Virus record (IMG/VR): IMGVR_UViG_3300044259_000056 | Coordinates: 1 to 64,000 of that record | Length of the DNA: 64,000 nt | DNA from: a virus | Taxonomy: Duplodnaviria > Caudoviricetes | Reading direction: 5' to 3' (one strand) | Shown here: in pieces, positions 1-64,000 of the stretch | How positions within the stretch are numbered: position 1 is the first letter of the stretch | Layout of the letters: every line of letters starts with the position of its first letter | The notes under the pieces: model-generated | What the model was told of the DNA's origin: nothing | The model's input: the letters and a program-made list of their open reading frames with translations, nothing else | The model's database searches: none | Position numbers and translations under genes: made by a program

Positions 1-446
1 TAGATACGTTTGAAAAATTCCCCAACTAAGAATTCAGTTTCGAGATTAATGCAAGAACCTGATTTATACCAAGTTTTGCAAATGCTTGTACCAAAATGGT
101 TTACTACAGAATCAAATGTAGGTTTACCCATAAACATGATATTTACAGGCATATCCAAATATTCTCCAGAATACACCGTTTTAAGATGTTTCATACAAGC
201 ATACATTTCTCCAGACTCTTTTGTTAAAGATTTTAAGTTTTTTACTGTGGTATGTTTTAACCGTTTCTTTCTTTCAGTATAGGTTTTGTCAGGGGTATAT
301 ACATACAAATCTAAATCATTAGCTGGTTTACCAAAATACCAATTACGAGGTGCCCCACCTGCAATAATACAGTTTGGGTCAATTACTTCAAACTCATTAA
401 TAAGTTTATTAGCCACAGCAATTTGTTTCTCAATAATTTTATTCAT
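1..446 (-). CDS. Nucleotidyltransferase (CCA-adding/poly(A) polymerase head-like), runs off window edge
   Basis: Hand-translated minus-strand ORF from ATG at 446 (SD AAGGAG): MNKIIEKQIAVANKLINEFEVIDPNCIIAGGAPRNWYFGKPANDLDLY. The GGxxR...DxD motif is Pol-beta-type. Open to position 1 and not in the ORF track. Confidence 0.65.
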   Translation of the reverse strand, partial: MNKIIEKQIAVANKLINEFEVIDPNCIIAGGAPRNWYFGKPANDLDLYVYTPDKTYTERKKRLKHTTVKNLKSLTKESGEMYACMKHLKTVYSGEYLDMPVNIMFMGKPTFDSVVNHFGTSICKTWYKSGSCINLETEFLVGEFFKRI

Positions 447-485
447 AAAAATCTCCTTTATGTAGGGATAAAACGTTAAATTAAT

Positions 486-1013
486 TTAAGACTTATAAAC
501 AAGTTTGCCCTGCAACAAAGCTTCTATAATCATGTTGAATTCTTTACATTTACACAAAGATTCAACATGAATTTCATAATTCTCCTTATTCTTACACGCT
601 TTAATAAAATCTTCCGCACCCTCTCTTGTTAGGTGTGAATTGACATATTCCCACTCCTCTTCAAAACCTACCACATTAAGATCTTCATCAAATCTTCCAA
701 TTACATAGATTTTATCATTATCATTTAAATTTAGGAAAACATCTCTACTCCATACCTGTGATAACTTGTCTAATTTAAGCTTATCTTGTTCATCTAAATT
801 ATTATAGAATTCCTGATAAGATCTAAAATAATAATCTGTGTCATCTAGGCTGTATATAAGTCTGTTGTCTGTATAATCAAAATCAATACCAGAAATTATC
901 CGTCTTTTCATTACATTGAAAATTGGATTAGCAGTGCAATGATCATCAACACCATCACCTATGTTATGATACTTAAGCCTTTTAATAAAGTCATTAAAAT
1001 AGTCTTCAGTCAT
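486..1013 (-). CDS. Conserved phage protein (resembles the domain found in Ead/Ea22-like proteins)
   Basis: 175 aa ORF with motifs HCTANPIF and WEYVNSHLTREGAEDFI; the family assignment is from recall. Confidence 0.45.
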   Translation of the reverse strand: MTEDYFNDFIKRLKYHNIGDGVDDHCTANPIFNVMKRRIISGIDFDYTDNRLIYSLDDTDYYFRSYQEFYNNLDEQDKLKLDKLSQVWSRDVFLNLNDNDKIYVIGRFDEDLNVVGFEEEWEYVNSHLTREGAEDFIKACKNKENYEIHVESLCKCKEFNMIIEALLQGKLVYKS

Positions 1014-1323
1014 TATTCATCCCACCTTTTAAAAATTTTTCTATAACATCCTCTGCTTCAGTCTTTGACTTAAATAAACTGAAATTAAGTTTCTCTAAAT
1101 CCTCTTCTGCATTCACTAAAGCCCCTTGAGCATAATTCAAATAATCAAATACTACAGAAAAATCATTCCTCTTGTCAACACGTTTTGTGCAGGAATTTAG
1201 TATATCACGCATATCTTCTATATCTAAAATGATGTTTGTTAACATTTCTTGAATAAAAGAAATATCTTCATTAATTGGGTCTTCATCTTCTTTTAAAATT
1301 TTATCCATATTATCATCCACCAT
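1006..1323 (-). CDS. Hypothetical protein
   Basis: 105 aa ORF overlapping both neighbours in a tightly packed operon. Confidence 0.7.
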   Translation of the reverse strand: MVDDNMDKILKEDEDPINEDISFIQEMLTNIILDIEDMRDILNSCTKRVDKRNDFSVVFDYLNYAQGALVNAEEDLEKLNFSLFKSKTEAEDVIEKFLKGGMNND

Positions 1324-1504
1324 TAAGAATTACAACAGGTTTCCCCTCTAATAAGACAAAATCATCTTCAGTATCTGCCAGAAAAATAAACTCTACTGTC
1401 CCAGATATTTCATGTTCTTGTTGATCATGATCACGAATAGCAACAATTGAATCTTGTGGCATCTTCTTTAATTTATTGATCACTTGTTTTACTGTCATAC
1501 CCAT
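1313..1504 (-). CDS. Hypothetical protein
   Basis: 63 aa ORF with SD GGAGG; MTVKQVINKLKKMPQD is a common small phage protein start. Confidence 0.7.
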   Translation of the reverse strand: MGMTVKQVINKLKKMPQDSIVAIRDHDQQEHEISGTVEFIFLADTEDDFVLLEGKPVVILNGG

Positions 1505-1505
1505 G

Positions 1506-1832
1506 TTACCCTCCTTTTGCCCATTCTATTGCTTTTAAAATAACATCACAATGACATGCAACCTCTTTGTTTGGTTGCTTACAAAAGCATACCAAATCTT
1601 TACCATCTAGGTCAAGCAGATCTTGAATAGTTATTTTACCGTTCTTTATTTGTTGCCACAACCAGACACGATAACGTTCTATGGTTGCACCGCGAGTTTC
1701 TTCCTTAGATAACTTGTATGGGTTTGCAAACTTAGATCCTTTAAGGCCTAAATGAGGCATAGCACGTCCCATATATTCAGCATTTGGAGGAATAACTTTA
1801 CCAATATGATAAAAATTCAATATTTTTGCCAT
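1506..1832 (-). CDS. DUF4326 family protein
   Basis: YMGR...KFANPY...YRVWL...L.GKDLVCFC...CHCDVI pattern. Confidence 0.8.
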   Translation of the reverse strand: MAKILNFYHIGKVIPPNAEYMGRAMPHLGLKGSKFANPYKLSKEETRGATIERYRVWLWQQIKNGKITIQDLLDLDGKDLVCFCKQPNKEVACHCDVILKAIEWAKGG

Positions 1833-1837
1833 ATAAT

Positions 1838-2185
1838 TTACTCAATTATTTTAAAAAGTTTACAATACTTTTTAATGTGAGAAATCAGTTCTTCCTCTGA
1901 AATATCAATACTAATATCTAATTCACTAACTTTCTCTATGTCCTCTGTTCTTACTGGATTATGGCATGTACTTTTCATTTTATATATTGTAACATTAGGC
2001 AGAAGAGGTAATAAATAATGTTTAACTAGTTGGTACAAACACTCATTAGAATCTGATGTATCATGCCAATTTATTACAACATCCTTGTAGTTAGTGGAGT
2101 ATAAGAAGTAATTAGATATAATTTCTCCGTCTTCAAAACCATATTTTGATGCTAGACTAGATGCATGTAATGTCAAATGATTCAT
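1838..2185 (-). CDS. Hypothetical protein (start revised to ATG 2185)
   Basis: SD GGAGG precedes MNHLTLHASSL; the upstream extension in the track overlaps the neighbouring gene. Confidence 0.65.
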   Translation of the reverse strand: MNHLTLHASSLASKYGFEDGEIISNYFLYSTNYKDVVINWHDTSDSNECLYQLVKHYLLPLLPNVTIYKMKSTCHNPVRTEDIEKVSELDISIDISEEELISHIKKYCKLFKIIE

Positions 2186-2189
2186 AAAA

Positions 2190-2402
2190 TTAAAGCCTCC
2201 TATAAGTCTTCTCTGATAACTTAATTTTAGTTTTTGGAGCCACAAATATTTGATCATTACAACAAACAACAAAATATTCTTTCTCACTTATAGTAGTATC
2301 ACAAACTAGAGAACCTTCTAAAGATTTCTCTAACCAAGAAAACCTACCATCAGTAATAAAATCACCAACACCTATACCATTGTGATACTCTTCATTTAAC
2401 AT
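2190..2402 (-). CDS. Hypothetical protein
   Basis: 70 aa ORF in operon context. Confidence 0.6.
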   Translation of the reverse strand: MLNEEYHNGIGVGDFITDGRFSWLEKSLEGSLVCDTTISEKEYFVVCCNDQIFVAPKTKIKLSEKTYRRL

Positions 2403-2506
2403 CTCATCCTCATTTTCAAATCAACTAGCAATTTAATCTTGAATTAAAACTTAACACCATTTATCTCTAATACAACGTCTTGTGGTGAAAATTCTTTTAC
2501 AGGCAT

Positions 2507-2740
2507 TTAACAGCTCTTACTCTCCCTTTCAATTATAAAATAACGCCGTTTGTTATCCTCTAAGTAATCATCATAAAAATAAGCCACTACTGATTCAGGC
2601 CAGATTTTTCCAGATGAAAAGTTATTAAACTGTACTTGAATAGGTTCCACAATCCTACAAACATGAGTTTCTAGATTCTTATTATCTACAAAGATTAAGA
2701 ACTCTTTCTGATTTACTTCTCTATGCTTTTTCATACTCAT
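2507..2740 (-). CDS. Hypothetical protein
   Basis: 77 aa ORF in operon context. Confidence 0.6.
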   Translation of the reverse strand: MSMKKHREVNQKEFLIFVDNKNLETHVCRIVEPIQVQFNNFSSGKIWPESVVAYFYDDYLEDNKRRYFIIERESKSC

Positions 2741-3026
2741 TATTATCCTTATTTTGTTTATAATTATAAATTAATCTTTCAATAATATCAGTAACATCAG
2801 GAGAGACATACACATGATAAGTTTTTCCATAAGAAATAATTGTTTCATGTTTATAAATAACCTTTTTGCATTCAGAAACTATACCTTGTGTTGTCATATC
2901 AAGATAAGGTTTTGGATAACCAGTTCTAACTTCAAAATAATCCATTGCATACTCTAAAGAAACAAACTTTCCATCCCAAGGTCCACCAATAAAAAGTACA
3001 CTTTCATAAGTCATAATAATCACCAA
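2721..3026 (-). CDS. Hypothetical protein
   Basis: 101 aa ORF with LFIGGPWDGK, a motif common in small phage proteins. Confidence 0.7.
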   Translation of the reverse strand: MVIIMTYESVLFIGGPWDGKFVSLEYAMDYFEVRTGYPKPYLDMTTQGIVSECKKVIYKHETIISYGKTYHVYVSPDVTDIIERLIYNYKQNKDNNEYEKA

Positions 3027-3034
3027 TAAGTTAA

Positions 3035-3220
3035 TTATTTACATGAATCTGCATTTAATTTTAGTAATAAAGCTACTGTTGCTAACCTACCAACCATATC
3101 ATCAGGAGATGGTTTAATTAGATCATTAAGTTCTTTAATAGTAAAACTATCAAGTAGTTCATCTAACTTATTCATAGGTTCCTCATATTCAAACTCATTG
3201 CGCATCTGTTCTGTATTCAT
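3035..3220 (-). CDS. Hypothetical protein (N-terminus shared with 45050-45307)
   Basis: SD GAGG, starts MNTEQMRNEF. Confidence 0.65.
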   Translation of the reverse strand: MNTEQMRNEFEYEEPMNKLDELLDSFTIKELNDLIKPSPDDMVGRLATVALLLKLNADSCK

Positions 3221-3400
3221 AATTTAACCTCACTGACATAATTCTCCTCAGAGTCAACCCACTTTTTCAAAACTGTGAATAGTTGCTTGGCTTGATCTTC
3301 TCCAACAAAAATCTGCCAATCACCCTGTCGGAGAGTTAAAAACTTTTCACCAGATATAACTTCAATTTCTGACATAGAATCATATTTCATTTCTTAGTCC

Positions 3401-3622
3401 TCATTGTTTTAATTCAATATGTGTTACTTCTTCTGGGTAATAAATATGATTTGAACCGTCTTCACCTACATAAAAACGGTAGTTGTTAACACGTCCTTGC
3501 ATCCAACCTATATTACCAGTAAAAATTGAACCATCCACAGTTTTAAAATAAAATGAGTCATAATATGCTGGATTACTATACAGAGAATCACAAGACTCTT
3601 GACTGCCACCAAATTTTACCAA
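3401..3622 (-). CDS. Hypothetical protein
   Basis: 73 aa ORF; start uncertain. Confidence 0.5.
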   Translation of the reverse strand: MVKFGGSQESCDSLYSNPAYYDSFYFKTVDGSIFTGNIGWMQGRVNNYRFYVGEDGSNHIYYPEEVTHIELKQ

Positions 3623-3658
3623 TTTGATTTCTTTTCATCAATAATCATCTTTCAACCC

Positions 3659-3877
3659 TTATATTTCAAGAATAACCTTATTGTTAAAATCACTGTCACA
3701 AAGATTATCATAACTCTTTAGTGAAAGCAAACCTCTTTTTACAAATAAATTCATAATATCTTGGTATACATCAAAAACAATCTCTTTGTCAACACACTCT
3801 GAGACAAGCAAAACAGTCTTACCAATGTTGCAATTGTGATAGACCTCTCTAAACACTTCTAAGCTCTTATTACTCAT
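3659..3877 (-). CDS. Hypothetical protein
   Basis: 72 aa ORF with SD GGAGG. Confidence 0.7.
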   Translation of the reverse strand: MSNKSLEVFREVYHNCNIGKTVLLVSECVDKEIVFDVYQDIMNLFVKRGLLSLKSYDNLCDSDFNNKVILEI

Positions 3878-3929
3878 GTAAACCTCCTACAAAGTTAAGT
3901 CGTGTAGATATGTAAAATATGGATACACC

Positions 3930-4095
3930 AGATACGCTCTAAAACCACCTGTATTGAATTCTCACACCTAAGGTATAGGGTAGCTTACCTTTTACAAGAA
4001 AACCTCTCACAAGCTCATCTACACACCTTATTTTTGATACAAAACCACTACCACACAATAGAATAAGACTTTAACACAACAGAACTTAAAATCAA
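3930..4095. repeat. Quasi-palindromic intergenic element, copy 1 (second copy 63762-63870)
   Basis: ATAGGGTAGCTT (3975-3986) and AGAAAACCT (3997-4005) recur at 63820-63831 and 63843-63851. ACACCTTATTTTTGAT (4023-4038) is the exact reverse complement of 63769-63784. Confidence 0.65.
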
Positions 4096-4129
4096 GTGTA
4101 TTTTATCTATCATAGATAATATTTTGTTG

Positions 4130-4157
4130 TTGACACAGTAGGAGGGTTTGATATGCT
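4130..4157 (+). promoter_or_regulatory. Sigma70-like promoter
   Basis: TTGACA-16-TATGCT with extended TG. Confidence 0.65.
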
Positions 4158-4194
4158 TTGTCACAACACAGTAAAACACAATCTAAGGGATTTT

Positions 4195-4443
4195 ATGAAT
4201 AAACTATCAAGTATCATATTGCAACTGAACAGTCAGTCTGTTAGGTTTACACCACAATCATCAGCTGCACAGGGTTATGTGTATCATTCCACACATAACA
4301 AATCTGGTAAACATGTAAACATAGTCAATGTGTGGGAAGACGTGTTATATGCTTCAGATACCCACACATACAATAAACTCTGTTATGGTATCTATTCAGA
4401 AGATAAAGAATACACTGAATATACTGATATATTTTATAACTAA
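4195..4443 (+). CDS. Hypothetical protein (start revised to 4195)
   Basis: The track start at 4153 lies in the -10 box; AAGGGA precedes ATG 4195. Confidence 0.6.
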   Translation: MNKLSSIILQLNSQSVRFTPQSSAAQGYVYHSTHNKSGKHVNIVNVWEDVLYASDTHTYNKLCYGIYSEDKEYTEYTDIFYN

Positions 4444-4458
4444 GGTATTAATATTATT

Positions 4459-4647
4459 ATGAAATTTAAGTTTAATGATAAGGTTCTTTGCCAAGGGCAA
4501 ATCACAACAATCAGAGATATTTATACTAGAGTGGTGAAATCTGAAGATGAGTCTTACACCACTCAAATCACATACAGATTACAAGATAAACCATTTTGGT
4601 ATACTGAATTTACAGAAGATCAGTTAACACTACTTGTAGAAAGTTAG
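4459..4647 (+). CDS. Hypothetical protein
   Basis: 62 aa ORF with SD AAGG. Confidence 0.65.
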   Translation: MKFKFNDKVLCQGQITTIRDIYTRVVKSEDESYTTQITYRLQDKPFWYTEFTEDQLTLLVES

Positions 4648-4659
4648 TTTTTGTGTTAA

Positions 4660-4834
4660 CAAATATTTAACTTATAAATTATATAATATATTATTAGTTA
4701 TAATATTATATATAATATATTAGTTGTTTTATTAGTCTAGTAATACTAGTTTAATAATTAGTATAGTATGTGGGTAGTTTTTTACCCTACCCCCGGGTAA
4801 ATTTCTACCCTACCTATAGGGTAATTTTTTACCC
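4660..4834. other. Candidate replication origin: AT-rich unwinding tract plus three palindromic iterons
   Basis: Almost pure A/T at 4660-4770, then GGGTA-N6-TACCC at 4772-4787, 4795-4810 and 4819-4834, upstream of an HTH gene and a helicase. Confidence 0.65.
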
Positions 4835-5041
4835 TAGTGATTAAATAATAACCAACAGTTTTAAGGTGTGTTATATGTTAAAATATTTAACAATTCATAT
4901 AAACTTCTCAGAGGTAGCAAATGAAACTTCAGTTTGATGATAAGATGTTTTCTGACCTTATGAAGGTTTGTAAGAAAGATGGTGTGGCTGTAGGGACTCT
5001 TATAACCAATGTTGTGAGAGAGTATGTTAATATAAAACTCA

Positions 5042-5410
5042 ATGATGAAGAGTGCAAAGATGGAAGAAACCAACCCTCGACTAGTCAACCTATTGAATGA
5101 TACAACCTTCGTGGCTGTTCCAACCATGATCTGTAAGGTTATGACTGTAAGACATAAGGGCAAAGAATATAAATTCTCATTGTCTGCTAAGATGTTGTAT
5201 AGTTATCTTGGTGGTTTTGAAAAAGCATTTCCGTCGCTAAGTGCTATAGCCGAGTATCTGGGTCTGACAAGAGATGCTGCAAAGATTGCAACAGCTAAGT
5301 TAGAGGAAATGGGTCTTGTGGTCAAAGAGACACGTTATGGGCAATCCAATGTGTATTCCATTGTAGTTCCAGAGATTACTGAAGATGGTAAAACTGCTAT
5401 AATTTCATAA
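5042..5410 (+). CDS. Winged helix-turn-helix protein, replication-initiator-like (HTH_36 type)
   Basis: AKMLYSYL...AFPSLSAIAEYLGLTRDAAKIATAKLEEMGLV...SNVY; true start may be ATG 5060. Confidence 0.7.
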   Translation: MMKSAKMEETNPRLVNLLNDTTFVAVPTMICKVMTVRHKGKEYKFSLSAKMLYSYLGGFEKAFPSLSAIAEYLGLTRDAAKIATAKLEEMGLVVKETRYGQSNVYSIVVPEITEDGKTAIIS

Positions 5411-5445
5411 GAATTATAGTGTTTGCTGTTTAAGAGGAGAAAAAA

Positions 5446-6728
5446 TTGATAGAGTTAACAAGCGGTCAGAAGAAAGCATTAGATATGGCTAGATCTGGGA
5501 AGAATTTATTAATACTTGGGTCTGGTGGTGTAGGAAAAAGTTATCTTATTGAGAAAATCTTTAAAGATGAGTTTCGTGATAGTGCATTTTTCACTGCTAC
5601 AACAGGAATAGCTGCTGTTAACATTGAAGGTCAAACAGTCCATTCACTGTTTAACTTACCAATTGGTTTTCAGGTAGATAATACGTGGTTAGATAAGATA
5701 TCTTCCAAAACAAAGAAGGCTTTCAAAAATACCAAAAGATTAAAAAGAATCATTATCGATGAAGTGTCTATGGCAAGAGCAGACATGATAGATTACATTG
5801 ACATGAGGTTGAGACAACTTTTAAAGGTCAATAAACCATTTGGTGGCTTACAGGTAATTATGGTTGGCGATCTACTACAATTACCACCTGTCTTAAAACC
5901 TCGTACAACTGAATCTAAGCTGTTTTATGATGTGTATAATACCCTACACTGTTTTTCAGCTAAAGTCTTCTCGGAGATTGATTTAGAGGTCTTAAATTTG
6001 ACTCAAGTATTACGTCAGAGTGATGAGACTTTAAAAAGGCATCTTGAAGACATTCGATTTGGTGTAAACATTAAAGAGGCTGTTGATTATTTCAACACAA
6101 ATTGTTATGGTAAGACCTTACCAACTGATTGTGTATACATTGTCACTACAAGCAAGTTGATGATATCAATAACAGAAAATTTAATGAAAACAAGAATAAC
6201 ACTAAAATCTTTACGGGTATCACCCAAGGCGTGGTTAACTTAAAAGATTTACCTGTAAGTCAGATTGTAAAAGTTAAGGTTGGGTGTAGAGTAATGACTT
6301 GTGTGAACAATGATATTGAGGGATACTACAATGGTTCAGTGGGGACAGTAAAAGACATTGTATCTGAAGATATCGTAATTGTCAGGCTTGATAATGGAAA
6401 TGATGTTGTAGTAACAAGGCATGAATTCACTAATCTTGAATATGTCACAGATGCCTCTGGTGTTATTAAACAAAAGAGAGTAGGATCGTTTAGTCAGATG
6501 CCTTTAAAACTTTTCTATGCAATTAGTTCACACAAGAGTCAGGGGAGTTCACTAGACAAAGCCATTGTTAACATGAATGGTGCTTTTGCAGAAGGACAAA
6601 CTTATGTTGCATTGAGTAGATTAAGAACAGTTGATGGGTTGTTTCTTGAAAATAAACTAACAGAAAGAGATGTTAAAGTTGATAAACATGTGGTAGAATT
6701 TATTAGTAAAAACGTGAAAGAGGTATAA
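5446..6728 (+). pseudogene. SF1B Pif1/RecD-like DNA helicase, frameshifted near 6150 (ORFs 5446-6243 and 6129-6728)
   Basis: The first frame has Walker A GSGGVGKS, IIDEVSM, GDLLQLPPV and QVLRQ. The second frame has HKSQGSSL and GQTYVALSR. The frames join at TT/KQVDDINN. Confidence 0.8.
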
Positions 6729-6732
6729 TACT

Positions 6733-6939
6733 ATGAAATACATTTTAGCCGTAGCTGTTTTAACTTTGTGTGCATGTTCATCACAAACATCTTACACACA
6801 AAATCAGTCATACAAGTGGGCAGAACGTTTCTGTGGTACCAACAAAGATATCTCAAGATTTGATATTGACAAGGATGACTATGATCGTGTGATTTGTGTT
6901 GATGGAAGATCTGCTTTTGTCCCTAACACACAAAAATAA
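6733..6939 (+). CDS. Small lipoprotein
   Basis: Signal peptide with lipobox LCAC. Confidence 0.65.
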   Translation: MKYILAVAVLTLCACSSQTSYTQNQSYKWAERFCGTNKDISRFDIDKDDYDRVICVDGRSAFVPNTQK

Positions 6940-7031
6940 TTAAAAATAAACTTATCACAGGTTATTGCATTTTTTGTGCAGTTGTATTAACATAAGCTTA
7001 TGGGATATAAAAATAACAACATGGAATATTT

Positions 7032-7211
7032 ATGAAACCAAGTTTTTCCTTTTGGACAAGGTGTAAATCGTGCAATGCCCCATTAGACAGAAAAAGTTCT
7101 AATGTCAACAATGGAATAATTGAGAGTCCTTATTGCAATAAATGCGCATCTTTCATTCCAGACCAAGATGATTTAAAATTAAACAATTTGAATACTCAAG
7201 AAAAAGATTAA
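7032..7211 (+). CDS. Small CxxC-CxxC zinc-finger protein (59 aa, below track cutoff)
   Basis: MKPSFSFWTRCKSCNAPL...PYCNKCASF, stop TAA at 7209-7211. Confidence 0.55.
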   Translation: MKPSFSFWTRCKSCNAPLDRKSSNVNNGIIESPYCNKCASFIPDQDDLKLNNLNTQEKD

Positions 7212-7219
7212 TCTTAACC

Positions 7220-7248
7220 TTGACAAAAGTTGTTTATAAATATATAAT
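7220..7248 (+). promoter_or_regulatory. Consensus sigma70 promoter
   Basis: TTGACA-17-TATAAT, perfect match. Confidence 0.85.
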
Positions 7249-7271
7249 AAAACTTATAGAACAGGTGATTT

Positions 7272-7335
7272 GCTACCTTAAGTGCAGCTAGAAATTTGGA
7301 GATACGCTACCATAAGTGCGAATTAAGATTTGGAG
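7272..7335 (+). repeat. Tandem 30-nt imperfect repeat (34-nt period) in 5' leader
   Basis: GCTACCTTAAGTGC-N8-ATTTGGAG at 7272-7301 and GCTACCATAAGTGC-N8-ATTTGGAG at 7306-7335. Confidence 0.75.
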
Positions 7336-7341
7336 TTTTTG

Positions 7342-7668
7342 ATGCCTAAAATTACAAAGCGTGGTCGTGGAAGACCAGCAAGAATTGATAGATTAAAATT
7401 TGATTTAGAGAATGCTACATTTGAAGGTGCAGAAAAGTTAAAAGATGCCTATCCAGTAGCGATTCAATTGCTTATTGATACACTTAAAGATCCTAAAGCA
7501 ACACCAACAAATAGAATCTCTTGTGCTAAGACTATTAAAGAGGCGGCTGAAGGGATCTTGCAAGAAATTCTTCAGGATGAAGAAAAAGATGATGCTGATA
7601 GTGAAAAGGAGAGTGATTCTGGTTCACAAGGTGGTGCAGTCCTTTCATTGAAAGCAATCAATAGTTAA
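7342..7668 (+). CDS. Possible terminase small subunit / DNA-binding protein
   Basis: Basic KRGRGRP N-terminus, helical core AIQLLIDTLKDP...RISCAKTI, acidic tail; first gene of the late arm. Confidence 0.4.
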   Translation: MPKITKRGRGRPARIDRLKFDLENATFEGAEKLKDAYPVAIQLLIDTLKDPKATPTNRISCAKTIKEAAEGILQEILQDEEKDDADSEKESDSGSQGGAVLSLKAINS

Positions 7669-7674
7669 AAGTAA

Positions 7675-8020
7675 ATAAAAGGTATTTATTAGGCTCTGTT
7701 ATTAACATCCAGATTCTTTATGAGTTGCATTCCGCATAAATACCTTATTTATGAGATGAAAGTCGACTGTATTAGGGTGCAATAGTTGGTGGAATAACCC
7801 CATAGAAGCCCTAACTTCTGGAGACCTCATAACTTAAGTCATTCTCATATCACTCCTACCCCTTGAGGCCCAGCAGAGTCTAACTAATAAACTGGATTCT
7901 AGCATTAAGTTAGCTTGTAGCCGCAAGGCAAGTTTTAGAGAACGTCCCACATCAAGCAATTAGAGCTGAAATGTCGTGTTCTCATCCCTCACACATGATT
8001 GTGCAATGCAGTCAACATAA
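7675..8020 (+). ncRNA. Candidate large structured non-coding RNA
   Basis: About 500 nt without an ORF of 60 aa or more. It holds multiple helices, a GCC-GCAA-GGC GNRA hairpin and possible pseudoknots, and is closed by a terminator. Confidence 0.45.
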
Positions 8021-8084
8021 ATAGTAGATATTCATAATCCTCTCCTCTCTAATAACTATAATAATATTTTGTTTCTCCTCTCTC

Positions 8085-8117
8085 AAGCCCGAACCGAAAG
8101 GAACGGGCTTTTCTTTT
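8085..8117 (+). terminator. Rho-independent terminator
   Basis: AAGCCCG..CC-GAAA-GG..CGGGCTT followed by a U-tract. Confidence 0.85.
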
Positions 8118-8191
8118 ATCTAAAATAGTTGAAAAGATTTTGTATTTTGATAAAATTAGCAAATATGTGATAAAATAAAAGGAGGATAGAT

Positions 8192-8401
8192 ATGAAAGAT
8201 TTTACAAGTTATAAACCTAACAGCCATATGAGTGAAATTATAAAAGCTGGTCTATTGCACTACTGTAATAATCCTAATGTTTCTAAAGTAGTTGTTCATA
8301 ATGTTTCAGAATACAAAGATAAAACGGTTATTTCATTAGAAGTGTATGTCAAGAGTAATGGAAAAGAAGATATCATTTTCAAGAATCTGGAGATTAAATG
8401 A
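8192..8401 (+). CDS. Hypothetical protein
   Basis: 69 aa, strong SD GGAGG, overlaps the endolysin start. Confidence 0.7.
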   Translation: MKDFTSYKPNSHMSEIIKAGLLHYCNNPNVSKVVVHNVSEYKDKTVISLEVYVKSNGKEDIIFKNLEIK

Positions 8402-8883
8402 CAAATAATAGAAAAGCCTTCTTAGATATGTTGGCATGGAGTGAAGGAACATCAAATCACCCTATTACACGAAATAGTGGTTATGATGTTATTGTGACAG
8501 GTCTTGATGGTAAACCTGAGATTTTTACTGATTACAGCAACCACCCTTTTGCTAATGGTAGACCTGCTAAAGTCTTCAACAAACAAGGACAAAGTTCTAC
8601 AGCGTCAGGAAGATATCAACTGTTATACAGGTGGTATACACCCTATGCAAAAATGTTAGGCTTGAGGGATTTTTCACCAGCATCTCAGGATGCTATTGCT
8701 TTGCAGCAAATCAAAGAAAGAAAAGCTTTATCAGCAATAGATGTTGGAGATATTGTAACAGCAATTAACCTTTGTTCTAACATATGGGCATCATTGCCCG
8801 GTAATGACTATGGGCAAAGGCAGCATAACATAGATTACTTATTAGATGTCTATGTTAAATCTGGTGGTCAGTTAAAAAAGTAG
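8398..8883 (+). CDS. Endolysin, lambda R-type lytic transglycosylase
   Basis: RKAFLDMLAWSEGT, STASGRYQ, DFSPASQD, CSNIWASLPG. Confidence 0.95.
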   Translation: MTNNRKAFLDMLAWSEGTSNHPITRNSGYDVIVTGLDGKPEIFTDYSNHPFANGRPAKVFNKQGQSSTASGRYQLLYRWYTPYAKMLGLRDFSPASQDAIALQQIKERKALSAIDVGDIVTAINLCSNIWASLPGNDYGQRQHNIDYLLDVYVKSGGQLKK

Positions 8884-8890
8884 AGGTATC

Positions 8891-9241
8891 ATGTTAAGTA
8901 ATTATTATATGTTTTTTGTTGTTCTTGTTATTTTAGTAGTAGGTGTTTTATTTTATTTTATTAAATCACCTAAACACGAATTTATAGAGACAGCAAACAA
9001 ATGGCATAAGAAATTTAGTGTTTGGTTATCTGCAATAAATGCAGGTATTTTAAGTTTTACATCTGTCAATCCACAATCTATGATTAGTATTTGGAATGCT
9101 TTACCAGAAGACCTAAAAACAGTTTTGCCACAGAACTTTATTCAATTCATTTCAGTGTCGCTGATAGTGTTATCAGTTATATCAAGTCAGGTTAAACAAC
9201 CAAAACTGACAAAAGACACTACAAAAACTAGTGAAGGTTGA
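8891..9241 (+). CDS. Putative holin
   Basis: Hydrophobic segments and a charged C-terminus, located between endolysin and spanins. Confidence 0.7.
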   Translation: MLSNYYMFFVVLVILVVGVLFYFIKSPKHEFIETANKWHKKFSVWLSAINAGILSFTSVNPQSMISIWNALPEDLKTVLPQNFIQFISVSLIVLSVISSQVKQPKLTKDTTKTSEG

Positions 9242-9662
9242 TATGCAAATGTTTACTTTATTAAAAAATCTCTTATCTAATAAATATATTGTTGGTGCAT
9301 TACTATCTCTACTTATCCTATCAAGTTTATTTTATGTTTACAAGACAAAGATAGATTTTTATTATAAACAAGGTTATGAAATTGGGGTAAAAGATACTGA
9401 GAGTATTTTTGAAAAGAAACAGTTAGAGATAAAAACACAGCAAGATATTGAGCGGGCAGATAAAGAAAATCAGATATTATCTTTAAATAGTCAGAATGAC
9501 ACACTAAGAGAGCAAATCAGAGTTGTTGAAAAAGATAAGAATGACAAGCAACGTGACTTAGAAAAGAGATTAAAACAATATGAAAACAATAAGATTAATG
9601 ATGTTTTGTGTTATGGCCCTAATGATGACGGCCTGCACATCATCCAAGACAGCCTCAAATAA
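9231..9662 (+). CDS. i-spanin (Rz-like)
   Basis: One N-terminal TM followed by a long coiled coil. Confidence 0.8.
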   Translation: MKVDMQMFTLLKNLLSNKYIVGALLSLLILSSLFYVYKTKIDFYYKQGYEIGVKDTESIFEKKQLEIKTQQDIERADKENQILSLNSQNDTLREQIRVVEKDKNDKQRDLEKRLKQYENNKINDVLCYGPNDDGLHIIQDSLK

Positions 9663-9912
9663 TGTAGTTGTAGCAGAATGTGTTAATTCAAATATTAAAC
9701 CATCAAGACCTGATGATACAATGATGGTTGACAACTCTCTTGATATGTCTTCTTTATTAACAGATAAACAGATAAATAGTGGGTTAAGTAAAAGTGAAGT
9801 AACACGACTAGTAACAACACTCTCTTATGAACTGAAACAAGAGAAGACAAGGACTTTATATTTTAGAAAATACATTTCAAATCTGCAATCCACTGGTGTC
9901 ATTGAGAAGTAA
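9580..9912 (+). CDS. o-spanin lipoprotein (Rz1-like, overlapping)
   Basis: Lipobox MTAC; overlaps the 3' end of the i-spanin in another frame. Confidence 0.8.
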   Translation: MKTIRLMMFCVMALMMTACTSSKTASNNVVVAECVNSNIKPSRPDDTMMVDNSLDMSSLLTDKQINSGLSKSEVTRLVTTLSYELKQEKTRTLYFRKYISNLQSTGVIEK

Positions 9913-9954
9913 GTTATCATTATAAATTAATATTATTTTAATTCAAGAGGCATC

Positions 9955-10818
9955 ATGGAAATTATTAAAACTATAAGTGTTGGAAGATCATGGACAGATA
10001 TCAATATAAGTTCACCAGCATTAGAACAGAAATTTACCTATCTTGTTGAGAATATTTCTAGTATTCCATTGAGATATGTTGTTAATAATAGCACAACACA
10101 ACCAACTGGATTAACAGAAAGTGCTGTAGTAATGCCAGATGAGGTTATTATTATACCTAAAGGTTCCTCTCATGTTTGGTTCACAAGTGATGTAGATTCT
10201 TCCTCTACTGGTAAAATATTAGTTAGTAAGGCATTGAGTTACGATATAAGATCTTCAATAAGGAAGTCACCAAGACTAGCAGATACAAGACTCTTAACTC
10301 AAACTTTAACACAAAATGAGATAGGTTCCATAGAAGGTAGACTTTATTTTTATCTTGTTGATATATCAATTCCTGCCAGCACCACAAGATGGTTGTCTTT
10401 TCAATGTCCATCAGATAAAGAATGTGCGATATTATCTATAAATGCTTCACCGTCTTATACAGGCTTTGAACTACAAATAGTAGAAGGTTCTAGTGGATTA
10501 GGTTCAGGAACACAGATATTGCCTAAATCTAGAAATAGGAACTATGGTGTCAATTCTACAGCAAGTATTTCTTTATTAACTAATTCACCAACAACACCCG
10601 GAACAATTTATGATATTCCTGTGTTTATCCCATTATCAGGAACTAATCCTGCACAAAGACAAGCTACTGTAGGTAGTAGAGAAGAAGGTTATCTTGTTTA
10701 TGGTAAAGGTAGTGGATATCAGTTGAAGATGATTAACACTTCTACAGAAATAAATAGAGTCATCTTAAGAGTTAGTTGGTTAGAGGCCACAGATAATATA
10801 TTAGATGATGTGTCATAG
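9955..10818 (+). CDS. Putative virion structural protein
   Basis: S/T/G-rich beta-strand sequence; N-terminal domain resembles 55863-56129. Confidence 0.55.
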   Translation: MEIIKTISVGRSWTDINISSPALEQKFTYLVENISSIPLRYVVNNSTTQPTGLTESAVVMPDEVIIIPKGSSHVWFTSDVDSSSTGKILVSKALSYDIRSSIRKSPRLADTRLLTQTLTQNEIGSIEGRLYFYLVDISIPASTTRWLSFQCPSDKECAILSINASPSYTGFELQIVEGSSGLGSGTQILPKSRNRNYGVNSTASISLLTNSPTTPGTIYDIPVFIPLSGTNPAQRQATVGSREEGYLVYGKGSGYQLKMINTSTEINRVILRVSWLEATDNILDDVS

Positions 10819-10825
10819 GAGTAAA

Positions 10826-12608
10826 ATGTCAGAAAGCATTATAATTGCCCCTCAACCGGGGCCACAAGAACAATTTGTAAACCTAAGAGACAATATTCCA
10901 TTAGTATTTTATGGGGGTGAAATAACCTGCTCGCCCCGTTGCACAGTAATGTGTAACTAGTTCCTATCTAATTCGGTGAAGTCTTAACACATAACGGTGA
11001 AGATAATACCGAGCCAAGCAGCTAAACATCTTTTAAGATATTTAGTGGGCGTGTGTGGAGGTCATTATGTAGTGGTCAAGTGACTGCGAAACGGTAGGCT
11101 CCTGTCAATCAGGATGAAGATATGACCCGACACTTCCAGAAATGGAAGAAAAGTTTAACGAACTTTATAACAGAAAGGCAGCAGGCGGCGGAAAAAGTTA
11201 CTCTATACTAATGGATGTTTTAAAATATGTAGATGATCCGTATTATTATGCAGTATTTTTTAGAAAGACAGTTAAACAAATAGAAAGGACGTTATGGCCT
11301 GAAGCAAAGGATATGTACGATCCATTTTTAAAAGAGCAATCTGGACCTAGAAAAGGTAAGTTTAAAGGAAAAGCCCAAATAAGGGAAAAAGATAAAGTTA
11401 TTATCTTCCCGTCAGGAGCAAAGGTTGAGTTTGCCTACCTAGATACAGATAGAGATGCAAAAGAGAATTTTCAAGGTGCTCAAATAAACGCAGCATATTT
11501 TGATGAATTTGGACATTTCTCAGAGTTTGTGTTCAACTATATAAGAACTCGTATGAGGTCAAAACCAACAGCAAAATATTTACCTTATATTCGTTGTACA
11601 TTAAACCCAGAACCAAACCATTTTGTTCTTAAATATTTAAGTAGATACATTGGAGAAGATGGGCTTCCAATAAAAGAATACTCTGGTAGACCTGCATACT
11701 TCTTAAATGTTAAAGGTGAGATAATAACTGCGTGGAGTGAAGAAGAGTTATTAAAACTTCACCCAGATAAAAAACCACGTATGTATACCTTTATTCCTTC
11801 TTCTTTGAGTGATAACAAAAAACTACTTGAAGTTAACCCTGAGTATGCAGATGATTTACTTGCAAATGACCCAGCAAATGCTGAATTACTTTTAAGGGGG
11901 AATTGGTTATATAAACCAGCAGCTAATGGTGTTTTTGAAAAATCAACTATAAAAGTTGTTGATAAAGTTCCTCTCGGAAGTAAGTATATTAGAGCATGGG
12001 ATAAAGCATCCTCTAAACCTGTTAGTGAAGGTGGTGATAGCAAACAGAAAGACCCAGACTATACAGCAAGTATCTTGTTTGCAAAAGATAAAGAAGGCTT
12101 TATTTATGTGATGGGGAATTATTATAGGGAACAAGACAATTCTCAAAGGTCTAGGTTTAGAGAAAGACCGGGAACAAGAGATACTTACATTGAACAGCAA
12201 GCATATCATGATGGGGATGATGTCACAATAATTCTACCATGTGACCCCGGACAGGCTGGTATTGTAGAGCTACAGGAAAGTTCAAAGAAATTACAATCAC
12301 TTGGTTTTACAGTTAAACCAGACCCATTGCCGGGTAACAAAAGTAAGAGAATAAGATTTGAACCTTTTTGCACAGCTTGTCATATTGGGAATGTCTTCTG
12401 GGTAAAATCTTCCTTTGATCCGAAAGTATGGGATTACTTAATAATGGAACTTGAAAACTTTGATGGTGATAAAAATAATGGATACCATGATGATTTTGTA
12501 GACTGTTTTTCAACAGCTTATGCATCTTGCTTAAAAGAGAAAGTACAAGAACCTGTTGCATTCCATGCAATATCTGCACCTACATTAAAATACAAAGCAA
12601 GAATTTAA
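10826..12608 (+). CDS. terL: Terminase large subunit, spliced (exons 10826-10918 and 11178-12608; 507 aa)
   Basis: Exon 1 MSESIIIAPQPGPQEQF...VFYGG joins AAGGGKSY to restore Walker A. Walker B AAYFDE and the nuclease motifs RAWDKA and HDDFVD are present. Confidence 0.92.
10919..11177 (+). mobile_element. Group I intron in terL (259 nt, no ORF)
   Basis: Exon ends in U and the intron in G. P1 GGGGU pairs with IGS GCCCC (10933-37); P10 CCUGCU pairs with AGCAGG; P4 UUCGGUG/UACCGAG; P7 GGUCAU (11060-65)/AUGACC (11122-27). Confidence 0.9.
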
Positions 12609-12615
12609 TGTCACT

Positions 12616-12644
12616 TTGACTTATTTCAACTTTAAGTGTAGAAT
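12616..12644 (+). promoter_or_regulatory. Sigma70-like promoter for head operon
   Basis: TTGACT-17-TAGAAT. Confidence 0.65.
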
Positions 12645-12694
12645 AATCATAGGAACTTAAATAAATTGTTCTTATAATTATAAAGTGAGGAAAT

Positions 12695-15230
12695 GTGACA
12701 GATGTTAAAACTAAGAGGACTTATAGAAAGAAATCTTCTTATTGGGAGGAGAGAAAATCTTCAGTAAGTCCTCAGTCTATAGAAAAAGCCAGTAACATGG
12801 ATATGTCTACCTCAAGGTTAAGGTTGGGTGAAATTGGTTCTACTGCACTTTCAACAATTAAGTTGTACGCAGATTGGAGAAAACCTTATGATCTAAAATG
12901 GCCTGAGTGCATTAGAACCTATAATGAAATGGAGTATGATGACGATGTAGCAACAGCATTGGATGCAAGTTACACATTCGTAGAAAGGGCATTTGTTGAA
13001 CCAGAAGTAGTTTATAATAAAGAATCAGAAGTCTCTATTGAGGCAGCAAGATTTTTAAAGTGGTGCCTTAATAACATGGACGACGGTATGACATTACGCT
13101 CTGCTGTTCGTTCAGCTATCACTTTTAAAAAGTATGGTTTTAGTGTCCTAGAGAAGTGTTATACTCAAGTTACTTCTGGTGAATATGCTGGGATGTATAA
13201 GTTGCAGAAGTTAGCAACTAGGCCACAAGAAACACTGAATAAAGCAAACCCATATGTGTATTCAGATGATGGCAGGACAGTTATTGGTATTATTCAGTCT
13301 ATAAATGCAGTATCATCTACAAATGCAATAATCCCTGCATCTATTGTTGGTGATAGGTTTTTACCAAGGAAAAAATTACTTATTTTTGGTTATAACTCCA
13401 CAGATTCAAATCCTTTCGGTGTTTCTCCTTTAGCTAGTATATATCAAGATTGGAAAGAAAAAGTTCTTATATCAGACTATGAAGTTGTTGGTGTTAGTAA
13501 GGACTTGGGTGGTAAACTAAGAGCTGCCTCCCTTTAATAAAACTTCCTTAACTGCTGGAAACCCCTAAAGCTTGATTGTTCATTTCATCTATGTTACATT
13601 AAGAATGAAATAAAACAATCGAGATGCAACAATGGGCAATCAGCAGCGAAGTTCTGCTGATCCTTGGATGAGGATCATATGAAGATAGAAATAGAAAGTA
13701 GTGGATATTATATAACAGATTCTGGAGAGGTTTATAGCAGACGTGGTAATAAACTATGTCCTGTTCTTAACCATAAAGGATATTTGACGGTTAAAATATT
13801 TTACGAAAAGGGTAAATATAAGACTAAGTTTGTTCATAGACTAGTTGCAGAAGCTTTTATTGAAAATCCTAATAATTTGGAAACAGTCAACCATAAAAAT
13901 GGTGTAAAAACAGATAATACTAAAGACAATTTAGAATGGATGAGTAGATTAGACAACACCAAACATGCAGCAAATGTATTACAGGCTCAAAAAGGTGACA
14001 AAGCAACTAATTTGACAATAAACTCTGATATAGCTAGGGAAATTTGTAAACTACTAGAGAAAGATATGCGTAATATTGATATATCTGTTCTATTAAATGT
14101 CCCCAAAAATATTGTTAGAGATATCAGAATAAGAAAAACTTGGACTCATTTATCCAAAGAATATAAGTTTTCTATTTCAAAACATGCAAGAAATGTTAAA
14201 ACTTCTAGCAGAAAATGTTCAACGACTATCGAAAGCATAGGTTAAATGAGAGATAAATAGATTATCTTTTATTATAACTAAAGAAGCAAGTAGAGTACAG
14301 CCAAGTGGTAGGTTGCCATAGTGGAATGGCTATGGTTATAAAACCCTTTAAATGGAAACAGGAAGCATCTCTTTGAGATGAAGATATAGTCTGATCTGCA
14401 TGGAAACATGCAGCAGCTTGAATAAAGCGGGGAGGGATTAACGAACCCTCCTGAACATTATGATGCCTGTCCTTGGTGTTCCAAAAGATATCATAAATAA
14501 AGCAGCAGCAAATCCCGGTGGCGAAGAAGCTAAATCCTTGTATGTATTAGAACAAAATTTAGCTAATCTTCATGCAGGGGAACAAGCATATATTATGCTA
14601 CCATCTGATCCATTTGATAATACACAAGTAAAAGAATATTCTATAGAATTTAAAGGAATTTCAGGTAGCGGTAAACAGTTTGATACTGGAAAACTTATAG
14701 AACGTAGAACTAAGGCTATTTATAATAGACTTGGTGCAGGATTCTTAATAACAGGGGATTCTGGGTCTGGTTCTTATGCATTAAGTGATAATAAACAAAC
14801 TTTCCATAGTCATACTATTGAACGTGATATTGACATTACTCTAGAAGTCCTTAATAAAGAACTAGTTCCACAGTTGCTAGCTTTGAATGGAATATATCTT
14901 GAGGATAAAGATATGCCAAAGATAAAAGCTGGAACTGTTGGTGATCCTGATGTAGAAGCTAATTCTAAGATGATTCAGCGTGTAGTTAGTGTTGGTGCTG
15001 TTCCAATGGTTCCAGAAGTTATTAATGAGTTTTTAGAAAAACTTGGATTAAGTTACAGGCTACCTGTTGATATTATCTCGGATGAGAAAGCTTATCAAGA
15101 CTTTGTTAGTAAATATCTTCCTGCAAATGTCTCAAGGGCAGGCGATGGGATGAGTAAACCGGGGAATGGTACATCAAACTCTGTAGCGTCAACAGATAAT
15201 TCATCTTTAAATTTGGATAATGCCTCTTGA
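12695..15230 (+). CDS. Portal protein, spliced (exons 12695-13513 and 14463-15230; 528 aa)
   Basis: Follows terL; RLRLGEIG at the N-terminus; junction KDLGG|MPVLGVP is in frame. Confidence 0.88.
13514..14462 (+). mobile_element. Group I intron (IA2-like) in portal gene, 949 nt, encoding an HNH endonuclease
   Basis: P1 GGUGGU pairs with IGS GCUGCC (13523-28); P4 UGCUGG/UCAGCA; P7 GACUA (14224-28)/UAGUC (14387-91); terminal G at 14462. Confidence 0.92.
13679..14245 (+). CDS. Intron-encoded HNH homing endonuclease (I-HmuI-like)
   Basis: HRLVAEAFIENPNNLETVNHKNGVKTDNTKDNLEW; SD GAGGA precedes ATG 13679; the 3' end runs into P7. Confidence 0.9.
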   Translation: MKIEIESSGYYITDSGEVYSRRGNKLCPVLNHKGYLTVKIFYEKGKYKTKFVHRLVAEAFIENPNNLETVNHKNGVKTDNTKDNLEWMSRLDNTKHAANVLQAQKGDKATNLTINSDIAREICKLLEKDMRNIDISVLLNVPKNIVRDIRIRKTWTHLSKEYKFSISKHARNVKTSSRKCSTTIESIG

Positions 15231-15387
15231 TAACTTTTGTTTTATTGTTTTTCATATTAAAATACTTTAATAAATGTTGTATTAAATAACTACAAATTTA
15301 TGTTAACTGTTGACTTATATTAAATTTTATTTTAAAATAAGTAATAGGAACCCTGCTAACATAACAGCAGATTATATTGGAGGTCTT

Positions 15388-15843
15388 TTGTTTAACAAAG
15401 ATAAACTCCTTTCTCTATTCAAAACCTTTCTTGATGAAAACATCTCTGACCAACCTACTGTTGAAATCATAAAACAATTTGATGAAGAAAAGATGGAGGC
15501 AGTTGAGGTATTATACTGCCCACCAGACCAAGCAGACCTTCATCAAGAGGCAATGACAGAAGATGAAATCGTTAAGATGGTTGATAATCTTAATGCAGCT
15601 ATTAAGAAAGGTAGAGTTAAAGGAAATATTGCTCATGCTGTAAATACAGATAAGATTTATCCTGTAGAAGCTTGGGTAAATAAAGTAGCTTGTGATATTG
15701 GTGGTAAAACCATTCCAGCAGGAATGCCACTAATTAAAATGAAGTTTACTGATAGACAGCTTTGGGAAGAAAGGAAATCAGGAAAATTAAAAGGTGTATC
15801 AATGGGTGCTCGTGGAGAAAGAGTTGAGGTAAAGAATGATTAA
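15388..15843 (+). CDS. Prohead protease (XkdF-like)
   Basis: DLHQEAM, GNIAHAVN, GKLKGVSMGA; TTG start after SD GGAGG (track start 15310). Confidence 0.8.
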   Translation: MFNKDKLLSLFKTFLDENISDQPTVEIIKQFDEEKMEAVEVLYCPPDQADLHQEAMTEDEIVKMVDNLNAAIKKGRVKGNIAHAVNTDKIYPVEAWVNKVACDIGGKTIPAGMPLIKMKFTDRQLWEERKSGKLKGVSMGARGERVEVKND

Positions 15844-17128
15844 AAATTACCTTCAAAACGTATCCTTTGATTTTGAGGAAAATGAAGAGAGCCTTGGCCC
15901 ACATATTGCATACACACTTGAATTTCAGGGTGGTGCAGCATCTGGATACAATGATCCAATTCTCCTAAAATCAAAGAAAACTGTTATTACCAGTGAGGTG
16001 ATAAAAGGTCTAAAAGAGGTAGGAATAGACACCTCTAGTTTGGAGAAATCAATGTTTCAGAGTGATCTGCGTGAACAACTACAAAGTGCTATCAGGGAAA
16101 AAGCATTTTGTGATGAATATGATTGGTGTTGGGTTTGTGATTTTAACGATGAAATAGTTGTATTCTGTAGTGATGATGGCTTATATAGTGTTGCTTATGT
16201 CATTGAGGATAATTCTGTTAAAGTTGATAATATAGCTAATCCTGTTGTCCGTTTAATTGACTATGTTGCTGTTGATGGTGAAGTAAAAGTTAGTGAAGAA
16301 ATGGAAGACAAGCTAGAACAACAAATGATGGATATGTTGAATAAAGCTAACTCCCAACCAGACCTAAAAAAATTCATTCTTAAAGCTGTCACTAAGAAAG
16401 AAGGGAATGAAAATCTTACTGCTGATAAATATGCATATACTCCAGACAAAGAAAAAGTTTCTACTTGGAAATTGCGTATTGATACTGCTGCAAACACCAG
16501 TGCTGCCGTTGCTGCATTAGGAAAAGGATTCCGTGGAAATAAAGTTAAAATCCCATCAGCAGATTTACCTGCTGTTAAAAAGAAAGTCTCTACAGCTTAT
16601 AAGAAATTTTATCCAGACAAAGAATTGCCAGAGATATTGAAATCAAAAACAGAGGTTCCAGCCTCTGCAAGTAAACTAGAAAAAGGAGCCTCCGTGGATT
16701 TACAAGAACTAATGAAGAGTAATGAGTTTGCTGAACTCTTGAAAGCTGAAATTGCAAAAGCAACTGCAAACGAAGCCAAAGAAAAAGAAGAACTTCAAAA
16801 AGCTTTGAATACTGAAAAAGAACGTATTGCTGCACTGGAAGCTAAAGAAGTTGAGCGTGTTGAGAAATCACATCGTGACATTCTTAAATCTTTCTCATCT
16901 TTTATTGCCGAAGATAAAACTGAAGCACTTGTAAAAGCTTTCATGAAAGATGCAGAGACTGCTCTTGTGGTAATTGAAGTTTTAGAAAAAGCTAACTCTG
17001 TCGTTGAACAGGTTAAGAAAGAATTCGGTGCTGAGGTTGGAGTTAACGTTAAAGTTGAAGACTCTGCTAGCCTACAAGAGAAAATCATTGCTAAAGCTAA
17101 AGCAATGAAAGAAGCCCAATCTAAATAA
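15836..17128 (+). CDS. Head scaffold/morphogenesis protein with internal basic domain
   Basis: HIAYT...GGAASGYN N-terminus and coiled-coil C-terminus, directly upstream of the capsid genes. Confidence 0.7.
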   Translation: MIKNYLQNVSFDFEENEESLGPHIAYTLEFQGGAASGYNDPILLKSKKTVITSEVIKGLKEVGIDTSSLEKSMFQSDLREQLQSAIREKAFCDEYDWCWVCDFNDEIVVFCSDDGLYSVAYVIEDNSVKVDNIANPVVRLIDYVAVDGEVKVSEEMEDKLEQQMMDMLNKANSQPDLKKFILKAVTKKEGNENLTADKYAYTPDKEKVSTWKLRIDTAANTSAAVAALGKGFRGNKVKIPSADLPAVKKKVSTAYKKFYPDKELPEILKSKTEVPASASKLEKGASVDLQELMKSNEFAELLKAEIAKATANEAKEKEELQKALNTEKERIAALEAKEVERVEKSHRDILKSFSSFIAEDKTEALVKAFMKDAETALVVIEVLEKANSVVEQVKKEFGAEVGVNVKVEDSASLQEKIIAKAKAMKEAQSK

Positions 17129-17146
17129 TAAAAAGGGAAAATAAAA

Positions 17147-17527
17147 ATGGCAATTGCTACATACACTTCTTCTGATCGTTACACCGATCTTGTTCTGGGT
17201 CAGGTTGACGCAACTGACTTGGGTTATTCTTTTGAGACTGTAAACGTCACCAAAACAGCCACCACTCGTATTGGTTCTTTGCTTGCAGGTGCTACTGAAA
17301 TTGCAAACGCTGCTGCTGCAACGGCTAATGGTGTGATTGTATGGGTTGACAGTTATAATGGTCTGGATGATTTTGCAGTCGGCGCAACTGTTCCGTGTGT
17401 TGTTGCTAAACGTGCAGTGACTCTTAACCAGAATAAACTTGTATTTACCGATGGTGCAGTTAACGCAACTGCAATTACCGCTTTGAATGCTTTTGGCATC
17501 AAAGTTACTTCTAAAATTGTTAGCTAA
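17147..17527 (+). CDS. Head decoration protein
   Basis: Small A/T/V-rich protein immediately before the MCP. Confidence 0.75.
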   Translation: MAIATYTSSDRYTDLVLGQVDATDLGYSFETVNVTKTATTRIGSLLAGATEIANAAAATANGVIVWVDSYNGLDDFAVGATVPCVVAKRAVTLNQNKLVFTDGAVNATAITALNAFGIKVTSKIVS

Positions 17528-17540
17528 TTGAGGGATTAAG

Positions 17541-18539
17541 ATGCCAGTTGCTTTTACTGATAAACTATTGGACTTTACACCACTGTATGAGTTCATGACT
17601 ACCCCTGTTCCTAAAACTGTCACTAATCTTGACATGTTTGAAAAGAACTATAATATGACTGATTTGGCCTCTGTTGGTCGTTTGTCACATGCAGTAGGTA
17701 CTATTCCTGCACAAGCTCGTGGTGGCGAGCGTAATTTCATGATTTCTAATCCAGCTACCATGAAAGCATGGCAGATTCCATTCTTCCCACTGGATAAAAA
17801 TATCAAACCTACTGATGTTCAGAATTTCCTGAACATGATTAATGACCGAGATACCCCAGAAACTGCCCAAACTCTGGTGACTAAGTTTATGCAGCGTATG
17901 CGTAATGCTCATGCAACTACTAAGGAAAAGATTCGTACTTCTGCTATTAAGGGCACAAACTTCCTAGGTGGCGGTGTAGGTGTTTCAGTCAACTATTATA
18001 CTGAGTGGGGCTTGACTCAACAGACAGCTAACTTGGATTTTAGTTCTCCTACTGTAGACCCAGCAAGTGTTCTAGAAGCTAATGCTCGTGCATATATTAT
18101 CGATAATAAAGGTGATGATTCTGACTTCACAGAAGTTGTGGCTCTTTGTGGACGTAAATACTTCCAAGCACTGATCGATAACGCATATGTTCGCACTGCC
18201 TATTCTTATTATATGGATGGTGTTCAGCCTCTGCGTGATCGTGTTTCTGGTAATGTTGATGCACGTTCTTTTGAATACAAAGGTATCCGTTATATAGAAG
18301 ATATCTATGGTAATATTGAGACTAATAAAGCATATATCTTCCCTGTAGGTATTGATGGTATGTTCCATGAGTTTTATGCTCCTGCTGATACTATTGCCGA
18401 AGCAAATACTGAAGCTAAGGAAGAATATTTCTGGCTTGACTTGGAACGTCGCACTGCATCTATTCAGTCTGAATTTGGGCTGTTGGCTGTGAACACACGT
18501 CCTGAGCTGGTTGTATCTTCTACTGGTACTAACCTGTAA
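17541..18539 (+). CDS. Major capsid protein (lambda E-like HK97 fold)
   Basis: 332 aa, highly biased codons, RGGERN and IPFFPLD motifs, terminator follows. Confidence 0.9.
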   Translation: MPVAFTDKLLDFTPLYEFMTTPVPKTVTNLDMFEKNYNMTDLASVGRLSHAVGTIPAQARGGERNFMISNPATMKAWQIPFFPLDKNIKPTDVQNFLNMINDRDTPETAQTLVTKFMQRMRNAHATTKEKIRTSAIKGTNFLGGGVGVSVNYYTEWGLTQQTANLDFSSPTVDPASVLEANARAYIIDNKGDDSDFTEVVALCGRKYFQALIDNAYVRTAYSYYMDGVQPLRDRVSGNVDARSFEYKGIRYIEDIYGNIETNKAYIFPVGIDGMFHEFYAPADTIAEANTEAKEEYFWLDLERRTASIQSEFGLLAVNTRPELVVSSTGTNL

Positions 18540-18556
18540 GATTTAAGAGTAGATTA

Positions 18557-18584
18557 AGGGCTGGGCTTATTGCCCGGCCTTTTT
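18557..18584 (+). terminator. Rho-independent terminator after MCP
   Basis: GGGCTGGGC-TTATT-GCCCGGCC followed by TTTTT. Confidence 0.85.
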
Positions 18585-18603
18585 CATATGGAGAAAGCAC
18601 ACA

Positions 18604-19131
18604 ATGTCAGAAAGAAAATATTATCTTAGTTTTGCAGAATTGCTTATTGATATTGATAAAATGAATGTAGGATTAGATCTAAAAAAGACATTTACTTTAC
18701 CAAATTTCTTTTTAGCAACAAAAGATGGAAAGATTCATCAAGCACATGACCTAAATAGCTTTATCAATATTCTTACCTCTGTCCTAGGTGTTGATATAAT
18801 CCCTTGGTCTGGTGTAGACGCTGTTCCTCTGAGTCTTGTTTATAATGATTATTCTTCTGAATTTAAAATTGAAGAAATTGTAGAGCAAGAGGTTGAAGTT
18901 GTCAAGGACAAACCACTGACTGACAGTCTTCCACAAACAGAGACTATTGAAACTCAAGTTATTGAGACTGATAAGGTAGAAAAGTCATTAGAGGATATGA
19001 CAGCAAAAGAGATTATTAAGTTACTAACAGATGCAGGTGAAGTTATCCCTAAGATTATAAATAAAACCCAATTAATAAAACTTGTAAAAACAAAATTTGG
19101 GGAAAAGTATGGCAACACAGCAACAGATTGA
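18604..19131 (+). CDS. Hypothetical protein with C-terminal Rho-N/LEM-like helix pair
   Basis: LEDMTAKEIIKLL...KIINKTQLIKLV. Confidence 0.6.
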   Translation: MSERKYYLSFAELLIDIDKMNVGLDLKKTFTLPNFFLATKDGKIHQAHDLNSFINILTSVLGVDIIPWSGVDAVPLSLVYNDYSSEFKIEEIVEQEVEVVKDKPLTDSLPQTETIETQVIETDKVEKSLEDMTAKEIIKLLTDAGEVIPKIINKTQLIKLVKTKFGEKYGNTATD

Positions 19132-19624
19132 TAAAGTCAGAGCTTATGCTTTCTATCCCACACAACAGAAAGTTTCTGATGCAATAATTGAAGCTAACAT
19201 TGAGAAATGGGAAGCTGTTATCTCTCCTGATGTAGTGAATAGAGAAGGTATTATCCTTTATAATGCAACATTAGATACATTGAGATATCTTGTGTATACT
19301 GATCCTTCTGAGTCTGCTGGATATAGATTAAGAGAGAAAGTTAATAAGGTAGAAAGGGAAGTTGAAACTCAATCTAACTATGTTGGTAAATGGGAAAAAA
19401 TCTTAGAAGATTATCTCAATGGCACACTCATTATCCCAGAATACTCTGTTTCTGGTAAAAAAGTATTTGTTGGGGGTGTCAGTGCAGAAGAGATTAACCG
19501 TGTAAATAATGATATAGATTCCGTAAATGGATTAGGTAGATATACAGGGATAAATTCAAGAGTTTCAAGTAATACAAGAGAACGTGTCTTCCGTAGAATG
19601 GCTAATAAATATGAATCTTTTTAG
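19097..19624 (+). CDS. Head-tail adaptor (neck protein)
   Basis: Position and size; likely start ATG 19109. Confidence 0.65.
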   Translation: MGKSMATQQQIDKVRAYAFYPTQQKVSDAIIEANIEKWEAVISPDVVNREGIILYNATLDTLRYLVYTDPSESAGYRLREKVNKVEREVETQSNYVGKWEKILEDYLNGTLIIPEYSVSGKKVFVGGVSAEEINRVNNDIDSVNGLGRYTGINSRVSSNTRERVFRRMANKYESF

Positions 19625-19632
19625 AGGTAAAT

Positions 19633-19857
19633 ATGTTACAACCAATTGTTATTGCTAATCGTGTTATTGCAAAAGAATTTATTGATGAGAAAACAGGAAA
19701 AGCTTTCTCTTTTTACAAAGAAGATGAATACAAAGTTAAGGGTAATTTTGAATCAACAGCCACAAAACTACCTGAACTTGTTGCAGATTATAACAAACTT
19801 ATTTCAGCGTTGGAAGAAGTAGGGATTATAATCCCTGATGTGAAGGAAGAAGATTAA
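19633..19857 (+). CDS. Head-fibre-like small protein
   Basis: ATKLPELVADYNKLISALEEVGII resembles the phage head-fibre trimerisation motif. Confidence 0.5.
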   Translation: MLQPIVIANRVIAKEFIDEKTGKAFSFYKEDEYKVKGNFESTATKLPELVADYNKLISALEEVGIIIPDVKEED

Positions 19858-19869
19858 TCTAGAGGTGCT

Positions 19870-20337
19870 ATGCTTTCTGTCTCTATGAAAAGTGAAGTGG
19901 ACTTATCTTTCTATGACAGGTTGATGGAGAGGTCATATAGACTAGAATCAATTGAGGTTGAATCAGGTTATCTTGACACAAAAATTCATAAAACTTCAGG
20001 TTTACCAATAGGGACACTCGCAGCAATACATAACAATGGTAGCATAAAAGCAAATATACCTTCCAGACCGTTCATGATATTAGCGGCATACTATTGGGCA
20101 AGAGAGGCTAATGTTTTCTCAAAAGCCTTTGTAGACTTCTGTTTAAAAAGAAAGTCCATTAATGAGTCTTTTAATCCTGTAGGGCGAAAAGGGATGAGGT
20201 CTGTTCAAACAGCCATCATGAGTCAACAATTTGTTCCATTAGCAACTTCAACAATTGAAAAGAAAGGCTCATCAACAATCTTGTTTGACACAGGAGAGTT
20301 AATAAACTCAGTTAAATGGCGTGTGGGTATGAAGTAA
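19870..20337 (+). CDS. Neck/tail completion protein (HK97 gp10-like)
   Basis: IPSRPFM and KKGSSTILFDTGELINSV motifs. Confidence 0.75.
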   Translation: MLSVSMKSEVDLSFYDRLMERSYRLESIEVESGYLDTKIHKTSGLPIGTLAAIHNNGSIKANIPSRPFMILAAYYWAREANVFSKAFVDFCLKRKSINESFNPVGRKGMRSVQTAIMSQQFVPLATSTIEKKGSSTILFDTGELINSVKWRVGMK

Positions 20338-20410
20338 CAACAGTTGCTCTTAAAATAGAATTATGTTATCATATATTTAGGGAGGTAATATATTACTTTC
20401 AGATTTTTCT

Positions 20411-20809
20411 TTGATAAATCTCAAAGAATATGAAGCACGTCATAGAGAGTTTATAAAAAATTCTGGAGATATCTTTGAAAATGGATATTCATCTTATGTA
20501 GTTTATGAAGCTTTCACAATTCAAGCGTGTTCTCTCCAACCAGAAACAGGTTATACATTAAACACTATACCGGAAGGGTATAGGACAAAAGGTGTCTACT
20601 CTTTCTGGACAACAACACCAGTCAGGACGTTAGAACAAGGAACTGACCAGCTCTCAGATCAAATAAAAATAAATGGACAATGGTTCTCTATCCTAAGATC
20701 ACAACCTTGGGTAGAATCTGATTTTTTACCTCACTATGATTGTATAGCAGTAAGAGAAGACCAAAATAATTCCCCCACTCAATCACCAGAAGGTGGCAAC
20801 TTTGGCTAA
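20411..20809 (+). CDS. Head closure protein
   Basis: Synteny; DQIKINGQWFSI pattern. Confidence 0.6.
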   Translation: MINLKEYEARHREFIKNSGDIFENGYSSYVVYEAFTIQACSLQPETGYTLNTIPEGYRTKGVYSFWTTTPVRTLEQGTDQLSDQIKINGQWFSILRSQPWVESDFLPHYDCIAVREDQNNSPTQSPEGGNFG

Positions 20810-21383
20810 TCCTACATTTCAAAATATGTTAGCTGCTGAACAATTCTTCATGACTACGATAGGGTCTTTTTTAAAAGAATTAACAGGATTAAAAGTCTTT
20901 ATTACAAATAAACCTTGGCCTTCAGGATCTGAACCTATGATTGGTATCAGAATACTTAGTTATGATAAATCAGGTTGGGGGAGTAAGTACGGTTATGACG
21001 AGACAAATAATCAGCAAATAGTTGAGATGACTTCAATTCCAACAGTTGAATTTCTCGCGGTAAGAGGGAATCCAGTATCTACTCTTAATTATGTCAATAA
21101 TGCATTAATGTCTTTTAATGACTATTGTTATAATAAACTAACTTTAAATGGTATTGGATTTCTTTCAGCAACCTCTGTCTCTGAGGCTGATACAGTATTT
21201 GACCAAGCACAGACTGAGTTTAGAGCTAGGATGTTAGGTGACTTTACTTTACGACTTAGAATTTTTGACCAAGCTGTGAATCTTAAAGTTGAAAAAGTGA
21301 GTTTAACACAAAATTTCATAGAGGAAGGTGCGAACACTCCCTCAATATCTTATCAATCGGTTTTTGAAAACCTTGTAGAATAG
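20793..21383 (+). CDS. Tail terminator / neck protein
   Basis: Synteny immediately before the sheath gene. Confidence 0.6.
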   Translation: MATLANPTFQNMLAAEQFFMTTIGSFLKELTGLKVFITNKPWPSGSEPMIGIRILSYDKSGWGSKYGYDETNNQQIVEMTSIPTVEFLAVRGNPVSTLNYVNNALMSFNDYCYNKLTLNGIGFLSATSVSEADTVFDQAQTEFRARMLGDFTLRLRIFDQAVNLKVEKVSLTQNFIEEGANTPSISYQSVFENLVE

Positions 21384-21392
21384 GAGTATTAA

Positions 21393-22775
21393 ATGGCAAC
21401 ATTTCGTGATAAGGTAGTTGATGTCACGTTAGTATATGGGAGTGGTATTACAGAAGTCGCTCGTTTTGACATTCCATTGATTTTAGCTACCCACAATAGT
21501 TCAGCAAATCTTGTAGATACTTTTACTTCAGCAGATGCAATTTTACAAGCAGGTTATACAGAGTCTTCTCCTGTCTATAAGATGGCAACTCTTTTGTTTA
21601 CAGGCCTAGCTGCACCAGAATATATTTTGGTCGGTAAAAGAACACTTACAGACTACTCAGTTACATTTACTGCTGTAAATAGTAGCATTTATACAGTAAC
21701 ACTAAAAGATGCATCAAGCTCTAAAACTTTCTCTTACACATCAGATTCAAGTGCTACTGTAGCAGAGATTGCAGCAGGATTGCAAGGACTTATTTCAGCA
21801 GACGGTGTTTGGAGTACTAAAATTACTGCAACAGTTGTTGGTTCTAATACATTAAATCTTGCACCTGTTAGTGGACAACATGTAGATGTTGCAGTAGGCA
21901 GTAATAGTGTCTTGTCTAGAAATACATCCCAGTCTGTTACTGATGCAATAACAGCTATTGCAACTGCCAATAATACTTTCTTTTGGGTGGTTAGTGATAG
22001 CCATACAAATGCTGATATTACTGCATTAGCGGCATATGCAGAAGCTCATGATAAAATTTATACCTTCTCTACCCAAGATGTTAATGTCAGAGATAAAGTT
22101 TCAGGTAACATTCTTGAAACATTAAATGGATTGTCATATAGAAATACTTGGTGTTCCCTTTGGAAATCAGATGCAGATATTTCATACCCAGAGGCTTCTG
22201 CTGTAGGTCAGATTGCAGCATCCCAGCCGGGAACCACAACTATGCACGGCAAGTCTTTAGTAGGTATTACACCAGAAAAATTAACAGCAACACAAGAGAG
22301 TAATATTGTCTCCCTAAATGGTAATATTTATCGTAGAGAATATGGAATTAATTTCTATCGTGATGGTAGAACAGTTAGCGGACAGTTTGTAGATGCAATT
22401 CATCAGGCACTTTATACAAAAGCAAAAATGGAAGAGTCTATTTATAATCTCTTTAGAGAACAAAGCCAACTCCTTTCAGGTGTCCGTAACACTCAAGCAG
22501 GCCGTGATCAACTTCGTCAAAGAATTACGGCTGATGTGATTCAACCTCAGATTTCAAATGGTTCTATTGTTAACGAGATTGATACCTCCTCTGATACTGG
22601 TTTGAAGAAAGACTTACGGCCTATGCTGACTATTCCATCTCGTGCTGATGCAACAACTGAGTCAGTTAATGAACGTCTTATTGATGGTATTGTTCTTGAG
22701 TATGTTTATGCAGGTTTCTTGCATTACGCGAAAGTTCGTATCAATGTTTTAACTGACCGTACAGCTACAGCATAA
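21393..22775 (+). CDS. Tail sheath protein (DUF3383-like)
   Basis: 460 aa, FDIPLIL, TTMHGKSLVGITP, YAGFLHY. Confidence 0.85.
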   Translation: MATFRDKVVDVTLVYGSGITEVARFDIPLILATHNSSANLVDTFTSADAILQAGYTESSPVYKMATLLFTGLAAPEYILVGKRTLTDYSVTFTAVNSSIYTVTLKDASSSKTFSYTSDSSATVAEIAAGLQGLISADGVWSTKITATVVGSNTLNLAPVSGQHVDVAVGSNSVLSRNTSQSVTDAITAIATANNTFFWVVSDSHTNADITALAAYAEAHDKIYTFSTQDVNVRDKVSGNILETLNGLSYRNTWCSLWKSDADISYPEASAVGQIAASQPGTTTMHGKSLVGITPEKLTATQESNIVSLNGNIYRREYGINFYRDGRTVSGQFVDAIHQALYTKAKMEESIYNLFREQSQLLSGVRNTQAGRDQLRQRITADVIQPQISNGSIVNEIDTSSDTGLKKDLRPMLTIPSRADATTESVNERLIDGIVLEYVYAGFLHYAKVRINVLTDRTATA

Positions 22776-22789
22776 TAGGAGTATAAAGA

Positions 22790-23260
22790 ATGGAACAAAT
22801 GTTAACAGGGTTTAGTGCATTTGACCCTAAAAATGTGCGAGTCTTACTTGGAGGTTATGAGCCTTCTGGTTATGCAACAGACAGTATGATTAACATTACT
22901 CTAGCAAATGACATTGTTCTCCCCTATGGTGGTTTAGATGGTGATGTCTCACTTGCTGTTAACCGTAACCATTTAGGAACAATGACAATTCATTTACAGA
23001 ATACAAGCCCAAGTAATAAAGTTTTAAGTACTTTCATTGCACAGAGTTATAGTACTGGTATTGTAGCTTTCCCAGTATTGTTCTCAGAACCAAGTTCAGG
23101 CAGTGAATTTATGACTATTGGTTGGGTGCAACAGCAACCTGAACATGCCATTACTAATCAGATTGGTACAATGCCTTGGGTTATTGGCCTGAAAGATGCA
23201 AGAGTTAGCTTTGGTACTACTGCTGCATCACTAAATGCCATTCAAGGTTTAGCACTTTAA
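22790..23260 (+). CDS. Tail tube protein
   Basis: FDPKNVRVLLGG, GTMTIHLQNTSPSN; follows the sheath. Confidence 0.82.
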   Translation: MEQMLTGFSAFDPKNVRVLLGGYEPSGYATDSMINITLANDIVLPYGGLDGDVSLAVNRNHLGTMTIHLQNTSPSNKVLSTFIAQSYSTGIVAFPVLFSEPSSGSEFMTIGWVQQQPEHAITNQIGTMPWVIGLKDARVSFGTTAASLNAIQGLAL

Positions 23261-23276
23261 ATATCGCTGTGTGCGA

Positions 23277-23290
23277 GGGCAAGGATGCCC
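23277..23290 (+). promoter_or_regulatory. CsrA/RsmA-like GGA-loop hairpin upstream of tail chaperone
   Basis: GGGCA-AGGA-TGCCC; further GGA motifs downstream including the SD. Confidence 0.45.
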
Positions 23291-23354
23291 AATCTTTTTA
23301 AAAGGAACTAACACACAAGACTTTAATCTCTCATAAACTATAAGGATAGCACAC

Positions 23355-23861
23355 ATGAGCGAACAGAATCAAAATATTATTTCCAATATTGCACAAAAAA
23401 TTGCCCCTGAGACTCGTTATAAAACTAAATATAAAGATATTCAAGGTATTGAGAAAGAGGCTGAGTTTCAGATCATGCATTTGCCGCCTTCTGTCATCTA
23501 TAAGAAACTTCCAAAGATTGGTCGTTTGATTGGTGTTCCAGCAGGCATGATTATGGCAGCAGCTAATGAAGGTTTTGCAGAAGCATTACCAGCAGCGATG
23601 TTGCAATTATTTAACACCTTTGATGAAGAAAATTTAGAACTGTTTATTAAAGAACTTTTAGATAGTGTTTATCTTCAGGGGACAAAAGTTACGGCAGACT
23701 TTGATGGGATTTTTATGAATGCCCCACACTTACCACTCCAACTTGCTGTAAAAGTCCTAGAGGTGGCTTATACCCCTTTTTTCAGCCTAGATTTCAAAGA
23801 AATGCTACCGACATTGGCGAAAATAAGTCAGGTTCAACAAATGAATTCAGCCCAGCTATAA
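23355..23861 (+). CDS. Tail assembly chaperone (G-like)
   Basis: Lies between tube and TMP; slippery site near the 3' end. Confidence 0.82.
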   Translation: MSEQNQNIISNIAQKIAPETRYKTKYKDIQGIEKEAEFQIMHLPPSVIYKKLPKIGRLIGVPAGMIMAAANEGFAEALPAAMLQLFNTFDEENLELFIKELLDSVYLQGTKVTADFDGIFMNAPHLPLQLAVKVLEVAYTPFFSLDFKEMLPTLAKISQVQQMNSAQL

Positions 23862-24118
23862 AATTAGCAATTGAGAAAAGTTGTTCTAGTTCTAGCCTTG
23901 ATTGGTTTGAATACATGTTATATAGGATTGTCTCAAAAACCTCAGAAACAAGGATATCTCTTGATCAATATGACTTAAGATATATGTTTTCACTTTATGA
24001 GGCAATTGACCTTGAAGACTACATAGAACTTCTTAGAATGAAAGATGCAGAGGCTAAAGCCCTTGCAGAAAGACAACAAAAAAGTAAAGGGAATGGTATG
24101 GGATTTCCTTTAAGGTAA
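23355..24118 (+). CDS. Frameshift-extended tail assembly chaperone (GT-like) via -1 shift at 23774-23783
   Basis: C-CCT-TTT-TTC contains two slippery heptamers; the -1 frame is open from there through ORF 23915-24118. Confidence 0.8.
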
Positions 24119-24125
24119 ATAATAA

Positions 24126-24157
24126 GCCCTGCCATTGCGCAGGGCATTTTTGTTTTT
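24126..24157 (+). terminator. Rho-independent terminator before TMP
   Basis: GCCCTGC-N6-GCAGGGC followed by a U-rich tract. Confidence 0.75.
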
Positions 24158-24193
24158 ATGGTTAGGTATCAACAAATCTCTACGGAGGGTGTA

Positions 24194-27100
24194 TTGGCAA
24201 TTAATTTTGATGCTGCCATTATTAAAAATAAAGTGGTATATACAACAGACCTCTCATCACTTAAAAAAGTAATGGCGGATATTAGGAAGGTTCAACAGTC
24301 AGCATCTAAATCTGTTTTAGCTTCCTCAACAATAAAACAATCAAGACAACAAGCTGAACAGACAAAACGTTGGGCATCAGAAACAATGGATGCACATGTT
24401 AAAGCTATGAACGAAGTAAGAAAATCAAAGGCATCTCAATTTCAGAAGTCATCTCAAGATTATTTCAATGACTTATTTGGCATAGGTAAGAAAACAAAAT
24501 CTGCCAGAGAGTCTGGTTATGCTTTTTTAGAACAGTTTCAGGCACAAGATGCCGCAGCAAATGAAATAAGGAAAAGGCAAAAAGAATCTTTGAGAAGACA
24601 GACAGCAGACCAGAAGAAAATAGATGAAGCTAATATTAAAGCAACAGAAGATAGACTAAGAAGAAAAGATGTAGCGAGTTCTAAGCAATCTTTTTTTGGT
24701 TTTGAATTAGGAAAAACAAGACTCGGTGTTGATGATATGCGAGCCTATACAACACAAATGAGAAACTTATCTCAGGAGTATGTATCAGGGAGTATGTCTG
24801 TCAGACAATATAATGAATCAACACGACAATTACTTTCTACTGCAAGACAACAGAGTAAAGAGTCATTAACACTTAAAGAAAGGTTAATGAGTATTCGTGG
24901 AGAAATGGTTCTCTTTGGTGTAACTGCTGGATTTGTTATTAAAGATGTTGTAGATACAGGAAAACAATTTCAACAATTAAATTTATCTTTTGATACAGCA
25001 TTTGGTAAAGATAAAGGCGAGGCAATGGATTTTGTTCGCTCAGAGGCTGATAGATTAGGTATGAGTGTCCTTGGTGTTAGTAAGAACTATGCTCGGTTAG
25101 CTTATGGTGCTAAGTTAATGGGCATGTCACAATCAGATGTTCAGATGGGATTCTCTGGGATATCTGAAGCAGCAACTGCTTGGGGTCTATCAAATGAGCA
25201 AGTTCAAGGGACATTTAAAGCATTTACAGATATGATCTCAAAAGGCACAGTCCAGTTAGAGGAGCTTAATGTTAGGTTCCTGAAACTTCTTTAATTGTCG
25301 GGGAAATCTTGAAAGGTATTGACTACTCTCTCTACATAGTGATATAGTAGAAAAACTCTTGGTAATGCAAGAGCTATAGTAAAAACGTCAATAATAGAGA
25401 TAATCCGCAGGTAAGGTTCTTTATTTCATAAAGAACAAACTTCAACGACTATCGAAAGCATAGGTTAAATGAGAGATAAATAGATTATCTTTTATTATAA
25501 CTAAAGAAGCAAGTAGAGTACAGCCAAGTGGTAGGTTGCCATAGTGGAATGGCTATGGTTATAAAACCCTTTAAATGGAAACAGGAAGCATCTCTTTGAG
25601 ATGAAGATATAGTCTGATCCTCATATGAGAATATGAGCAGACACAAGGAAGTGTCTGTTTGTGTTTAACGAACACAAAAAACATCGGTGAAAACAACAAC
25701 TCGGTTATACTATTAGCTGAGTATAAACTTCCTTAACTGCTGGAAACCCCTAAAGCTTGATTGTTTATTTTCTATATGTTATATTAAGAATGAAATAAAA
25801 CAATCGAGATGCAACAATGGGCAATCAGCAACTAAGCATCTCTCCAGAAAAGAAAGTAAGGAGAAAATATGGAATATGAAAATCTAAGCAAAAACTATAA
25901 AGTGACATCTTGTGGTTTAGTCTTTTCTTTAAGAAGAAATAAATATCTGAAGCAGTCAATATTTGGTGGGTATAATATAGTAAATATTGGCAAGAAGAAC
26001 TATTTTGTTCATAGACTAGTTGCTATAACTTATATACCAAATCCAAGTAATCTTCCTTGTGTTAATCATAAAGATGGAAATAAGCTAAATAACCATGTAG
26101 ATAACCTTGAGTGGTGCACAAGTGGATACAATCAATGTCATGCATATTTAACTGGACTAAAAAGGTTACCAAAAGGTGAAATGAATGGAAGAAGCGTTTT
26201 AACAGATTCTGAAGTTCTAAGTGTCTACGATGATCTTATGTCTGGGGCAAGAGTTAAAGATATTTCAGAGATCTATGGTGTAGGAAAAAGCACTATAATG
26301 TCTATTAAGAAAAAAGAGTCATGGCAGCACTTATTAAAAGATAAACCAGATATAAAAATAAAGAAAAAGACACAAACCTTATCTGAAAATACTGTTATAT
26401 GGATTTGTAAACAGTTGTCAGAAAATAAGACAGTTAAATGGATTTTTGATAACTGTCATAAGAATGTTACAATTAATCAAATACAAGATATAAAGAGAAG
26501 GCATTGTTTTTGTAAGATAAGTAAAGATTTCATATGGTGATGAAAGCTCAACGACTATCGAAAGCATAACTTAGGTCTTAGCCTGAGTGAGTAAGCAAGT
26601 AGAGTAGCGCCAAGTGGTAGGTGATTAAAGTGGAATGACTTTAATTATAAAACCCTTTAAAGCAAAATGGGAAGAGGTGTATAACAGATTATGCACTTAA
26701 GATATAGTCTGATCTGCATGGAAACATGCAGCAGCTTGAATAAAGCGGGGAGGGATTAACGAACCCTCCTGAACATTATGGATCGTATGCCGGATGCAAT
26801 GGCTGTGTTTGCTAAAGCATTAGACCCAGAGTCTTATGCAAAAAATCCACAGAAAGCCATTGAAAAAATGCAAGAGACTATTAAGAAAGGTAATCTCAAG
26901 TCTCTTGAAACATTACCTAAAGTATTTAAAGTATTCCATGAAATATATGGCCCACAAGCTGAAAAAGCTATGTATGGTGTCACTCAACAACAGAACAGAT
27001 TCAATAATACATTAAATGATTTCAAAAATATAATCTTTCAGTCTGGTTTAGCAAATGCAACAGTTAGGTTATTTGGTGCACTAAACAATTTCTTGAAAGG

Positions 27101-27866
27101 TTCTAAGCCCTTAGCTGCATTTTTAGGTGGTATTGCACAAGGTTTTGCAGATTTACTTTACTATGTAGAACTTGGTGAAGCATATTTCCTAGATTTTGCT
27201 GTTGCAATGGGTGTTTTGAATTATGAGACAGGAAAATGGAATAAAGATGTCCTTAATGCATTTGCTGAGGTTGGTGAAGCTGCTGGCATCCTTTTTGGTT
27301 TGAAATTAATTAAATGGTTAATGGGAACTGTTACAAGTTTTAATAAATTAGGTTCAACTGTTGGTAAGTTAGGGGCTAAGTTTGGTATAGCAAGTGGTTT
27401 TGCTGTGTCACTTTTAGGGGCTATTGAAGGTATTGCTAAATTTGCAGGAAAAACTTTGCTTATTGGAATTGCATTAGATTTCTTTTCTAAAATTGGTGAT
27501 CTTGAAAAAGAGGCTCAAGATAAGAATAAAAATCTTGGTGAGCTACTTTATGAGAAATCACAACAAAAAGAGAAAGAACGTATTGCAAGAGGTGGCGCGG
27601 ATGTAAGTAATTGGTGGGAAAATGTAAAAAGCTTTTTTACCCCGAATAGTGGTACTCTAACATCTCCATCCCCTTGGGAGAACACTATGTCCTCTAATTT
27701 TAATCCCTTCCTAATGGGCATGGCAGGTGTCTCTGCACCAAAAGAAGCTTATCAACCTCCTGTTGAAATTAATCTTAACTTTAAAGGGGAAGGTCTTAAA
27801 GACTTCTGGGATGTTCAGATGAGTAATCAAGCCTCGAGTCTATATGACTTCCAGTTAAATAAATAG
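24194..27866 (+). CDS. Tape measure protein, doubly spliced (exons 24194-25266, 25690-25705, 26781-27866; 724 aa)
   Basis: TTG start after GGAGG. Splicing restores the tape-measure motif SKGTVQLEEL-KQQLG-DRMPDA in one frame. Confidence 0.9.
25267..25689 (+). mobile_element. Group I intron TMP-1 (423 nt, no ORF)
   Basis: P1 GGAGCU pairs with IGS GGUUCC (25275-80); P7 GACUA (25447-51)/UAGUC (25610-14); P9 hairpins; terminal G at 25689. Confidence 0.9.
25690..25705 (+). other. 16-nt TMP micro-exon (A AAA CAA CAA CTC GGT)
   Basis: Completes the Leu codon CT|A and encodes KQQLG, the only gap in the TMP motif. Confidence 0.85.
25706..26780 (+). mobile_element. Group I intron TMP-2 (1075 nt) encoding an HNH endonuclease
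   Basis: P1 CUCGGU pairs with IGS GCUGAG (25716-21); P7 GACUA (26553-57)/UAGUC (26705-09); terminal G at 26780. Confidence 0.92.
25869..26540 (+). CDS. Intron-encoded HNH homing endonuclease with tandem C-terminal HTH-like repeats
   Basis: HRLVAITYIPNPSNLPCVNHKDGNKLNNHVDNLEW; SD AAGGAG. Confidence 0.92.
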   Translation: MEYENLSKNYKVTSCGLVFSLRRNKYLKQSIFGGYNIVNIGKKNYFVHRLVAITYIPNPSNLPCVNHKDGNKLNNHVDNLEWCTSGYNQCHAYLTGLKRLPKGEMNGRSVLTDSEVLSVYDDLMSGARVKDISEIYGVGKSTIMSIKKKESWQHLLKDKPDIKIKKKTQTLSENTVIWICKQLSENKTVKWIFDNCHKNVTINQIQDIKRRHCFCKISKDFIW

Positions 27867-27876
27867 TGTTTAAAAG

Positions 27877-27894
27877 TTTGACAAGGATGTCAAA
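27877..27894 (+). promoter_or_regulatory. CsrA/RsmA-like GGA-loop hairpin in 5' UTR of baseplate gene
   Basis: TTTGACA-AGGA-TGTCAAA contains ACAAGGATGT; SD GAGGA is about 10 nt downstream. Confidence 0.5.
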
Positions 27895-27911
27895 TTATTT
27901 ATGAGGATTAA

Positions 27912-28601
27912 ATGGCAAAACAATATGTATTAATAGGCTCTAAAGTTAACGGAGTAAGGTTTGCTTACAACTCTAAACAAAATAAAAAATCAGGTGGTTC
28001 TAATCCACAAAGCAACTCTACATTATACAATGTTGTTGCGTTTGACTCTATTGGAGAAATCTCTTTTGATTTAGACGCCTCTGTTACTAAATATCCAATA
28101 GAAACTGGTGCAGAAATATCAGATCATGTCACAACACACAATCAAAATTTTAGTTTAACTGGTTATGTCTCCAATTTCCCAAATGAAAAGTATGGTACCT
28201 CAAATGCAATAGCTTATACAAACTTGGGGACACCTTATGACACAGAGAATTTAGATACAAGAACAAAAGCAGCATATAAACTCCTTAAGAAAATATGGGA
28301 AGAAAGACAACCTATTAAACTTGTCAGTGAATTTGAGGTTCATGAGAACATTATTTTAAAAAATATCTCATTTAGTATGGAAGCATCAACGGCTGATAAT
28401 ATAGCCTTTAAACTGTCATTTGAAAAGGTCAGATTTTCTAGTGTTGGGGCTACCACCATGAATGTAAAATCAGGCGCTAAGAAAAAAACTGATGGTAACA
28501 AGAATACAACTAACAATGGAAAGTCTCAGAAGACAGGAACATTTGTAGGTGATGCCAAGAAAGCAAGAGCAAATGAGATTAAAATTACAGAAGACATGTA
28601 G
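27912..28601 (+). CDS. Baseplate hub / tube initiator (Dit-like)
   Basis: SVTKYPIETGAEISDHV motif, directly after TMP. Confidence 0.75.
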   Translation: MAKQYVLIGSKVNGVRFAYNSKQNKKSGGSNPQSNSTLYNVVAFDSIGEISFDLDASVTKYPIETGAEISDHVTTHNQNFSLTGYVSNFPNEKYGTSNAIAYTNLGTPYDTENLDTRTKAAYKLLKKIWEERQPIKLVSEFEVHENIILKNISFSMEASTADNIAFKLSFEKVRFSSVGATTMNVKSGAKKKTDGNKNTTNNGKSQKTGTFVGDAKKARANEIKITEDM

Positions 28602-28609
28602 AGGATATT

Positions 28610-28945
28610 ATGGCTTTATGGTCACTTAATTGTGGTGGGGATGTTGATATATCTTATATAGAGACGTTAGAGGGAGAAGTATATTCATTTAGATTTCGTT
28701 GGAATGAAACAGATGAATCTTGGTCTTGTTATGTTGGATTACAAGGTGAAGATCCTGCAATAAGATTTAAAATGACAAATGGATTTGATTTATTAAAACC
28801 GTATAAATATCTTGATGGAGTACCAAAGGGGTTTTTATTGTTTTTTGATACTGTGAAGGTTAATGGTAGACCTGATTTTGAAAATACAGGAAATGATAAG
28901 AGGTATCAGGTTTATTATGTAGATTCTACAGGTATTGATTCTTAA
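28610..28945 (+). CDS. Baseplate protein
   Basis: YSFRFRWNETDESW motif and synteny. Confidence 0.7.
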   Translation: MALWSLNCGGDVDISYIETLEGEVYSFRFRWNETDESWSCYVGLQGEDPAIRFKMTNGFDLLKPYKYLDGVPKGFLLFFDTVKVNGRPDFENTGNDKRYQVYYVDSTGIDS

Positions 28946-28974
28946 TTGACTGTGTTTTATCAACATGTTATAAT
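28946..28974 (+). promoter_or_regulatory. Sigma70-like promoter
   Basis: TTGACT-17-TATAAT. Confidence 0.7.
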
Positions 28975-29001
28975 AAAGAAAGACGGTAAATAGGGGATAT
29001 T

Positions 29002-29958
29002 ATGGCAAGATGGTTACATGCTTACAGTTTGAAATTTGGAACAGGGGTGCCACTATCTAAGCTAATGGGAGAGAATGGTTCATTTATAAACCCCATAGAT
29101 ATTTCTTATAATATACAAAAATCAAATGCCAAACCAAATGCTTATGAATTAACTGAACATCACATAACGTTCAACATAAAAAAAGATAATAATAAAGAAC
29201 CTAATGAAAGTGAGATAGTAATATATAATGCATCAGATAACTTAGTTAATTATATTTCAAATAATATAAAAAACAATTTAGCTATCACTTTAGATGCAGG
29301 ATATATAGGGGAAGTAAAGAGATTATTTTCAGGTACGGTTGCAAAGATATCTGATAAAAAGCAAGGTGAAGATAGGATGACGACGTTGATGTGCAAGGAT
29401 GGTGCTGTCAATGTAAAGGAGTCTATTACAAGCCGGTCCTATCCAAAAGGGACACCAATAAAAAACATCTTTAAAGACCTCTCTTCTGATTTAGGGACAA
29501 CAGTAGGAAGGATAGCCATAGATGCACAACAGTCTGTTCTCCCCGGACCTATAGCTTTTGTAGGCTCTACTGCAAAAAATATCCATCGAATTGCTTCAAG
29601 TATAAATCATAATTTTTCTATTCAAGATGGTGCTTTATATATAACACCTGCTGATAAGAGATTAAAGAACTTTGTTACAGCAATTACACCAGAAACTGGT
29701 TTAATAGGTTCTCCGGAGACTTTATCTATGCATGAAACAAAAAATAAAAAGAATAAAAATCCCGGAGATGGTATTAAGTTCTCTTGCCAACTTGATGGTG
29801 CTATTACACCAGAAACCACTATTTATGTTAAGTCAAAAAATTATGATAATTATTTCAAGGTAACAAAAGTTACTCATAGTGGCTCTTATGAAGATGGTGA
29901 ATGGAAAACAGATGTTGAATGTGTTTATGTTTCCCAAGTTGCAGAGGAAAATAAATAA
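29002..29958 (+). CDS. Baseplate hub protein
   Basis: EIVIYN, LDAGY, FSIQDG, TGLIGSP motifs. Confidence 0.8.
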   Translation: MARWLHAYSLKFGTGVPLSKLMGENGSFINPIDISYNIQKSNAKPNAYELTEHHITFNIKKDNNKEPNESEIVIYNASDNLVNYISNNIKNNLAITLDAGYIGEVKRLFSGTVAKISDKKQGEDRMTTLMCKDGAVNVKESITSRSYPKGTPIKNIFKDLSSDLGTTVGRIAIDAQQSVLPGPIAFVGSTAKNIHRIASSINHNFSIQDGALYITPADKRLKNFVTAITPETGLIGSPETLSMHETKNKKNKNPGDGIKFSCQLDGAITPETTIYVKSKNYDNYFKVTKVTHSGSYEDGEWKTDVECVYVSQVAEENK

Positions 29959-30608
29959 TGAATCCTAATAAATTTAGTACAGCACTGAATGACTTGATTA
30001 TAGATAACCTTGCTGATGTTCATACAATAATTCCAGCAAAAATCTCATCAGTTGATTATGGGTCTGGTAGAGCTTCTGTACAGCCACTAATCCAGAATTA
30101 TGTTGGTGTAAATAAGATTCAAAACTATCCCCCATTGTCGGATGTCCCTTTGATGATTTTATCAGGAAATGCAGGTAAGTCAAGCATAACATTCCCTGTC
30201 TCTGCTGGGGATACTGTTCTTGTTTTATGCTCAGAAAGAGATCCAACTAATATTTTATCAGGCACAGGGGATACGCCACAGGCACCAATAGTCACGTCAC
30301 CACTTGGATTATATCCTGTAGGTATAATCCCATGTATTTATACATCAGGGTCTGCTAAAGCTATAGACAAGACTAAAGTGGTTCTTTCAAATGAGAAGGG
30401 AACTATTTCACTTTCACCAGATGGAACAATGGAATTAAAGAATAATGGTGGTAGATTAGTATTTAATTCAGATGGTTCTTTTAATATCAATGGTCTTATT
30501 ATAACACCTGATGGCCTTATTAAAGATTCTGCTGGAATACAGTTAAATACACATAAACATTCTGGTGTCAATCCGGGTGGCAGTGAAACACAGGGGCCAG
30601 TAGCATAA
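29958..30608 (+). CDS. Baseplate central spike (Gp138/GpV-like)
   Basis: ITFPVSAGDTVLV and terminal iron-binding HKH (THKHSGV). Confidence 0.85.
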   Translation: MNPNKFSTALNDLIIDNLADVHTIIPAKISSVDYGSGRASVQPLIQNYVGVNKIQNYPPLSDVPLMILSGNAGKSSITFPVSAGDTVLVLCSERDPTNILSGTGDTPQAPIVTSPLGLYPVGIIPCIYTSGSAKAIDKTKVVLSNEKGTISLSPDGTMELKNNGGRLVFNSDGSFNINGLIITPDGLIKDSAGIQLNTHKHSGVNPGGSETQGPVA

Positions 30609-30620
30609 TAAAGGGGTAAT

Positions 30621-31163
30621 ATGCCTTTTGATTTATTAATAGACCAGACAACTAATGATTTAGCTCTAGTAAATGGAGATTTAATTTTTACACAGAGCAA
30701 TCCTGTTGAGGTTGGGCAGCGTGTGGCAATGAAATTGAGAACTTTCGAGGGAGAATGGTTCCTCGATACAGATTATGGCATTCCGTTTCTAGACCAGATT
30801 ATTAATGCAAGAACAAAGAAAGAAGTGGATGCAATATATATTGGAGAAATAAGAGACGAGGATGGTGTAGAAAGTATCATTTCTTATTCTTCTAACCTTG
30901 ATAAGAACACAAGGTCTTATGAGGCGAATGTTACTATCAGCACAGCAGATGGCATTATTGAAATACCTATATATGATTCTCCAGCGACTCAGTGGCAATA
31001 TCCAATACCTTTAGTCACGGACCCATCTGCTGATTGTGGTTTCAATGCTGGCGTAGATTCAGTAGATCAACTAATAAATCTGACCAACAGACTCTTTCAG
31101 TTCATAAACATTAATGGCTTACCAGAGAGTGGAAATTCTACATGGATAAACACTTGGGCATAA
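30621..31163 (+). CDS. Baseplate wedge / sheath initiator (gp25-like)
   Basis: LRTFEGEWFLDTDYGIPF motif. Confidence 0.75.
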   Translation: MPFDLLIDQTTNDLALVNGDLIFTQSNPVEVGQRVAMKLRTFEGEWFLDTDYGIPFLDQIINARTKKEVDAIYIGEIRDEDGVESIISYSSNLDKNTRSYEANVTISTADGIIEIPIYDSPATQWQYPIPLVTDPSADCGFNAGVDSVDQLINLTNRLFQFININGLPESGNSTWINTWA

Positions 31164-31174
31164 AGAGGAAATAA

Positions 31175-32668
31175 ATGGCAGTTACAGATTATGGTGTTTT
31201 TTCATATGGATTACAAATACCGACATTTGAGGCATGGCAACAAGAGTACTTTTCCTTAGCCAAAACCACTTTTGGCCCGGATGTTAATGTTAATACAACT
31301 TCTGCAATAGGTCAACTTCTAAGTATTCCTTGTTATCAAGACATAACTATCTGGCAAATGTTACAGTCAGTTTATGATAGTCAAACATTAAATGGTGCAG
31401 AAGGTATCTTTCTTGATGATATTCTAAGTAGACGTGGTGTCTTTAGAAAACCTGCTAGTGCGGGAACAGGCTTTGCTTTTATACAGACAAATTCAGAAGC
31501 TGCATGGACATCTTCAATTGACACAAATTATTATTTTAGTGCAAGGAATGAAAAGAATTACAAAGTAACAACGACTTCACAGTACCGAGATAGGATTGGT
31601 GCTTATAAACTTTCTTTAACAGAATTACAAAATTCTCCTGTTTCACCTATTATATTTTATATGACGAATTTCACTACAGGTGAAACAAGAAGTCAAAGTA
31701 TATCTAATAACTCTGCTGGGTTGATATCTCTCCGTGATTTTATTATAGAAAATATTAGAACAGAAGACCAACCAAAAGTATTTATAAGTGCAGATATACT
31801 GTATGTAGGTTTTTCAACCAGTAATTTAGAAGATCCGAAAGGTTTAGTTTCAAGTATTTATTTTTATGCTTCAAGGAACATTGGGAATAAATGGTCATTG
31901 TTTCCTGTTGAATGTCAAGTTACGGGTGTTTTTGATTTATTTGTTGGAGATATTATAGGCATTACTCCAACACCTCCAATTGGATATGTATCTGTAGGAA
32001 ATTTTGAAGATTTTTATTCTGGAGCATCTGTGGAAACTGATGCAGAGTATAGGGCCAGATATAATGCCACTGCCGATGAATCTATTTCTGCAACAAGGCC
32101 TGCTGTATATAAAGCTGTGAGTGATTTAGATGGAGTGATGAAAGTAAGGATATATGATAATCCTACAACAACTGACCAGATTTATGCACCAAAACTTACT
32201 TTTAATACAGTAGTTTTGGGTGGTGTATCTGCTGAGATTGCTCAGACTATTTATAATAAAAAGCCTATTAATTCTCTTACATCAGGAACAGTTAGTACTA
32301 CGATAAATACAGAGGATGGTGGTACAGAGGTTATTAAATACACACCAGCAGAAACTGTTTCTTATGATATAAAATTCAGATACAAAAAGGTAAATGGTCT
32401 CGCATTAACTTCAGCAGAGATATCTTCAATAAGAAAATCTATTGATGAATTAGAAGCACTATTCCTAATAGGATCTGCAATATTTAATGCTCAGATTGAA
32501 GCAGTTATTTATAACAATACTAAATTTGGGGATATAATTTATCTTGAAACATTAACGAAGTTATCTTCTGATCCGGATACAAACTTCTCCACATCTAATA
32601 TAGAGCCACAATATTTCCAAGTCGTAAATATAAACTCAGATAATATTGTATTTGAGCAGGTGGTATAA
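31175..32668 (+). CDS. Baseplate J-like wedge protein
   Basis: AEGIFLD, ETDAEYRAR, LDGVMKVRIYDN. Confidence 0.85.
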   Translation: MAVTDYGVFSYGLQIPTFEAWQQEYFSLAKTTFGPDVNVNTTSAIGQLLSIPCYQDITIWQMLQSVYDSQTLNGAEGIFLDDILSRRGVFRKPASAGTGFAFIQTNSEAAWTSSIDTNYYFSARNEKNYKVTTTSQYRDRIGAYKLSLTELQNSPVSPIIFYMTNFTTGETRSQSISNNSAGLISLRDFIIENIRTEDQPKVFISADILYVGFSTSNLEDPKGLVSSIYFYASRNIGNKWSLFPVECQVTGVFDLFVGDIIGITPTPPIGYVSVGNFEDFYSGASVETDAEYRARYNATADESISATRPAVYKAVSDLDGVMKVRIYDNPTTTDQIYAPKLTFNTVVLGGVSAEIAQTIYNKKPINSLTSGTVSTTINTEDGGTEVIKYTPAETVSYDIKFRYKKVNGLALTSAEISSIRKSIDELEALFLIGSAIFNAQIEAVIYNNTKFGDIIYLETLTKLSSDPDTNFSTSNIEPQYFQVVNINSDNIVFEQVV

Positions 32669-33303
32669 TGAACGATGTTAACCATATTAAGACTAGAGAT
32701 GATCTAATTAGTGAAGCAACAGATTTACTATTAGAGCAATTTAAAAACAAAGAGATTTTTTTTAAACTTACTTATGTCATAGCTACAATGAAGCAGTATC
32801 TTTATAATGTGACAGCTTCACTTGGTTTGATAAGAACTATAGACAATGCAACAGGGGTTTTTCTTGATAATATTGGAGAAGAACTTGGTGTCCCAAGATT
32901 AACAGAAGATGATGACTCCTATAGACTTCTATTAAAAATAAGAGCATACAGAGTTAGGTCTTCTGCAACTAGACCTGAAATAATTGATCTGTTAGCTCGA
33001 TTTACAGGAACTCCCTCTAATACAGTAAGAACTTATGTTGGAGATTATAAGACAGTTGATTTAGCTTTTTACCCAAACTGTATAGACCCTTATGCTTCAG
33101 TTGAAGAACTCATAAAGATACTACCACTTGTTACTAATTACAGATTGATAGCACTTGAAGGAAGACCATTAGGTTTTTCCTCTATACATGACTCACCTAA
33201 TAAAGAATATAATTTCTCCCCAATAGTAGGCTCTATTTATGATGTTTATGGAGCCAATGGACAGGCAGGACATGTATCAAGTTTAATATCTTCTTCAATT
33301 TAA
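32668..33303 (+). CDS. Baseplate wedge protein (DUF2612-like)
   Basis: IDNATGVFLDNIGEELGVPR..DDSYR. Confidence 0.75.
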   Translation: MNDVNHIKTRDDLISEATDLLLEQFKNKEIFFKLTYVIATMKQYLYNVTASLGLIRTIDNATGVFLDNIGEELGVPRLTEDDDSYRLLLKIRAYRVRSSATRPEIIDLLARFTGTPSNTVRTYVGDYKTVDLAFYPNCIDPYASVEELIKILPLVTNYRLIALEGRPLGFSSIHDSPNKEYNFSPIVGSIYDVYGANGQAGHVSSLISSSI

Positions 33304-33309
33304 GAGGAA

Positions 33310-34182
33310 TTGATGTCACAACCTACTTTTTACCCAGAATGGGCAATTAATTCAGTAAATTTACCCAGCACTGGACAGTCTAATAAATCACGCCCAAAAG
33401 AGTCCTTAAGACTTACAGGATGGGATCCGGGACAACTATTAACTGCCGAAGAATGGAATTGGCAATTTAAAAACATTTATGATTGGATTTATCATTTTAA
33501 CACAGACTATTTTTTAAATGCAACAAGTTCTCCTACACCTTCAACATTAATGGAAAGAGATAGTTATGGATCAACTAATGTTGGAAAATCTTTGGGAATT
33601 AAGCAATCTGAAGATGAATCAAAAATAGATTTTATTAACTCTAGTGATGTGTCACAAGGAAATATAACTTTCAATTTTATCTCATCCTCTACCAATATAA
33701 CAAAACCAAGGTCTAATTCTTTACAAGAAACTGTCGGCAATGCTCTAGTAAGATATGATACACTTACAACAACAGTACAAAATCAAATTTACAATACACT
33801 CGTTGGTGTTCCTATCCCTTGGCCCACAAATTCAATTCCAACAAATTTTCTAAAAATGAATGGACAGAGTTTTAACACTTCCACATACCCTCTGTTAGCA
33901 CAAAGATATCCTTCTGGTGTGCTACCAGACTTAAGAGGTGAGTTTATTAGAGGTTGGGATGATTCCAGAGGTGTTGATTCAGGGAGAGGTTTGTTAAGTT
34001 GGCAAAACTTTGCTGTGGAAAATCACTCTCATTCTGTAGATTTGGTCAGAGGACAACTACAATCAAATGCTGACACAAACACAAATGAGGGTGTGTGGGG
34101 GACAGGTTCTACAGGGAGTTATGGTGGAAATGAGACTAGACCTCGCAACGTTGCTTTTTGTTATGTCACACTAATAGGATAA
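33310..34182 (+). CDS. Tail fibre protein with tail-collar domain
   Basis: VGVPIPWP...PDLRGEFIRGWDDSRGVD...ETRPRNVAF. Confidence 0.88.
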   Translation: MMSQPTFYPEWAINSVNLPSTGQSNKSRPKESLRLTGWDPGQLLTAEEWNWQFKNIYDWIYHFNTDYFLNATSSPTPSTLMERDSYGSTNVGKSLGIKQSEDESKIDFINSSDVSQGNITFNFISSSTNITKPRSNSLQETVGNALVRYDTLTTTVQNQIYNTLVGVPIPWPTNSIPTNFLKMNGQSFNTSTYPLLAQRYPSGVLPDLRGEFIRGWDDSRGVDSGRGLLSWQNFAVENHSHSVDLVRGQLQSNADTNTNEGVWGTGSTGSYGGNETRPRNVAFCYVTLIG

Positions 34183-34185
34183 TAT

Positions 34186-34779
34186 ATGAAATATGTTGAG
34201 TTGAAAAATGGGTTTGCTGTTGAAAATGGTTTTGTTAAAATATATCAATATCATACAGTCACTAAAGAATTCCTAGGTAGTACAGATGAATATTTAATGA
34301 TTGGAACAGGCATTCCTGCAAGCAGCACTGTTATTGCAACACCAAAATTTGAAAAAGGTTTTATTCCTATTTTTAATGAGACGGAGAAGTGTTGGAATTT
34401 ATTGGAAGACCATCGTGGTGAGAAGGTTTATAATAAAACCACAGGTAAAGAAGAAATAGTAGTTAATATGGGTAAAATTGACGGTTATACAAAAATACAA
34501 CCTACTACCCCTTTTGATGAGTGGAATACTGAAAGTAATACTTGGGTAACTAATACTGAAAAACAATCAATTTCAAAACAAGCTGAATTAGAAAAAACAA
34601 AACAAAATTTAAAGAATATTGCATTATCTAAAATAACTGAACTTAATTTTGCAGTAGAATTAAATATTGCAACTAAATCTGAACTTCTCCTACTGTCTAA
34701 ATTAAAAGCTTATGTTGTGGCGTTAAATAGACTAGACTTAACCTTAGAAAATATAGAGTGGCCTGACCTACCACAATAA
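34186..34779 (+). CDS. Tail fibre assembly chaperone (Tfa-like)
   Basis: EDHRGEKVY, PTTPFDEW, IEWPDLP. Confidence 0.88.
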   Translation: MKYVELKNGFAVENGFVKIYQYHTVTKEFLGSTDEYLMIGTGIPASSTVIATPKFEKGFIPIFNETEKCWNLLEDHRGEKVYNKTTGKEEIVVNMGKIDGYTKIQPTTPFDEWNTESNTWVTNTEKQSISKQAELEKTKQNLKNIALSKITELNFAVELNIATKSELLLLSKLKAYVVALNRLDLTLENIEWPDLPQ

Positions 34780-34788
34780 TGGGGAAAT

Positions 34789-35088
34789 ATGTTATCTTAT
34801 GCAATTATATGGGATGTACTAAAGGTAGCTTTTTTTCCCCTTGTTGGTGCAATTTGGGTAAGTATTACAAGGAAAATAAGCAACCTAGAAAATGGTATTG
34901 CTAGAGTAAAAGAAGAATCAACTTTATTAAAACAAGACCTCATTAGACTGGAAGAAAGAGCAGTTACTAAAGAGGAACTGCAAAAGTTATTAAATGAGTT
35001 TGAGGTGAGAATAGATAAGACAATTGCACAGAACCTAAAACCTCTAGAAGTATTGATCAAACAAGCTATCACAAAGGATGGGGAGTAG
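34789..35088 (+). CDS. Small membrane protein (holin/antiholin-like)
   Basis: One N-terminal TM followed by a coiled coil. Confidence 0.5.
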   Translation: MLSYAIIWDVLKVAFFPLVGAIWVSITRKISNLENGIARVKEESTLLKQDLIRLEERAVTKEELQKLLNEFEVRIDKTIAQNLKPLEVLIKQAITKDGE

Positions 35089-35569
35089 GATGCTACTCCC
35101 AGAACAATATTTAGTAATATATTTTATAACATACTTTTTGTCAAAAGATAAAAAAGTAAGATATCTATGTTCTTATATAACTATATGTTTTTTATTAGAT
35201 GAGATAGTAAGAATTATATTTAAATCCTCATATGAATTTATAATTATTTCCTACTTAATGGAGATTATAATCGGTGTAGTGTTTATTTCTTACTGTAAAA
35301 GTGTTATGGTCAGATCCATATTATTTTTAATAGTAATTGGATACCTCTTTCATCTCTCTGTATTAACATCTATTAATTTTTTACTTTATCGTGATGATAT
35401 TATATCTTACTTTTTATATGAAGTCAGTAGTAATTTAGGATATTTTTTGAATGAGATTATTATCTCATTCTTACTTATAATTCTATCTCATTCTTATAAA
35501 TATGATGCAAGGTCTTTAAGCATTTACCTTGTAATAATAACAAATTACATAAGTCTAATATTACTTTAA
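35078..35569 (+). CDS. Polytopic membrane protein
   Basis: About 5 hydrophobic segments. Confidence 0.6.
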   Translation: MGSRMLLPEQYLVIYFITYFLSKDKKVRYLCSYITICFLLDEIVRIIFKSSYEFIIISYLMEIIIGVVFISYCKSVMVRSILFLIVIGYLFHLSVLTSINFLLYRDDIISYFLYEVSSNLGYFLNEIIISFLLIILSHSYKYDARSLSIYLVIITNYISLILL

Positions 35570-35578
35570 GGGGGAAGT

Positions 35579-36580
35579 TTGGCTATTACTTATCCAGCCA
35601 CCACCTATGAACAAGCAATAGAAATGATATTGTTTGAATCTAATCAGTTATCTAAAATTGTTAATGGAACATCTAATGAGGAGATAACACTAAATGATGA
35701 AAGTTTGATCCCATCTTTAAGAAAAATGTTCTTGGATAATTTTCATTTTAAGTCTCCAATAGATTGGCAGGCTGGGCAAACTGCAACAATCTTTAATCAA
35801 CTTTATCGCTATAATGATAGTGGTAATTATCTATTGTATTATGCACCTTTTGCTTCATCTAGTAACCCAATTACATTAGGAGTTACCCCAAGTCAGGATT
35901 TTGTTATATTTCCAAGAGAAGACTTAAGTCTTTATGCCCCATTAATGAGTCCAACATTTACTGGTGTACCTACAGCATTAACCGCCACAAATGAAACTAA
36001 TACGACACAACTAGCCACCACAGCTTTTGTGCAAAATGTAATAAATAGTACTTTTGTTGGTATACCTCTCCCTTGGCCACTATCCTCCGTACCTTCTGGG
36101 TGGCTCAGATGCAATGGGCAATCATTTAATACAATAACATACCCGCTACTTGCAATGGCATACCCATCTGGGACACTCCCAGATCTCCGTGGAGAATTTA
36201 TTCGTGGCTGGGATGATTCAAGGGGTGTTGATGGAGTCTCAGGAAGGTCATTATTATCATGGGAACCAGCCTCATTACTTTGTACAGCGGTTGGTCCGGA
36301 TGCATTACATCAAATTGTTATTGAGGGGATTACACCCAATAGCGCTACTGTAGCAGACTTTAACTCTGGGGTAGGCACAGATTTTGTTAGTGACTCAGAC
36401 TATTCTAGTACATTAAAAGGGATCTCAGCAGCTTCCTCAGATTTATCATATACAGGCAACTCCGCAGGTGTTCCTACTAGTATAGAAATGAATAGACCAT
36501 TAAACTCTAACACAGGGGTACTGGTTGGTGGTATGCGTCCCCGCAACATTGCCTTTAACTACATTGTCAGAGCAGCATAA
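35579..36580 (+). CDS. Second tail fibre protein (spike-type N-terminal anchor plus collar domain)
   Basis: APLMSPTFTGVPTA...TQLATTAFV repeat, collar domain, C-terminal RPRNIAFNYIVRAA. Confidence 0.85.
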   Translation: MAITYPATTYEQAIEMILFESNQLSKIVNGTSNEEITLNDESLIPSLRKMFLDNFHFKSPIDWQAGQTATIFNQLYRYNDSGNYLLYYAPFASSSNPITLGVTPSQDFVIFPREDLSLYAPLMSPTFTGVPTALTATNETNTTQLATTAFVQNVINSTFVGIPLPWPLSSVPSGWLRCNGQSFNTITYPLLAMAYPSGTLPDLRGEFIRGWDDSRGVDGVSGRSLLSWEPASLLCTAVGPDALHQIVIEGITPNSATVADFNSGVGTDFVSDSDYSSTLKGISAASSDLSYTGNSAGVPTSIEMNRPLNSNTGVLVGGMRPRNIAFNYIVRAA

Positions 36581-36582
36581 AG

Positions 36583-36612
36583 AAAGCCCCTAATCTTAGG
36601 GGCTTTTATTTT
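36583..36612. terminator. Bidirectional terminator between convergent late and replication arms
   Basis: AAAGCCCCTAA..TTAGGGGCTTTT. Confidence 0.85.
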
Positions 36613-36617
36613 AACAA

Positions 36618-37370
36618 TCAGAACGGGATGTCATCATCCCAATCTCCTCTAGGTTCATCTGGTAGAGAAGAGACTTCATTTTCTTTTTTAGGAGTATCGT
36701 CTTTCTTAATTTCCCCTTTTACAGCTTTAATACTGAAAGGGACAACATTATCTAGGTAATTATTAACAAAGTCTTCCACTTCTTGAAGGTCTTTCACATA
36801 CATTGCCGCTACAGCCAGAGATTGCCCCACTGTTTGACCAATTTCATACTCTGTAAGTTCTTGGTGTTTATTTGTAAAGTTCTCCTTAACTTTTTTAGCA
36901 AGAGCTGCAAAAAACACCATTGTACCTTCAATTGTTTTTTGATCAGGCAGTTTCCCCTTAAAGAAATTAAATGCGCATGTTCGCACATTTCCTGCTTCTA
37001 CCCCTGTTGTATCTTTCTTCCCACCAGATTTTTGACCCTGTTGTTGAACACTCTGATTAGCTGTTCTATTTGGCTGAGGGTGAGACTCCTGTTCTGGTGA
37101 TTTCTCAATAACTGTTAAATCACTTTTCTTGGCATTTTTATATTTACCATCATCCTCATATTTCAAGAAAATACTATCCCCCACTTTCACATCATAATAC
37201 CCTTTACCTTCCTTAATAGTAAATGTTTCTCGTTTACCTCCACCAAATCCTACCCATGAATCATCATCTAATTGAAGACTCAGACGAAAAAGATTCTGAA
37301 ATTTGTCTGGTTCTGGCAATGCTTTTGCAAAGACACGTTTTACCTTACCTTGAAATGTTTTAATAGTCAT
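36618..37370 (-). CDS. Single-stranded DNA-binding protein (putative)
   Basis: OB-like N-terminus and C-terminal DWDDDIPF tail; SD AGGAG before ATG 37370. Confidence 0.65.
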   Translation of the reverse strand: MTIKTFQGKVKRVFAKALPEPDKFQNLFRLSLQLDDDSWVGFGGGKRETFTIKEGKGYYDVKVGDSIFLKYEDDGKYKNAKKSDLTVIEKSPEQESHPQPNRTANQSVQQQGQKSGGKKDTTGVEAGNVRTCAFNFFKGKLPDQKTIEGTMVFFAALAKKVKENFTNKHQELTEYEIGQTVGQSLAVAAMYVKDLQEVEDFVNNYLDNVVPFSIKAVKGEIKKDDTPKKENEVSSLPDEPRGDWDDDIPF

Positions 37371-37386
37371 ATTTATACTCTCCTGT

Positions 37387-39018
37387 TTAGTGAATCTCTG
37401 AATATTTTTTACCAAATTGTACGTCTACATCTAATTTACGTCTTAAATTGAATTCTTTATTTACATCTTCTACTGCCCCTTTTATCAATGATTTAAATTC
37501 AGATTTAAATTTTTCTGTATCTTTAAAACTAAACATTACTTCATCATGCATCTGCAATTGTATTTTATTTACCCCGAATTTCTCTTTTTGTCTCCGTAGG
37601 ATGTGTTTCAACCACATATCAAAGAAATAACTTCCTGAACCCTGACAGAGTGTTGAGAACACATCTTTTTTAGCTCTGATTGCATACATAAAACCATTGA
37701 TAGGGTTAACTAACCAGAGTTTGTGTAAATTATTATAACCTTCTTCAGAAGGGAATTCAACTAAAAATTGTTCTTCTGCAATTGCCTGAACAGACCAGTT
37801 AAGTTTCCAATATGATTCATGTAATAACTTACCTGTCGTTAAATCTACCCCAGCAGTCTGAGAGATTTTAGGTGCCCCGGCCCCGTACACAGCACTGTAG
37901 TTGCAATTACCAGTAATTGTTAGAACATTCCCTTGTCTAATAAGGAAATTGCCATTTTCTGTTATAAGGCAAAAAACATCTGTATCTCTAGTATATTGTT
38001 TTCTTAGACGCTGACAAGTAATATGTGGCCTACCCTGTGCACTAATTTGCATATTACTTTTACTCTTATAGCTAACAGTAGTGTTTTTCCCTGTTAAGTG
38101 TAAAGCCAATTGAATGGCATCATAAACCCTACCAAGATTTTGATAAATAATTAAAGATTTTTTACTCTTACCTTTTTCACTAGTCAATCCATCTGCTTTC
38201 CAAAAAGCATCAATAAAAGAGTGAAGAGATTCTGTATTTAGACTACAAATCCATTGGGTATAATCAATCTCATGTTTACTCTTTAAAGGAAGTCCAACAG
38301 ATTTAATAAAATTTCTTGCGTCTACTGAAGGTATTGTTAAAGAAAGAACACCATTGCTTGCCGTTATTTTATCTTCACGATAAGTTAGGTTTAGTTTTTC
38401 TAATAATTCTTTTATTTCATTTAAATATTTTTTTGGTGACTGAGCTATTGACATTCTAACATACTGCCGTTGTCCCATTTTGCCTTGAGAAGTTTTCTTA
38501 GTCAACTTTGAAACATGCAGATACCCATCAGATAAAATCCAACCTAATAAACGTGCTTGATCTGGTGAAACAGAACTATCACCACCAATATACTCTCCTG
38601 TTGTAATAATATTCATATCAGAATTAACTTTATCAGTTTCTTCATAAAAAGTTTTTACCCAAGGATTAGACTTAGTTCTTACACGTTTATCCACCAACCA
38701 TTTATGATTACCAGTTGACTCTACACACCATGAACGGTGTGAAAGTGTCTTTACAGGTTGACATTCATAAAAAACTTTATCTAAGACTTTACACCAAACT
38801 TGTTTACGTTCCTTATTCAAGGACATAACATATTCACCAGACTTGATCTCATTAAAACTCTTCCAGCCATCTTGGGTTAAGACTTCAGTGTTATCAACAG
38901 GCAAACAAGATTTACCTAATTTTCTTGCTGAAGATATTCTTTCAATTATCTTCTTTTGTTCTTCTGGTGGCAATGCTTTCATTTCTTCAAAACTTAAACC
39001 TCTTTTATTCATATGCAC
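37387..39018 (-). CDS. Family A DNA polymerase, C-terminal part (motifs B and C) with intein
   Basis: RKLGKS|CNYSAVYG after intein removal; QGSG and QMHDE motifs. Confidence 0.9.
   Translation of the reverse strand: MHMNKRGLSFEEMKALPPEEQKKIIERISSARKLGKSCLPVDNTEVLTQDGWKSFNEIKSGEYVMSLNKERKQVWCKVLDKVFYECQPVKTLSHRSWCVESTGNHKWLVDKRVRTKSNPWVKTFYEETDKVNSDMNIITTGEYIGGDSSVSPDQARLLGWILSDGYLHVSKLTKKTSQGKMGQRQYVRMSIAQSPKKYLNEIKELLEKLNLTYREDKITASNGVLSLTIPSVDARNFIKSVGLPLKSKHEIDYTQWICSLNTESLHSFIDAFWKADGLTSEKGKSKKSLIIYQNLGRVYDAIQLALHLTGKNTTVSYKSKSNMQISAQGRPHITCQRLRKQYTRDTDVFCLITENGNFLIRQGNVLTITGNCNYSAVYGAGAPKISQTAGVDLTTGKLLHESYWKLNWSVQAIAEEQFLVEFPSEEGYNNLHKLWLVNPINGFMYAIRAKKDVFSTLCQGSGSYFFDMWLKHILRRQKEKFGVNKIQLQMHDEVMFSFKDTEKFKSEFKSLIKGAVEDVNKEFNLRRKLDVDVQFGKKYSEIH
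37906..38907 (-). mobile_element. LAGLIDADG intein in DNA polymerase motif B (334 aa)
   Basis: Starts CLPVDNTEVLTQDGW; LLGWILSDG and AFWKADG blocks; ends ITGN; +1 residue is Cys. Confidence 0.93.
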
Positions 39019-39046
39019 TCTTCTCTATAAATAGACCAAGAAACTG

Positions 39047-40711
39047 TTAATGGTTCTTCTTATACCATTTATAAAACATCTCTTCATCCTCTGTAATAAA
39101 TTCAGCAGTAACAGCCATTTTAGTGTGAGGATCATAGTCATCAGCCATCATGGTTTCAACATATTTTGGATCATGTGCTAACATAAAATGGTGTTTAGTC
39201 CTGTCTTCAAGTGAGGACATGTCAGAACCACATAATGTATAACCCTTTTCTGAAATAAATGACCCACGAATTTCTTCCCCACCTATTTTATCAACACCAA
39301 CAAGGTTTACAACATTTCGATGTTTTACCCTTAAGGTGTTGGTTAACCCACCAATAGAAGCTTTAATTCTACCTTTATCATCCATATCCCTTAGTAAGCC
39401 TTTAATCACACCTAGGCGATGTTTATAAAGGTTTAAGTTAGAATAGAGGGCAATCTCTGGAACATCTTCAGCAAGCTTTTCTACACTCTGACAGAGGACT
39501 TTGCCGTCTTCTCCACTTATAGTAACTTGTGGGACTTGTCTGGCAATTGGCCTTTCAGGTTTTGTTCCCCTTCTGCACCCAAGTGCCTTCCATCTTTTCA
39601 TGTCATCTTGCCAAGCTTGTTCAGCCTCTTTATCTTTTACCTCTTTAAAAGTCTCAGGAATCCAACCATGTGAATATAAGAAATTTTTTATTTGTTCTGG
39701 TGAGTTTGCATTTGGGTCTTCATAGTTAGTCAGAACTAAAAACTCTTCAATTTCGTCAACCTCACGACAGCGCATTTCACCATTAATCTCAACTAGAGGT
39801 TCACTCTTTCCTAGTAAAACTCTGGCTGTTCCAACATCATCTTTTGTTGATGACTGATATTGTTGTTTAAGTAGCTCCCAAGTTTTACCAGCTTCTGTAT
39901 ACTCACCATTTTGTTTAAAATACTTTTTAGGTTTAGTCTTCTTAGAGTATTTTGGTATTTTTGGCATAACAGATTCTAATTTATCTTTTAATTCTTTAAC
40001 TTTATCAGCAAAAAATTTCTCACTGTTATCTAAATGTTCTTTATCCAAAAGGATACCAATATCTTCCTGAATTCTATATGTATCTAACTTAAACATTAAG
40101 AAAGATAAAAATCTTTCAATATGTTGGTCTACAGACAAACCTTTTAAAGAGTCTATATAGAGTTCTTCATTTGGGCTAATTCTTTTTCCACCAACTAATC
40201 CAGCATCTATTGCTTCCTTAGATTGGGTGTACATTAAGGTAAGTCTATTCTTGAAGTCTTCCCAAAGAGCTTTATTTATCTTTACATCTTCTTGACAACG
40301 ATGTTTATATTCTTCATAGGAAAGATTTTTCCAGTCCTCCACCTTTGGTTTTTCAATACCATAATCTTCATGAAAAGAGTCTAAACCATGTTGACTTCTT
40401 GTTGTATTAAGGTACCAACTTAAAGCTAATGTATCTATCACCATTAAGTTTGACAAATTCATAGAAGTTATTTTTTCTAAGGCCGGAACATCAAACAGAA
40501 TAAAATTATGACCAACAATAGGGATTTCATTCTCTATGTGCCAACTTAACATATTTTTTATTCTTTCAATATCCGCACCATCAATAGAGGAAGGGGAAGA
40601 TTTCCCTTCCATTTGAAAACTCACAACATGGCATTTTGTCAGTTCATTTAGGAGGCCGTCTGTTTCAATATCTGAGACAGTCCCCTTCCTCCAATTTTTT
40701 ATTAACTTCAT
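39047..40711 (-). CDS. Family A (T7-like) DNA polymerase, N-terminal part (3'-5' exonuclease to motif A)
   Basis: SDIETDG, GHNFILFD, CQEDV, GSDMSSLEDR. Confidence 0.92.
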   Translation of the reverse strand: MKLIKNWRKGTVSDIETDGLLNELTKCHVVSFQMEGKSSPSSIDGADIERIKNMLSWHIENEIPIVGHNFILFDVPALEKITSMNLSNLMVIDTLALSWYLNTTRSQHGLDSFHEDYGIEKPKVEDWKNLSYEEYKHRCQEDVKINKALWEDFKNRLTLMYTQSKEAIDAGLVGGKRISPNEELYIDSLKGLSVDQHIERFLSFLMFKLDTYRIQEDIGILLDKEHLDNSEKFFADKVKELKDKLESVMPKIPKYSKKTKPKKYFKQNGEYTEAGKTWELLKQQYQSSTKDDVGTARVLLGKSEPLVEINGEMRCREVDEIEEFLVLTNYEDPNANSPEQIKNFLYSHGWIPETFKEVKDKEAEQAWQDDMKRWKALGCRRGTKPERPIARQVPQVTISGEDGKVLCQSVEKLAEDVPEIALYSNLNLYKHRLGVIKGLLRDMDDKGRIKASIGGLTNTLRVKHRNVVNLVGVDKIGGEEIRGSFISEKGYTLCGSDMSSLEDRTKHHFMLAHDPKYVETMMADDYDPHTKMAVTAEFITEDEEMFYKWYKKNH

Positions 40712-40741
40712 TTGTCCTCCTTAAAGGTGCAACCACAGTAT

Positions 40742-43474
40742 TTAATTAGGCTGTGGTTTTCCTGAAAAGTAATCATCTAAATCATGACATTTAGCTTTAT
40801 CAAACTCATAATACCACTTACCCGCAGGGCCAGTCTTACCACCACGACATTTTGGCAAATCAACTTCAGTTGTGTTCTTCTCAATCAGGTCATCAGAAAG
40901 TTTATCCCGGTTAAGAACAATGTTGTAAGCAGCAGATTGAACAAAACTCCCTGTGCCTAGGGTATCATACTCAGTAACTTTACGGGGCTTACCTTCAGCG
41001 TTCTGAGGTGGTTTACGGGTATGTTGTACATTTACTGTTGTCACACCATTTTTAGCCATATTTCTTTGAAAATTCATATGGTCTTCCGCATGTTCTTCAC
41101 TGCTGCCACGCAATAAATCAGATAATACATCAATAACAAAGAGGCGGCTATCATGTTTTCTAAACAACATTTCCAACTCTTTTTCTAGATCTTTGATATT
41201 ACCAGATCGTTCATCAAGAATATAAAATCTTGGTTGCCCATTCTCTTTATAACATAAACTCTGTTTAATTCTTTGTCCTTCTTCTGTCTTGAGGAAATCT
41301 TTAATTTCTTCACTAGACATTTTCCATAGCATATTCATTTCAAGATGGATAGATAACATCTCTAACATATATTGAGCAGCAGTTGCTTCAAGGCTAACAA
41401 TAGTAGGAGTAACAGGACTGTTAAATATCCAATGATAAACCATTCTATTCACATGTGTACTTTTGCCACAAGAAGTGTCAGCAATAATATTTAGGATTCT
41501 GCCTTGGATAATTCCACCACCCATCATATCTTGCATTTTATGCATATAAGCCGGTAATGTGATACGGGGTTTAGAGAGTTCTTCCTCAATCTCATCAAAA
41601 CCATCAGCAGCACTTTTCACACCTTCTGGAACATAAGGCTTTGCTGCCCAGAAATCATTTATAAATTCTTGCTCTTTATGCAATAATTTCTTTGTGTCAT
41701 TATCATAGATATATGCATTTGGGTCTTTATAGCGCATTTTCATGACAAAAACTTTTCCTTTCGGAAGAACTTCATAAATCTTTTCAGCAGCCTCACGTCC
41801 TGCTGCATCACTATCCATTGCAACTACAATTTTTTTAAATTGATTAATAAAATCATAGTTATTTTGAAGCTGTTTGTATACAGAAGTCTCCCCTGTTGTC
41901 CCACTCACAACAGCAATAGGGTCATAGTTTTTGTTTCTCTGTGCATCAGAAAGCATTTGATATGCTGCTAGTTGATCTGAGTTACCACAAACTACAACCT
42001 TATTATTACGACGAACTAGTAGTTGTCCGTTGGGAACGGTAGCGCAATAAACAAACCCTGAATAATTTTCTGTTGTTATCTCTACACTCTGAAATGAGGC
42101 TGTTTTCTTTGCAAAGGAGATTTTTACTGCGTACCATTCACCTAGGTCATTATTTCTTTTTCTAACAGAAGCATGGTATCCACTGAGAACAGCAATAGAT
42201 TGCACTAGGTCTGCTTCATTTTTAAGTTTAGAGTTGAACTCAATACTGTTGCGATCTTTTACTAAATTTCCATCCCAATGAACAATCTCTTTCAAAAAGA
42301 GGTCTCTTTGCCTAGAATTAAAATCTTTTAACCAAGAATCTGGCAATCCTTTTTTAGTACACCAAGGTTCTAAAGTTACATTGAAAGTATGATAAGAACC
42401 TTTAATCCAGTGTTGGTGGTCTTCCTTACTGTATTCAGTGTAATTCATTTTTAAATCATCTAAAATATTTTTTAGACGTTTAATTTTTCTTTCTTTTTTG
42501 AAAGAAAAATGTGCAACTGCTTTACCACTCACCTTATAATCTACTTTAGCATCAGCAGAGAGTGCAATAATAAACTTAATCTGGTCATCTGTTAAATTAG
42601 AGCCTGCAAAAGTATCCTCAAGTTCTGTTGTTTTCCTGAATAGATTAGCTTTAGAAGTTCCTTCTCCCGCATTGAAGTAAAAATCTTTATTAGTTTTTGG
42701 TCTTACTCCTACCATCTTATGATTTGGTGTTACTAACAAAGAGATTTGATTACTCTTAAAACTAACCAGATCACCAGAATATTCTTTTTTAATAAGACGG
42801 CTAGGTTTCACCCAAGAGGATTTACCCTCTTTCACTTGAAGCACTAAGGTTTTATTATCTAACTCTGAAAATAATTTAAAACCTTCTTGCGTCATCACCT
42901 CTGTTTGATCATCATAACATTCCCCACCAACTAGTAACAAAGTGTTGGTGAAAGTTTTAAATCGAAATTGACCAAATAAATCACAATCTTTGCCAGTCTC
43001 TCCAATTGGGCCGGGGCTTTTAAAATTCTTTGGATGTGTTCGCTGCTTATAGCCTGAAATCTCATAATTCTTAGTTGTTGGATAAAGAGTCCCACAGACT
43101 TCTCCGTCTGTTTCATTATACTTATATCTTACACCAAAAAACTTGGAAATTTCTTGTTTAATCCCACGATAACCTTTTGGGTCAAGTCCCGTTTGTTCCT
43201 TTAATTTCTTATGCACCTCTTCATTAAATTCTGAACCCACAATTTCCTCTTCTTCAAAATCTTTATTGTTATCAATAATCCATTGTTCGTCAGGATAGGT
43301 ATAACCACAGGAGAAACAATATGCTCCTTTATGCAAACCATCTGAATCTAAACCATAGACCATGAGATTATCATTGTTTTGGTCAAGACCTTTTGACTGG
43401 CATTTAGGGCAACCAATATGCCCTTCTACTGATAGGTCTACCATAGTCCCAAAAAGATTCTTTGTCTTACCCAA
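40742..43474 (-). CDS. T7 gp4-like primase-helicase with intein (597 aa mature)
   Basis: Zn finger CPKC..CFSC, TOPRIM GGE|SD and MDSDAAG, helicase ADTSCGKST and RGGKTG. Confidence 0.92.
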   Translation of the reverse strand: MGKTKNLFGTMVDLSVEGHIGCPKCQSKGLDQNNDNLMVYGLDSDGLHKGAYCFSCGYTYPDEQWIIDNNKDFEEEEIVGSEFNEEVHKKLKEQTGLDPKGYRGIKQEISKFFGVRYKYNETDGEVCGTLYPTTKNYEISGYKQRTHPKNFKSPGPIGETGKDCDLFGQFRFKTFTNTLLLVGGECYDDQTEVMTQEGFKLFSELDNKTLVLQVKEGKSSWVKPSRLIKKEYSGDLVSFKSNQISLLVTPNHKMVGVRPKTNKDFYFNAGEGTSKANLFRKTTELEDTFAGSNLTDDQIKFIIALSADAKVDYKVSGKAVAHFSFKKERKIKRLKNILDDLKMNYTEYSKEDHQHWIKGSYHTFNVTLEPWCTKKGLPDSWLKDFNSRQRDLFLKEIVHWDGNLVKDRNSIEFNSKLKNEADLVQSIAVLSGYHASVRKRNNDLGEWYAVKISFAKKTASFQSVEITTENYSGFVYCATVPNGQLLVRRNNKVVVCGNSDQLAAYQMLSDAQRNKNYDPIAVVSGTTGETSVYKQLQNNYDFINQFKKIVVAMDSDAAGREAAEKIYEVLPKGKVFVMKMRYKDPNAYIYDNDTKKLLHKEQEFINDFWAAKPYVPEGVKSAADGFDEIEEELSKPRITLPAYMHKMQDMMGGGIIQGRILNIIADTSCGKSTHVNRMVYHWIFNSPVTPTIVSLEATAAQYMLEMLSIHLEMNMLWKMSSEEIKDFLKTEEGQRIKQSLCYKENGQPRFYILDERSGNIKDLEKELEMLFRKHDSRLFVIDVLSDLLRGSSEEHAEDHMNFQRNMAKNGVTTVNVQHTRKPPQNAEGKPRKVTEYDTLGTGSFVQSAAYNIVLNRDKLSDDLIEKNTTEVDLPKCRGGKTGPAGKWYYEFDKAKCHDLDDYFSGKPQPN
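41981..42919 (-). mobile_element. LAGLIDADG intein in primase TOPRIM motif (313 aa)
   Basis: Starts CYDDQTEVMTQEGF; IALSADA and IVHWDG blocks; ends VVVCGN; +1 residue is Ser. Confidence 0.92.
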
Positions 43475-43482
43475 ACAACCTC

Positions 43483-43992
43483 CTAATCCTTAAGTTTATA
43501 CAAAAAGTTCACATCAATATTTTGTAGAGTAGAAACCATACATTTATTAGATTTATTATACTGCAATCCTACTTTAGATAGAATTTTAGTGTCATGAGCA
43601 AAGTCTAGATCCCACTTATAGAATCTTAAAGGTAAAATACTTACTGATTCACATATCTTAAGATACATGCTGTATTTAGGACTAAAGTAAATATTGTTAT
43701 TGTGAAGTGCTACAGCATCTTCTAGCGAGACTTCCCTCGTTGTGCCAAGAATGTTATCATAAGGGTATTTTAAGACAAACCCATGTGCACACAAGGAAGA
43801 GAGTTCATTCACGTAGTAAGGTATGTATCCTAATTCTAGCATGAATCGTTTAAGAGATTCAACCTCAATCTGTAATGACTTAATTGAACCATGTTTTTCT
43901 TGCTCAAGCAAGACTTGCTTGGCAATATCATGATTTGTCATCTCAACAATCAAGTCATTCTCAATATTAAATTGCAAATCTTGTTTCAACAT
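43483..43992 (-). CDS. Hypothetical protein
   Basis: 169 aa ORF with SD GGAG. Confidence 0.7.
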   Translation of the reverse strand: MLKQDLQFNIENDLIVEMTNHDIAKQVLLEQEKHGSIKSLQIEVESLKRFMLELGYIPYYVNELSSLCAHGFVLKYPYDNILGTTREVSLEDAVALHNNNIYFSPKYSMYLKICESVSILPLRFYKWDLDFAHDTKILSKVGLQYNKSNKCMVSTLQNIDVNFLYKLKD

Positions 43993-44276
43993 TTAATCTC
44001 CAAATTATTTATGAAATGTTTTTAAATTAATTATAACAAAATTCATTCTCGAGATACCAAGAATCGTGCTAATTAAAAATTTTCTTAAGTTTCTTGGTGG
44101 TTTGTCATTTACTAAATAAGGCAGTACCATCAAGAAGAAATTCAACTGAATGTTTACCAAGTTCTTTACTCATTTTAGAGTGAACATACTCTTGCGTCCT
44201 ATAAGCATTTGTTCCTTTGCATCCTAACTCTTTAGAAAACTTAATTACTTCAAACACCGCTGTTTTCATTTTAACC

Positions 44277-44654
44277 TCAAACAATATAAGGATAGAATAA
44301 TACTGGTAAACTACTTAGACCTTTCTCCTTTAGTTGCATTGCTAGCTCATTAGCAAAAGACTTCTCAAGTCCCTGATTATAGTGTGCAGCTTGAATAGGT
44401 CTTCTTTTTGGAATATTCCACTTCACAATATAACCTGTTCCATAAATATTTACTGGGTCATCAATTAATTTCAACTCTTTAAATATATTTTTAAGCTTTC
44501 TATGACGTCCAAAGTAAATAATTGTCCAAGCATTACCAATATATCCTTCATCAGGTTGATTGTAAGTATCGTTAAATAGTTTGGCAGCAGTTTTTGCTGC
44601 TTCATAAGCATCTTTGATATCAGATGTAAGTTTAGTGTTCATTGATTTAGACAT
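44277..44654 (-). CDS. Hypothetical protein
   Basis: 125 aa ORF in operon context. Confidence 0.7.
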   Translation of the reverse strand: MSKSMNTKLTSDIKDAYEAAKTAAKLFNDTYNQPDEGYIGNAWTIIYFGRHRKLKNIFKELKLIDDPVNIYGTGYIVKWNIPKRRPIQAAHYNQGLEKSFANELAMQLKEKGLSSLPVLFYPYIV

Positions 44655-44666
44655 AAAGTTAATTCC

Positions 44667-45053
44667 TTACAATAATGCTCTTTTAAGAAACTTACCATAA
44701 CCAAGACTTTCTTCTGAATTTGATTCTGTAAGTGAAAAAGTGTCATGACCTTTCTCAACAAGCAATTTCAAAAAGAAAAATTGTGAATCTTGCCGATAAA
44801 CACGCTTATCTGGTGTTGTGGAGGAAATAGAAACAGATTCTCCTACTGTATAATAAACTGTATAATCGTTATAATCATAGATATGGATGTGAATCTCTCC
44901 ATCTTTTGCATAACAGTGGAATGTGTTTCTTTCACAAGTATATCCGTAGACTAATGTCCCTTCATATCCTTCTGGAAGTTCATGGTAAGATATTGAATTA
45001 CCTTTAAATCTAATATCTTGAAGTTCTTTATATTCTTGTTCTGTCATGGTCAT
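44667..45053 (-). CDS. Hypothetical protein
   Basis: 128 aa ORF. Confidence 0.7.
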   Translation of the reverse strand: MTMTEQEYKELQDIRFKGNSISYHELPEGYEGTLVYGYTCERNTFHCYAKDGEIHIHIYDYNDYTVYYTVGESVSISSTTPDKRVYRQDSQFFFLKLLVEKGHDTFSLTESNSEESLGYGKFLKRALL

Positions 45054-45307
45054 TCCTCCCTTACAGTTATACCCGCATCTTGAAGCCTCTCATTCACTTC
45101 GTAGAGGACTTGTTTTGTCGTGTCATAATTGCTCCATGAAGGCAACTCAATAACCAATGATGCCCGTCCTGATAGCCACCCTATCCACGCTCCTTGCACC
45201 CAGACATCAAGAAACACTTCATCGCCCTCATCATCAATGGTTGTCTCTCTGTTCCATGTAGGATTTAGCCAATTCAAAAACTCATTTCGCATCCGTTCTG
45301 TATTCAT
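45050..45307 (-). CDS. Hypothetical protein (GC-richer; temperate-phage-like small protein)
   Basis: WVQGAWIGWLSGRASLVIELP pattern. Confidence 0.65.
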   Translation of the reverse strand: MNTERMRNEFLNWLNPTWNRETTIDDEGDEVFLDVWVQGAWIGWLSGRASLVIELPSWSNYDTTKQVLYEVNERLQDAGITVREE

Positions 45308-45310
45308 AAT

Positions 45311-45652
45311 TTAGACCTTAATTTTAACCTGATTTTCTTTTAGGAATAACATAGCATAAGTATCGCAGTCATCAACCACAGAAGCTAAGAGGAAATCACT
45401 ATCCTCATAGATTATTCTATATAGTTTCGCAGTATATGTCTCACCATCACCGTTAAATAAGTCAGTTTGATTATTCTGCAAATTGTAAGAAATATCATAC
45501 TTATGGTCAGACCAAATATTTTCACACAGTATAAAGTCTAGACCAAATTCTTGATTAAGTCCGTTAAATTTTTTGTGCATCTTAACAGCAATCTTTAAAG
45601 CTTCATTAGGTGTAACTTTACGAGGTATATTCATTTTTAACCTCCTCTTCAA
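45311..45652 (-). CDS. Hypothetical protein
   Basis: 113 aa ORF; likely start MNIPRK. Confidence 0.65.
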   Translation of the reverse strand: MKRRLKMNIPRKVTPNEALKIAVKMHKKFNGLNQEFGLDFILCENIWSDHKYDISYNLQNNQTDLFNGDGETYTAKLYRIIYEDSDFLLASVVDDCDTYAMLFLKENQVKIKV

Positions 45653-46061
45653 TACGTTGATTAATAATATCTTTTACAAGATGAAATCCAAATTTTATAA
45701 AAAGACAACAAAAGAAATAAGCAATCCCTGTAATAATTAAACCATTATAAGCTGACAGCAGAGTTACTACCACTACTTTAACCCAATTAATAACACTATG
45801 AATATATGACTTATTATCCAAATTAAAATTTTCTTTAACTCTATTCAGTGAATCCCTATCAATAGAGACAGAACCAATAAGTGCAAACATTACAACTCCA
45901 AGCCCAAGTAAAGCTATTACCCACAACATTACTAAAGAGATCTTCAACAATTCACTTAAATTAGGATAAATGAGCGGTAATACCAGAGTTGCAAGAGTTG
46001 TCGTATAATAAATATGACCTAAAATGGGATTCAACTTTTTATTCATGTTTATTCTCCTCAA
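45618..46061 (-). CDS. Membrane protein
   Basis: 3-4 hydrophobic segments. Confidence 0.7.
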   Translation of the reverse strand: MRRINMNKKLNPILGHIYYTTTLATLVLPLIYPNLSELLKISLVMLWVIALLGLGVVMFALIGSVSIDRDSLNRVKENFNLDNKSYIHSVINWVKVVVVTLLSAYNGLIITGIAYFFCCLFIKFGFHLVKDIINQRIEEEVKNEYTS

Positions 46062-46440
46062 TTTGTTGCTTAAATATAGTCAATTGTTTATTTGCATCTT
46101 CTTCTGTTTCATAATATGCAAGAATAACACCTTCATCATAATCTTTTGCAAAAATTGCATACCGACACAAATCTCCATAGAAAGGAAGTGCATGAAGACT
46201 GCCTTCAAAATCTTCTATTACAACCTCTAATTCTGTATAATCTGCATCTTTACCCATTGGTAGCATATTGTTCCCATATCTACGTAAAGGAAAGACATCA
46301 TCTTCACAAGACAAACGAATAGCTTGGCCTTCAATAATACTTAAGCATGTCTTAAGTTCAGGACAGAAGCCATATCGGCGGACAAAACTACCTAGTTTGT
46401 AAATGAGATGACAGTCTAAATTGATTTTTAATTCATCCAT
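46039..46440 (-). CDS. Hypothetical protein
   Basis: 133 aa ORF downstream of rIIB. Confidence 0.65.
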   Translation of the reverse strand: MDELKINLDCHLIYKLGSFVRRYGFCPELKTCLSIIEGQAIRLSCEDDVFPLRRYGNNMLPMGKDADYTELEVVIEDFEGSLHALPFYGDLCRYAIFAKDYDEGVILAYYETEEDANKQLTIFKQQIEENKHE

Positions 46441-46442
46441 AA

Positions 46443-47501
46443 TTAATTCTCAATAATTTCTTTAGACAAGATTTTACCCATTTTGCCAACTGTAACTTTA
46501 ATATTGAGTTGACCATAAATTTCTTTAGGTGCATCAATACTTCCAGATTTAATTTTATATTCACAGCAACGACATTTCATATCATCGTGATCTTTTGGAA
46601 TAGAAACTAAATCCTTTGGATTTAAGACAACTTTCATAATATTCTGCTCACCTTTTACATAACCATAAGAGGCAACATGAAGGCCATCTGAACATGTTTG
46701 TGTTGGGTCTTCTGTTACTAGTTCTCGTGGCATAGCAATAGTCCAGTTGTTATATTGTGGGATATTTTCAGTATAACTGTCAACAGGAACACCATCTTTA
46801 TAAGAAAAATACTTCCAAGCTTCAATATCACCATCTTCTGTAATTTCTAAATCATTGTGTGTGAGAAAATCATAAGTCATCTCAATAGCATCTTTAGAAG
46901 GATTTTGATGAAGTTTTCTAAAGAAATTAATGAACTTAATTACTTTGCCACCTTTCTTCTGAGACTCTTCAATAATCCTCTCTGTCAGACTGCTTCGAAT
47001 TTCTTCACCATTATAATAAAGAATGCCATTAGCTATGGTGATATCTGTTCCAAAAGTTAAAGATTTAACAGCATTTGAAACTTCAACCCACTTCATCATT
47101 TCTTCAAAATCACCTTTAATAGCAAGGTCAGCAACTTTACTAAACTCTTCCTTGTTATTAGGAACAACATGTTGTCGTCCATCACTCAGACAGATAAGCA
47201 CTTGGTCTTTTGTGATAGTATATTTTGTTTTGCTATAGTCAATATCAGTTGTGATTTTCTTGTTAACTGCATATGTAAAATCTTTTGAAAACATATCAAC
47301 AAAATATTTATTTGTTGTAAAGAGAATCCAGTTTTTAGTGTTAGGTGATGAGACATTAGCACCATATTTCCAACTCACTTCAATATAATTTTTCTTAAAA
47401 GCCCTTGCTGCTTGTCTTGTTTCAAAACAGAAATCCCATCCTGACTGTTCATTACCAACCAAGACAATTTTACCATAATAATTACTGTTATAGACTTTCA
47501 T
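46443..47501 (-). CDS. rIIB: RIIB-like lysis-inhibition/anti-RexAB protein
   Basis: FFRKLHQNPS, FLTHNDLEITEDG, DPTQTCSDGLHV. Confidence 0.88.
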   Translation of the reverse strand: MKVYNSNYYGKIVLVGNEQSGWDFCFETRQAARAFKKNYIEVSWKYGANVSSPNTKNWILFTTNKYFVDMFSKDFTYAVNKKITTDIDYSKTKYTITKDQVLICLSDGRQHVVPNNKEEFSKVADLAIKGDFEEMMKWVEVSNAVKSLTFGTDITIANGILYYNGEEIRSSLTERIIEESQKKGGKVIKFINFFRKLHQNPSKDAIEMTYDFLTHNDLEITEDGDIEAWKYFSYKDGVPVDSYTENIPQYNNWTIAMPRELVTEDPTQTCSDGLHVASYGYVKGEQNIMKVVLNPKDLVSIPKDHDDMKCRCCEYKIKSGSIDAPKEIYGQLNIKVTVGKMGKILSKEIIEN

Positions 47502-49481
47502 TTAGACACTCTCCTGCTTGTTTAAGTGTTCAATATCCATAATATATTGCTTTACATGTTTGTTGTCAACAAGTTCTTCCAGAGATTTATTTACCAATGA
47601 AATCATTGGATACTTAGCCATGAATTTATTATATAGGTCATTATATTCATCCTTCAATGGGCTAACTTCTTTTTCAACCTTAGTGTTTAATTTAAAATAT
47701 GTCACAACACCTGAAGACAGATTCGTTACCTTGACACTGGGAGGCTTCTTAATCATCTTCTTTCTTCCATGACACCCCATAAGTTTATACAGGTAGTTAA
47801 TCTCCTCTACGTATTCATTATATTTTGAATTATACAGCAAATTGTAGTATACATTTTTGACAAAGCTATTATCTTTAGTCAAAGTTAATTTATTACCTTT
47901 ACACCATTTAGCTTGCTTTTCGCTTAGGATATAAAAATCTGTTACATTGAAAACATTCAACCAATCCTTATTATAACTGTTACGCTTAATAAGACTATAG
48001 CATGTCTTTATATAAGAATCTTGCTTACCTTCATAAACTAAAAAGTCACTAATTAACTCAATTTCTTGTTTTGATAACCATTTTGAATCTAAGATTCCTT
48101 CTGAATTAACATGATAAATTTTGTGACCTTTATTTCTTGTAATAACTCTTTTCTCTTTTGGTTGTTTTACCTCAAAATCTTTATCAATTTTTATGTCACT
48201 AGCATAAATAACAGCATCTGCTAGTGCTGGACATTGTAGATATTCCTCAACCTCTTCTGGCTGAACAATAACAAGAATATCATTAAACCCTTGAATTACC
48301 TCTTTTGCACGTAACTTACAGTCTTTAGCATTTGAGATAAAAATTTTAATATTAGAGGTTGTAAGAAGTTTTATCCTAGCTGAATGGACAGACTTACCAA
48401 TTGTCCTTATGCCAACAGAACACGAATTACGTTTAAAGTAGCCTTTTCTGCCAAATAGAAACCTGTCTACATCTAACTCTTTAATCTTCTCTGTTACTTC
48501 TCGGTAAACAACACTTTTAAGTTCTTGTGGAAGCCCACAAATTAATTGTGAGACCTCTTTAAGTGTCTTACATTCAACCAGTCTACTGTTAAGATCTTGA
48601 ACATAAGTATTAATTGCTTTTGTATAAAAACTTTTAAGATTTTCTTTAAAACCTCCATCTGATTCCCCTTCAATAGTTTTCTCTCTTCCGGGATTGATTT
48701 TACAACTGCCAATGGGAAGAGTAACTAATGCATAAACATCTTTACTATTGAGGTAATTAGACTGATAAATTACCCCTCCCATTAAAACCCCACAATCTCG
48801 TTGTGAAGAAACAAGTTCCACTTTTACATTATCTTCTTGATAAGTAAACAGGATATTAGGGTATTCAGACTTTAGATTCTCATCATTGATTTCAAAAGGG
48901 AAATCAAAGAATTTTAAAAAGTATTTTAGATTATTATTAAAACTCTTAATCAGTTCTGAATGAACAGAGAACTTAACTTCAGTGCCATTGCCTTCAGAAG
49001 TCTCAGACTCAAACATCACAGAAATATCAGGTAAACCACGATTCTTGTAAATATGGTAAGTTGTTTTCACACCATTAAAAACAGATGTTACCTGAAAAGC
49101 ATCTGTCAAAGCAAAAGGTGCTTTAGAACCAATACCAAACGCACCAATAGCTTGATTATTATTCCTTTTAGTAGATTCACCTAAACACATATAGAGTTTA
49201 GTAACAGTTTCTTTACTCATACCTAGACCACGGTCAGTAACACTAAAATAGGGTTCTAATAGTGTTGGAGCGTGAATAAGTATTGGCAGGTCTGTCTTTC
49301 CTGCTTCTACATGTGAATCTCTTGCATTACAGATAAGTTCGCGGGATGGAGCAAGAACTTTGTTTTCATAGATACCACTCATCATAAGGTCAAATGTTAC
49401 CTCATTCATAGCAATAGATGCTTGATAGGTTTCAGTGGTACCTGAAGTGATAGCTGGTGTTGCTTGGCTTGTAACAATCAT
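47502..49481 (-). CDS. rIIA: RIIA-like protein with GHKL ATPase domain
   Basis: IYENKVLAPSRELICNARDSH, DRGLGM, GAFGIGSKAPF; abuts rIIB. Confidence 0.9.
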   Translation of the reverse strand: MIVTSQATPAITSGTTETYQASIAMNEVTFDLMMSGIYENKVLAPSRELICNARDSHVEAGKTDLPILIHAPTLLEPYFSVTDRGLGMSKETVTKLYMCLGESTKRNNNQAIGAFGIGSKAPFALTDAFQVTSVFNGVKTTYHIYKNRGLPDISVMFESETSEGNGTEVKFSVHSELIKSFNNNLKYFLKFFDFPFEINDENLKSEYPNILFTYQEDNVKVELVSSQRDCGVLMGGVIYQSNYLNSKDVYALVTLPIGSCKINPGREKTIEGESDGGFKENLKSFYTKAINTYVQDLNSRLVECKTLKEVSQLICGLPQELKSVVYREVTEKIKELDVDRFLFGRKGYFKRNSCSVGIRTIGKSVHSARIKLLTTSNIKIFISNAKDCKLRAKEVIQGFNDILVIVQPEEVEEYLQCPALADAVIYASDIKIDKDFEVKQPKEKRVITRNKGHKIYHVNSEGILDSKWLSKQEIELISDFLVYEGKQDSYIKTCYSLIKRNSYNKDWLNVFNVTDFYILSEKQAKWCKGNKLTLTKDNSFVKNVYYNLLYNSKYNEYVEEINYLYKLMGCHGRKKMIKKPPSVKVTNLSSGVVTYFKLNTKVEKEVSPLKDEYNDLYNKFMAKYPMISLVNKSLEELVDNKHVKQYIMDIEHLNKQESV

Positions 49482-49684
49482 TCAAAAATTCCTTTGCTTG
49501 TAGCTAATGCCTCAGAGTAAGTCATCTCAGGACTAATAGCAAACAATACTGATTTGAAATTAAACTCAACAAGAATCTTAAAGGTTTGACTAAGCAACCA
49601 AGCCTCCTCTACCACATCAGCAAAACACTCCTCCATTGGTTCACTCATAACAAGCTTATCAGTAGTTCTTAATGTACTCTTCAT
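49478..49684 (-). CDS. Hypothetical protein
   Basis: 68 aa, overlapping stop/start with neighbours. Confidence 0.65.
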   Translation of the reverse strand: MKSTLRTTDKLVMSEPMEECFADVVEEAWLLSQTFKILVEFNFKSVLFAISPEMTYSEALATSKGIFE

Positions 49685-50307
49685 TTCAATTCCTCATAGA
49701 AAGAGTGGTTCTTGTAGCTTAATGTTTTAACAAAACCTTTTTCAGAAGAAACCCACTTAGGTTCTGTCCCTGTTTTGAAGTAAAATACTACACTCTCATT
49801 CATCTTACAAGCATTATTTTTAATAAAAGACACCTGACACAAAGTATTTTTGAATTGTGGTATAAATGGTGAAACTAAGATTTTAGATATAATTTGTGCT
49901 TGTTCCCAAGCCTGTTTATCATAGACTTTTATAGATTTTCTTGCTAAGTAACTGAATTGATTCTTTTGGTAGATGACATTCTTTACAGATGTTGGGTAAC
50001 GTTTGTGTGCTTTTCTGTTAAGAATAACATTCCCCACCAACCACATTCCAAACAATCCTTCACTTCTAGCCTCATGGTATAATGCGCAGGATAACATATT
50101 AATCTTATTATCTTTTACTGTACAGTTATGAATTACGTGTTTTTTAGGTACCTTTGGTTGATCAATTTTTGCTTTTTGGTGTAGATGTGTATTTTTAATG
50201 TTAATTGATTTAGCATTAACATATCCACAACACAAAGCACAAGATAAAATAAATGAAGTTGAAATAAAATTGCCCCATGAAGGGGCATTACTTTTGTTAG
50301 AAATCAA
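49681..50307 (-). CDS. SleB-like cell wall hydrolase (Hydrolase_2)
   Basis: CALYHEARSEG...VGNVILNR...VIYQKNQFS...HSFY. Confidence 0.88.
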   Translation of the reverse strand: MISNKSNAPSWGNFISTSFILSCALCCGYVNAKSINIKNTHLHQKAKIDQPKVPKKHVIHNCTVKDNKINMLSCALYHEARSEGLFGMWLVGNVILNRKAHKRYPTSVKNVIYQKNQFSYLARKSIKVYDKQAWEQAQIISKILVSPFIPQFKNTLCQVSFIKNNACKMNESVVFYFKTGTEPKWVSSEKGFVKTLSYKNHSFYEELK

Positions 50308-50512
50308 TATTTTCTCCTTAGTTTATCATTTTCCTTGTTTTAGACTAATCTGAATATTAATTTCTGTCAACCTTTGTTGCATAGCTTGATATTCATCAAA
50401 CAATTCTTTGATATCATCTAATGCAACATCACGAAGTTTAATCAACTTATCCAGAGAAATTTCTGATAAGTTTTCATAAGAATTAAGATTCATAATTACC
50501 CCATTTTAATCA

Positions 50513-50911
50513 TCAATGCCATTCATCAGAATATCCACCTTTTGGTTCCCAGCCTATTGGCATTTCATAAATTTCAGGCCCACATTCATTGCCACAATAA
50601 CTTTCGTCATTATCACAAAGCTGCTTAGCCAGATTGATATCACGATACCAGCGAACTCCGGCAGAACCATCACCATGATCAACTACACACAAAGCTACTT
50701 TAATTTTAGACTCTTTATAGTCAGATGGTTCGGAATATCCCTCTCGTGGAACCCAATCATCAAACACTTCCACATATTCTGGATTACCTCTATTAATATA
50801 TTCAAAGCGAGGGTCTTCATCACATAATAACCCTGCAAATGCAAGATCTTTGAACCATCTAATAGAATAAAACCCATCCTGTTCATCTTCAATACAAACG
50901 GCCACTTTCAT
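50513..50911 (-). CDS. Hypothetical protein with two internal repeats
   Basis: KVAVCIEDEQDGFYSIRWFKD...GYS and KVALCVVDHGDGSAGVRWYRD...GYS. Confidence 0.7.
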   Translation of the reverse strand: MKVAVCIEDEQDGFYSIRWFKDLAFAGLLCDEDPRFEYINRGNPEYVEVFDDWVPREGYSEPSDYKESKIKVALCVVDHGDGSAGVRWYRDINLAKQLCDNDESYCGNECGPEIYEMPIGWEPKGGYSDEWH

Positions 50912-50912
50912 A

Positions 50913-51398
50913 TTACACCCCTAAAATTTGTTTATTAATTTCATCAATATTCAACAAGCAGTAAATAGCACACTCAATATCCCATTCAGATAAATTCACT
51001 TTTCTGTATTTTGGAGTTAGTGCCACTTTAAACACAATACTTCCATGTGTTGGGCCCCAACCATAAGGTGTATCGTAGCGTTGGTCTGTCCAATGTGCAT
51101 AATCTTTAGTGCCGAAATACTCTTTCTTTAATTTTTCTCCACCATAAGCTAAATCTGAGATAGCATCTTTCACACACTGCTTACGTTCAGGTACACCTTT
51201 AGTCTCACCAAAGTTAATAACATTCATACCGTGAGTTACTTTTTCTAAGTCTAATCCTGCTTTGCTAAAATTAATCTTTCGTTCTAATCGTGTAATTTCC
51301 TGTTGAAGATAAATTAGATTGTTTTTATAAGCCTGATGTAATTCTTGCTCTTTCCCCTTGACCACATTGAGTTCTTTAATTAACTTTGTCAATTGCAT
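50913..51398 (-). CDS. Hypothetical protein
   Basis: 161 aa; YGWGPTHGSIVF motif. Confidence 0.7.
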   Translation of the reverse strand: MQLTKLIKELNVVKGKEQELHQAYKNNLIYLQQEITRLERKINFSKAGLDLEKVTHGMNVINFGETKGVPERKQCVKDAISDLAYGGEKLKKEYFGTKDYAHWTDQRYDTPYGWGPTHGSIVFKVALTPKYRKVNLSEWDIECAIYCLLNIDEINKQILGV

Positions 51399-51577
51399 AT
51401 TACAGTTTCTCCTCTAAGTATTCTTCTGCTTTAAGAATAAGTGTTAAGTAATCTGGTTGTTTGTTATCTTCAAAACCTACATCATCTTTAACAAGAACAT
51501 CATACAACAGTTGTGCTAGTAAGTCACGTTGTATTTCAAAAATATCTTCTTGCTTATTTAACATTTCCTGAAAGAAA

Positions 51578-51844
51578 TCATTTATTTTCATAGTTAATCT
51601 CCCAATTTGGTAGATTGATGTAATCCTCTGAGATACACTCATCACCAAGAGATAAGTAGACGCTTACCTGATTATCATAATACTCACTGTACAATACCTC
51701 AACTTTAAGATTCTCTTTGAGATAATTCACCATATCTTGTTTAGTCAAGAAACTGTTTGAAATCTTTGGTGGTGATACTGGCACTCCAATACACTCTTTC
51801 AGTTCGTTAATTTCTTTACTTGTGTAAGGACAAGGTCGTGACAT
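51578..51844 (-). CDS. Hypothetical protein
   Basis: 88 aa with SD GAGGAG. Confidence 0.6.
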   Translation of the reverse strand: MSRPCPYTSKEINELKECIGVPVSPPKISNSFLTKQDMVNYLKENLKVEVLYSEYYDNQVSVYLSLGDECISEDYINLPNWEINYENK

Positions 51845-51874
51845 TTAATTCTCCTCTTTAAACAAAAATTATAA

Positions 51875-52627
51875 TTACTTCACAACAGCCCATCTTAACT
51901 CTTTTGGTTTTCCTAAGTCAACAACTTTTCCTCCATTTGTACGTGACCAAAGTCTAGCTAGTTGTCTACTTTTAAAAAGTTGTTGGTTAGACTTATCTAC
52001 AAGACAATGCATTTCATCTGTAGAGTATGTTTGTTTTGTCAAAGTAATACTAAATGGCTTAATATTATTGCCTGAATCATCTAGGTGAGTCTTATTTAAC
52101 CATTTATTACGCATATCTCCTTCCATCCACTGTTTATATTCTAATTCACCAACCATGTTAATCTTGGTATACCAACTCCATATTGGGAATTGTCTTTGAG
52201 TTAACGGGCGGTTGATCCAATCTTCTACCAGAGAAAGATCATTGCCGTAATACTGAATTATGGCGGAAAGGGGAGGATGATGAATCCTCGAATATCTTTT
52301 GTTAATTGATTCCGCGAAAGTCTTCTGTTTATTGAGGATTTTATATTGCTCTTTTTGCCATGCCTCACGTTCTGAAACGCTAGAGAATACGCGATGATTT
52401 GGATGAAATGATTCTTCAATCTCCATTTTCGCATAGCGAATTTCACGAGCTATGTGCGCTCGCATTTCTCTTTCAGCATTACGCCTTTCTTCGTTCGCCG
52501 TCTGGACATGCAGTTCATGCAGTCTCCTCCTTTCCCATTCTTCACTAGAACATCTTCTATCAAGGAAATCGAACGATGTGTCACGCCCACAGCCAAAAAT
52601 ATTCATTTTATAACCTCCAACACTCAT
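51875..52627 (-). CDS. Hypothetical protein (GC-richer 5' half)
   Basis: 250 aa ORF with coiled-coil N-terminus; SD GGAGG before MNIFG. Confidence 0.65.
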   Translation of the reverse strand: MSVGGYKMNIFGCGRDTSFDFLDRRCSSEEWERRRLHELHVQTANEERRNAEREMRAHIAREIRYAKMEIEESFHPNHRVFSSVSEREAWQKEQYKILNKQKTFAESINKRYSRIHHPPLSAIIQYYGNDLSLVEDWINRPLTQRQFPIWSWYTKINMVGELEYKQWMEGDMRNKWLNKTHLDDSGNNIKPFSITLTKQTYSTDEMHCLVDKSNQQLFKSRQLARLWSRTNGGKVVDLGKPKELRWAVVK

Positions 52628-52986
52628 ATGAACTGCGCGTTTATTTAACTCCCTAGATCTAACACTTTATTGATACAGACCAACTTCCCTTGTAGTCACT
52701 TAGATGTAATAGTTTGTTAGTTTAAAAGAACATCTTATCTAAATCCTCTTTTAGATTAAAAATTCATATTGGTAGTTTTAAGTAATTTCTTTATTTCAAC
52801 CTTAATTCTGTTTGCCTCATCTAAAACCTTAGTGTGGTCAACAACAATAAAGTTGGATAAATCTTCAATAGACCATTCACTAAGAGAAATCATATCTTAC
52901 AATCTCGTCTTTAGTAAGAGATGTGCTGTGATACCCAGCAACTACATTTGAATCTGATGATTCATAAAATACAGAGATACCTAACA

Positions 52987-53217
52987 TTACCAACTCTCCT
53001 GAACAACAAAGTCATGAACAGTTTTTGCACAATCTTTACAGATACCTTGTTCACATTTTTGTTTGGTTGCCAACTGCACTGAAATATAAGGTACATTATC
53101 CAACCGTGATACATCATAGTGAAAAATCTTCTTACAAACAAGACATATCCACTTACGTGTTGAAGTAGTATCAACGATTTGTTTTATCTTGAAATCCACA
53201 TAGATAATCTTATTCAT
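52987..53217 (-). CDS. Small zinc-finger protein
   Basis: CLVC...CKDC. Confidence 0.6.
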   Translation of the reverse strand: MNKIIYVDFKIKQIVDTTSTRKWICLVCKKIFHYDVSRLDNVPYISVQLATKQKCEQGICKDCAKTVHDFVVQESW

Positions 53218-53395
53218 CTTTCTTCCCCATTAAAGTTCTATCTGTAAGAACAAGACCCTCACAAAGATGTTTAAGTCTTCGTCTCTTACATTCAGGTGTT
53301 GTATAATAAGTCTGGTCTTTATGCCAATAATCAAAAACTTTCATCCAAGTGTCTAAGAAAGACCTTGAATAAATCTGCCGTTCAATGTGATTCAT
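53210..53395 (-). CDS. Hypothetical protein
   Basis: 61 aa in operon context. Confidence 0.6.
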   Translation of the reverse strand: MNHIERQIYSRSFLDTWMKVFDYWHKDQTYYTTPECKRRRLKHLCEGLVLTDRTLMGKKDE

Positions 53396-53410
53396 TAGAA
53401 AGACTCCAGT

Positions 53411-53641
53411 TCAGATATAAATTACATTAACTATAACAGTTTTTGGGTGTACCTTCAAGAAAATCTTCTCAGCTTTGTTATGCTGGCATTTTTCCTTTGC
53501 AGGGTTTGTAATAGGAACACAAACAACAGTTGTTGCACCATATACCCAAAATCCATCCTCTTTTTGAAAATTATACTTAATCTGATATTGCTCAGTCTGT
53601 TCTTTCATGTTTGGTTGTCTCTCAAGTAAATATGTTGACAT
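53411..53641 (-). CDS. Hypothetical protein
   Basis: 76 aa; start uncertain. Confidence 0.55.
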   Translation of the reverse strand: MSTYLLERQPNMKEQTEQYQIKYNFQKEDGFWVYGATTVVCVPITNPAKEKCQHNKAEKIFLKVHPKTVIVNVIYI

Positions 53642-53874
53642 AAGTAATTATTTCCATTTGAATGTAGTTCATCTTTTGTCCAAATAACTACGGTTGTTGG
53701 GTTCCCTATTACGACAAAAGGATAACCCACCTGACCACAAAGGTCAAGTGAGTAGTTTACAATAGAAGAAGTTTCTTCTATAAATTTCAACCTGTTACTT
53801 AAATCACCTGAATCTGTTTTAAACTTTACATATAAAAGGTTTAACTCAGTTTCAAGTGTTGCAGTATTAATCAC
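53605..53874 (-). CDS. Hypothetical protein
   Basis: 89 aa. Confidence 0.55.
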   Translation of the reverse strand: MINTATLETELNLLYVKFKTDSGDLSNRLKFIEETSSIVNYSLDLCGQVGYPFVVIGNPTTVVIWTKDELHSNGNNYLCQHIYLRDNQT

Positions 53875-54451
53875 CTTCTTTCTCCAACTGCAAAGCTAGT
53901 TTCATCAGGTCAGAAGAAAGTGCTTTTAGTCCTGTAATAGATAAACAGATTTGTTGATAATCTGGGCCATCTTCACTATTTCCGGTAAGAGTAATCCAAA
54001 TTTTCTTCTTTCCATCATCATCTGACCAGAGTGCTTCTCTAACAGTTAAAACAGGTTTTTGACAATCAGTATAATCAAATTCACAAATATAATGAATATC
54101 TTCAATATTAATTTTATCAATTTCATATTTTTTGGTTGGTTTACTGTGTTCAATACCAATAAGGCCTAACCATTCTGCCGGTGTGACTTGATATCTACAG
54201 TGTATCTTCTTAATCATATCATCTTCTGCAATATGTTTATCAACATAAGACAATTGATTTGCTTGGGTAATAAAGTAGACTACATCATTCTCTAGAACTT
54301 TTTTCAAATCTTTATGAGAATTCGGATACATGTTAAAAATTTCTGGTAGGACTAAAAGAAAATCATCTTCAAGATATTTAATAAGTTCTTCTTTGTTTAC
54401 ATAAGTGTTGTATTTATTCAAATCTTTTACATCATTTTCTAATATATTCAT
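53867..54451 (-). CDS. Hypothetical protein
   Basis: 194 aa with SD GAGG. Confidence 0.7.
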   Translation of the reverse strand: MNILENDVKDLNKYNTYVNKEELIKYLEDDFLLVLPEIFNMYPNSHKDLKKVLENDVVYFITQANQLSYVDKHIAEDDMIKKIHCRYQVTPAEWLGLIGIEHSKPTKKYEIDKINIEDIHYICEFDYTDCQKPVLTVREALWSDDDGKKKIWITLTGNSEDGPDYQQICLSITGLKALSSDLMKLALQLEKEGD

Positions 54452-54536
54452 AATACCCTCTACAAGTTATTAAGCGCCGTGTATACGGCCTCTTTGGTCA
54501 AAATCATCACTGACATCTAAGGAAACTTAGATTTAT

Positions 54537-54911
54537 TCATATCTCACTCAGAACACTTAAAGCAGTTTTTACTTGTTGTGGTGGAACGCAAGTAATTTCT
54601 TTTAAAAAATTATTGATATCTTTTTTAGAACACCAAATCTTCCCAGATTTTTCCACCCAAATACCTCCTGCGAAAAACGTATCATCACAGTAAACTCTTG
54701 TATCTTCACCATCAATATCCACCAAAAAGCCGTTGATCTCGTAAGTACTATCAAAAAACCTATACCCTTTCTCTTGCAGTTCCTTTAATTTTAAACAGCA
54801 ATCAATAGCATATTTAAAAGCTGAGAAAGAATGTTCAGAATCAAACCACTCCTTGTTAAGTCTATCAAGATATATTTGGCTTAAGAGTAACGAATCTTGG
54901 TTCAGGTGCAT
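54537..54911 (-). CDS. Hypothetical protein
   Basis: 124 aa, abuts upstream gene. Confidence 0.65.
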   Translation of the reverse strand: MHLNQDSLLLSQIYLDRLNKEWFDSEHSFSAFKYAIDCCLKLKELQEKGYRFFDSTYEINGFLVDIDGEDTRVYCDDTFFAGGIWVEKSGKIWCSKKDINNFLKEITCVPPQQVKTALSVLSEI

Positions 54912-55709
54912 TTATAACCTCTTCAATTTATCTGCTAGTTGTTTCAGTGTCATCTTGTTCTTAACAAGGGCCACCATTATATCTTTTCCAACAACCTTGT
55001 CAACAAGGCAAATATTATTTTTTGAAACTGGAAGATTTGTATCAATAATAACGATATCTTTCTCTTCTGTTTGTAAAGTTCTCCCAGATAAAACACAAGT
55101 CTTTCTAGTCCAAATACGTTTGAAATCATTGAATGTTAGTTCGACAGTCAACCCATTGTTCTGCATAGATTTACACCAAGATGCATAACAAGAAGCAATA
55201 TGCACATCACATGGAAGTTCATTTACCATGACACTGGTTGCAGATTCACTTGTTACACTCCCCATCTTAACCCTTTCTTGATTTGTATTGGTGGACAGCT
55301 TATACTTTTCTTTCAGATTTTGCAAGAGTTCAACAGAAAGATTCTTTAAAAGAAGTTCTGCAACTGCGGCATTGTCTGATTTAAGTGTTGAAAAATCTTT
55401 TGTGTGCTTGTCAAACAAGCAATCTTTTAATGAGTTAGCACGGCGGGAAACAATGCAACAGTTTCCTTCAACATACCCTACTTTATCATTGATTCTCTCA
55501 ATAGAGTAGTAATTCTGTGTACATGGGTCACTTAAGTCAAATGGCAAACCTGTATAATCACAAGTCCCATTATTAATAATATATAAATTTCTAAACTGTT
55601 CTAAAGTGAGTTCGAAGGTAACTCCCCTTTCCTTAGACCTTTGTTTCTTTGATGCATACTTAGTTTTAACTTTAACTTCATTTAAGTCTAACAAGTCAAA
55701 TAAACACAT
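54912..55709 (-). CDS. Srd-like (T4 anti-sigma decoy family) protein with duplicated HNH-like domain
   Basis: RGVTFELTL..F...CDYTG...SIERINDKVGYVEGN, repeated degenerately in the C-terminal half; first gene after the promoter. Confidence 0.55.
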   Translation of the reverse strand: MCLFDLLDLNEVKVKTKYASKKQRSKERGVTFELTLEQFRNLYIINNGTCDYTGLPFDLSDPCTQNYYSIERINDKVGYVEGNCCIVSRRANSLKDCLFDKHTKDFSTLKSDNAAVAELLLKNLSVELLQNLKEKYKLSTNTNQERVKMGSVTSESATSVMVNELPCDVHIASCYASWCKSMQNNGLTVELTFNDFKRIWTRKTCVLSGRTLQTEEKDIVIIDTNLPVSKNNICLVDKVVGKDIMVALVKNKMTLKQLADKLKRL

Positions 55710-55735
55710 AAGTCACTCCTCTTTAAGTTGTACCT

Positions 55736-55764
55736 ATCTTAGCTGTTACTAACCACACTGTCAA
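55736..55764 (-). promoter_or_regulatory. Leftward sigma70-like early promoter
   Basis: TTGACA-17-TAAGAT on the minus strand. Confidence 0.7.
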
Positions 55765-55789
55765 CAACAATCTTAAAGTTGTTCAGTAA

Positions 55790-55818
55790 TTGATAAATAG
55801 TCATATTTATGCTAAAAT
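55790..55818 (+). promoter_or_regulatory. Rightward promoter for isolated fibre operon
   Basis: TTGATA-17-TAAAAT. Confidence 0.6.
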
Positions 55819-55862
55819 AATAGATAGGATATAAGTTTTATAACACAGATAAGAGGATTACT

Positions 55863-56129
55863 ATGTCAGACACTTTGCCTGATGTATCATTAGTTATGAC
55901 GCAATACAAGAATGTTTATACAGAAACGGGAATTTCACCCGGTACTGCTGTAGTAGTTCAAAATAAATCAGCACATAGTTGTTGGTTACAAATCTCAACA
56001 AATCAACCTGCTGCGGAATCAGAAGATGGAACTCTACTTTTTACAGGTGAGTTTGTTCTAATTACTGGGTCAATCAGTGGTTTATGGGCAAAAGGTAACG
56101 GTAAAATTTCTGTTCAACTAAATTCTTAA
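55863..56129 (+). CDS. Small beta-rich virion protein
   Basis: VVQNKS...QP...GEFVLI...LW; similar to the N-terminus of 9955-10818. Confidence 0.6.
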   Translation: MSDTLPDVSLVMTQYKNVYTETGISPGTAVVVQNKSAHSCWLQISTNQPAAESEDGTLLFTGEFVLITGSISGLWAKGNGKISVQLNS

Positions 56130-56140
56130 GGGAGAGTCTT

Positions 56141-58627
56141 ATGCCAATTATTCCAATCACACCGGGCTTTACCGGTGGAGGTTCTGGCGGAGGAGCTGTA
56201 AATTCTGTAAATGGTAAAACAGGAACGGTTGTACTTACAGCAACTGATGTAGGGGCATTGACCACCACTACTGGTGATAGTAGATATATCTTACAAGGCT
56301 CTCTACCTAGTAGTGGTGCGGTTTATTCTGTCAACTCAAAAACAGGTACTGTTGTTTTAACTTCCTCAGATGTAGGGGCAGAGCAAGTAGGTGTTGCACA
56401 ATCTTTATTAACCGCACATATCTCAGCAGATGATCACACACAATACTTTAACCAGACACGTGGTGATGCACGATATGTCCAAAACAGTTTTGCTAATGTT
56501 GCTAATGGTTATGCTCAATTAGATGCAACTGGAAAGATACCAGCATCACTCCTAAATACACAAACTATCAGGTATGTAATTGTTGCAGACCAGACGGCAA
56601 GATTAGCACTTTCTACAGTAAGTACATTGACTGTTGCATCACAAGTAGATACTAGCACAATATGGTATTTAAATGCAAACACCAGTGCAGCAACATCTTC
56701 AAATTGGATACTTGGTGGTTCTTCTGTTGTAACAGGTGTTTCTAGTTTTAATAGTAGAACAGGTTCTGTTGTAAGTCAAACTGGTGATTACACAGCAGAT
56801 CAGATTAATGAAACAACCACAAGAAAATTTACTTCCCCAACAGAAAAAACAACTTGGGGAAACAAACAAGATGCACTGGTTTCAGGAACTAACATAAAAT
56901 CCTTATTCGGTGTATCTATACTAGGGTCAGGCAATTTTTCACCAACACCGGCAACAATGGGTGCTGCTGCTGCTGTACATACTCATACAACTAACGATAT
57001 CACGGATTTCTCTTCTGCTACACAGCTAAAAATCGGGCAAAGTTTACAATCTGGAAATGGTATTACCATTAGTTATGATAATTCATCAGGTAAGACCACT
57101 ATTGCTTCTACAGGGTCTAGCGGAGGTGTTAGTGGGTATACCTCAGTAACAAGAATTGGTGCTACTGCCGGTCAAGTTCATAGTTTTAATATAACACCTC
57201 AGTACACCTTTAATTATAATGCCTTTGCATTAAAAGAGGAGGTTGGAGCTACTAACCAGACCGCACTGATTGATGACTTTCTTGCTGGTACCCTTAGTAA
57301 CTACAATGGTACTAATGCGGTTGTTTTTGATGGACAAATGAAGGCATATACAGGTGAAACATATGCTGTGGCCGCTGATTCAGGATTCTATTCTACTACA
57401 GTAAAAGCTGATGGTAAAATTATCAATATCTCTGGTAGTAGTTCATCTTCTCTAGTACCTGCAATGACTTCTAACACTGCACCAGCAGGTTATGTGGCGA
57501 GTGCTTCTAGTAGTTTTTCTTCAAGTTATTTACCCTTTCAGGCATTTGATAAATCAACAACATCTGGTGGATGGATTAGCTCAACTACTCCCACAACTGC
57601 TTCTCCACAATGGATTAGAATAGATTTACCATCTGCACAAACTGTTGGCGGATATGCTATAACAAATAGGATAAATGCTGCTTTTGATATGGTCAACCCA
57701 AATACATGGACTTTTGAGGGGTCTAATGATGGTACAAATTGGACAATACTCCAGACAGTAACTAATGATACAAACAACAATGTCGGAGCAGTAAGACCTT
57801 TTACTTTAAGTTCTCCTGCAACCTTTTCTAAGTATAGATTGAACATTACTGCAAGAAATGGGACTACTGCTGCCTTTGTTACTTTACATGAGTTAGACAT
57901 TTTTCCTTTTGTCCCACTTTTGATAAAAGATAGCTCTGGTAATTTCTACAGTTCTAATGGTGGAAATTTGTCACCTGTTACTACACCAACAGACGTAAAT
58001 GATTTTACATCAAAATCTTTTTCTATATCTGGCAACATTACGTCTGCGTCTTTGCTAGGTAAATTACCTATAAAAGTTTACACTACCAATAGCTCTTTTA
58101 GTATAAAAACTCTTTATACTGCAAATACACAGATTATTATTCCTAAAAATTTAACATCTGGCTCTTCTTGGCAACAAATTAACAGTGCAAGTCTATTAAA
58201 TCCAACCACAACAGGTAGTGCAGTTATACGCTGTGCTGTTTCAAGGGATTTAACTAATTGGTTTATTTGGAATGGCTCAACTTGGACTGCTATCTCATCA
58301 TTAACACCTGATAATGCTGGTGCACAAAGTTTAATTTCAAATGGTATGTCAGCCAGCACTTTTAATAGTATAACTACTGCACAATGGACTAGTTTCTATA
58401 CAACCACAAGTGGTATGCCAGACAATGTAGCAGTAGCTATTGCAATAGATTTAAGCAATGCTGCTTCTGATAGTGCTAGTATTGATTCTCTATCATTTAA
58501 TTATAATAGTGTGTCTTCTTGGAAGTTACAAACACCTGCTGAAGTAGAAATTAGGTGGCAAGTAGATAATGTTAAATTCAGAACAATAGCATCAGGTAAT
58601 TATAAATTAGTCTATCAGGCACCATAA
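56141..58627 (+). CDS. Tail fibre / adhesin with F5/8 type C (discoidin) domain
   Basis: VNSVNGKTGTVVLT repeats; VPAMTSN...QWIRIDL...WTFEGSNDGTNWT. Confidence 0.8.
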   Translation: MPIIPITPGFTGGGSGGGAVNSVNGKTGTVVLTATDVGALTTTTGDSRYILQGSLPSSGAVYSVNSKTGTVVLTSSDVGAEQVGVAQSLLTAHISADDHTQYFNQTRGDARYVQNSFANVANGYAQLDATGKIPASLLNTQTIRYVIVADQTARLALSTVSTLTVASQVDTSTIWYLNANTSAATSSNWILGGSSVVTGVSSFNSRTGSVVSQTGDYTADQINETTTRKFTSPTEKTTWGNKQDALVSGTNIKSLFGVSILGSGNFSPTPATMGAAAAVHTHTTNDITDFSSATQLKIGQSLQSGNGITISYDNSSGKTTIASTGSSGGVSGYTSVTRIGATAGQVHSFNITPQYTFNYNAFALKEEVGATNQTALIDDFLAGTLSNYNGTNAVVFDGQMKAYTGETYAVAADSGFYSTTVKADGKIINISGSSSSSLVPAMTSNTAPAGYVASASSSFSSSYLPFQAFDKSTTSGGWISSTTPTTASPQWIRIDLPSAQTVGGYAITNRINAAFDMVNPNTWTFEGSNDGTNWTILQTVTNDTNNNVGAVRPFTLSSPATFSKYRLNITARNGTTAAFVTLHELDIFPFVPLLIKDSSGNFYSSNGGNLSPVTTPTDVNDFTSKSFSISGNITSASLLGKLPIKVYTTNSSFSIKTLYTANTQIIIPKNLTSGSSWQQINSASLLNPTTTGSAVIRCAVSRDLTNWFIWNGSTWTAISSLTPDNAGAQSLISNGMSASTFNSITTAQWTSFYTTTSGMPDNVAVAIAIDLSNAASDSASIDSLSFNYNSVSSWKLQTPAEVEIRWQVDNVKFRTIASGNYKLVYQAP

Positions 58628-58657
58628 CTGTAAAACTCACACATAAAGGAGTATTAA

Positions 58658-59170
58658 ATGTCTTATCGATATTGGGTAAGGTTAGATCAAAATACCGGAG
58701 AAGTAATAGAATATAGTCTGACAGATGGAGAATATCTGTCTGGCTATATTGAAACAACAAAAAGACCTGATGATTACCCAGATATGTATACATGGAGTGT
58801 ATCACAAAATGCTTGGGTATTTATTTTAGAAAAAGTAAAACTAGCAATTGCTACAAGACGTTATCAGGCTGAAACACAACCAATAACTGTCGGTGGGCAC
58901 TTGTTTCAAACTGGAGATAGGGATAAAACACTCTTGAATGGGGCTGTCTTAAAGTGTTTAAGAAATCCTGCTTATAGCTTTAACTGGAAAACTCTTGATG
59001 GTTCATTTGTCACAATGAATGAGACAAATATTATAGCATTACATGATGCTGTAATTGAATATACAGAAGGTTGTTTTGAACGAGAATACTATCTCTTACA
59101 AGAGCTAGATAATGGGACTTTTACAGCTAGTGTGTTAGATATTGGTTGGCCTAACACATTGATTAGTTAA
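58658..59170 (+). CDS. DUF4376-like fibre-associated protein
   Basis: FQTGDRDKT...FNWKTLDGSFV...EGCFERE. Confidence 0.75.
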   Translation: MSYRYWVRLDQNTGEVIEYSLTDGEYLSGYIETTKRPDDYPDMYTWSVSQNAWVFILEKVKLAIATRRYQAETQPITVGGHLFQTGDRDKTLLNGAVLKCLRNPAYSFNWKTLDGSFVTMNETNIIALHDAVIEYTEGCFEREYYLLQELDNGTFTASVLDIGWPNTLIS

Positions 59171-59177
59171 TAAATAT

Positions 59178-59207
59178 AAAGGGAGCCAGATGGCTCCCTT
59201 TTCTTTT
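59178..59207. terminator. Rho-independent terminator closing fibre operon
   Basis: AAAGGGAGCCA..TGGCTCCCTTTT. Confidence 0.85.
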
Positions 59208-59219
59208 GTCTAAAATTTA

Positions 59220-59247
59220 TTGACACAGTACAAAATATCAGCATAAT
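59220..59247 (+). promoter_or_regulatory. Sigma70-like early promoter
   Basis: TTGACA-16-CATAAT; shares TTGACACAGTA with the promoter at 4130. Confidence 0.6.
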
Positions 59248-59277
59248 GAGTAAGATGTAACCAACTGAGGATTTGTT

Positions 59278-59598
59278 ATGAAAGACATCTATGATTACAC
59301 AGAAGGGGGAAGGTATACAGTCAATGAAGTGTTTGGCTCACTTGCAAAGAGGATAAAGATAGTTGATTATTACCTTGATAAGTTTACACAAGAATACTAT
59401 GTTGATGTAGATTTTATTAAAAGTCAAGGACTTGGTTTACCTGAAGAAGTTGTCTACAGTATTCGGCGTGGACAGGTATACATTGATAACACTAGAACAA
59501 AAGATAAATTTTACTTTATAACCCCTTGGGGATTTTATTACTTTACAAGTAAGGACAGAGATAAGATAGAAATCATCAGGAAGAAATTTAGTGCTTGA
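59278..59598 (+). CDS. Hypothetical early protein
   Basis: 106 aa with SD GAGG. Confidence 0.7.
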   Translation: MKDIYDYTEGGRYTVNEVFGSLAKRIKIVDYYLDKFTQEYYVDVDFIKSQGLGLPEEVVYSIRRGQVYIDNTRTKDKFYFITPWGFYYFTSKDRDKIEIIRKKFSA

Positions 59599-59622
59599 CA
59601 GGTCATTATGTAGTGATAGAAT
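59595..59622 (+). promoter_or_regulatory. Sigma70-like early promoter
   Basis: TTGACA-16-TAGAAT with extended TG. Confidence 0.6.
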
Positions 59623-59699
59623 TATTTCCAACAAGTCTTCAAGAGGAAGTTTATATTGTGATTAAACTTCTTTAAATCGGTTCACAAAAAGGAAAAACT

Positions 59700-60134
59700 A
59701 TGACAGCTATCCATTCCCAATATTTTGTAACTGAAAATGGTCAGGTTCATACTTTTTATCGTGATAGCCAAACTTCCACAACAGGAAAAGATATCAGTAC
59801 TACAGGAGGGCCTATAATCAGTTTTAAAGATGGTTCGCATTATGAGTTATATAACAGTGTAAAAGCTGCTATGATTAGTGTTGAAGGCCTTTTTGATGAA
59901 AAGTATGCTTTTGTTGATGAGGATGGTGTTATTCACAGTCTAAATAAAGATTTAAGCAAAAGTACCTATGGCACCGAGAGTCATCATATGAAAATCCGGG
60001 TAGAAAAAGTAAAAAGAGTAAATGGATTAGACTTCGAAATGTTTTCTCTCGTTGATCCAGACGGAGAGTATCCAGACGACGCTGGATTTGTGATTTGGGA
60101 GCCGTATTTACTTGCCAAAGAACTTGATGCTTAG
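59700..60134 (+). CDS. Hypothetical early protein
   Basis: 144 aa with SD AAGGA. Confidence 0.7.
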   Translation: MTAIHSQYFVTENGQVHTFYRDSQTSTTGKDISTTGGPIISFKDGSHYELYNSVKAAMISVEGLFDEKYAFVDEDGVIHSLNKDLSKSTYGTESHHMKIRVEKVKRVNGLDFEMFSLVDPDGEYPDDAGFVIWEPYLLAKELDA

Positions 60135-60271
60135 ATAGAAGTTTGTCTAAATGGAGGCCATATGTAGGGGAGAAAACCCCTCAAGCAGATTATCTTTACG
60201 ATGAAGATGATATCAAAATGGTTCTTTGTTGCAGTATTTATTCTATTAAATAATTTTTGAAGAGGTGAGAT

Positions 60272-60610
60272 ATGGGGTATTATACAAATTTTACTATTGA
60301 AATCAAAGATGCACCGTGTTCACCAGTAACAAGGTACGACTTAGACCTAATCGCAGTTAGATTTAAAGAAGTGTCTCATCAATCCTTTTATGTTGAAGGT
60401 TCAAGCCTTGGATTAGATGAATCTAAGTGGTATAGACATGAAGAGGACTTAAAGAGAATTAGTTTAGAGTACCCTAGTTACTTGTTCACTGTTTACGGTG
60501 AAGGGGAGGACACAGAAGATTTATGGGTAAAGTATTTCTTAAATGGAAAGATGCAATCTGAGAAAGCAGAAATAACGTATAAAGAATTTGACGCAAGTAA
60601 ACTAGTATAA
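60272..60610 (+). CDS. Conserved phage hypothetical protein
   Basis: MGYYTNFTI...KWYRHEEDL..IS..YP..LF...GEGED..DLW. Confidence 0.75.
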   Translation: MGYYTNFTIEIKDAPCSPVTRYDLDLIAVRFKEVSHQSFYVEGSSLGLDESKWYRHEEDLKRISLEYPSYLFTVYGEGEDTEDLWVKYFLNGKMQSEKAEITYKEFDASKLV

Positions 60611-60619
60611 GGGTTTCTC

Positions 60620-60859
60620 ATGGGTAGGTCTTTTAAAGATGCTGAGTTGAAAACACTTCCTGACCCACATCATAATGGATTTTGGCATTGGGGTTGGGAC
60701 GGTGAAAAGTTATGGATAAAATCTCGTATAGCAAAGAAATATTGGACTCAAGTTAAAAAGATAAAAGCAACCCCAGATAGGGTTGGAGCTATCATGAAGT
60801 TAACTGATGGGAAAGGTCTAAAGAACCTTAAATTTAGAAACAGGAGTCAATTCTTTTAA
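60620..60859 (+). CDS. Hypothetical protein
   Basis: 79 aa. Confidence 0.6.
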   Translation: MGRSFKDAELKTLPDPHHNGFWHWGWDGEKLWIKSRIAKKYWTQVKKIKATPDRVGAIMKLTDGKGLKNLKFRNRSQFF

Positions 60860-61062
60860 AATGAAAAAAATTTAAAAGTTCTGTGGTCTTTTCAAAAGAA
60901 GACTCTTATGGTGTGAAGAGTAATCTTATGAAAAACTATGATAATCAAGTAAAGGTGTTATCTAATGGGTATCGTAAGGGACTTCTTCCGAGAGGAAAGG
61001 CTTTTATGAATCTCTGGCGTATACAGTTAGACCTATTTAAATAAATCAGGAGTAAAGTAAAA

Positions 61063-61308
61063 ATGAATTATAAAAATCAAGTAACAAATTATGATGAATT
61101 TGAAGATGGTAAGTTATATTGGGTTAAGGAGAAAGACTTAGATCGGAATTGGGAGTTCTTGCACACAACCGACCACCGGGACACGTTACCCGACGCGTTC
61201 AAAAGCGAACGCATTTGGTTGATCGTTTCTCCGATAAACCCGAATCTGCTCCTGTTGTTTATACCATTTAAGGAAACAGAATCTGAAAAGGAAACGGTAT
61301 CATCATGA
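61063..61308 (+). CDS. Hypothetical protein
   Basis: 81 aa with SD AGGAG; GC content shifts mid-gene. Confidence 0.6.
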   Translation: MNYKNQVTNYDEFEDGKLYWVKEKDLDRNWEFLHTTDHRDTLPDAFKSERIWLIVSPINPNLLLLFIPFKETESEKETVSS

Positions 61309-61505
61309 GCCCATGGCAAGCATACCTCTTATTTTATTTCACCCTGACATTCATCGTCTGGTTTATTGCCTGGAAAGATGTACGAAGCATACGTCGACGT
61401 AGATGGAAAGTCTGGACACTGTTTGTTCTGGCTGGGATTTTTTGGCCAGTTACTATCGTGGTGTTAATCGTGTTAACCAAAACCTGTCCTCGGTGGAATC
61501 CCTGA
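61305..61505 (+). CDS. Small two-TM membrane protein
   Basis: Two hydrophobic helices flanking RRRRWK; ATGA overlap with the upstream gene. Confidence 0.65.
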   Translation: MSPWQAYLLFYFTLTFIVWFIAWKDVRSIRRRRWKVWTLFVLAGIFWPVTIVVLIVLTKTCPRWNP

Positions 61506-61816
61506 TGCCTAAATTTCAACGCAGCCACGGCCCGCATAAATCAGACCACGGCATTGAGTGCGAGATACTGAAGTTACGGATACTTGCTCAGGCCGATTCA
61601 TTACGAGGATGTGCGGCTAAAATCCGAAAACAGAAAGGGTTGTTAAAACATTTTCAATCACTTTATCAAATCAGTAAAAGTCATCAAGATAAAGCCAAGA
61701 TAGAAAATACCCAACTGACATTAGACCGCCTTGTCAGCATTCATCAAATGCAAGTGAAAGAACAAGTTAAGATGAAAGCCGAATATACTAAATTGTATCA
61801 AAAAGTTTATAAGTAA
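61403..61816 (+). CDS. Hypothetical coiled-coil protein (true start probably near 61505)
   Basis: The 5' part of the track ORF overlaps the membrane gene. Confidence 0.55.
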   Translation: MESLDTVCSGWDFLASYYRGVNRVNQNLSSVESLMPKFQRSHGPHKSDHGIECEILKLRILAQADSLRGCAAKIRKQKGLLKHFQSLYQISKSHQDKAKIENTQLTLDRLVSIHQMQVKEQVKMKAEYTKLYQKVYK

Positions 61817-62027
61817 GAAAAGTTTTATTATTATGAGGACTTGAGAAAAAGTTTGATAAAAGATTATAGAGAGAAAGAATATCAACTCAGAAGTCAACTC
61901 TTAGATGCTGCTGGTGTATCTTTTCATAAGATCGCCTCGAAGGAAGATGAGGATATTTATCGTGGAATTATAAATAAGTATTATAAATCAATAACTTGAT
62001 TACTTTAGTTTATGAGAGAAAACTTTT

Positions 62028-62333
62028 ATGGCAGATATTTTTAAAATCTTTCTTATTTTCATGCCTATTTTGTTAGGTATATGGTATTATGATAGAAAGT
62101 TAAAGCAGGAAAATAAGATTCTTGTTCTGTCTGGTTACCCTAAAGGATGTAAGACATTTCTTAAGATTTATCATCAAAGAGATATTGACAAGTGGGTGTT
62201 TGAGTGGGATAATTGTAGATTTTGTGAATTAGCTAAAACTCAATACAGGTGTGGAATGGAATCTGGTAAATTAGCAAATACTAAGGAAATACAATATGCT
62301 TTTAAGCTTTTACAAGAAAGAGGATTAATGTGA
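62028..62333 (+). CDS. Hypothetical protein with N-terminal TM
   Basis: 101 aa. Confidence 0.65.
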   Translation: MADIFKIFLIFMPILLGIWYYDRKLKQENKILVLSGYPKGCKTFLKIYHQRDIDKWVFEWDNCRFCELAKTQYRCGMESGKLANTKEIQYAFKLLQERGLM

Positions 62334-62704
62334 TGGATATCAAAGATTTTGTAGTAGGTAAAACAATTTATGCTATCCCAACAGGAAATAATGTACGTAT
62401 TGAAAAGGGCATTGTTACTTTCAAAGTCATATCTGTTAAACGGAAGTATGTTGAACTCCAACACCAATTTTATAGTGTAACAGCACTGTATGATCCTAAA
62501 ACTGGTGCAACACAATCGGAGATGCAAGCTGGTTATGGTTCTGATGCAGGGTATATTTTCTTTAAGACTGAAAATAGTTATAAAGAGTATATTAAAATGT
62601 GTTCTTTCATTAGCAGATATATAGGTTATAATTTCAGTAAAATGAAACCTGAAACTATCAAGTTAATAGCTAAAGATTTAGGATATGAATCTGATGAACA
62701 ATAG
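62330..62704 (+). CDS. Conserved phage hypothetical protein
   Basis: VGKTIY...VISVKRKYVEL pattern. Confidence 0.7.
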   Translation: MMDIKDFVVGKTIYAIPTGNNVRIEKGIVTFKVISVKRKYVELQHQFYSVTALYDPKTGATQSEMQAGYGSDAGYIFFKTENSYKEYIKMCSFISRYIGYNFSKMKPETIKLIAKDLGYESDEQ

Positions 62705-63152
62705 GCAATTTCTTAAAACAATCAACTTCTTTAACAATTATAGTTCAGTACCAGTAGAAGGTATTTATAAGTCAACACCTTCAGACTTAAATAAACATAA
62801 CTTTACTGGTATTTATGAAGAATCAAGACAAAAACGTTACAGGTCTATTCAGACTATTAGGGATTGTACAGAAATTTTAGAAGAATTTAAAAGTTATAAT
62901 TTACCTTATACTATTCAGGTTCGAAGGTTGACAGTGAGAACAGAGAAAAATTCTCAACACTTTGTTATTACACTAAAAGAGACAATCATCGGTGATTGTT
63001 GTTCTGTTAAACCTCTTGGGGAAGGTAGAGTGATAAGAGATATGTTTAGATTCACAGTGAAACCCAATAAACAATATCCTGAAATTACTTTACCGCAACA
63101 GGACTTGGATAAGATTATTAGCGTCATAAAAGATTTCTTATCTAAATTCTAA
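62685..63152 (+). CDS. Hypothetical protein
   Basis: 155 aa. Confidence 0.65.
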   Translation: MNLMNNRQFLKTINFFNNYSSVPVEGIYKSTPSDLNKHNFTGIYEESRQKRYRSIQTIRDCTEILEEFKSYNLPYTIQVRRLTVRTEKNSQHFVITLKETIIGDCCSVKPLGEGRVIRDMFRFTVKPNKQYPEITLPQQDLDKIISVIKDFLSKF

Positions 63153-63215
63153 TCTTGATAAACCTTCTACTGTATGGTGTAGTCAATCAACTTAAACAAG
63201 AAATGAGAGGAACAA

Positions 63216-63422
63216 ATGAAAATTGTATTTGATAAAACAACATGTATTTTTAGTAATATTGAAGAAAATACAACTTTCCTATATAAAGATGATTTATACC
63301 TTAAGGTTATTAGCACAAAAGATGAACCTTGTAATGCTGTTAACTTGGGCTTGGGGTATAAAACTGAATTCATTTATGATACTTTGGTGGTTCCTGTTGA
63401 ATGTGAGGTAATCGTTAAATGA
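63216..63422 (+). CDS. Hypothetical protein
   Basis: 68 aa with SD GAGG. Confidence 0.7.
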   Translation: MKIVFDKTTCIFSNIEENTTFLYKDDLYLKVISTKDEPCNAVNLGLGYKTEFIYDTLVVPVECEVIVK

Positions 63423-63742
63423 AAGGTTCAATCATTATAAACAATGTAGATTTTGAGTTAACAGAGTCTGAGAAAGATAAAATTTTCAAAGAGAAACTTG
63501 AAAAGTATGAAATTGACATACTCCTATTAGAGGTTGAAAAGAAATGGAAGCAGTCTAGAGGTGTTCCTGTGGATGCAGACGTTTTTGTCAGAGAGAAGTA
63601 TTGGCAGGTTTGGGAAGATCATGGAAATCACTACTCAGGTTGGGCAACACCAAACAATCCTGTTGAAGTCACAGAGCATGATAAGGTTGTAATGAAACTT
63701 TTCAAAACTTTGAAAAATGAAATTAACAAACTCCCATTTTAG
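63419..63742 (+). CDS. Hypothetical protein
   Basis: 107 aa, ATGA overlap. Confidence 0.7.
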   Translation: MKGSIIINNVDFELTESEKDKIFKEKLEKYEIDILLLEVEKKWKQSRGVPVDADVFVREKYWQVWEDHGNHYSGWATPNNPVEVTEHDKVVMKLFKTLKNEINKLPF

Positions 63743-63761
63743 GGTGTATATCATAAGATAA

Positions 63762-63870
63762 AACATGAATCAAAAATAAGGTGTCTAAACAAGATTACAA
63801 GGCATTTTAATATGTAGACATAGGGTAGCTTGGGTGTGTAGTAGAAAACCTTACACAGTTGATTTTAAGT
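63762..63870. repeat. Quasi-palindromic intergenic element, copy 2
   Basis: Shares 16-, 12- and 9-nt motifs with 3930-4095. Confidence 0.65.
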
Positions 63871-64000
63871 GGGTTAAAATTGACTAAAGTTTTATCTGCA
63901 AGGTTATGGGTGACAGTGAAATAATTTATCAAAAGACTGGACTCTAACTCTCCAATATCAACAATTGAAACCTTAGACCATTTGATTAGTTTGTGTGATG

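Follow-up and report, generated by a model that had tools for sequence, protein, structure and literature searches.

Group I introns of morphogenesis genes and inteins of replication genes in a sediment phage fragment probably reflect an ordinary load of homing elements

Does the distribution of self-splicing elements in a phage genome follow a rule by which RNA splicing gates virion assembly and protein splicing gates replication, or do the elements occupy conserved sites as parasites? We addressed this question for a metagenomic phage fragment from sediment, of which a stretch of 64,000 nucleotides (the window) had been annotated in a sequence-only reading. Four group I introns and two inteins were identified, all in the genes named in that reading (Table 1). 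The introns are all of the td type and interrupt the terL P-loop, the portal gene and, twice, the tape measure (TMP) gene; two of the four contain HNH genes and two are ORF-less, as had been described. The placement of both inteins in replication genes (Pol motif B and the primase Toprim domain) was likewise confirmed. Comparison with intron-less and intein-less homologues fixed all junctions to a single base: the spliced frames are collinear with uninterrupted homologues, and homologues without inteins are contiguous. No further group I introns were detected across the 74-kb record. Because this record covers approximately 50% of one genome, statements on "all introns" and "both inteins" are true for the fragment and not for the phage.

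Table 1. Coordinates of the interrupted genes and their introns and inteins in the window. A slash marks a splice junction.
Feature	Position	Strand	Description
terL exon 1	10826..10918	+	31 codons, ending ...PLVFYGG; translation matches N-termini of intron-less relatives P0006-P0013
terL group I intron, ORF-less, in Walker A motif	10919..11177	+	259 nt; RF00028 (Rfam) 38.2 bits, E 2.4e-8, obtained in narrow scan only
terL exon 2	11178..12608	+	AAGGGKS... to stop; Pfam Terminase_6N, Terminase_6C
Portal exon 1	12695..13513	+	Ends ...SKDLGG; Pfam Portal_Mu positions 2-150; tblastn against VEcB portal stops at residue 268
Portal group I intron	13514..14462	+	949 nt; RF00028 22.6 bits (5' part), 39.3 bits (3' part)
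Portal-intron HNH homing-endonuclease ORF	13679-14245	+	P6 loop; HNH_3 and phrog_59
Portal exon 2	14463..15230	+	Starts MPVLGVPKD; VEcB portal resumes at residue 269, 56% identity
TMP exon 1	24158..25266	+	Ends ...GTVQLEE + CT; Pfam TMP_3
TMP intron A, group I, ORF-less	25267..25689	+	423 nt; RF00028 60.9 bits, above gathering score
TMP micro-exon	25690..25705	+	16 nt, codes (L)KQQLG
TMP intron B, group I	25706..26780	+	1075 nt; RF00028 34.2 bits on 3' part
TMP intron B HNH ORF	25869-26540	+	HNH_3 and phrog_59
TMP exon 3	26781..27866	+	Starts DRMPDAMAVF
DNA polymerase A part 2, separate gene	37387..39018	-	Pfam DNA_pol_A positions 212-380, LAGLIDADG_3; start GTG 39018 or ATG 39012
Pol motif B LAGLIDADG intein	37906..38907	-	334 aa, Pol part 2 residues 38-371; KLGKS/C...GN/CNYSAVYG
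DNA polymerase A part 1	39047..40711	-	Exonuclease domain and motif A; 74% identical to residues 1-548 of unsplit FBKp34 Pol I
Primase-helicase	40742..43474	-	Zinc finger, Toprim, DnaB_C; Pfam Toprim and DnaB_C
Primase intein, past Toprim glutamate	41981..42919	-	313 aa, residues 186-498; VGGE/C...CGN/SDQL

In each of the four introns, the 5' splice site lies at a U.G pair with the internal guide sequence (U10918.G10933 in terL and U25266.G25275 in TMP intron A), and the last nucleotide is G. Spliced terL reads PLVFYGG/AAGGGKS, which matches intron-less relatives exactly, and is 66% identical to terL of Vibrio phage ICP1, in which ORF129 is an exon homologous to terL exon 1. ICP1 (42.1 bits), G001 and G005 (92.8 bits) have homologues of the terL intron at this site, and the P8 and P9 stems show compensatory changes. 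The spliced portal reads DLGG/MPVL, as in phage VEcB. Splicing of the micro-exon gives EELKQQLG, corresponding to EELKQQL in NDO71 and EC152, whose TMPs are intron-less, and the complete TMP junction (EELKQQLG/DRMP) aligns without gaps to Vequintavirinae TMPs. The portal and TMP introns are polymorphic in presence and absence: a TMP allele that skips both introns is present in another metagenome, a contig from run X5 skips precisely 13514-14462 (949 nt), and a contig from run X3 lacks the portal HNH ORF, with 15 nt in place of 13652-14216.

The introns share a 3' architecture (the 3' strand of P7, the P9 hairpin, a P9.2 hairpin in which the TTAACGA loop is conserved, compensatory stems and a 3' end GAACAU.AUG) with the T4-type td intron, here that of Pseudomonas phage PspYZU05, and with the Pol intron of Yersinia phage phiR1-37, which is closely related in sequence to TMP intron B (84% identity in the 3' part). 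Both the td (subgroup IA2) and phiR1-37 introns also have their homing-endonuclease ORF in the P6 loop. In contrast to the window, they reside in td and DNA polymerase genes, and the td enzyme is of the GIY-YIG type (I-TevI) and not HNH. Three introns, the portal intron and the two in TMP, are recombinant copies of each other, with the portal intron a mosaic of the other two (repeat families D2, D3 and D4). The 3' half of TMP intron A is 99% identical to portal intron positions 14218-14401, and TMP intron B shares its 5' core (94%) and last 82 nt (100%) with the portal intron. The values of 99-100% could be slightly inflated by metagenome repeat collapse; the unitigs of runs X1 and X2 break at the repeats. 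Despite these blocks of 94-100% identity, the portal and TMP B HNH proteins are only 36% identical. Core recombination leading to chimeric introns was reportedly described by Bryk and Belfort in 1990 as domain shuffling between the td and nrdD (sunY) introns of T4. Those chimeras are said to have been recovered in the laboratory between pre-existing sites, unlike the portal chimera, which occupies a third gene and has acquired a new guide sequence as well as another HNH gene.

The Pol intein interrupts a motif that is continuous in FBKp34 (KLGKS-TNYSAVYG). Its AlphaFold model (pLDDT 86.6) has a HINT and LAGLIDADG fold and matches the TliVMA intein, PI-SceI and PI-PfuI (E down to 1.8e-16). The primase intein gave weak profile matches (Intein_splicing and intein_Nterm) and shows the C1 and TPNH block motifs as well as a terminal N that precedes S; the exteins of the primase-helicase are 72-85% identical to FBKp34, and the orthologues of VEcB, G001 and FBKp34 run unbroken over the intein site. 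As an amendment to the earlier account, PolA is additionally split into two genes, separated by a stop codon (39047-39049) and a frame change.

The 4/0 versus 0/2 split of introns and inteins gives a Fisher exact p of 0.067 even if the six elements are all taken as independent. In the window, ICP1 and G001 together, approximately 14 introns are located in terL, portal and TMP versus one or two elsewhere, and three of three inteins are in DNA-metabolism genes. A clade-level placement bias thus exists among ICP1-like genomes (n = 3), a point against the explanation favoured below, although it is mostly accounted for by shared ancestry of the sites. The sequence-only reading had let its proposal depend on element occupancy in relatives, and the relatives display no partition. 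G001, a complete 128-kb relative, has introns in terL, portal (at a different site), TMP (about four) and NrdA, and an intein-less primase. NDO71 has a DNA polymerase intron, and VEcB combines an NrdD intron with a mini-intein in the terL P-loop, where the metagenomic terL proteins P0015 and P0094 have LAGLIDADG inteins. FBKp34, which has the closest replication module, carries none of these introns and inteins. The idea of a partition fails because relatives hold the same elements in opposite gene classes. Contrary to the earlier claim, the distribution is also not unusual: phages have long been known to carry introns in terL, capsid and tail genes (PMC3706429; PMC11878797), and structural-gene introns since 1995 according to the mention of LL-H in PMC4299906.

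ICP1 is among the most similar known systems. Its terL gene is interrupted at the identical site (FYGG/...GGGKS) by a group I intron without an ORF, and its TMP gene is broken repeatedly in the short EEL.QLG-coding segment that is also interrupted in the window, with tiny exons and one HNH-bearing intron. The terL and TMP introns of ICP1 splice (RNA-seq and RT-PCR), and its NrdA contains a LAGLIDADG intein (Barth, Dunham and Seed 2023, NAR Genom Bioinform, PMC10448857), likewise in a DNA-metabolism gene as are the Pol and primase inteins of the window. By homology with these introns, those of the window are probably spliced as well. ICP1 differs from the window in having three TMP introns instead of two, an uninterrupted portal gene, and an intein in NrdA in place of inteins in Pol and primase. 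In ICP1 and G001, a T5orf172 endonuclease gene also directly precedes terL exon 1, whereas no nuclease signature was found in the window ORF at that position. Pectobacterium phage CB7 (Certrevirus, Vequintavirinae) is a myophage of approximately 140 kb with many homing elements, including an HNH-bearing terL intron and LAGLIDADG inteins in genes for replication and nucleotide metabolism (helicase, NrdA and NrdB), and splicing was demonstrated by RT-PCR (PMC7344957). Unlike in the window, CB7 introns are also present in DNA polymerase (two), NrdA, NrdB and NAPRT, without a partition, and portal or TMP introns are unreported for CB7 (PMC7344957). In cluster J mycobacteriophages, group I introns interrupt capsid and tail genes, inteins and free-standing HNH genes also occur, and a 156-bp block with 98% identity in introns of two structural genes indicates within-lineage spread resembling the portal/TMP mosaic; these siphoviruses of high-GC hosts differ in having inteins in terL, the reverse of the proposed partition (PMC3706429).

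The explanation is very probably an ordinary, heavy load of homing elements that parasitise conserved sites neutrally, occupy inherited hot spots and spread within the genome, with no regulatory design. Neutral parasitism had been the fallback of the sequence-only reading, and it is the part of its interpretation, together with the anatomy, that the evidence favours; the unusual distribution and the switch were not upheld. The phage would be an ICP1-like, phi92-like myophage sampled for about half of its genome. Four td-type (subgroup IA2-like) introns would leave the late mRNAs to restore terL, portal and tape measure protein, and two LAGLIDADG inteins would be excised from Pol part 2 and the primase-helicase. 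Two I-HmuI-like HNH genes in P6 loops could drive homing into intron-less alleles at co-infection. The ORF-less terL intron, common to ICP1, G001 and G005, is probably kept by descent. For TMP intron A, which is 16 nt from the HNH-bearing intron B, maintenance by co-conversion, as had been suggested for the ORF-less introns, is plausible; ICP1 isolates display homing-endonuclease turnover among their TMP introns (PMC10448857). The portal intron is probably a recent within-genome copy, with its 5' core and its 3' tail taken from TMP intron B and its P7-P8 block from intron A. It has a guide sequence of its own that fits the portal exon, and an HNH gene of its own. We infer that the window elements are active in homing and neutral. 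The apparent intron/intein rule would arise because independent insertions are few, hot spots are inherited and half of the genome was sampled.

Regulatory gating, the shared switch of the earlier proposal, is very unlikely. It would mean that ribozymes with a shared core throttle three late functions jointly in response to Mg2+, GTP, temperature or translation, and that protein splicing throttles replication separately. Full-length products indeed need RNA splicing for three morphogenesis genes and protein splicing for two replication genes, and since the portal, TMP-A and TMP-B introns have near-identical core blocks, these three would react alike to folding conditions. However, related wild populations include intron-less portal and TMP alleles, relatives such as FBKp34 have intein-less and intron-less orthologues, indicating that the elements are dispensable, and relatives have introns in the genes for Pol and RNR as well as terL inteins. 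The ICP1 authors observed a distinct drop of RNA-seq reads across intronic regions and treated the introns as homing loci (PMC10448857). A switch built on a designed partition is without support; chance and shared ancestry account best for the split, as the same elements reside in opposite gene classes in relatives.

It is also highly improbable that some interruptions, chiefly that of the portal gene, remain unspliced and that two polypeptides assemble. This arrangement has a precedent in the NrdA gene of Aeh1, which is split by mobE, and PolA of the same genome truly consists of two genes without an intron. An in-frame ATG is present at the boundary between intron and downstream exon in portal (14460-14465) and TMP (26778-26780), and one CB7 HNH insertion is unspliced (PMC7344957). 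Against this, the group I cores are complete, with guides complementary to each exon, U.G pairs and a terminal G. The terminal AUG is shared across the intron family, including the td intron, and no Shine-Dalgarno sequence was found at a proper distance from the boundary ATGs. Moreover, the 16-nt micro-exon is expressible only by splicing, and the homologous ICP1 introns splice (PMC10448857).

Misjoined reads of several core-sharing phages are an extremely improbable source of the mosaic introns or of the elements: unitigs break at every repeat, and the 34-nt P7-P9 core (14383-14416) is present at approximately 7x local depth with foreign flanks in X1 and X2, so that this core is common to other phages in the sample, but all pieces were recovered in two runs with zero differences, the repeat blocks have approximately 2x single-copy depth as expected for two copies, the window order is the only single linear path using all pieces because the 11-kb piece 14433-25470 has repeats at both ends, and the exons are all in frame with a gene order as in relatives.

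We recovered all four group I introns and both inteins of the sequence-only reading where it had placed them, the introns in terL, portal and the tape measure gene (TMP, twice) and the inteins in motif B of Pol part 2 and in the Toprim region of the primase-helicase. The introns were confirmed by the covariance model RF00028, the guide-sequence helix P1, a terminal G and intron-less homologues, and the inteins by intein-less orthologues and block motifs. RF00028 recognises the conserved catalytic core (P3-P8, P7) in each of the four introns, which are td-like (IA2). At the gathering score of the model (50 bits), Rfam reported a single group I intron, the ORF-less first TMP intron (TMP-A). The halves of the portal intron and of the second TMP intron (TMP-B) stayed below this score because an ORF splits each intron's match, and were added by permissive scans. 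The terL intron was missed in a scan of 36 kb with E values up to 10 and was seen only in a narrow scan of 451 nt. For this reason all intergenic gaps of the record were rescanned separately, and Rfam found no further group I intron elsewhere in the window, across the final 11 kb or in the 18 intergenic gaps; a P7 motif search at two mismatches performed no better than chance. Default Rfam filters and gene callers overlook such elements, and both the terL intron and its 31-codon exon 1 are invisible in a wide scan.

Splice junctions were set by comparison with uninterrupted homologues, and exact excision yields open frames collinear with these homologues for terL, portal and TMP. At all four 5' splice sites a U at position -1 pairs with G (U.G wobble) in P1. 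The guide stretch lies 8-10 nt into the intron and pairs at 7 of 8 positions in three introns and at 5 of 6 in the terL intron. The last intron base is G in every case, and all four 3' ends carry a P7 strand, a P9 hairpin, a P9.2 hairpin with a TTAACGA loop and compensatory stems, and a GAACAU.AUG-type end. The same features are found in the td intron of a T4-like phage and in the intron that Yersinia phage phiR1-37 has in its DNA polymerase gene. The spliced terL junction has identical letters in the intron-less relatives P0006-P0013, and the portal of the relative VEcB is continuous at the corresponding position (residues 268/269). The VEcB TMP was too diverged for alignment and two Vequintavirinae TMPs were used instead; spliced TMP aligns gap-free to EELKQQLAEGIP of both, and the 16-nt micro-exon between the two TMP introns is therefore real. 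None of the runs listed for the terL-portal stretch is an RNA run. Self-splicing of the window introns is predicted by analogy with the Vibrio phage ICP1, whose terL and TMP homologues splice in vivo as demonstrated by RNA-seq and RT-PCR (PMC10448857).

Coordinates of introns, inteins and associated features (window coordinates unless a relative is named; a slash marks a junction)
Feature	Coordinates	Details
PIF1/RecD-like helicase, two ORFs (+)	5446-6243 and 6129-6728	115-nt overlap, different frames
ORF 5' of terL exon 1 (+)	9955-10818	287 aa
terL, spliced	10826-10918 + 11178-12608	PLVFYGG/AAGGGKS
RF00028 match, terL intron (narrow scan)	10909-11149	38.2 bits, E 2.4e-8
Portal, spliced	12695-13513 + 14463-15230	DLGG/MPVL
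RF00028 match, portal intron 5' part (permissive)	13553-13699	22.6 bits
RF00028 match, portal intron 3' part (permissive)	14168-14413	39.3 bits
HNH ORF in portal intron	13679-14245	between P6 and P7 matches; Pfam HNH_3, phrog_59
Portal intron block and TMP-B block	13540-13651; 25725-25836	94% identity
Portal intron block and TMP-A block	14218-14401; 25441-25624	99% identity
Portal intron block and TMP-B block	14381-14462; 26699-26780	100% identity
TMP, spliced	24158-25266 + 25690-25705 + 26781-27866	EELKQQLG/DRMP
TMP-A	25267-25689	ORF-less
RF00028 match, TMP-A (gathering score)	25257-25637	60.9 bits
TMP-B	25706-26780	HNH-bearing
RF00028 match, TMP-B 3' part (permissive)	26563-26731	34.2 bits
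HNH ORF in TMP-B	25869-26540	between P6 and P7 matches; Pfam HNH_3, phrog_59
Pol part 2 intein	37906-38907	334 aa; KLGKS/C...TGN/CNYSAVYG
Pol gene break (-)	39010-39052	stop 39047-39049, 28-nt spacer
Primase-helicase intein	41981-42919	313 aa, residues 186-498; VGGE/C...CGN/SDQL
Intron loci of G001 (TMP tandem, portal, NrdA, 381-aa ORF)	G001:C1:53740-55301, L020:17754-18082, L031:2139-2349, L030:2653-2922	

Two of the introns are ORF-less and two carry HNH genes, as had been proposed. The two HNH ORFs match phrog_59 with E values of 1.5e-41 and 5.7e-45, and each encodes an HNH catalytic motif and a DNA-binding tail from a peripheral intron loop, so both products are putative intron-encoded homing endonucleases of the I-HmuI-like type. 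No free-standing endonuclease domain was found among the window ORFs screened.

The window also adds a portal intron that is clearly recombined from two others and has a guide sequence matched anew. Three of its blocks are nearly or fully identical to blocks of TMP-A or TMP-B, the P1 guide region is unique in each intron, and TMP-B and the portal intron have different guide sequences, each complementary to its own exon. Together with the HNH proteins of the portal intron and TMP-B, which share only 36% identity, this patchwork shows that the portal intron arose recently by recombination within the genome, as a copy redirected to a new exon. The depth of the repeated blocks in Logan unitigs is about twice that of single-copy sequence, and the window order is the sole arrangement that uses all pieces in one path. 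Contigs from four metagenome runs, placed against the window, give independent evidence at the DNA level. A contig of run X5 lacks exactly 13514-14462 (949 nt) and so represents an intron-less portal; in a contig of run X3 the portal intron is present with its HNH ORF replaced by 15 nt, and another X3 contig, with a TMP allele, lacks 25243-26786, a stretch spanning both TMP introns. Related genomes are thus polymorphic for presence of both endonuclease gene and intron. The wild intron-less and ORF-less alleles show the elements to be dispensable and in turnover, and could serve as naturally occurring substrates in assays of homing and splicing. As a separate observation, in runs X1 and X2 the 34-nt P7-P9 core of the portal intron (14383-14416) is covered about seven times as deeply as its surroundings, and contigs run on from it into unrelated flanks; the same td-type core therefore occurs in other phages of those sediment samples.

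The terL intron is more distant within the intron family than the other three. Homologues at the same site were found in ICP1 (42.1 bits) and in the relatives G001 and G005 (92.8 bits), with compensatory changes in P8 and P9. In ICP1 and G001 a T5orf172 homing endonuclease gene lies next to this intron, whereas the window terL has none, which makes the window copy probably immobile at present. The terL relatives point to more recurrent interruption sites near Walker B, besides the P-loop. The ORF directly 5' of terL exon 1 occupies the T5orf172 position of ICP1 and G001. It was considered as a collaborative-homing endonuclease, as in those phages, and rejected: nothing in Pfam, PHROGs or NCBIfam matches it and it resembles neither T5orf172 protein. 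A small terminase subunit or a new kind of protein may be encoded there. A gene call at 11142 starts within the terL intron, and the true exon 1 (region 10800-11250) received no ORF call; the original ICP1 annotation contains the same miscall (ORF129 "hypothetical", ORF128 "poor ribosome-binding site"). ORF starts reading MEFTHFSEY or MRSKSKY are common among the terL relatives P0042-P0089, and one relative (L026, 6689-6946) has a 256-nt insertion between terL residues 140 and 141.

Primase orthologues of VEcB, G001 and the Klebsiella phage FBKp34 are contiguous over the primase-helicase intein site, and the FBKp34 Pol reads KLGKS-TNYSAVYG at the Pol site, without an insert. Each intein starts with C1, contains a TxxH block B (TPNH in the primase, TGNH in Pol) and ends in N, followed at +1 by S in the primase and C in Pol. 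Protein splicing is predicted for both. The penultimate His is missing in both, giving a G-N end that is also present in a mini-intein of the VEcB terL. Active inteins without this residue exist, for example Ssp DnaE; its absence lowers confidence in fast splicing and leaves the assignment as inteins intact. The Pol intein matches LAGLIDADG_3, and its structural model (pLDDT 86.6), a HINT fold with an inserted LAGLIDADG domain, resembles homing-endonuclease inteins, with the TliVMA intein as top PDB match (E 1.8e-16, TM 0.72), followed by PI-SceI and PI-PfuI. The primase intein, only 22% identical to that of Pol, gave weak profile matches and nothing useful in a PDB sequence search, and was assigned from sequence. 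Similar starts, TE(V/Y)(L/M)T(Q/R)(D/E)G(W/F)K, occur in both window inteins and the VEcB mini-intein (L005 terL residues 43-200); with the shared G-N end, they suggest a single phage intein lineage without the penultimate histidine. Pol itself consists of two genes with a frame change between the parts, and the FBKp34 orthologue is one continuous 739-aa ORF (74% identical). The break falls in a variable loop preceding motif B, and the two-gene state may be a natural split or translational bypassing.

The sequence-only reading had called the distribution unusual and had proposed that introns gate morphogenesis and inteins gate replication. It is not unusual for phages to have introns in genes for morphogenesis. 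An early case is the terL intron of LL-H (1995, cited in PMC4299906), and further introns are known from Moonbeam and from Bastillevirinae terL (PMC4299906, PMC11878797); Cluster J phages have introns in capsid and tail genes and inteins in terL (PMC3706429). For ICP1, the nearest relative with a name, the pattern had already been published: terL has two exons, TMP has four and one of its introns bears an HNH gene, NrdA contains a LAGLIDADG intein, and TMP is described by the authors as a frequently interrupted gene (PMC10448857). The ICP1 intron loci were also confirmed in our analysis. The relatives examined break the proposed rule in both directions. G001 (complete, 128 kb; terL 67% identical) has introns in terL, TMP (about four), NrdA, one further gene, where the intron follows a 381-aa ORF, and portal, where it is ORF-less and sits at another codon, close to residue 345-352 of the window portal; its primase has no intein. 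Window ORFs have no protein-level match in the G001 regions at about 34.6-46 kb, with an intron at G001:43152-43421, and 119-123.5 kb. The DNA polymerase gene of NDO71 has an intron with HNH, and introns also interrupt terL, Pol (two), NrdA and NrdB of CB7 (PMC7344957). VEcB combines an NrdD intron with its terL mini-intein, which lies in the P-loop three codons from the window intron site, and in P0015 (65% identical to the window terL) and P0094 this P-loop is interrupted by LAGLIDADG inteins, placed between GGGK and S. FBKp34 lacks all such elements.

The perfect 4/2 split gives p = 0.067 even with all six elements treated as independent. They are not, because TMP-A and TMP-B lie 16 nt apart, the portal intron copies both, and terL and TMP have their introns at inherited hot spots. 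A residual bias is seen in the window, ICP1 and G001, where most introns lie within terL, portal and TMP; it is mostly explained by descent of the sites from a shared ancestor. The partition of introns and inteins is a small-sample pattern from half a genome and should not be taken for a regulatory architecture. The earlier interpretation is supported only in its anatomy and in its fallback to neutral parasitism. The finding matters mainly as this correction, and it adds a new lineage, an uncultured ICP1 relative, to those documented with intron hot spots in terL and TMP.

Ordinary parasitism by homing elements is very probably the best explanation. Ribozymes and inteins would excise themselves and could therefore occupy essential conserved sites; during co-infection HNH enzymes would drive homing, ORF-less introns would be carried along by co-conversion or by descent, and shared cores would recombine into new chimeric introns. 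A common brake, in which packaging motor, portal and tail length are co-limited by one ribozyme-folding condition, was considered because the portal intron, TMP-A and TMP-B share near-identical td-type core blocks and terL has the fourth intron; we regard it as highly improbable. If true, homing introns would here serve regulation, a use that to our knowledge has not been demonstrated in any phage. That splicing is gated by conditions and exploited by phage or introns as a brake on virion output likewise deserves very little credence, and nothing in the window sequence argues for regulated splicing.

The record is 74,260 bp long (the window being its first 64 kb), with a CheckV completeness of about 50% and a window GC content of 34%; the genes that usually are hot spots, those for ribonucleotide reductase and thymidylate synthase, do not lie in this genome half. 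The sequence is present in two sediment metagenome runs, with diverged relatives in aquatic runs. An IMG/VR scan with the single major capsid protein found no relative, and relatives were therefore sought by an alignment-based terL scan. The phage is a myophage of mosaic ancestry: terL is 66% identical to that of ICP1, the major capsid protein reaches at best 47%, to phi92-like and rV5-like phages, and FBKp34 is 74% identical in Pol part 1 and 72-85% in the primase-helicase exteins. The PIF1/RecD-like helicase is represented by two ORFs, whereas the annotation of ICP1 has a single gene of 471 aa for it; the two-ORF state may mean that the gene is broken or frameshifted, or that the assembly is wrong here.

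Follow-up and report, generated by a model that had tools for sequence, protein, structure and literature searches.

One or two genes at the tape measure locus

Between the tail assembly chaperone and the baseplate genes of the DNA analysed here, gene finders call two separate open reading frames (24158-25294 and 26778-27866) with an HNH endonuclease gene between them, raising the question of whether these frames are two genes or the halves of a single tape measure protein (TMP) gene. The window, by which we mean the whole stretch of DNA that was analysed, covers the initial 64 kb of an IMG/VR virus record that is 74 kb long and has an estimated completeness of about half. Its source is an uncultured ICP1-like myovirus, a relative of Vibrio phage ICP1, and its TerL is 66% identical to that of ICP1. 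The locus is surrounded by a myovirus tail module, in which the sheath (21393-22775), tube (22790-23260) and tail assembly chaperone (23355-23861) genes lie upstream and the baseplate genes, including the hub, lie downstream. Between the chaperone genes and the TMP gene, at 24127-24157, a G+C-rich inverted repeat with a T run behind it (GCCCTGCCATTGCGCAGGGCATTTTTGTTTTT) abuts the first possible TMP start.

The product of the first frame matches Pfam TMP_3 (PF20155; E 1e-11, 45.3 bits against a cut-off of 41). This match spans positions 2-110 of the 192 in the profile and breaks off where exon 1 ends. A Pfam search with the product of the second frame (26778-27866) returned no match of its own. 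From the analysis described below, we consider it highly probable that the TMP gene carries two related group I introns of the IA2 type, which would be spliced to yield one mRNA for a TMP of 724-736 aa. The predicted features, all on the plus strand, are as follows.

24158-25266, plus strand: tape measure exon 1; start at ATG 24158 or, more likely, at TTG 24194 behind GGAGG
25261-25280, plus strand: predicted P1 hairpin of intron 1; internal guide sequence pairing with exon GGAGCU, including the U25266.G25275 pair
25267-25689, plus strand: predicted group I intron 1; ORF-less, 423 nt; IA2-like, P7.1/P7.2 present, P2 absent
25690-25705, plus strand: predicted micro-exon AAAACAACAACTCGGT; 16 nt, the third base of a Leu codon followed by KQQLG
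25700-25721, plus strand: predicted P1 hairpin of intron 2; formed by GCUGAG and CUCGGU, the final 6 nt of the micro-exon
25706-26780, plus strand: predicted group I intron 2; length 1075 nt, P6 loop containing an endonuclease ORF
25869-26540, plus strand: predicted HNH homing endonuclease gene; encodes 223 aa behind a separate AAGGAG ribosome-binding site
26781-27866, plus strand: tape measure exon 3; 361 aa and stop

A single frame is restored through a 16-nt micro-exon

Exon 1 ends with GAG GAG CT at 25266, leaving two bases of a leucine codon, and exon 3 starts with GAT CGT ATG CCG at 26781. When the segments 24158-25266, 25690-25705 and 26781-27866 are joined, a single open frame of 736 aa is obtained from ATG 24158. 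An earlier note on this DNA had given a spliced frame of 724 aa; that frame is indeed open, and the figure corresponds to a start at TTG 24194, which lies 5 nt after GGAGG. The intron coordinates it had proposed (25267-25689 and 25706-26780, with a 16-nt exon between) all hold on the sequence, and the boundaries are unique and cannot slide because the bases flanking each junction differ. Omission of the micro-exon shifts the frame, as had been argued, and a stop is reached after 15 codons. RNA spliced according to this model is expected to carry CTAAAACAACAACTCGGTGATCGT across both junctions.

Comparison with uninterrupted homologues places both junctions within conserved protein sequence. In BLASTP searches the joined product aligned with nine uninterrupted TMP_3 proteins without a gap over either junction, bearing out the claim that splicing would restore a TMP motif: EEL-KQQLG-DRMP aligns with EELRGQLGERLP, and the wider stretch SKGTVQLEELKQQLGDRMP with SKGTVSAEELRGQLGERLP. 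The E values of the joined product descend to 6e-32, compared with 2.4e-12 for exon 1 alone, and on the exon 3 side the homologue alignment carries on for 100-170 residues beyond the junction. Virus and metagenome collections yielded six loci, including some overlapping pieces of the same contigs, that encode the identical EELKQQLGDRMP without interruption, and the only matches to a degenerate pattern for the joined peptide were distant tape measure genes (31-39% identity). Close relatives of exon 1 were not found among viral contigs, nor were close relatives of exon 3 among metagenome contigs.

Both introns display the core elements of a group I ribozyme

Intron 1 is preceded by an exon U, has U as its first base and ends with G (25689). 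Its P1 helix, GGAGCUU/AGGUUCC, forms 7/7 pairs including U25266.G25275, and a coordinate check found all of the helices P1, P3, P4, P5, P6/P6a, P7, P8, P9, P9.1 and P9.2 to be fully paired. The P1 of intron 2, CUCGGUUA/UAGCUGAG, forms 8/8 pairs including U25705.G25716; the intron ends with G26780, and its helices comprise the set of intron 1 plus P7.1 and P7.2, every one of those listed being fully paired by coordinate and hand check. In both introns P7 is GACUA/UAGUC. The four landmarks cited in the earlier note (U at the 5' splice site, a guide with a U-G pair, this P7 and a terminal G) are therefore confirmed at each intron. The further proposal that the micro-exon serves as a pairing partner for both introns stood in part, since its role in the P1 of intron 2 is clear but a P10 pairing for intron 1 is at best weak; the P10 pairings predicted for the two introns extend over only 3-4 bp and are offset by 1-4 nt from register.

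The Rfam scan that had been suggested for the locus upheld intron 1 and fell short for intron 2. Intron 1 scores 60.9 bits with RF00028 at 25257-25637, covering the full model (1-253) and passing the gathering score of 50. A local search recognised the 3' half of intron 2 only (26563-26731; 34.2 bits, E 1e-6), below the gathering score, since the ribozyme match is divided by the 672-nt ORF lying in the P6 loop; the alignment printed for this intron also misplaces P1.

The two cores are approximately 80% identical to one another, and paired differences between them are found in P3, P4, P5, P7.2, P8, P9 and P9.2. For P7, P9 and P9.2, the 3' halves of six family members (both TMP introns of the window, three ICP1 introns and one from Yersinia phage phiR1-37) were aligned, and 13 of the 20 predicted pairs are kept via two-sided changes. 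In a relative from one of the sequencing runs (X4), an intron occupies the same 5' site as intron 1 and the exon change G25264A converts a G.U pair of P1 to A-U. Two hairpins, P7.1 and P7.2, are predicted between P7 and the 3' strand of P3 in both introns, an extension by which we take both to belong to subgroup IA2. One further locus carrying the intron core motif gave no RF00028 match at E 0.001.

The ORF within intron 2 (25869-26540) is predicted to encode an I-HmuI-like HNH homing endonuclease. Its product matches Pfam HNH_3 (PF13392; E 5.8e-6, 26.3 bits against a cut-off of 24.8), PHROG 59 (E 5.7e-45) and PDB entry 1U3E (E 6.7e-10), which was deposited as 'HNH homing endonuclease' and which we take to be I-HmuI, a nicking enzyme. 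The AAGGAG ahead of the endonuclease gene may pair with an upstream UCUCC in a weak predicted hairpin (25841-25864, -5.3 kcal/mol), and this hairpin may limit translation from the unspliced RNA.

A different account of the locus is that one or both introns are inactive and that the TMP is made as two polypeptides, the first running from exon 1 to TAA 25292-25294 and the second starting at ATG 26778. This would fit the calling of the flanking frames as separate genes, and the stop and the ATG are indeed in frame, the one lying beyond the 5' splice site of intron 1 and the other just ahead of the 3' splice site of intron 2. However, no Shine-Dalgarno sequence precedes ATG 26778, and the most conserved motif would be interrupted halfway by the break between the two polypeptides. 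Comparison of the window with ICP1 shows the 16-nt piece to be conserved as protein and with its frame preserved, the ribozyme cores are intact with compensatory changes present, and ICP1 shares the stop and ATG features yet splices (PMC10448857). We regard separate polypeptides as very unlikely.

DNA from other assemblies and the tandem layout

Four runs were compared, all as DNA contigs. In two of them a 165-nt unitig (25590-25754) runs from the last part of intron 1 through the micro-exon into intron 2 at a depth of 45-56, equal to that of the flanking genome; the contig may itself derive from these two runs, and they are not independent of it. Elsewhere the unitigs break at the intron cores, where depth is 2-5 times higher, and a 179-nt stretch of intron 1 (25441-25619) is repeated exactly in an intron of the portal gene (14218-14396, 100% identical). 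Both features would fit an assembly chimera formed via repeated intron cores as the origin of the tandem layout, an explanation to which we give almost no chance. Against it stand the spanning unitig at genome depth, subject to the reservation about its origin, the recurrence of the same order in ICP1 and the fact that the micro-exon is exactly the coding piece that would otherwise be missing.

A 251-nt contig from a different study, approximately 90% identical to the window, links 25242 to 26787 with exactly 46 letters between them. The number backs its assignment as a candidate intronless allele that keeps the micro-exon (46 = 24+16+6), an assignment made by length only and at a depth of 2.6.

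Further introns in the window and in other phages

A third group I intron in the window splits the portal gene at 13514-14462 and contains its own HNH ORF (13664-14245). Portal exon 1 (12695-13513) matches positions 24-242 of phrog_113, and exon 2 (from 14463) matches positions 244-423. The portal intron is a mosaic of its TMP counterparts, sharing 94% identity with the 5' part of TMP intron 2 over 13540-13651 and 100% with TMP intron 1 over 14218-14396. A probable small group I intron without an ORF lies in terL at 10909-11177 (RF00028 38.2 bits, under the cut-off; local E 2.7e-8), where it follows a short first exon from ATG 10827; the match of the called terL ORF to its PHROG profile begins no earlier than position 174.

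In Yersinia phage phiR1-37 (NC_016163.1, about 110577-110910), a segment of ~330 nt with 84% identity to the TMP intron 2 core is found between the 'DNA polymerase' CDSs g167 and g164, and is annotated as the tiny ORFs g165/g166. Judged by its sequence, it seems to be an unannotated, ORF-less polymerase intron of the same family. At three other loci (L027, L033 and L037) an intron 5' end in which the guide GCUGAG pairs with CUCGGU, as it does in TMP intron 2, follows the context ...RPHNSYLNSLG, and these may represent the same intron family at the same 6-nt target in another gene.

Clusters of introns were observed in capsid genes as well. On the minus strand of IMGVR_UViG_3300001525_000065, five RF00028 matches of 66-91 bits, all above the gathering score, fall within 2.9 kb (locus positions 969-3800); these introns lie downstream of the prohead protease gene and, by BLAST, interrupt a major capsid protein gene, one exon of which is only ~72 nt. 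In IMGVR_UViG_3300021256_000432 two RF00028 introns (83.6 and 66.6 bits) are separated by ~200 nt (locus 8164-8977) and followed by an HNH ORF. They are placed between the prohead protease and the C-terminal part of the major head protein, making this a multi-intron capsid gene.

A model for splicing and homing

The two introns are taken to have inserted 16 nt apart inside the most conserved TMP_3 motif, each folding its own P1 with the exon bases that precede it. Guanosine would attack after U25266 and U25705, the terminal Gs 25689 and 26780 would mark the 3' splice sites, and two splicing reactions would unite exon 1, the micro-exon and exon 3. Intron 1 would probably be removed first and cotranscriptionally, given the 1075-nt length of intron 2, which would then face an ordinary long 5' exon. 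In mixed infections the endonuclease of intron 2 would nick or cut intronless alleles, and repair would be expected to copy both introns together because they are only 16 bp apart. The pair may be seen as a pile-up of selfish elements at a conserved target rather than as a regulatory device.

The similarity of the two cores allows for hybrid folding, which could cause occasional exon skipping and yield a dead-end, frameshifted product. In a stronger form of this idea, the whole region would act as one composite intron, excised from the 5' site of intron 1 to the 3' site of intron 2 through a hybrid core, with skipping as the main or a regulated outcome and a truncated protein as its product. 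The P7 strands of the two introns are identical and their P3 strands could cross-pair (CUUCUU with GGGAAG); transcripts lacking an exon are, moreover, reported for the three similar introns of an ORF in Staphylococcus phage Twort (PMC3073962). But the skipped product is frameshifted, with its stop after 15 codons, and the micro-exon is conserved both in ICP1 and in the intronless homologues, from which it follows that skipping can only be a by-product. A twintron or single composite intron was rejected on these grounds of frame and homology, and we hold it to be extremely improbable. Two successive splicing reactions remain the preferred reading.

Comparison with known systems

Group I introns have been described in tape measure genes before. 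TMP-IVS1, IVS2 and IVS3 occur in prophages of the Bacillus cereus group (Tourasse & Kolsto 2008, PMC2504315) and resemble the present introns in belonging to IA1/IA2, in having a P1 adapted to neighbouring sites and in targeting conserved stretches. They differ in residing in Gram-positive prophages with siphovirus TMPs of >1200 aa, and no strain with back-to-back introns around a micro-exon is mentioned in the text (PMC2504315). The Twort case is alike in that several related introns lie in one late gene, and different in gene and host (PMC3073962). Organellar exons of under about 4 codons regularly occur between introns and are missed by gene finders (PMC10352661); such mini-exons between mitochondrial group I/II introns are organellar and often depend on protein-assisted splicing, whereas the present one is in a phage. 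A literature search combining micro-exon or mini-exon with phage group I introns found nothing relevant.

The closest parallel is provided by ICP1 itself, in which RNA-seq, RT-PCR and Sanger sequencing established a TMP transcript comprising four exons plus three introns (Barth, Dunham & Seed 2023, PMC10448857). An HNH-3 endonuclease gene usually occupies the middle intron, but in isolate M4 introns one and three carry the endonuclease and the middle one is empty (PMC10448857). The text of that paper gives '4 exons, 3 introns' without mention of exon lengths (PMC10448857). RF00028 marks the ICP1 TMP locus four times, and our own reading of its DNA gives the following exon model.

ICP1 TMP exon 1: ends ...GTC ATG GCT, then a 330-nt intron
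ICP1 TMP exon 2: GAAGAACT, 8 nt, then a 1112-nt intron with the HNH gene
ICP1 TMP exon 3: AAAAGGTCAACTGGGT, 16 nt, then a 328-nt intron
ICP1 TMP exon 4: starts GAA GTA ATG CC

This model produces an open frame of 677 aa that reads SKNQVMAEELKGQLGEVMP and aligns with the window product without a gap over the motif, which places ICP1 introns 2 and 3 at the exact positions of window introns 1 and 2. In both phages these introns follow GARGARCU and CUNGGU, respectively, and the 16-nt exon encodes (L)K-x-QLG. By our reading, then, the two 16-nt exons are homologous and the arrangement is orthologous. The guide sequences match their own exons, with CUGGGU/GCUCAG in ICP1 intron 3 compared with CUCGGU/GCUGAG in window intron 2. 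Both phages also have an HNH_3-type endonuclease in one TMP intron and, in the window probably, a terL intron behind a short first exon, the splicing of ICP1 terL being likewise documented (PMC10448857). The earlier note knew of no TMP micro-exon as short as this one, an impression of rarity that gives way to the ICP1 DNA, which as read here contains the same 16-nt exon plus one of 8 nt, and to the description of tape measure introns in 2008 (PMC2504315).

There are also clear differences. ICP1 has a further intron 8 nt upstream, at which point the window is continuous (GTC CAG TTA GAG GAG CT). In most ICP1 isolates the endonuclease lies in the intron before the 16-nt exon, whereas in the window it lies in the intron after it, as in M4. 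The TMPs of the two phages are only 26% identical, their introns share only short core blocks, and the portal intron of the window has no RF00028 counterpart in ICP1. A narrow pattern for an intron following CUNGGU recovered ICP1 and no other tape measure case, the remaining matches being in unrelated contexts. It is conceivable, though we think it rather unlikely, that the introns and the 16-nt exon make up an old, conserved homing unit of ICP1-like phages, in which a single endonuclease gene shifts from one intron to its neighbour and propagates the two by co-conversion, intron copies exchange blocks within the genome, and occasional skipping through hybrid cores yields a truncated TMP fragment of some use.

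The layout is an ordinary new example of a known arrangement, splicing of a three-intron TMP gene having already been shown by experiment in ICP1. For annotation, it illustrates how gene finders split an essential tail gene into two 'unlinked' fragments and miss a 16-nt exon. Cholera phages are not alone in having the ICP1 intron cluster, as it persists at the same pair of codon positions in a relative whose TMP is only 26% identical. Endonuclease occupancy differs between the neighbouring introns, and introns within one genome recombine with each other. The locus opens no new question, and lends support to the published view of how introns and endonucleases turn over at conserved sites.
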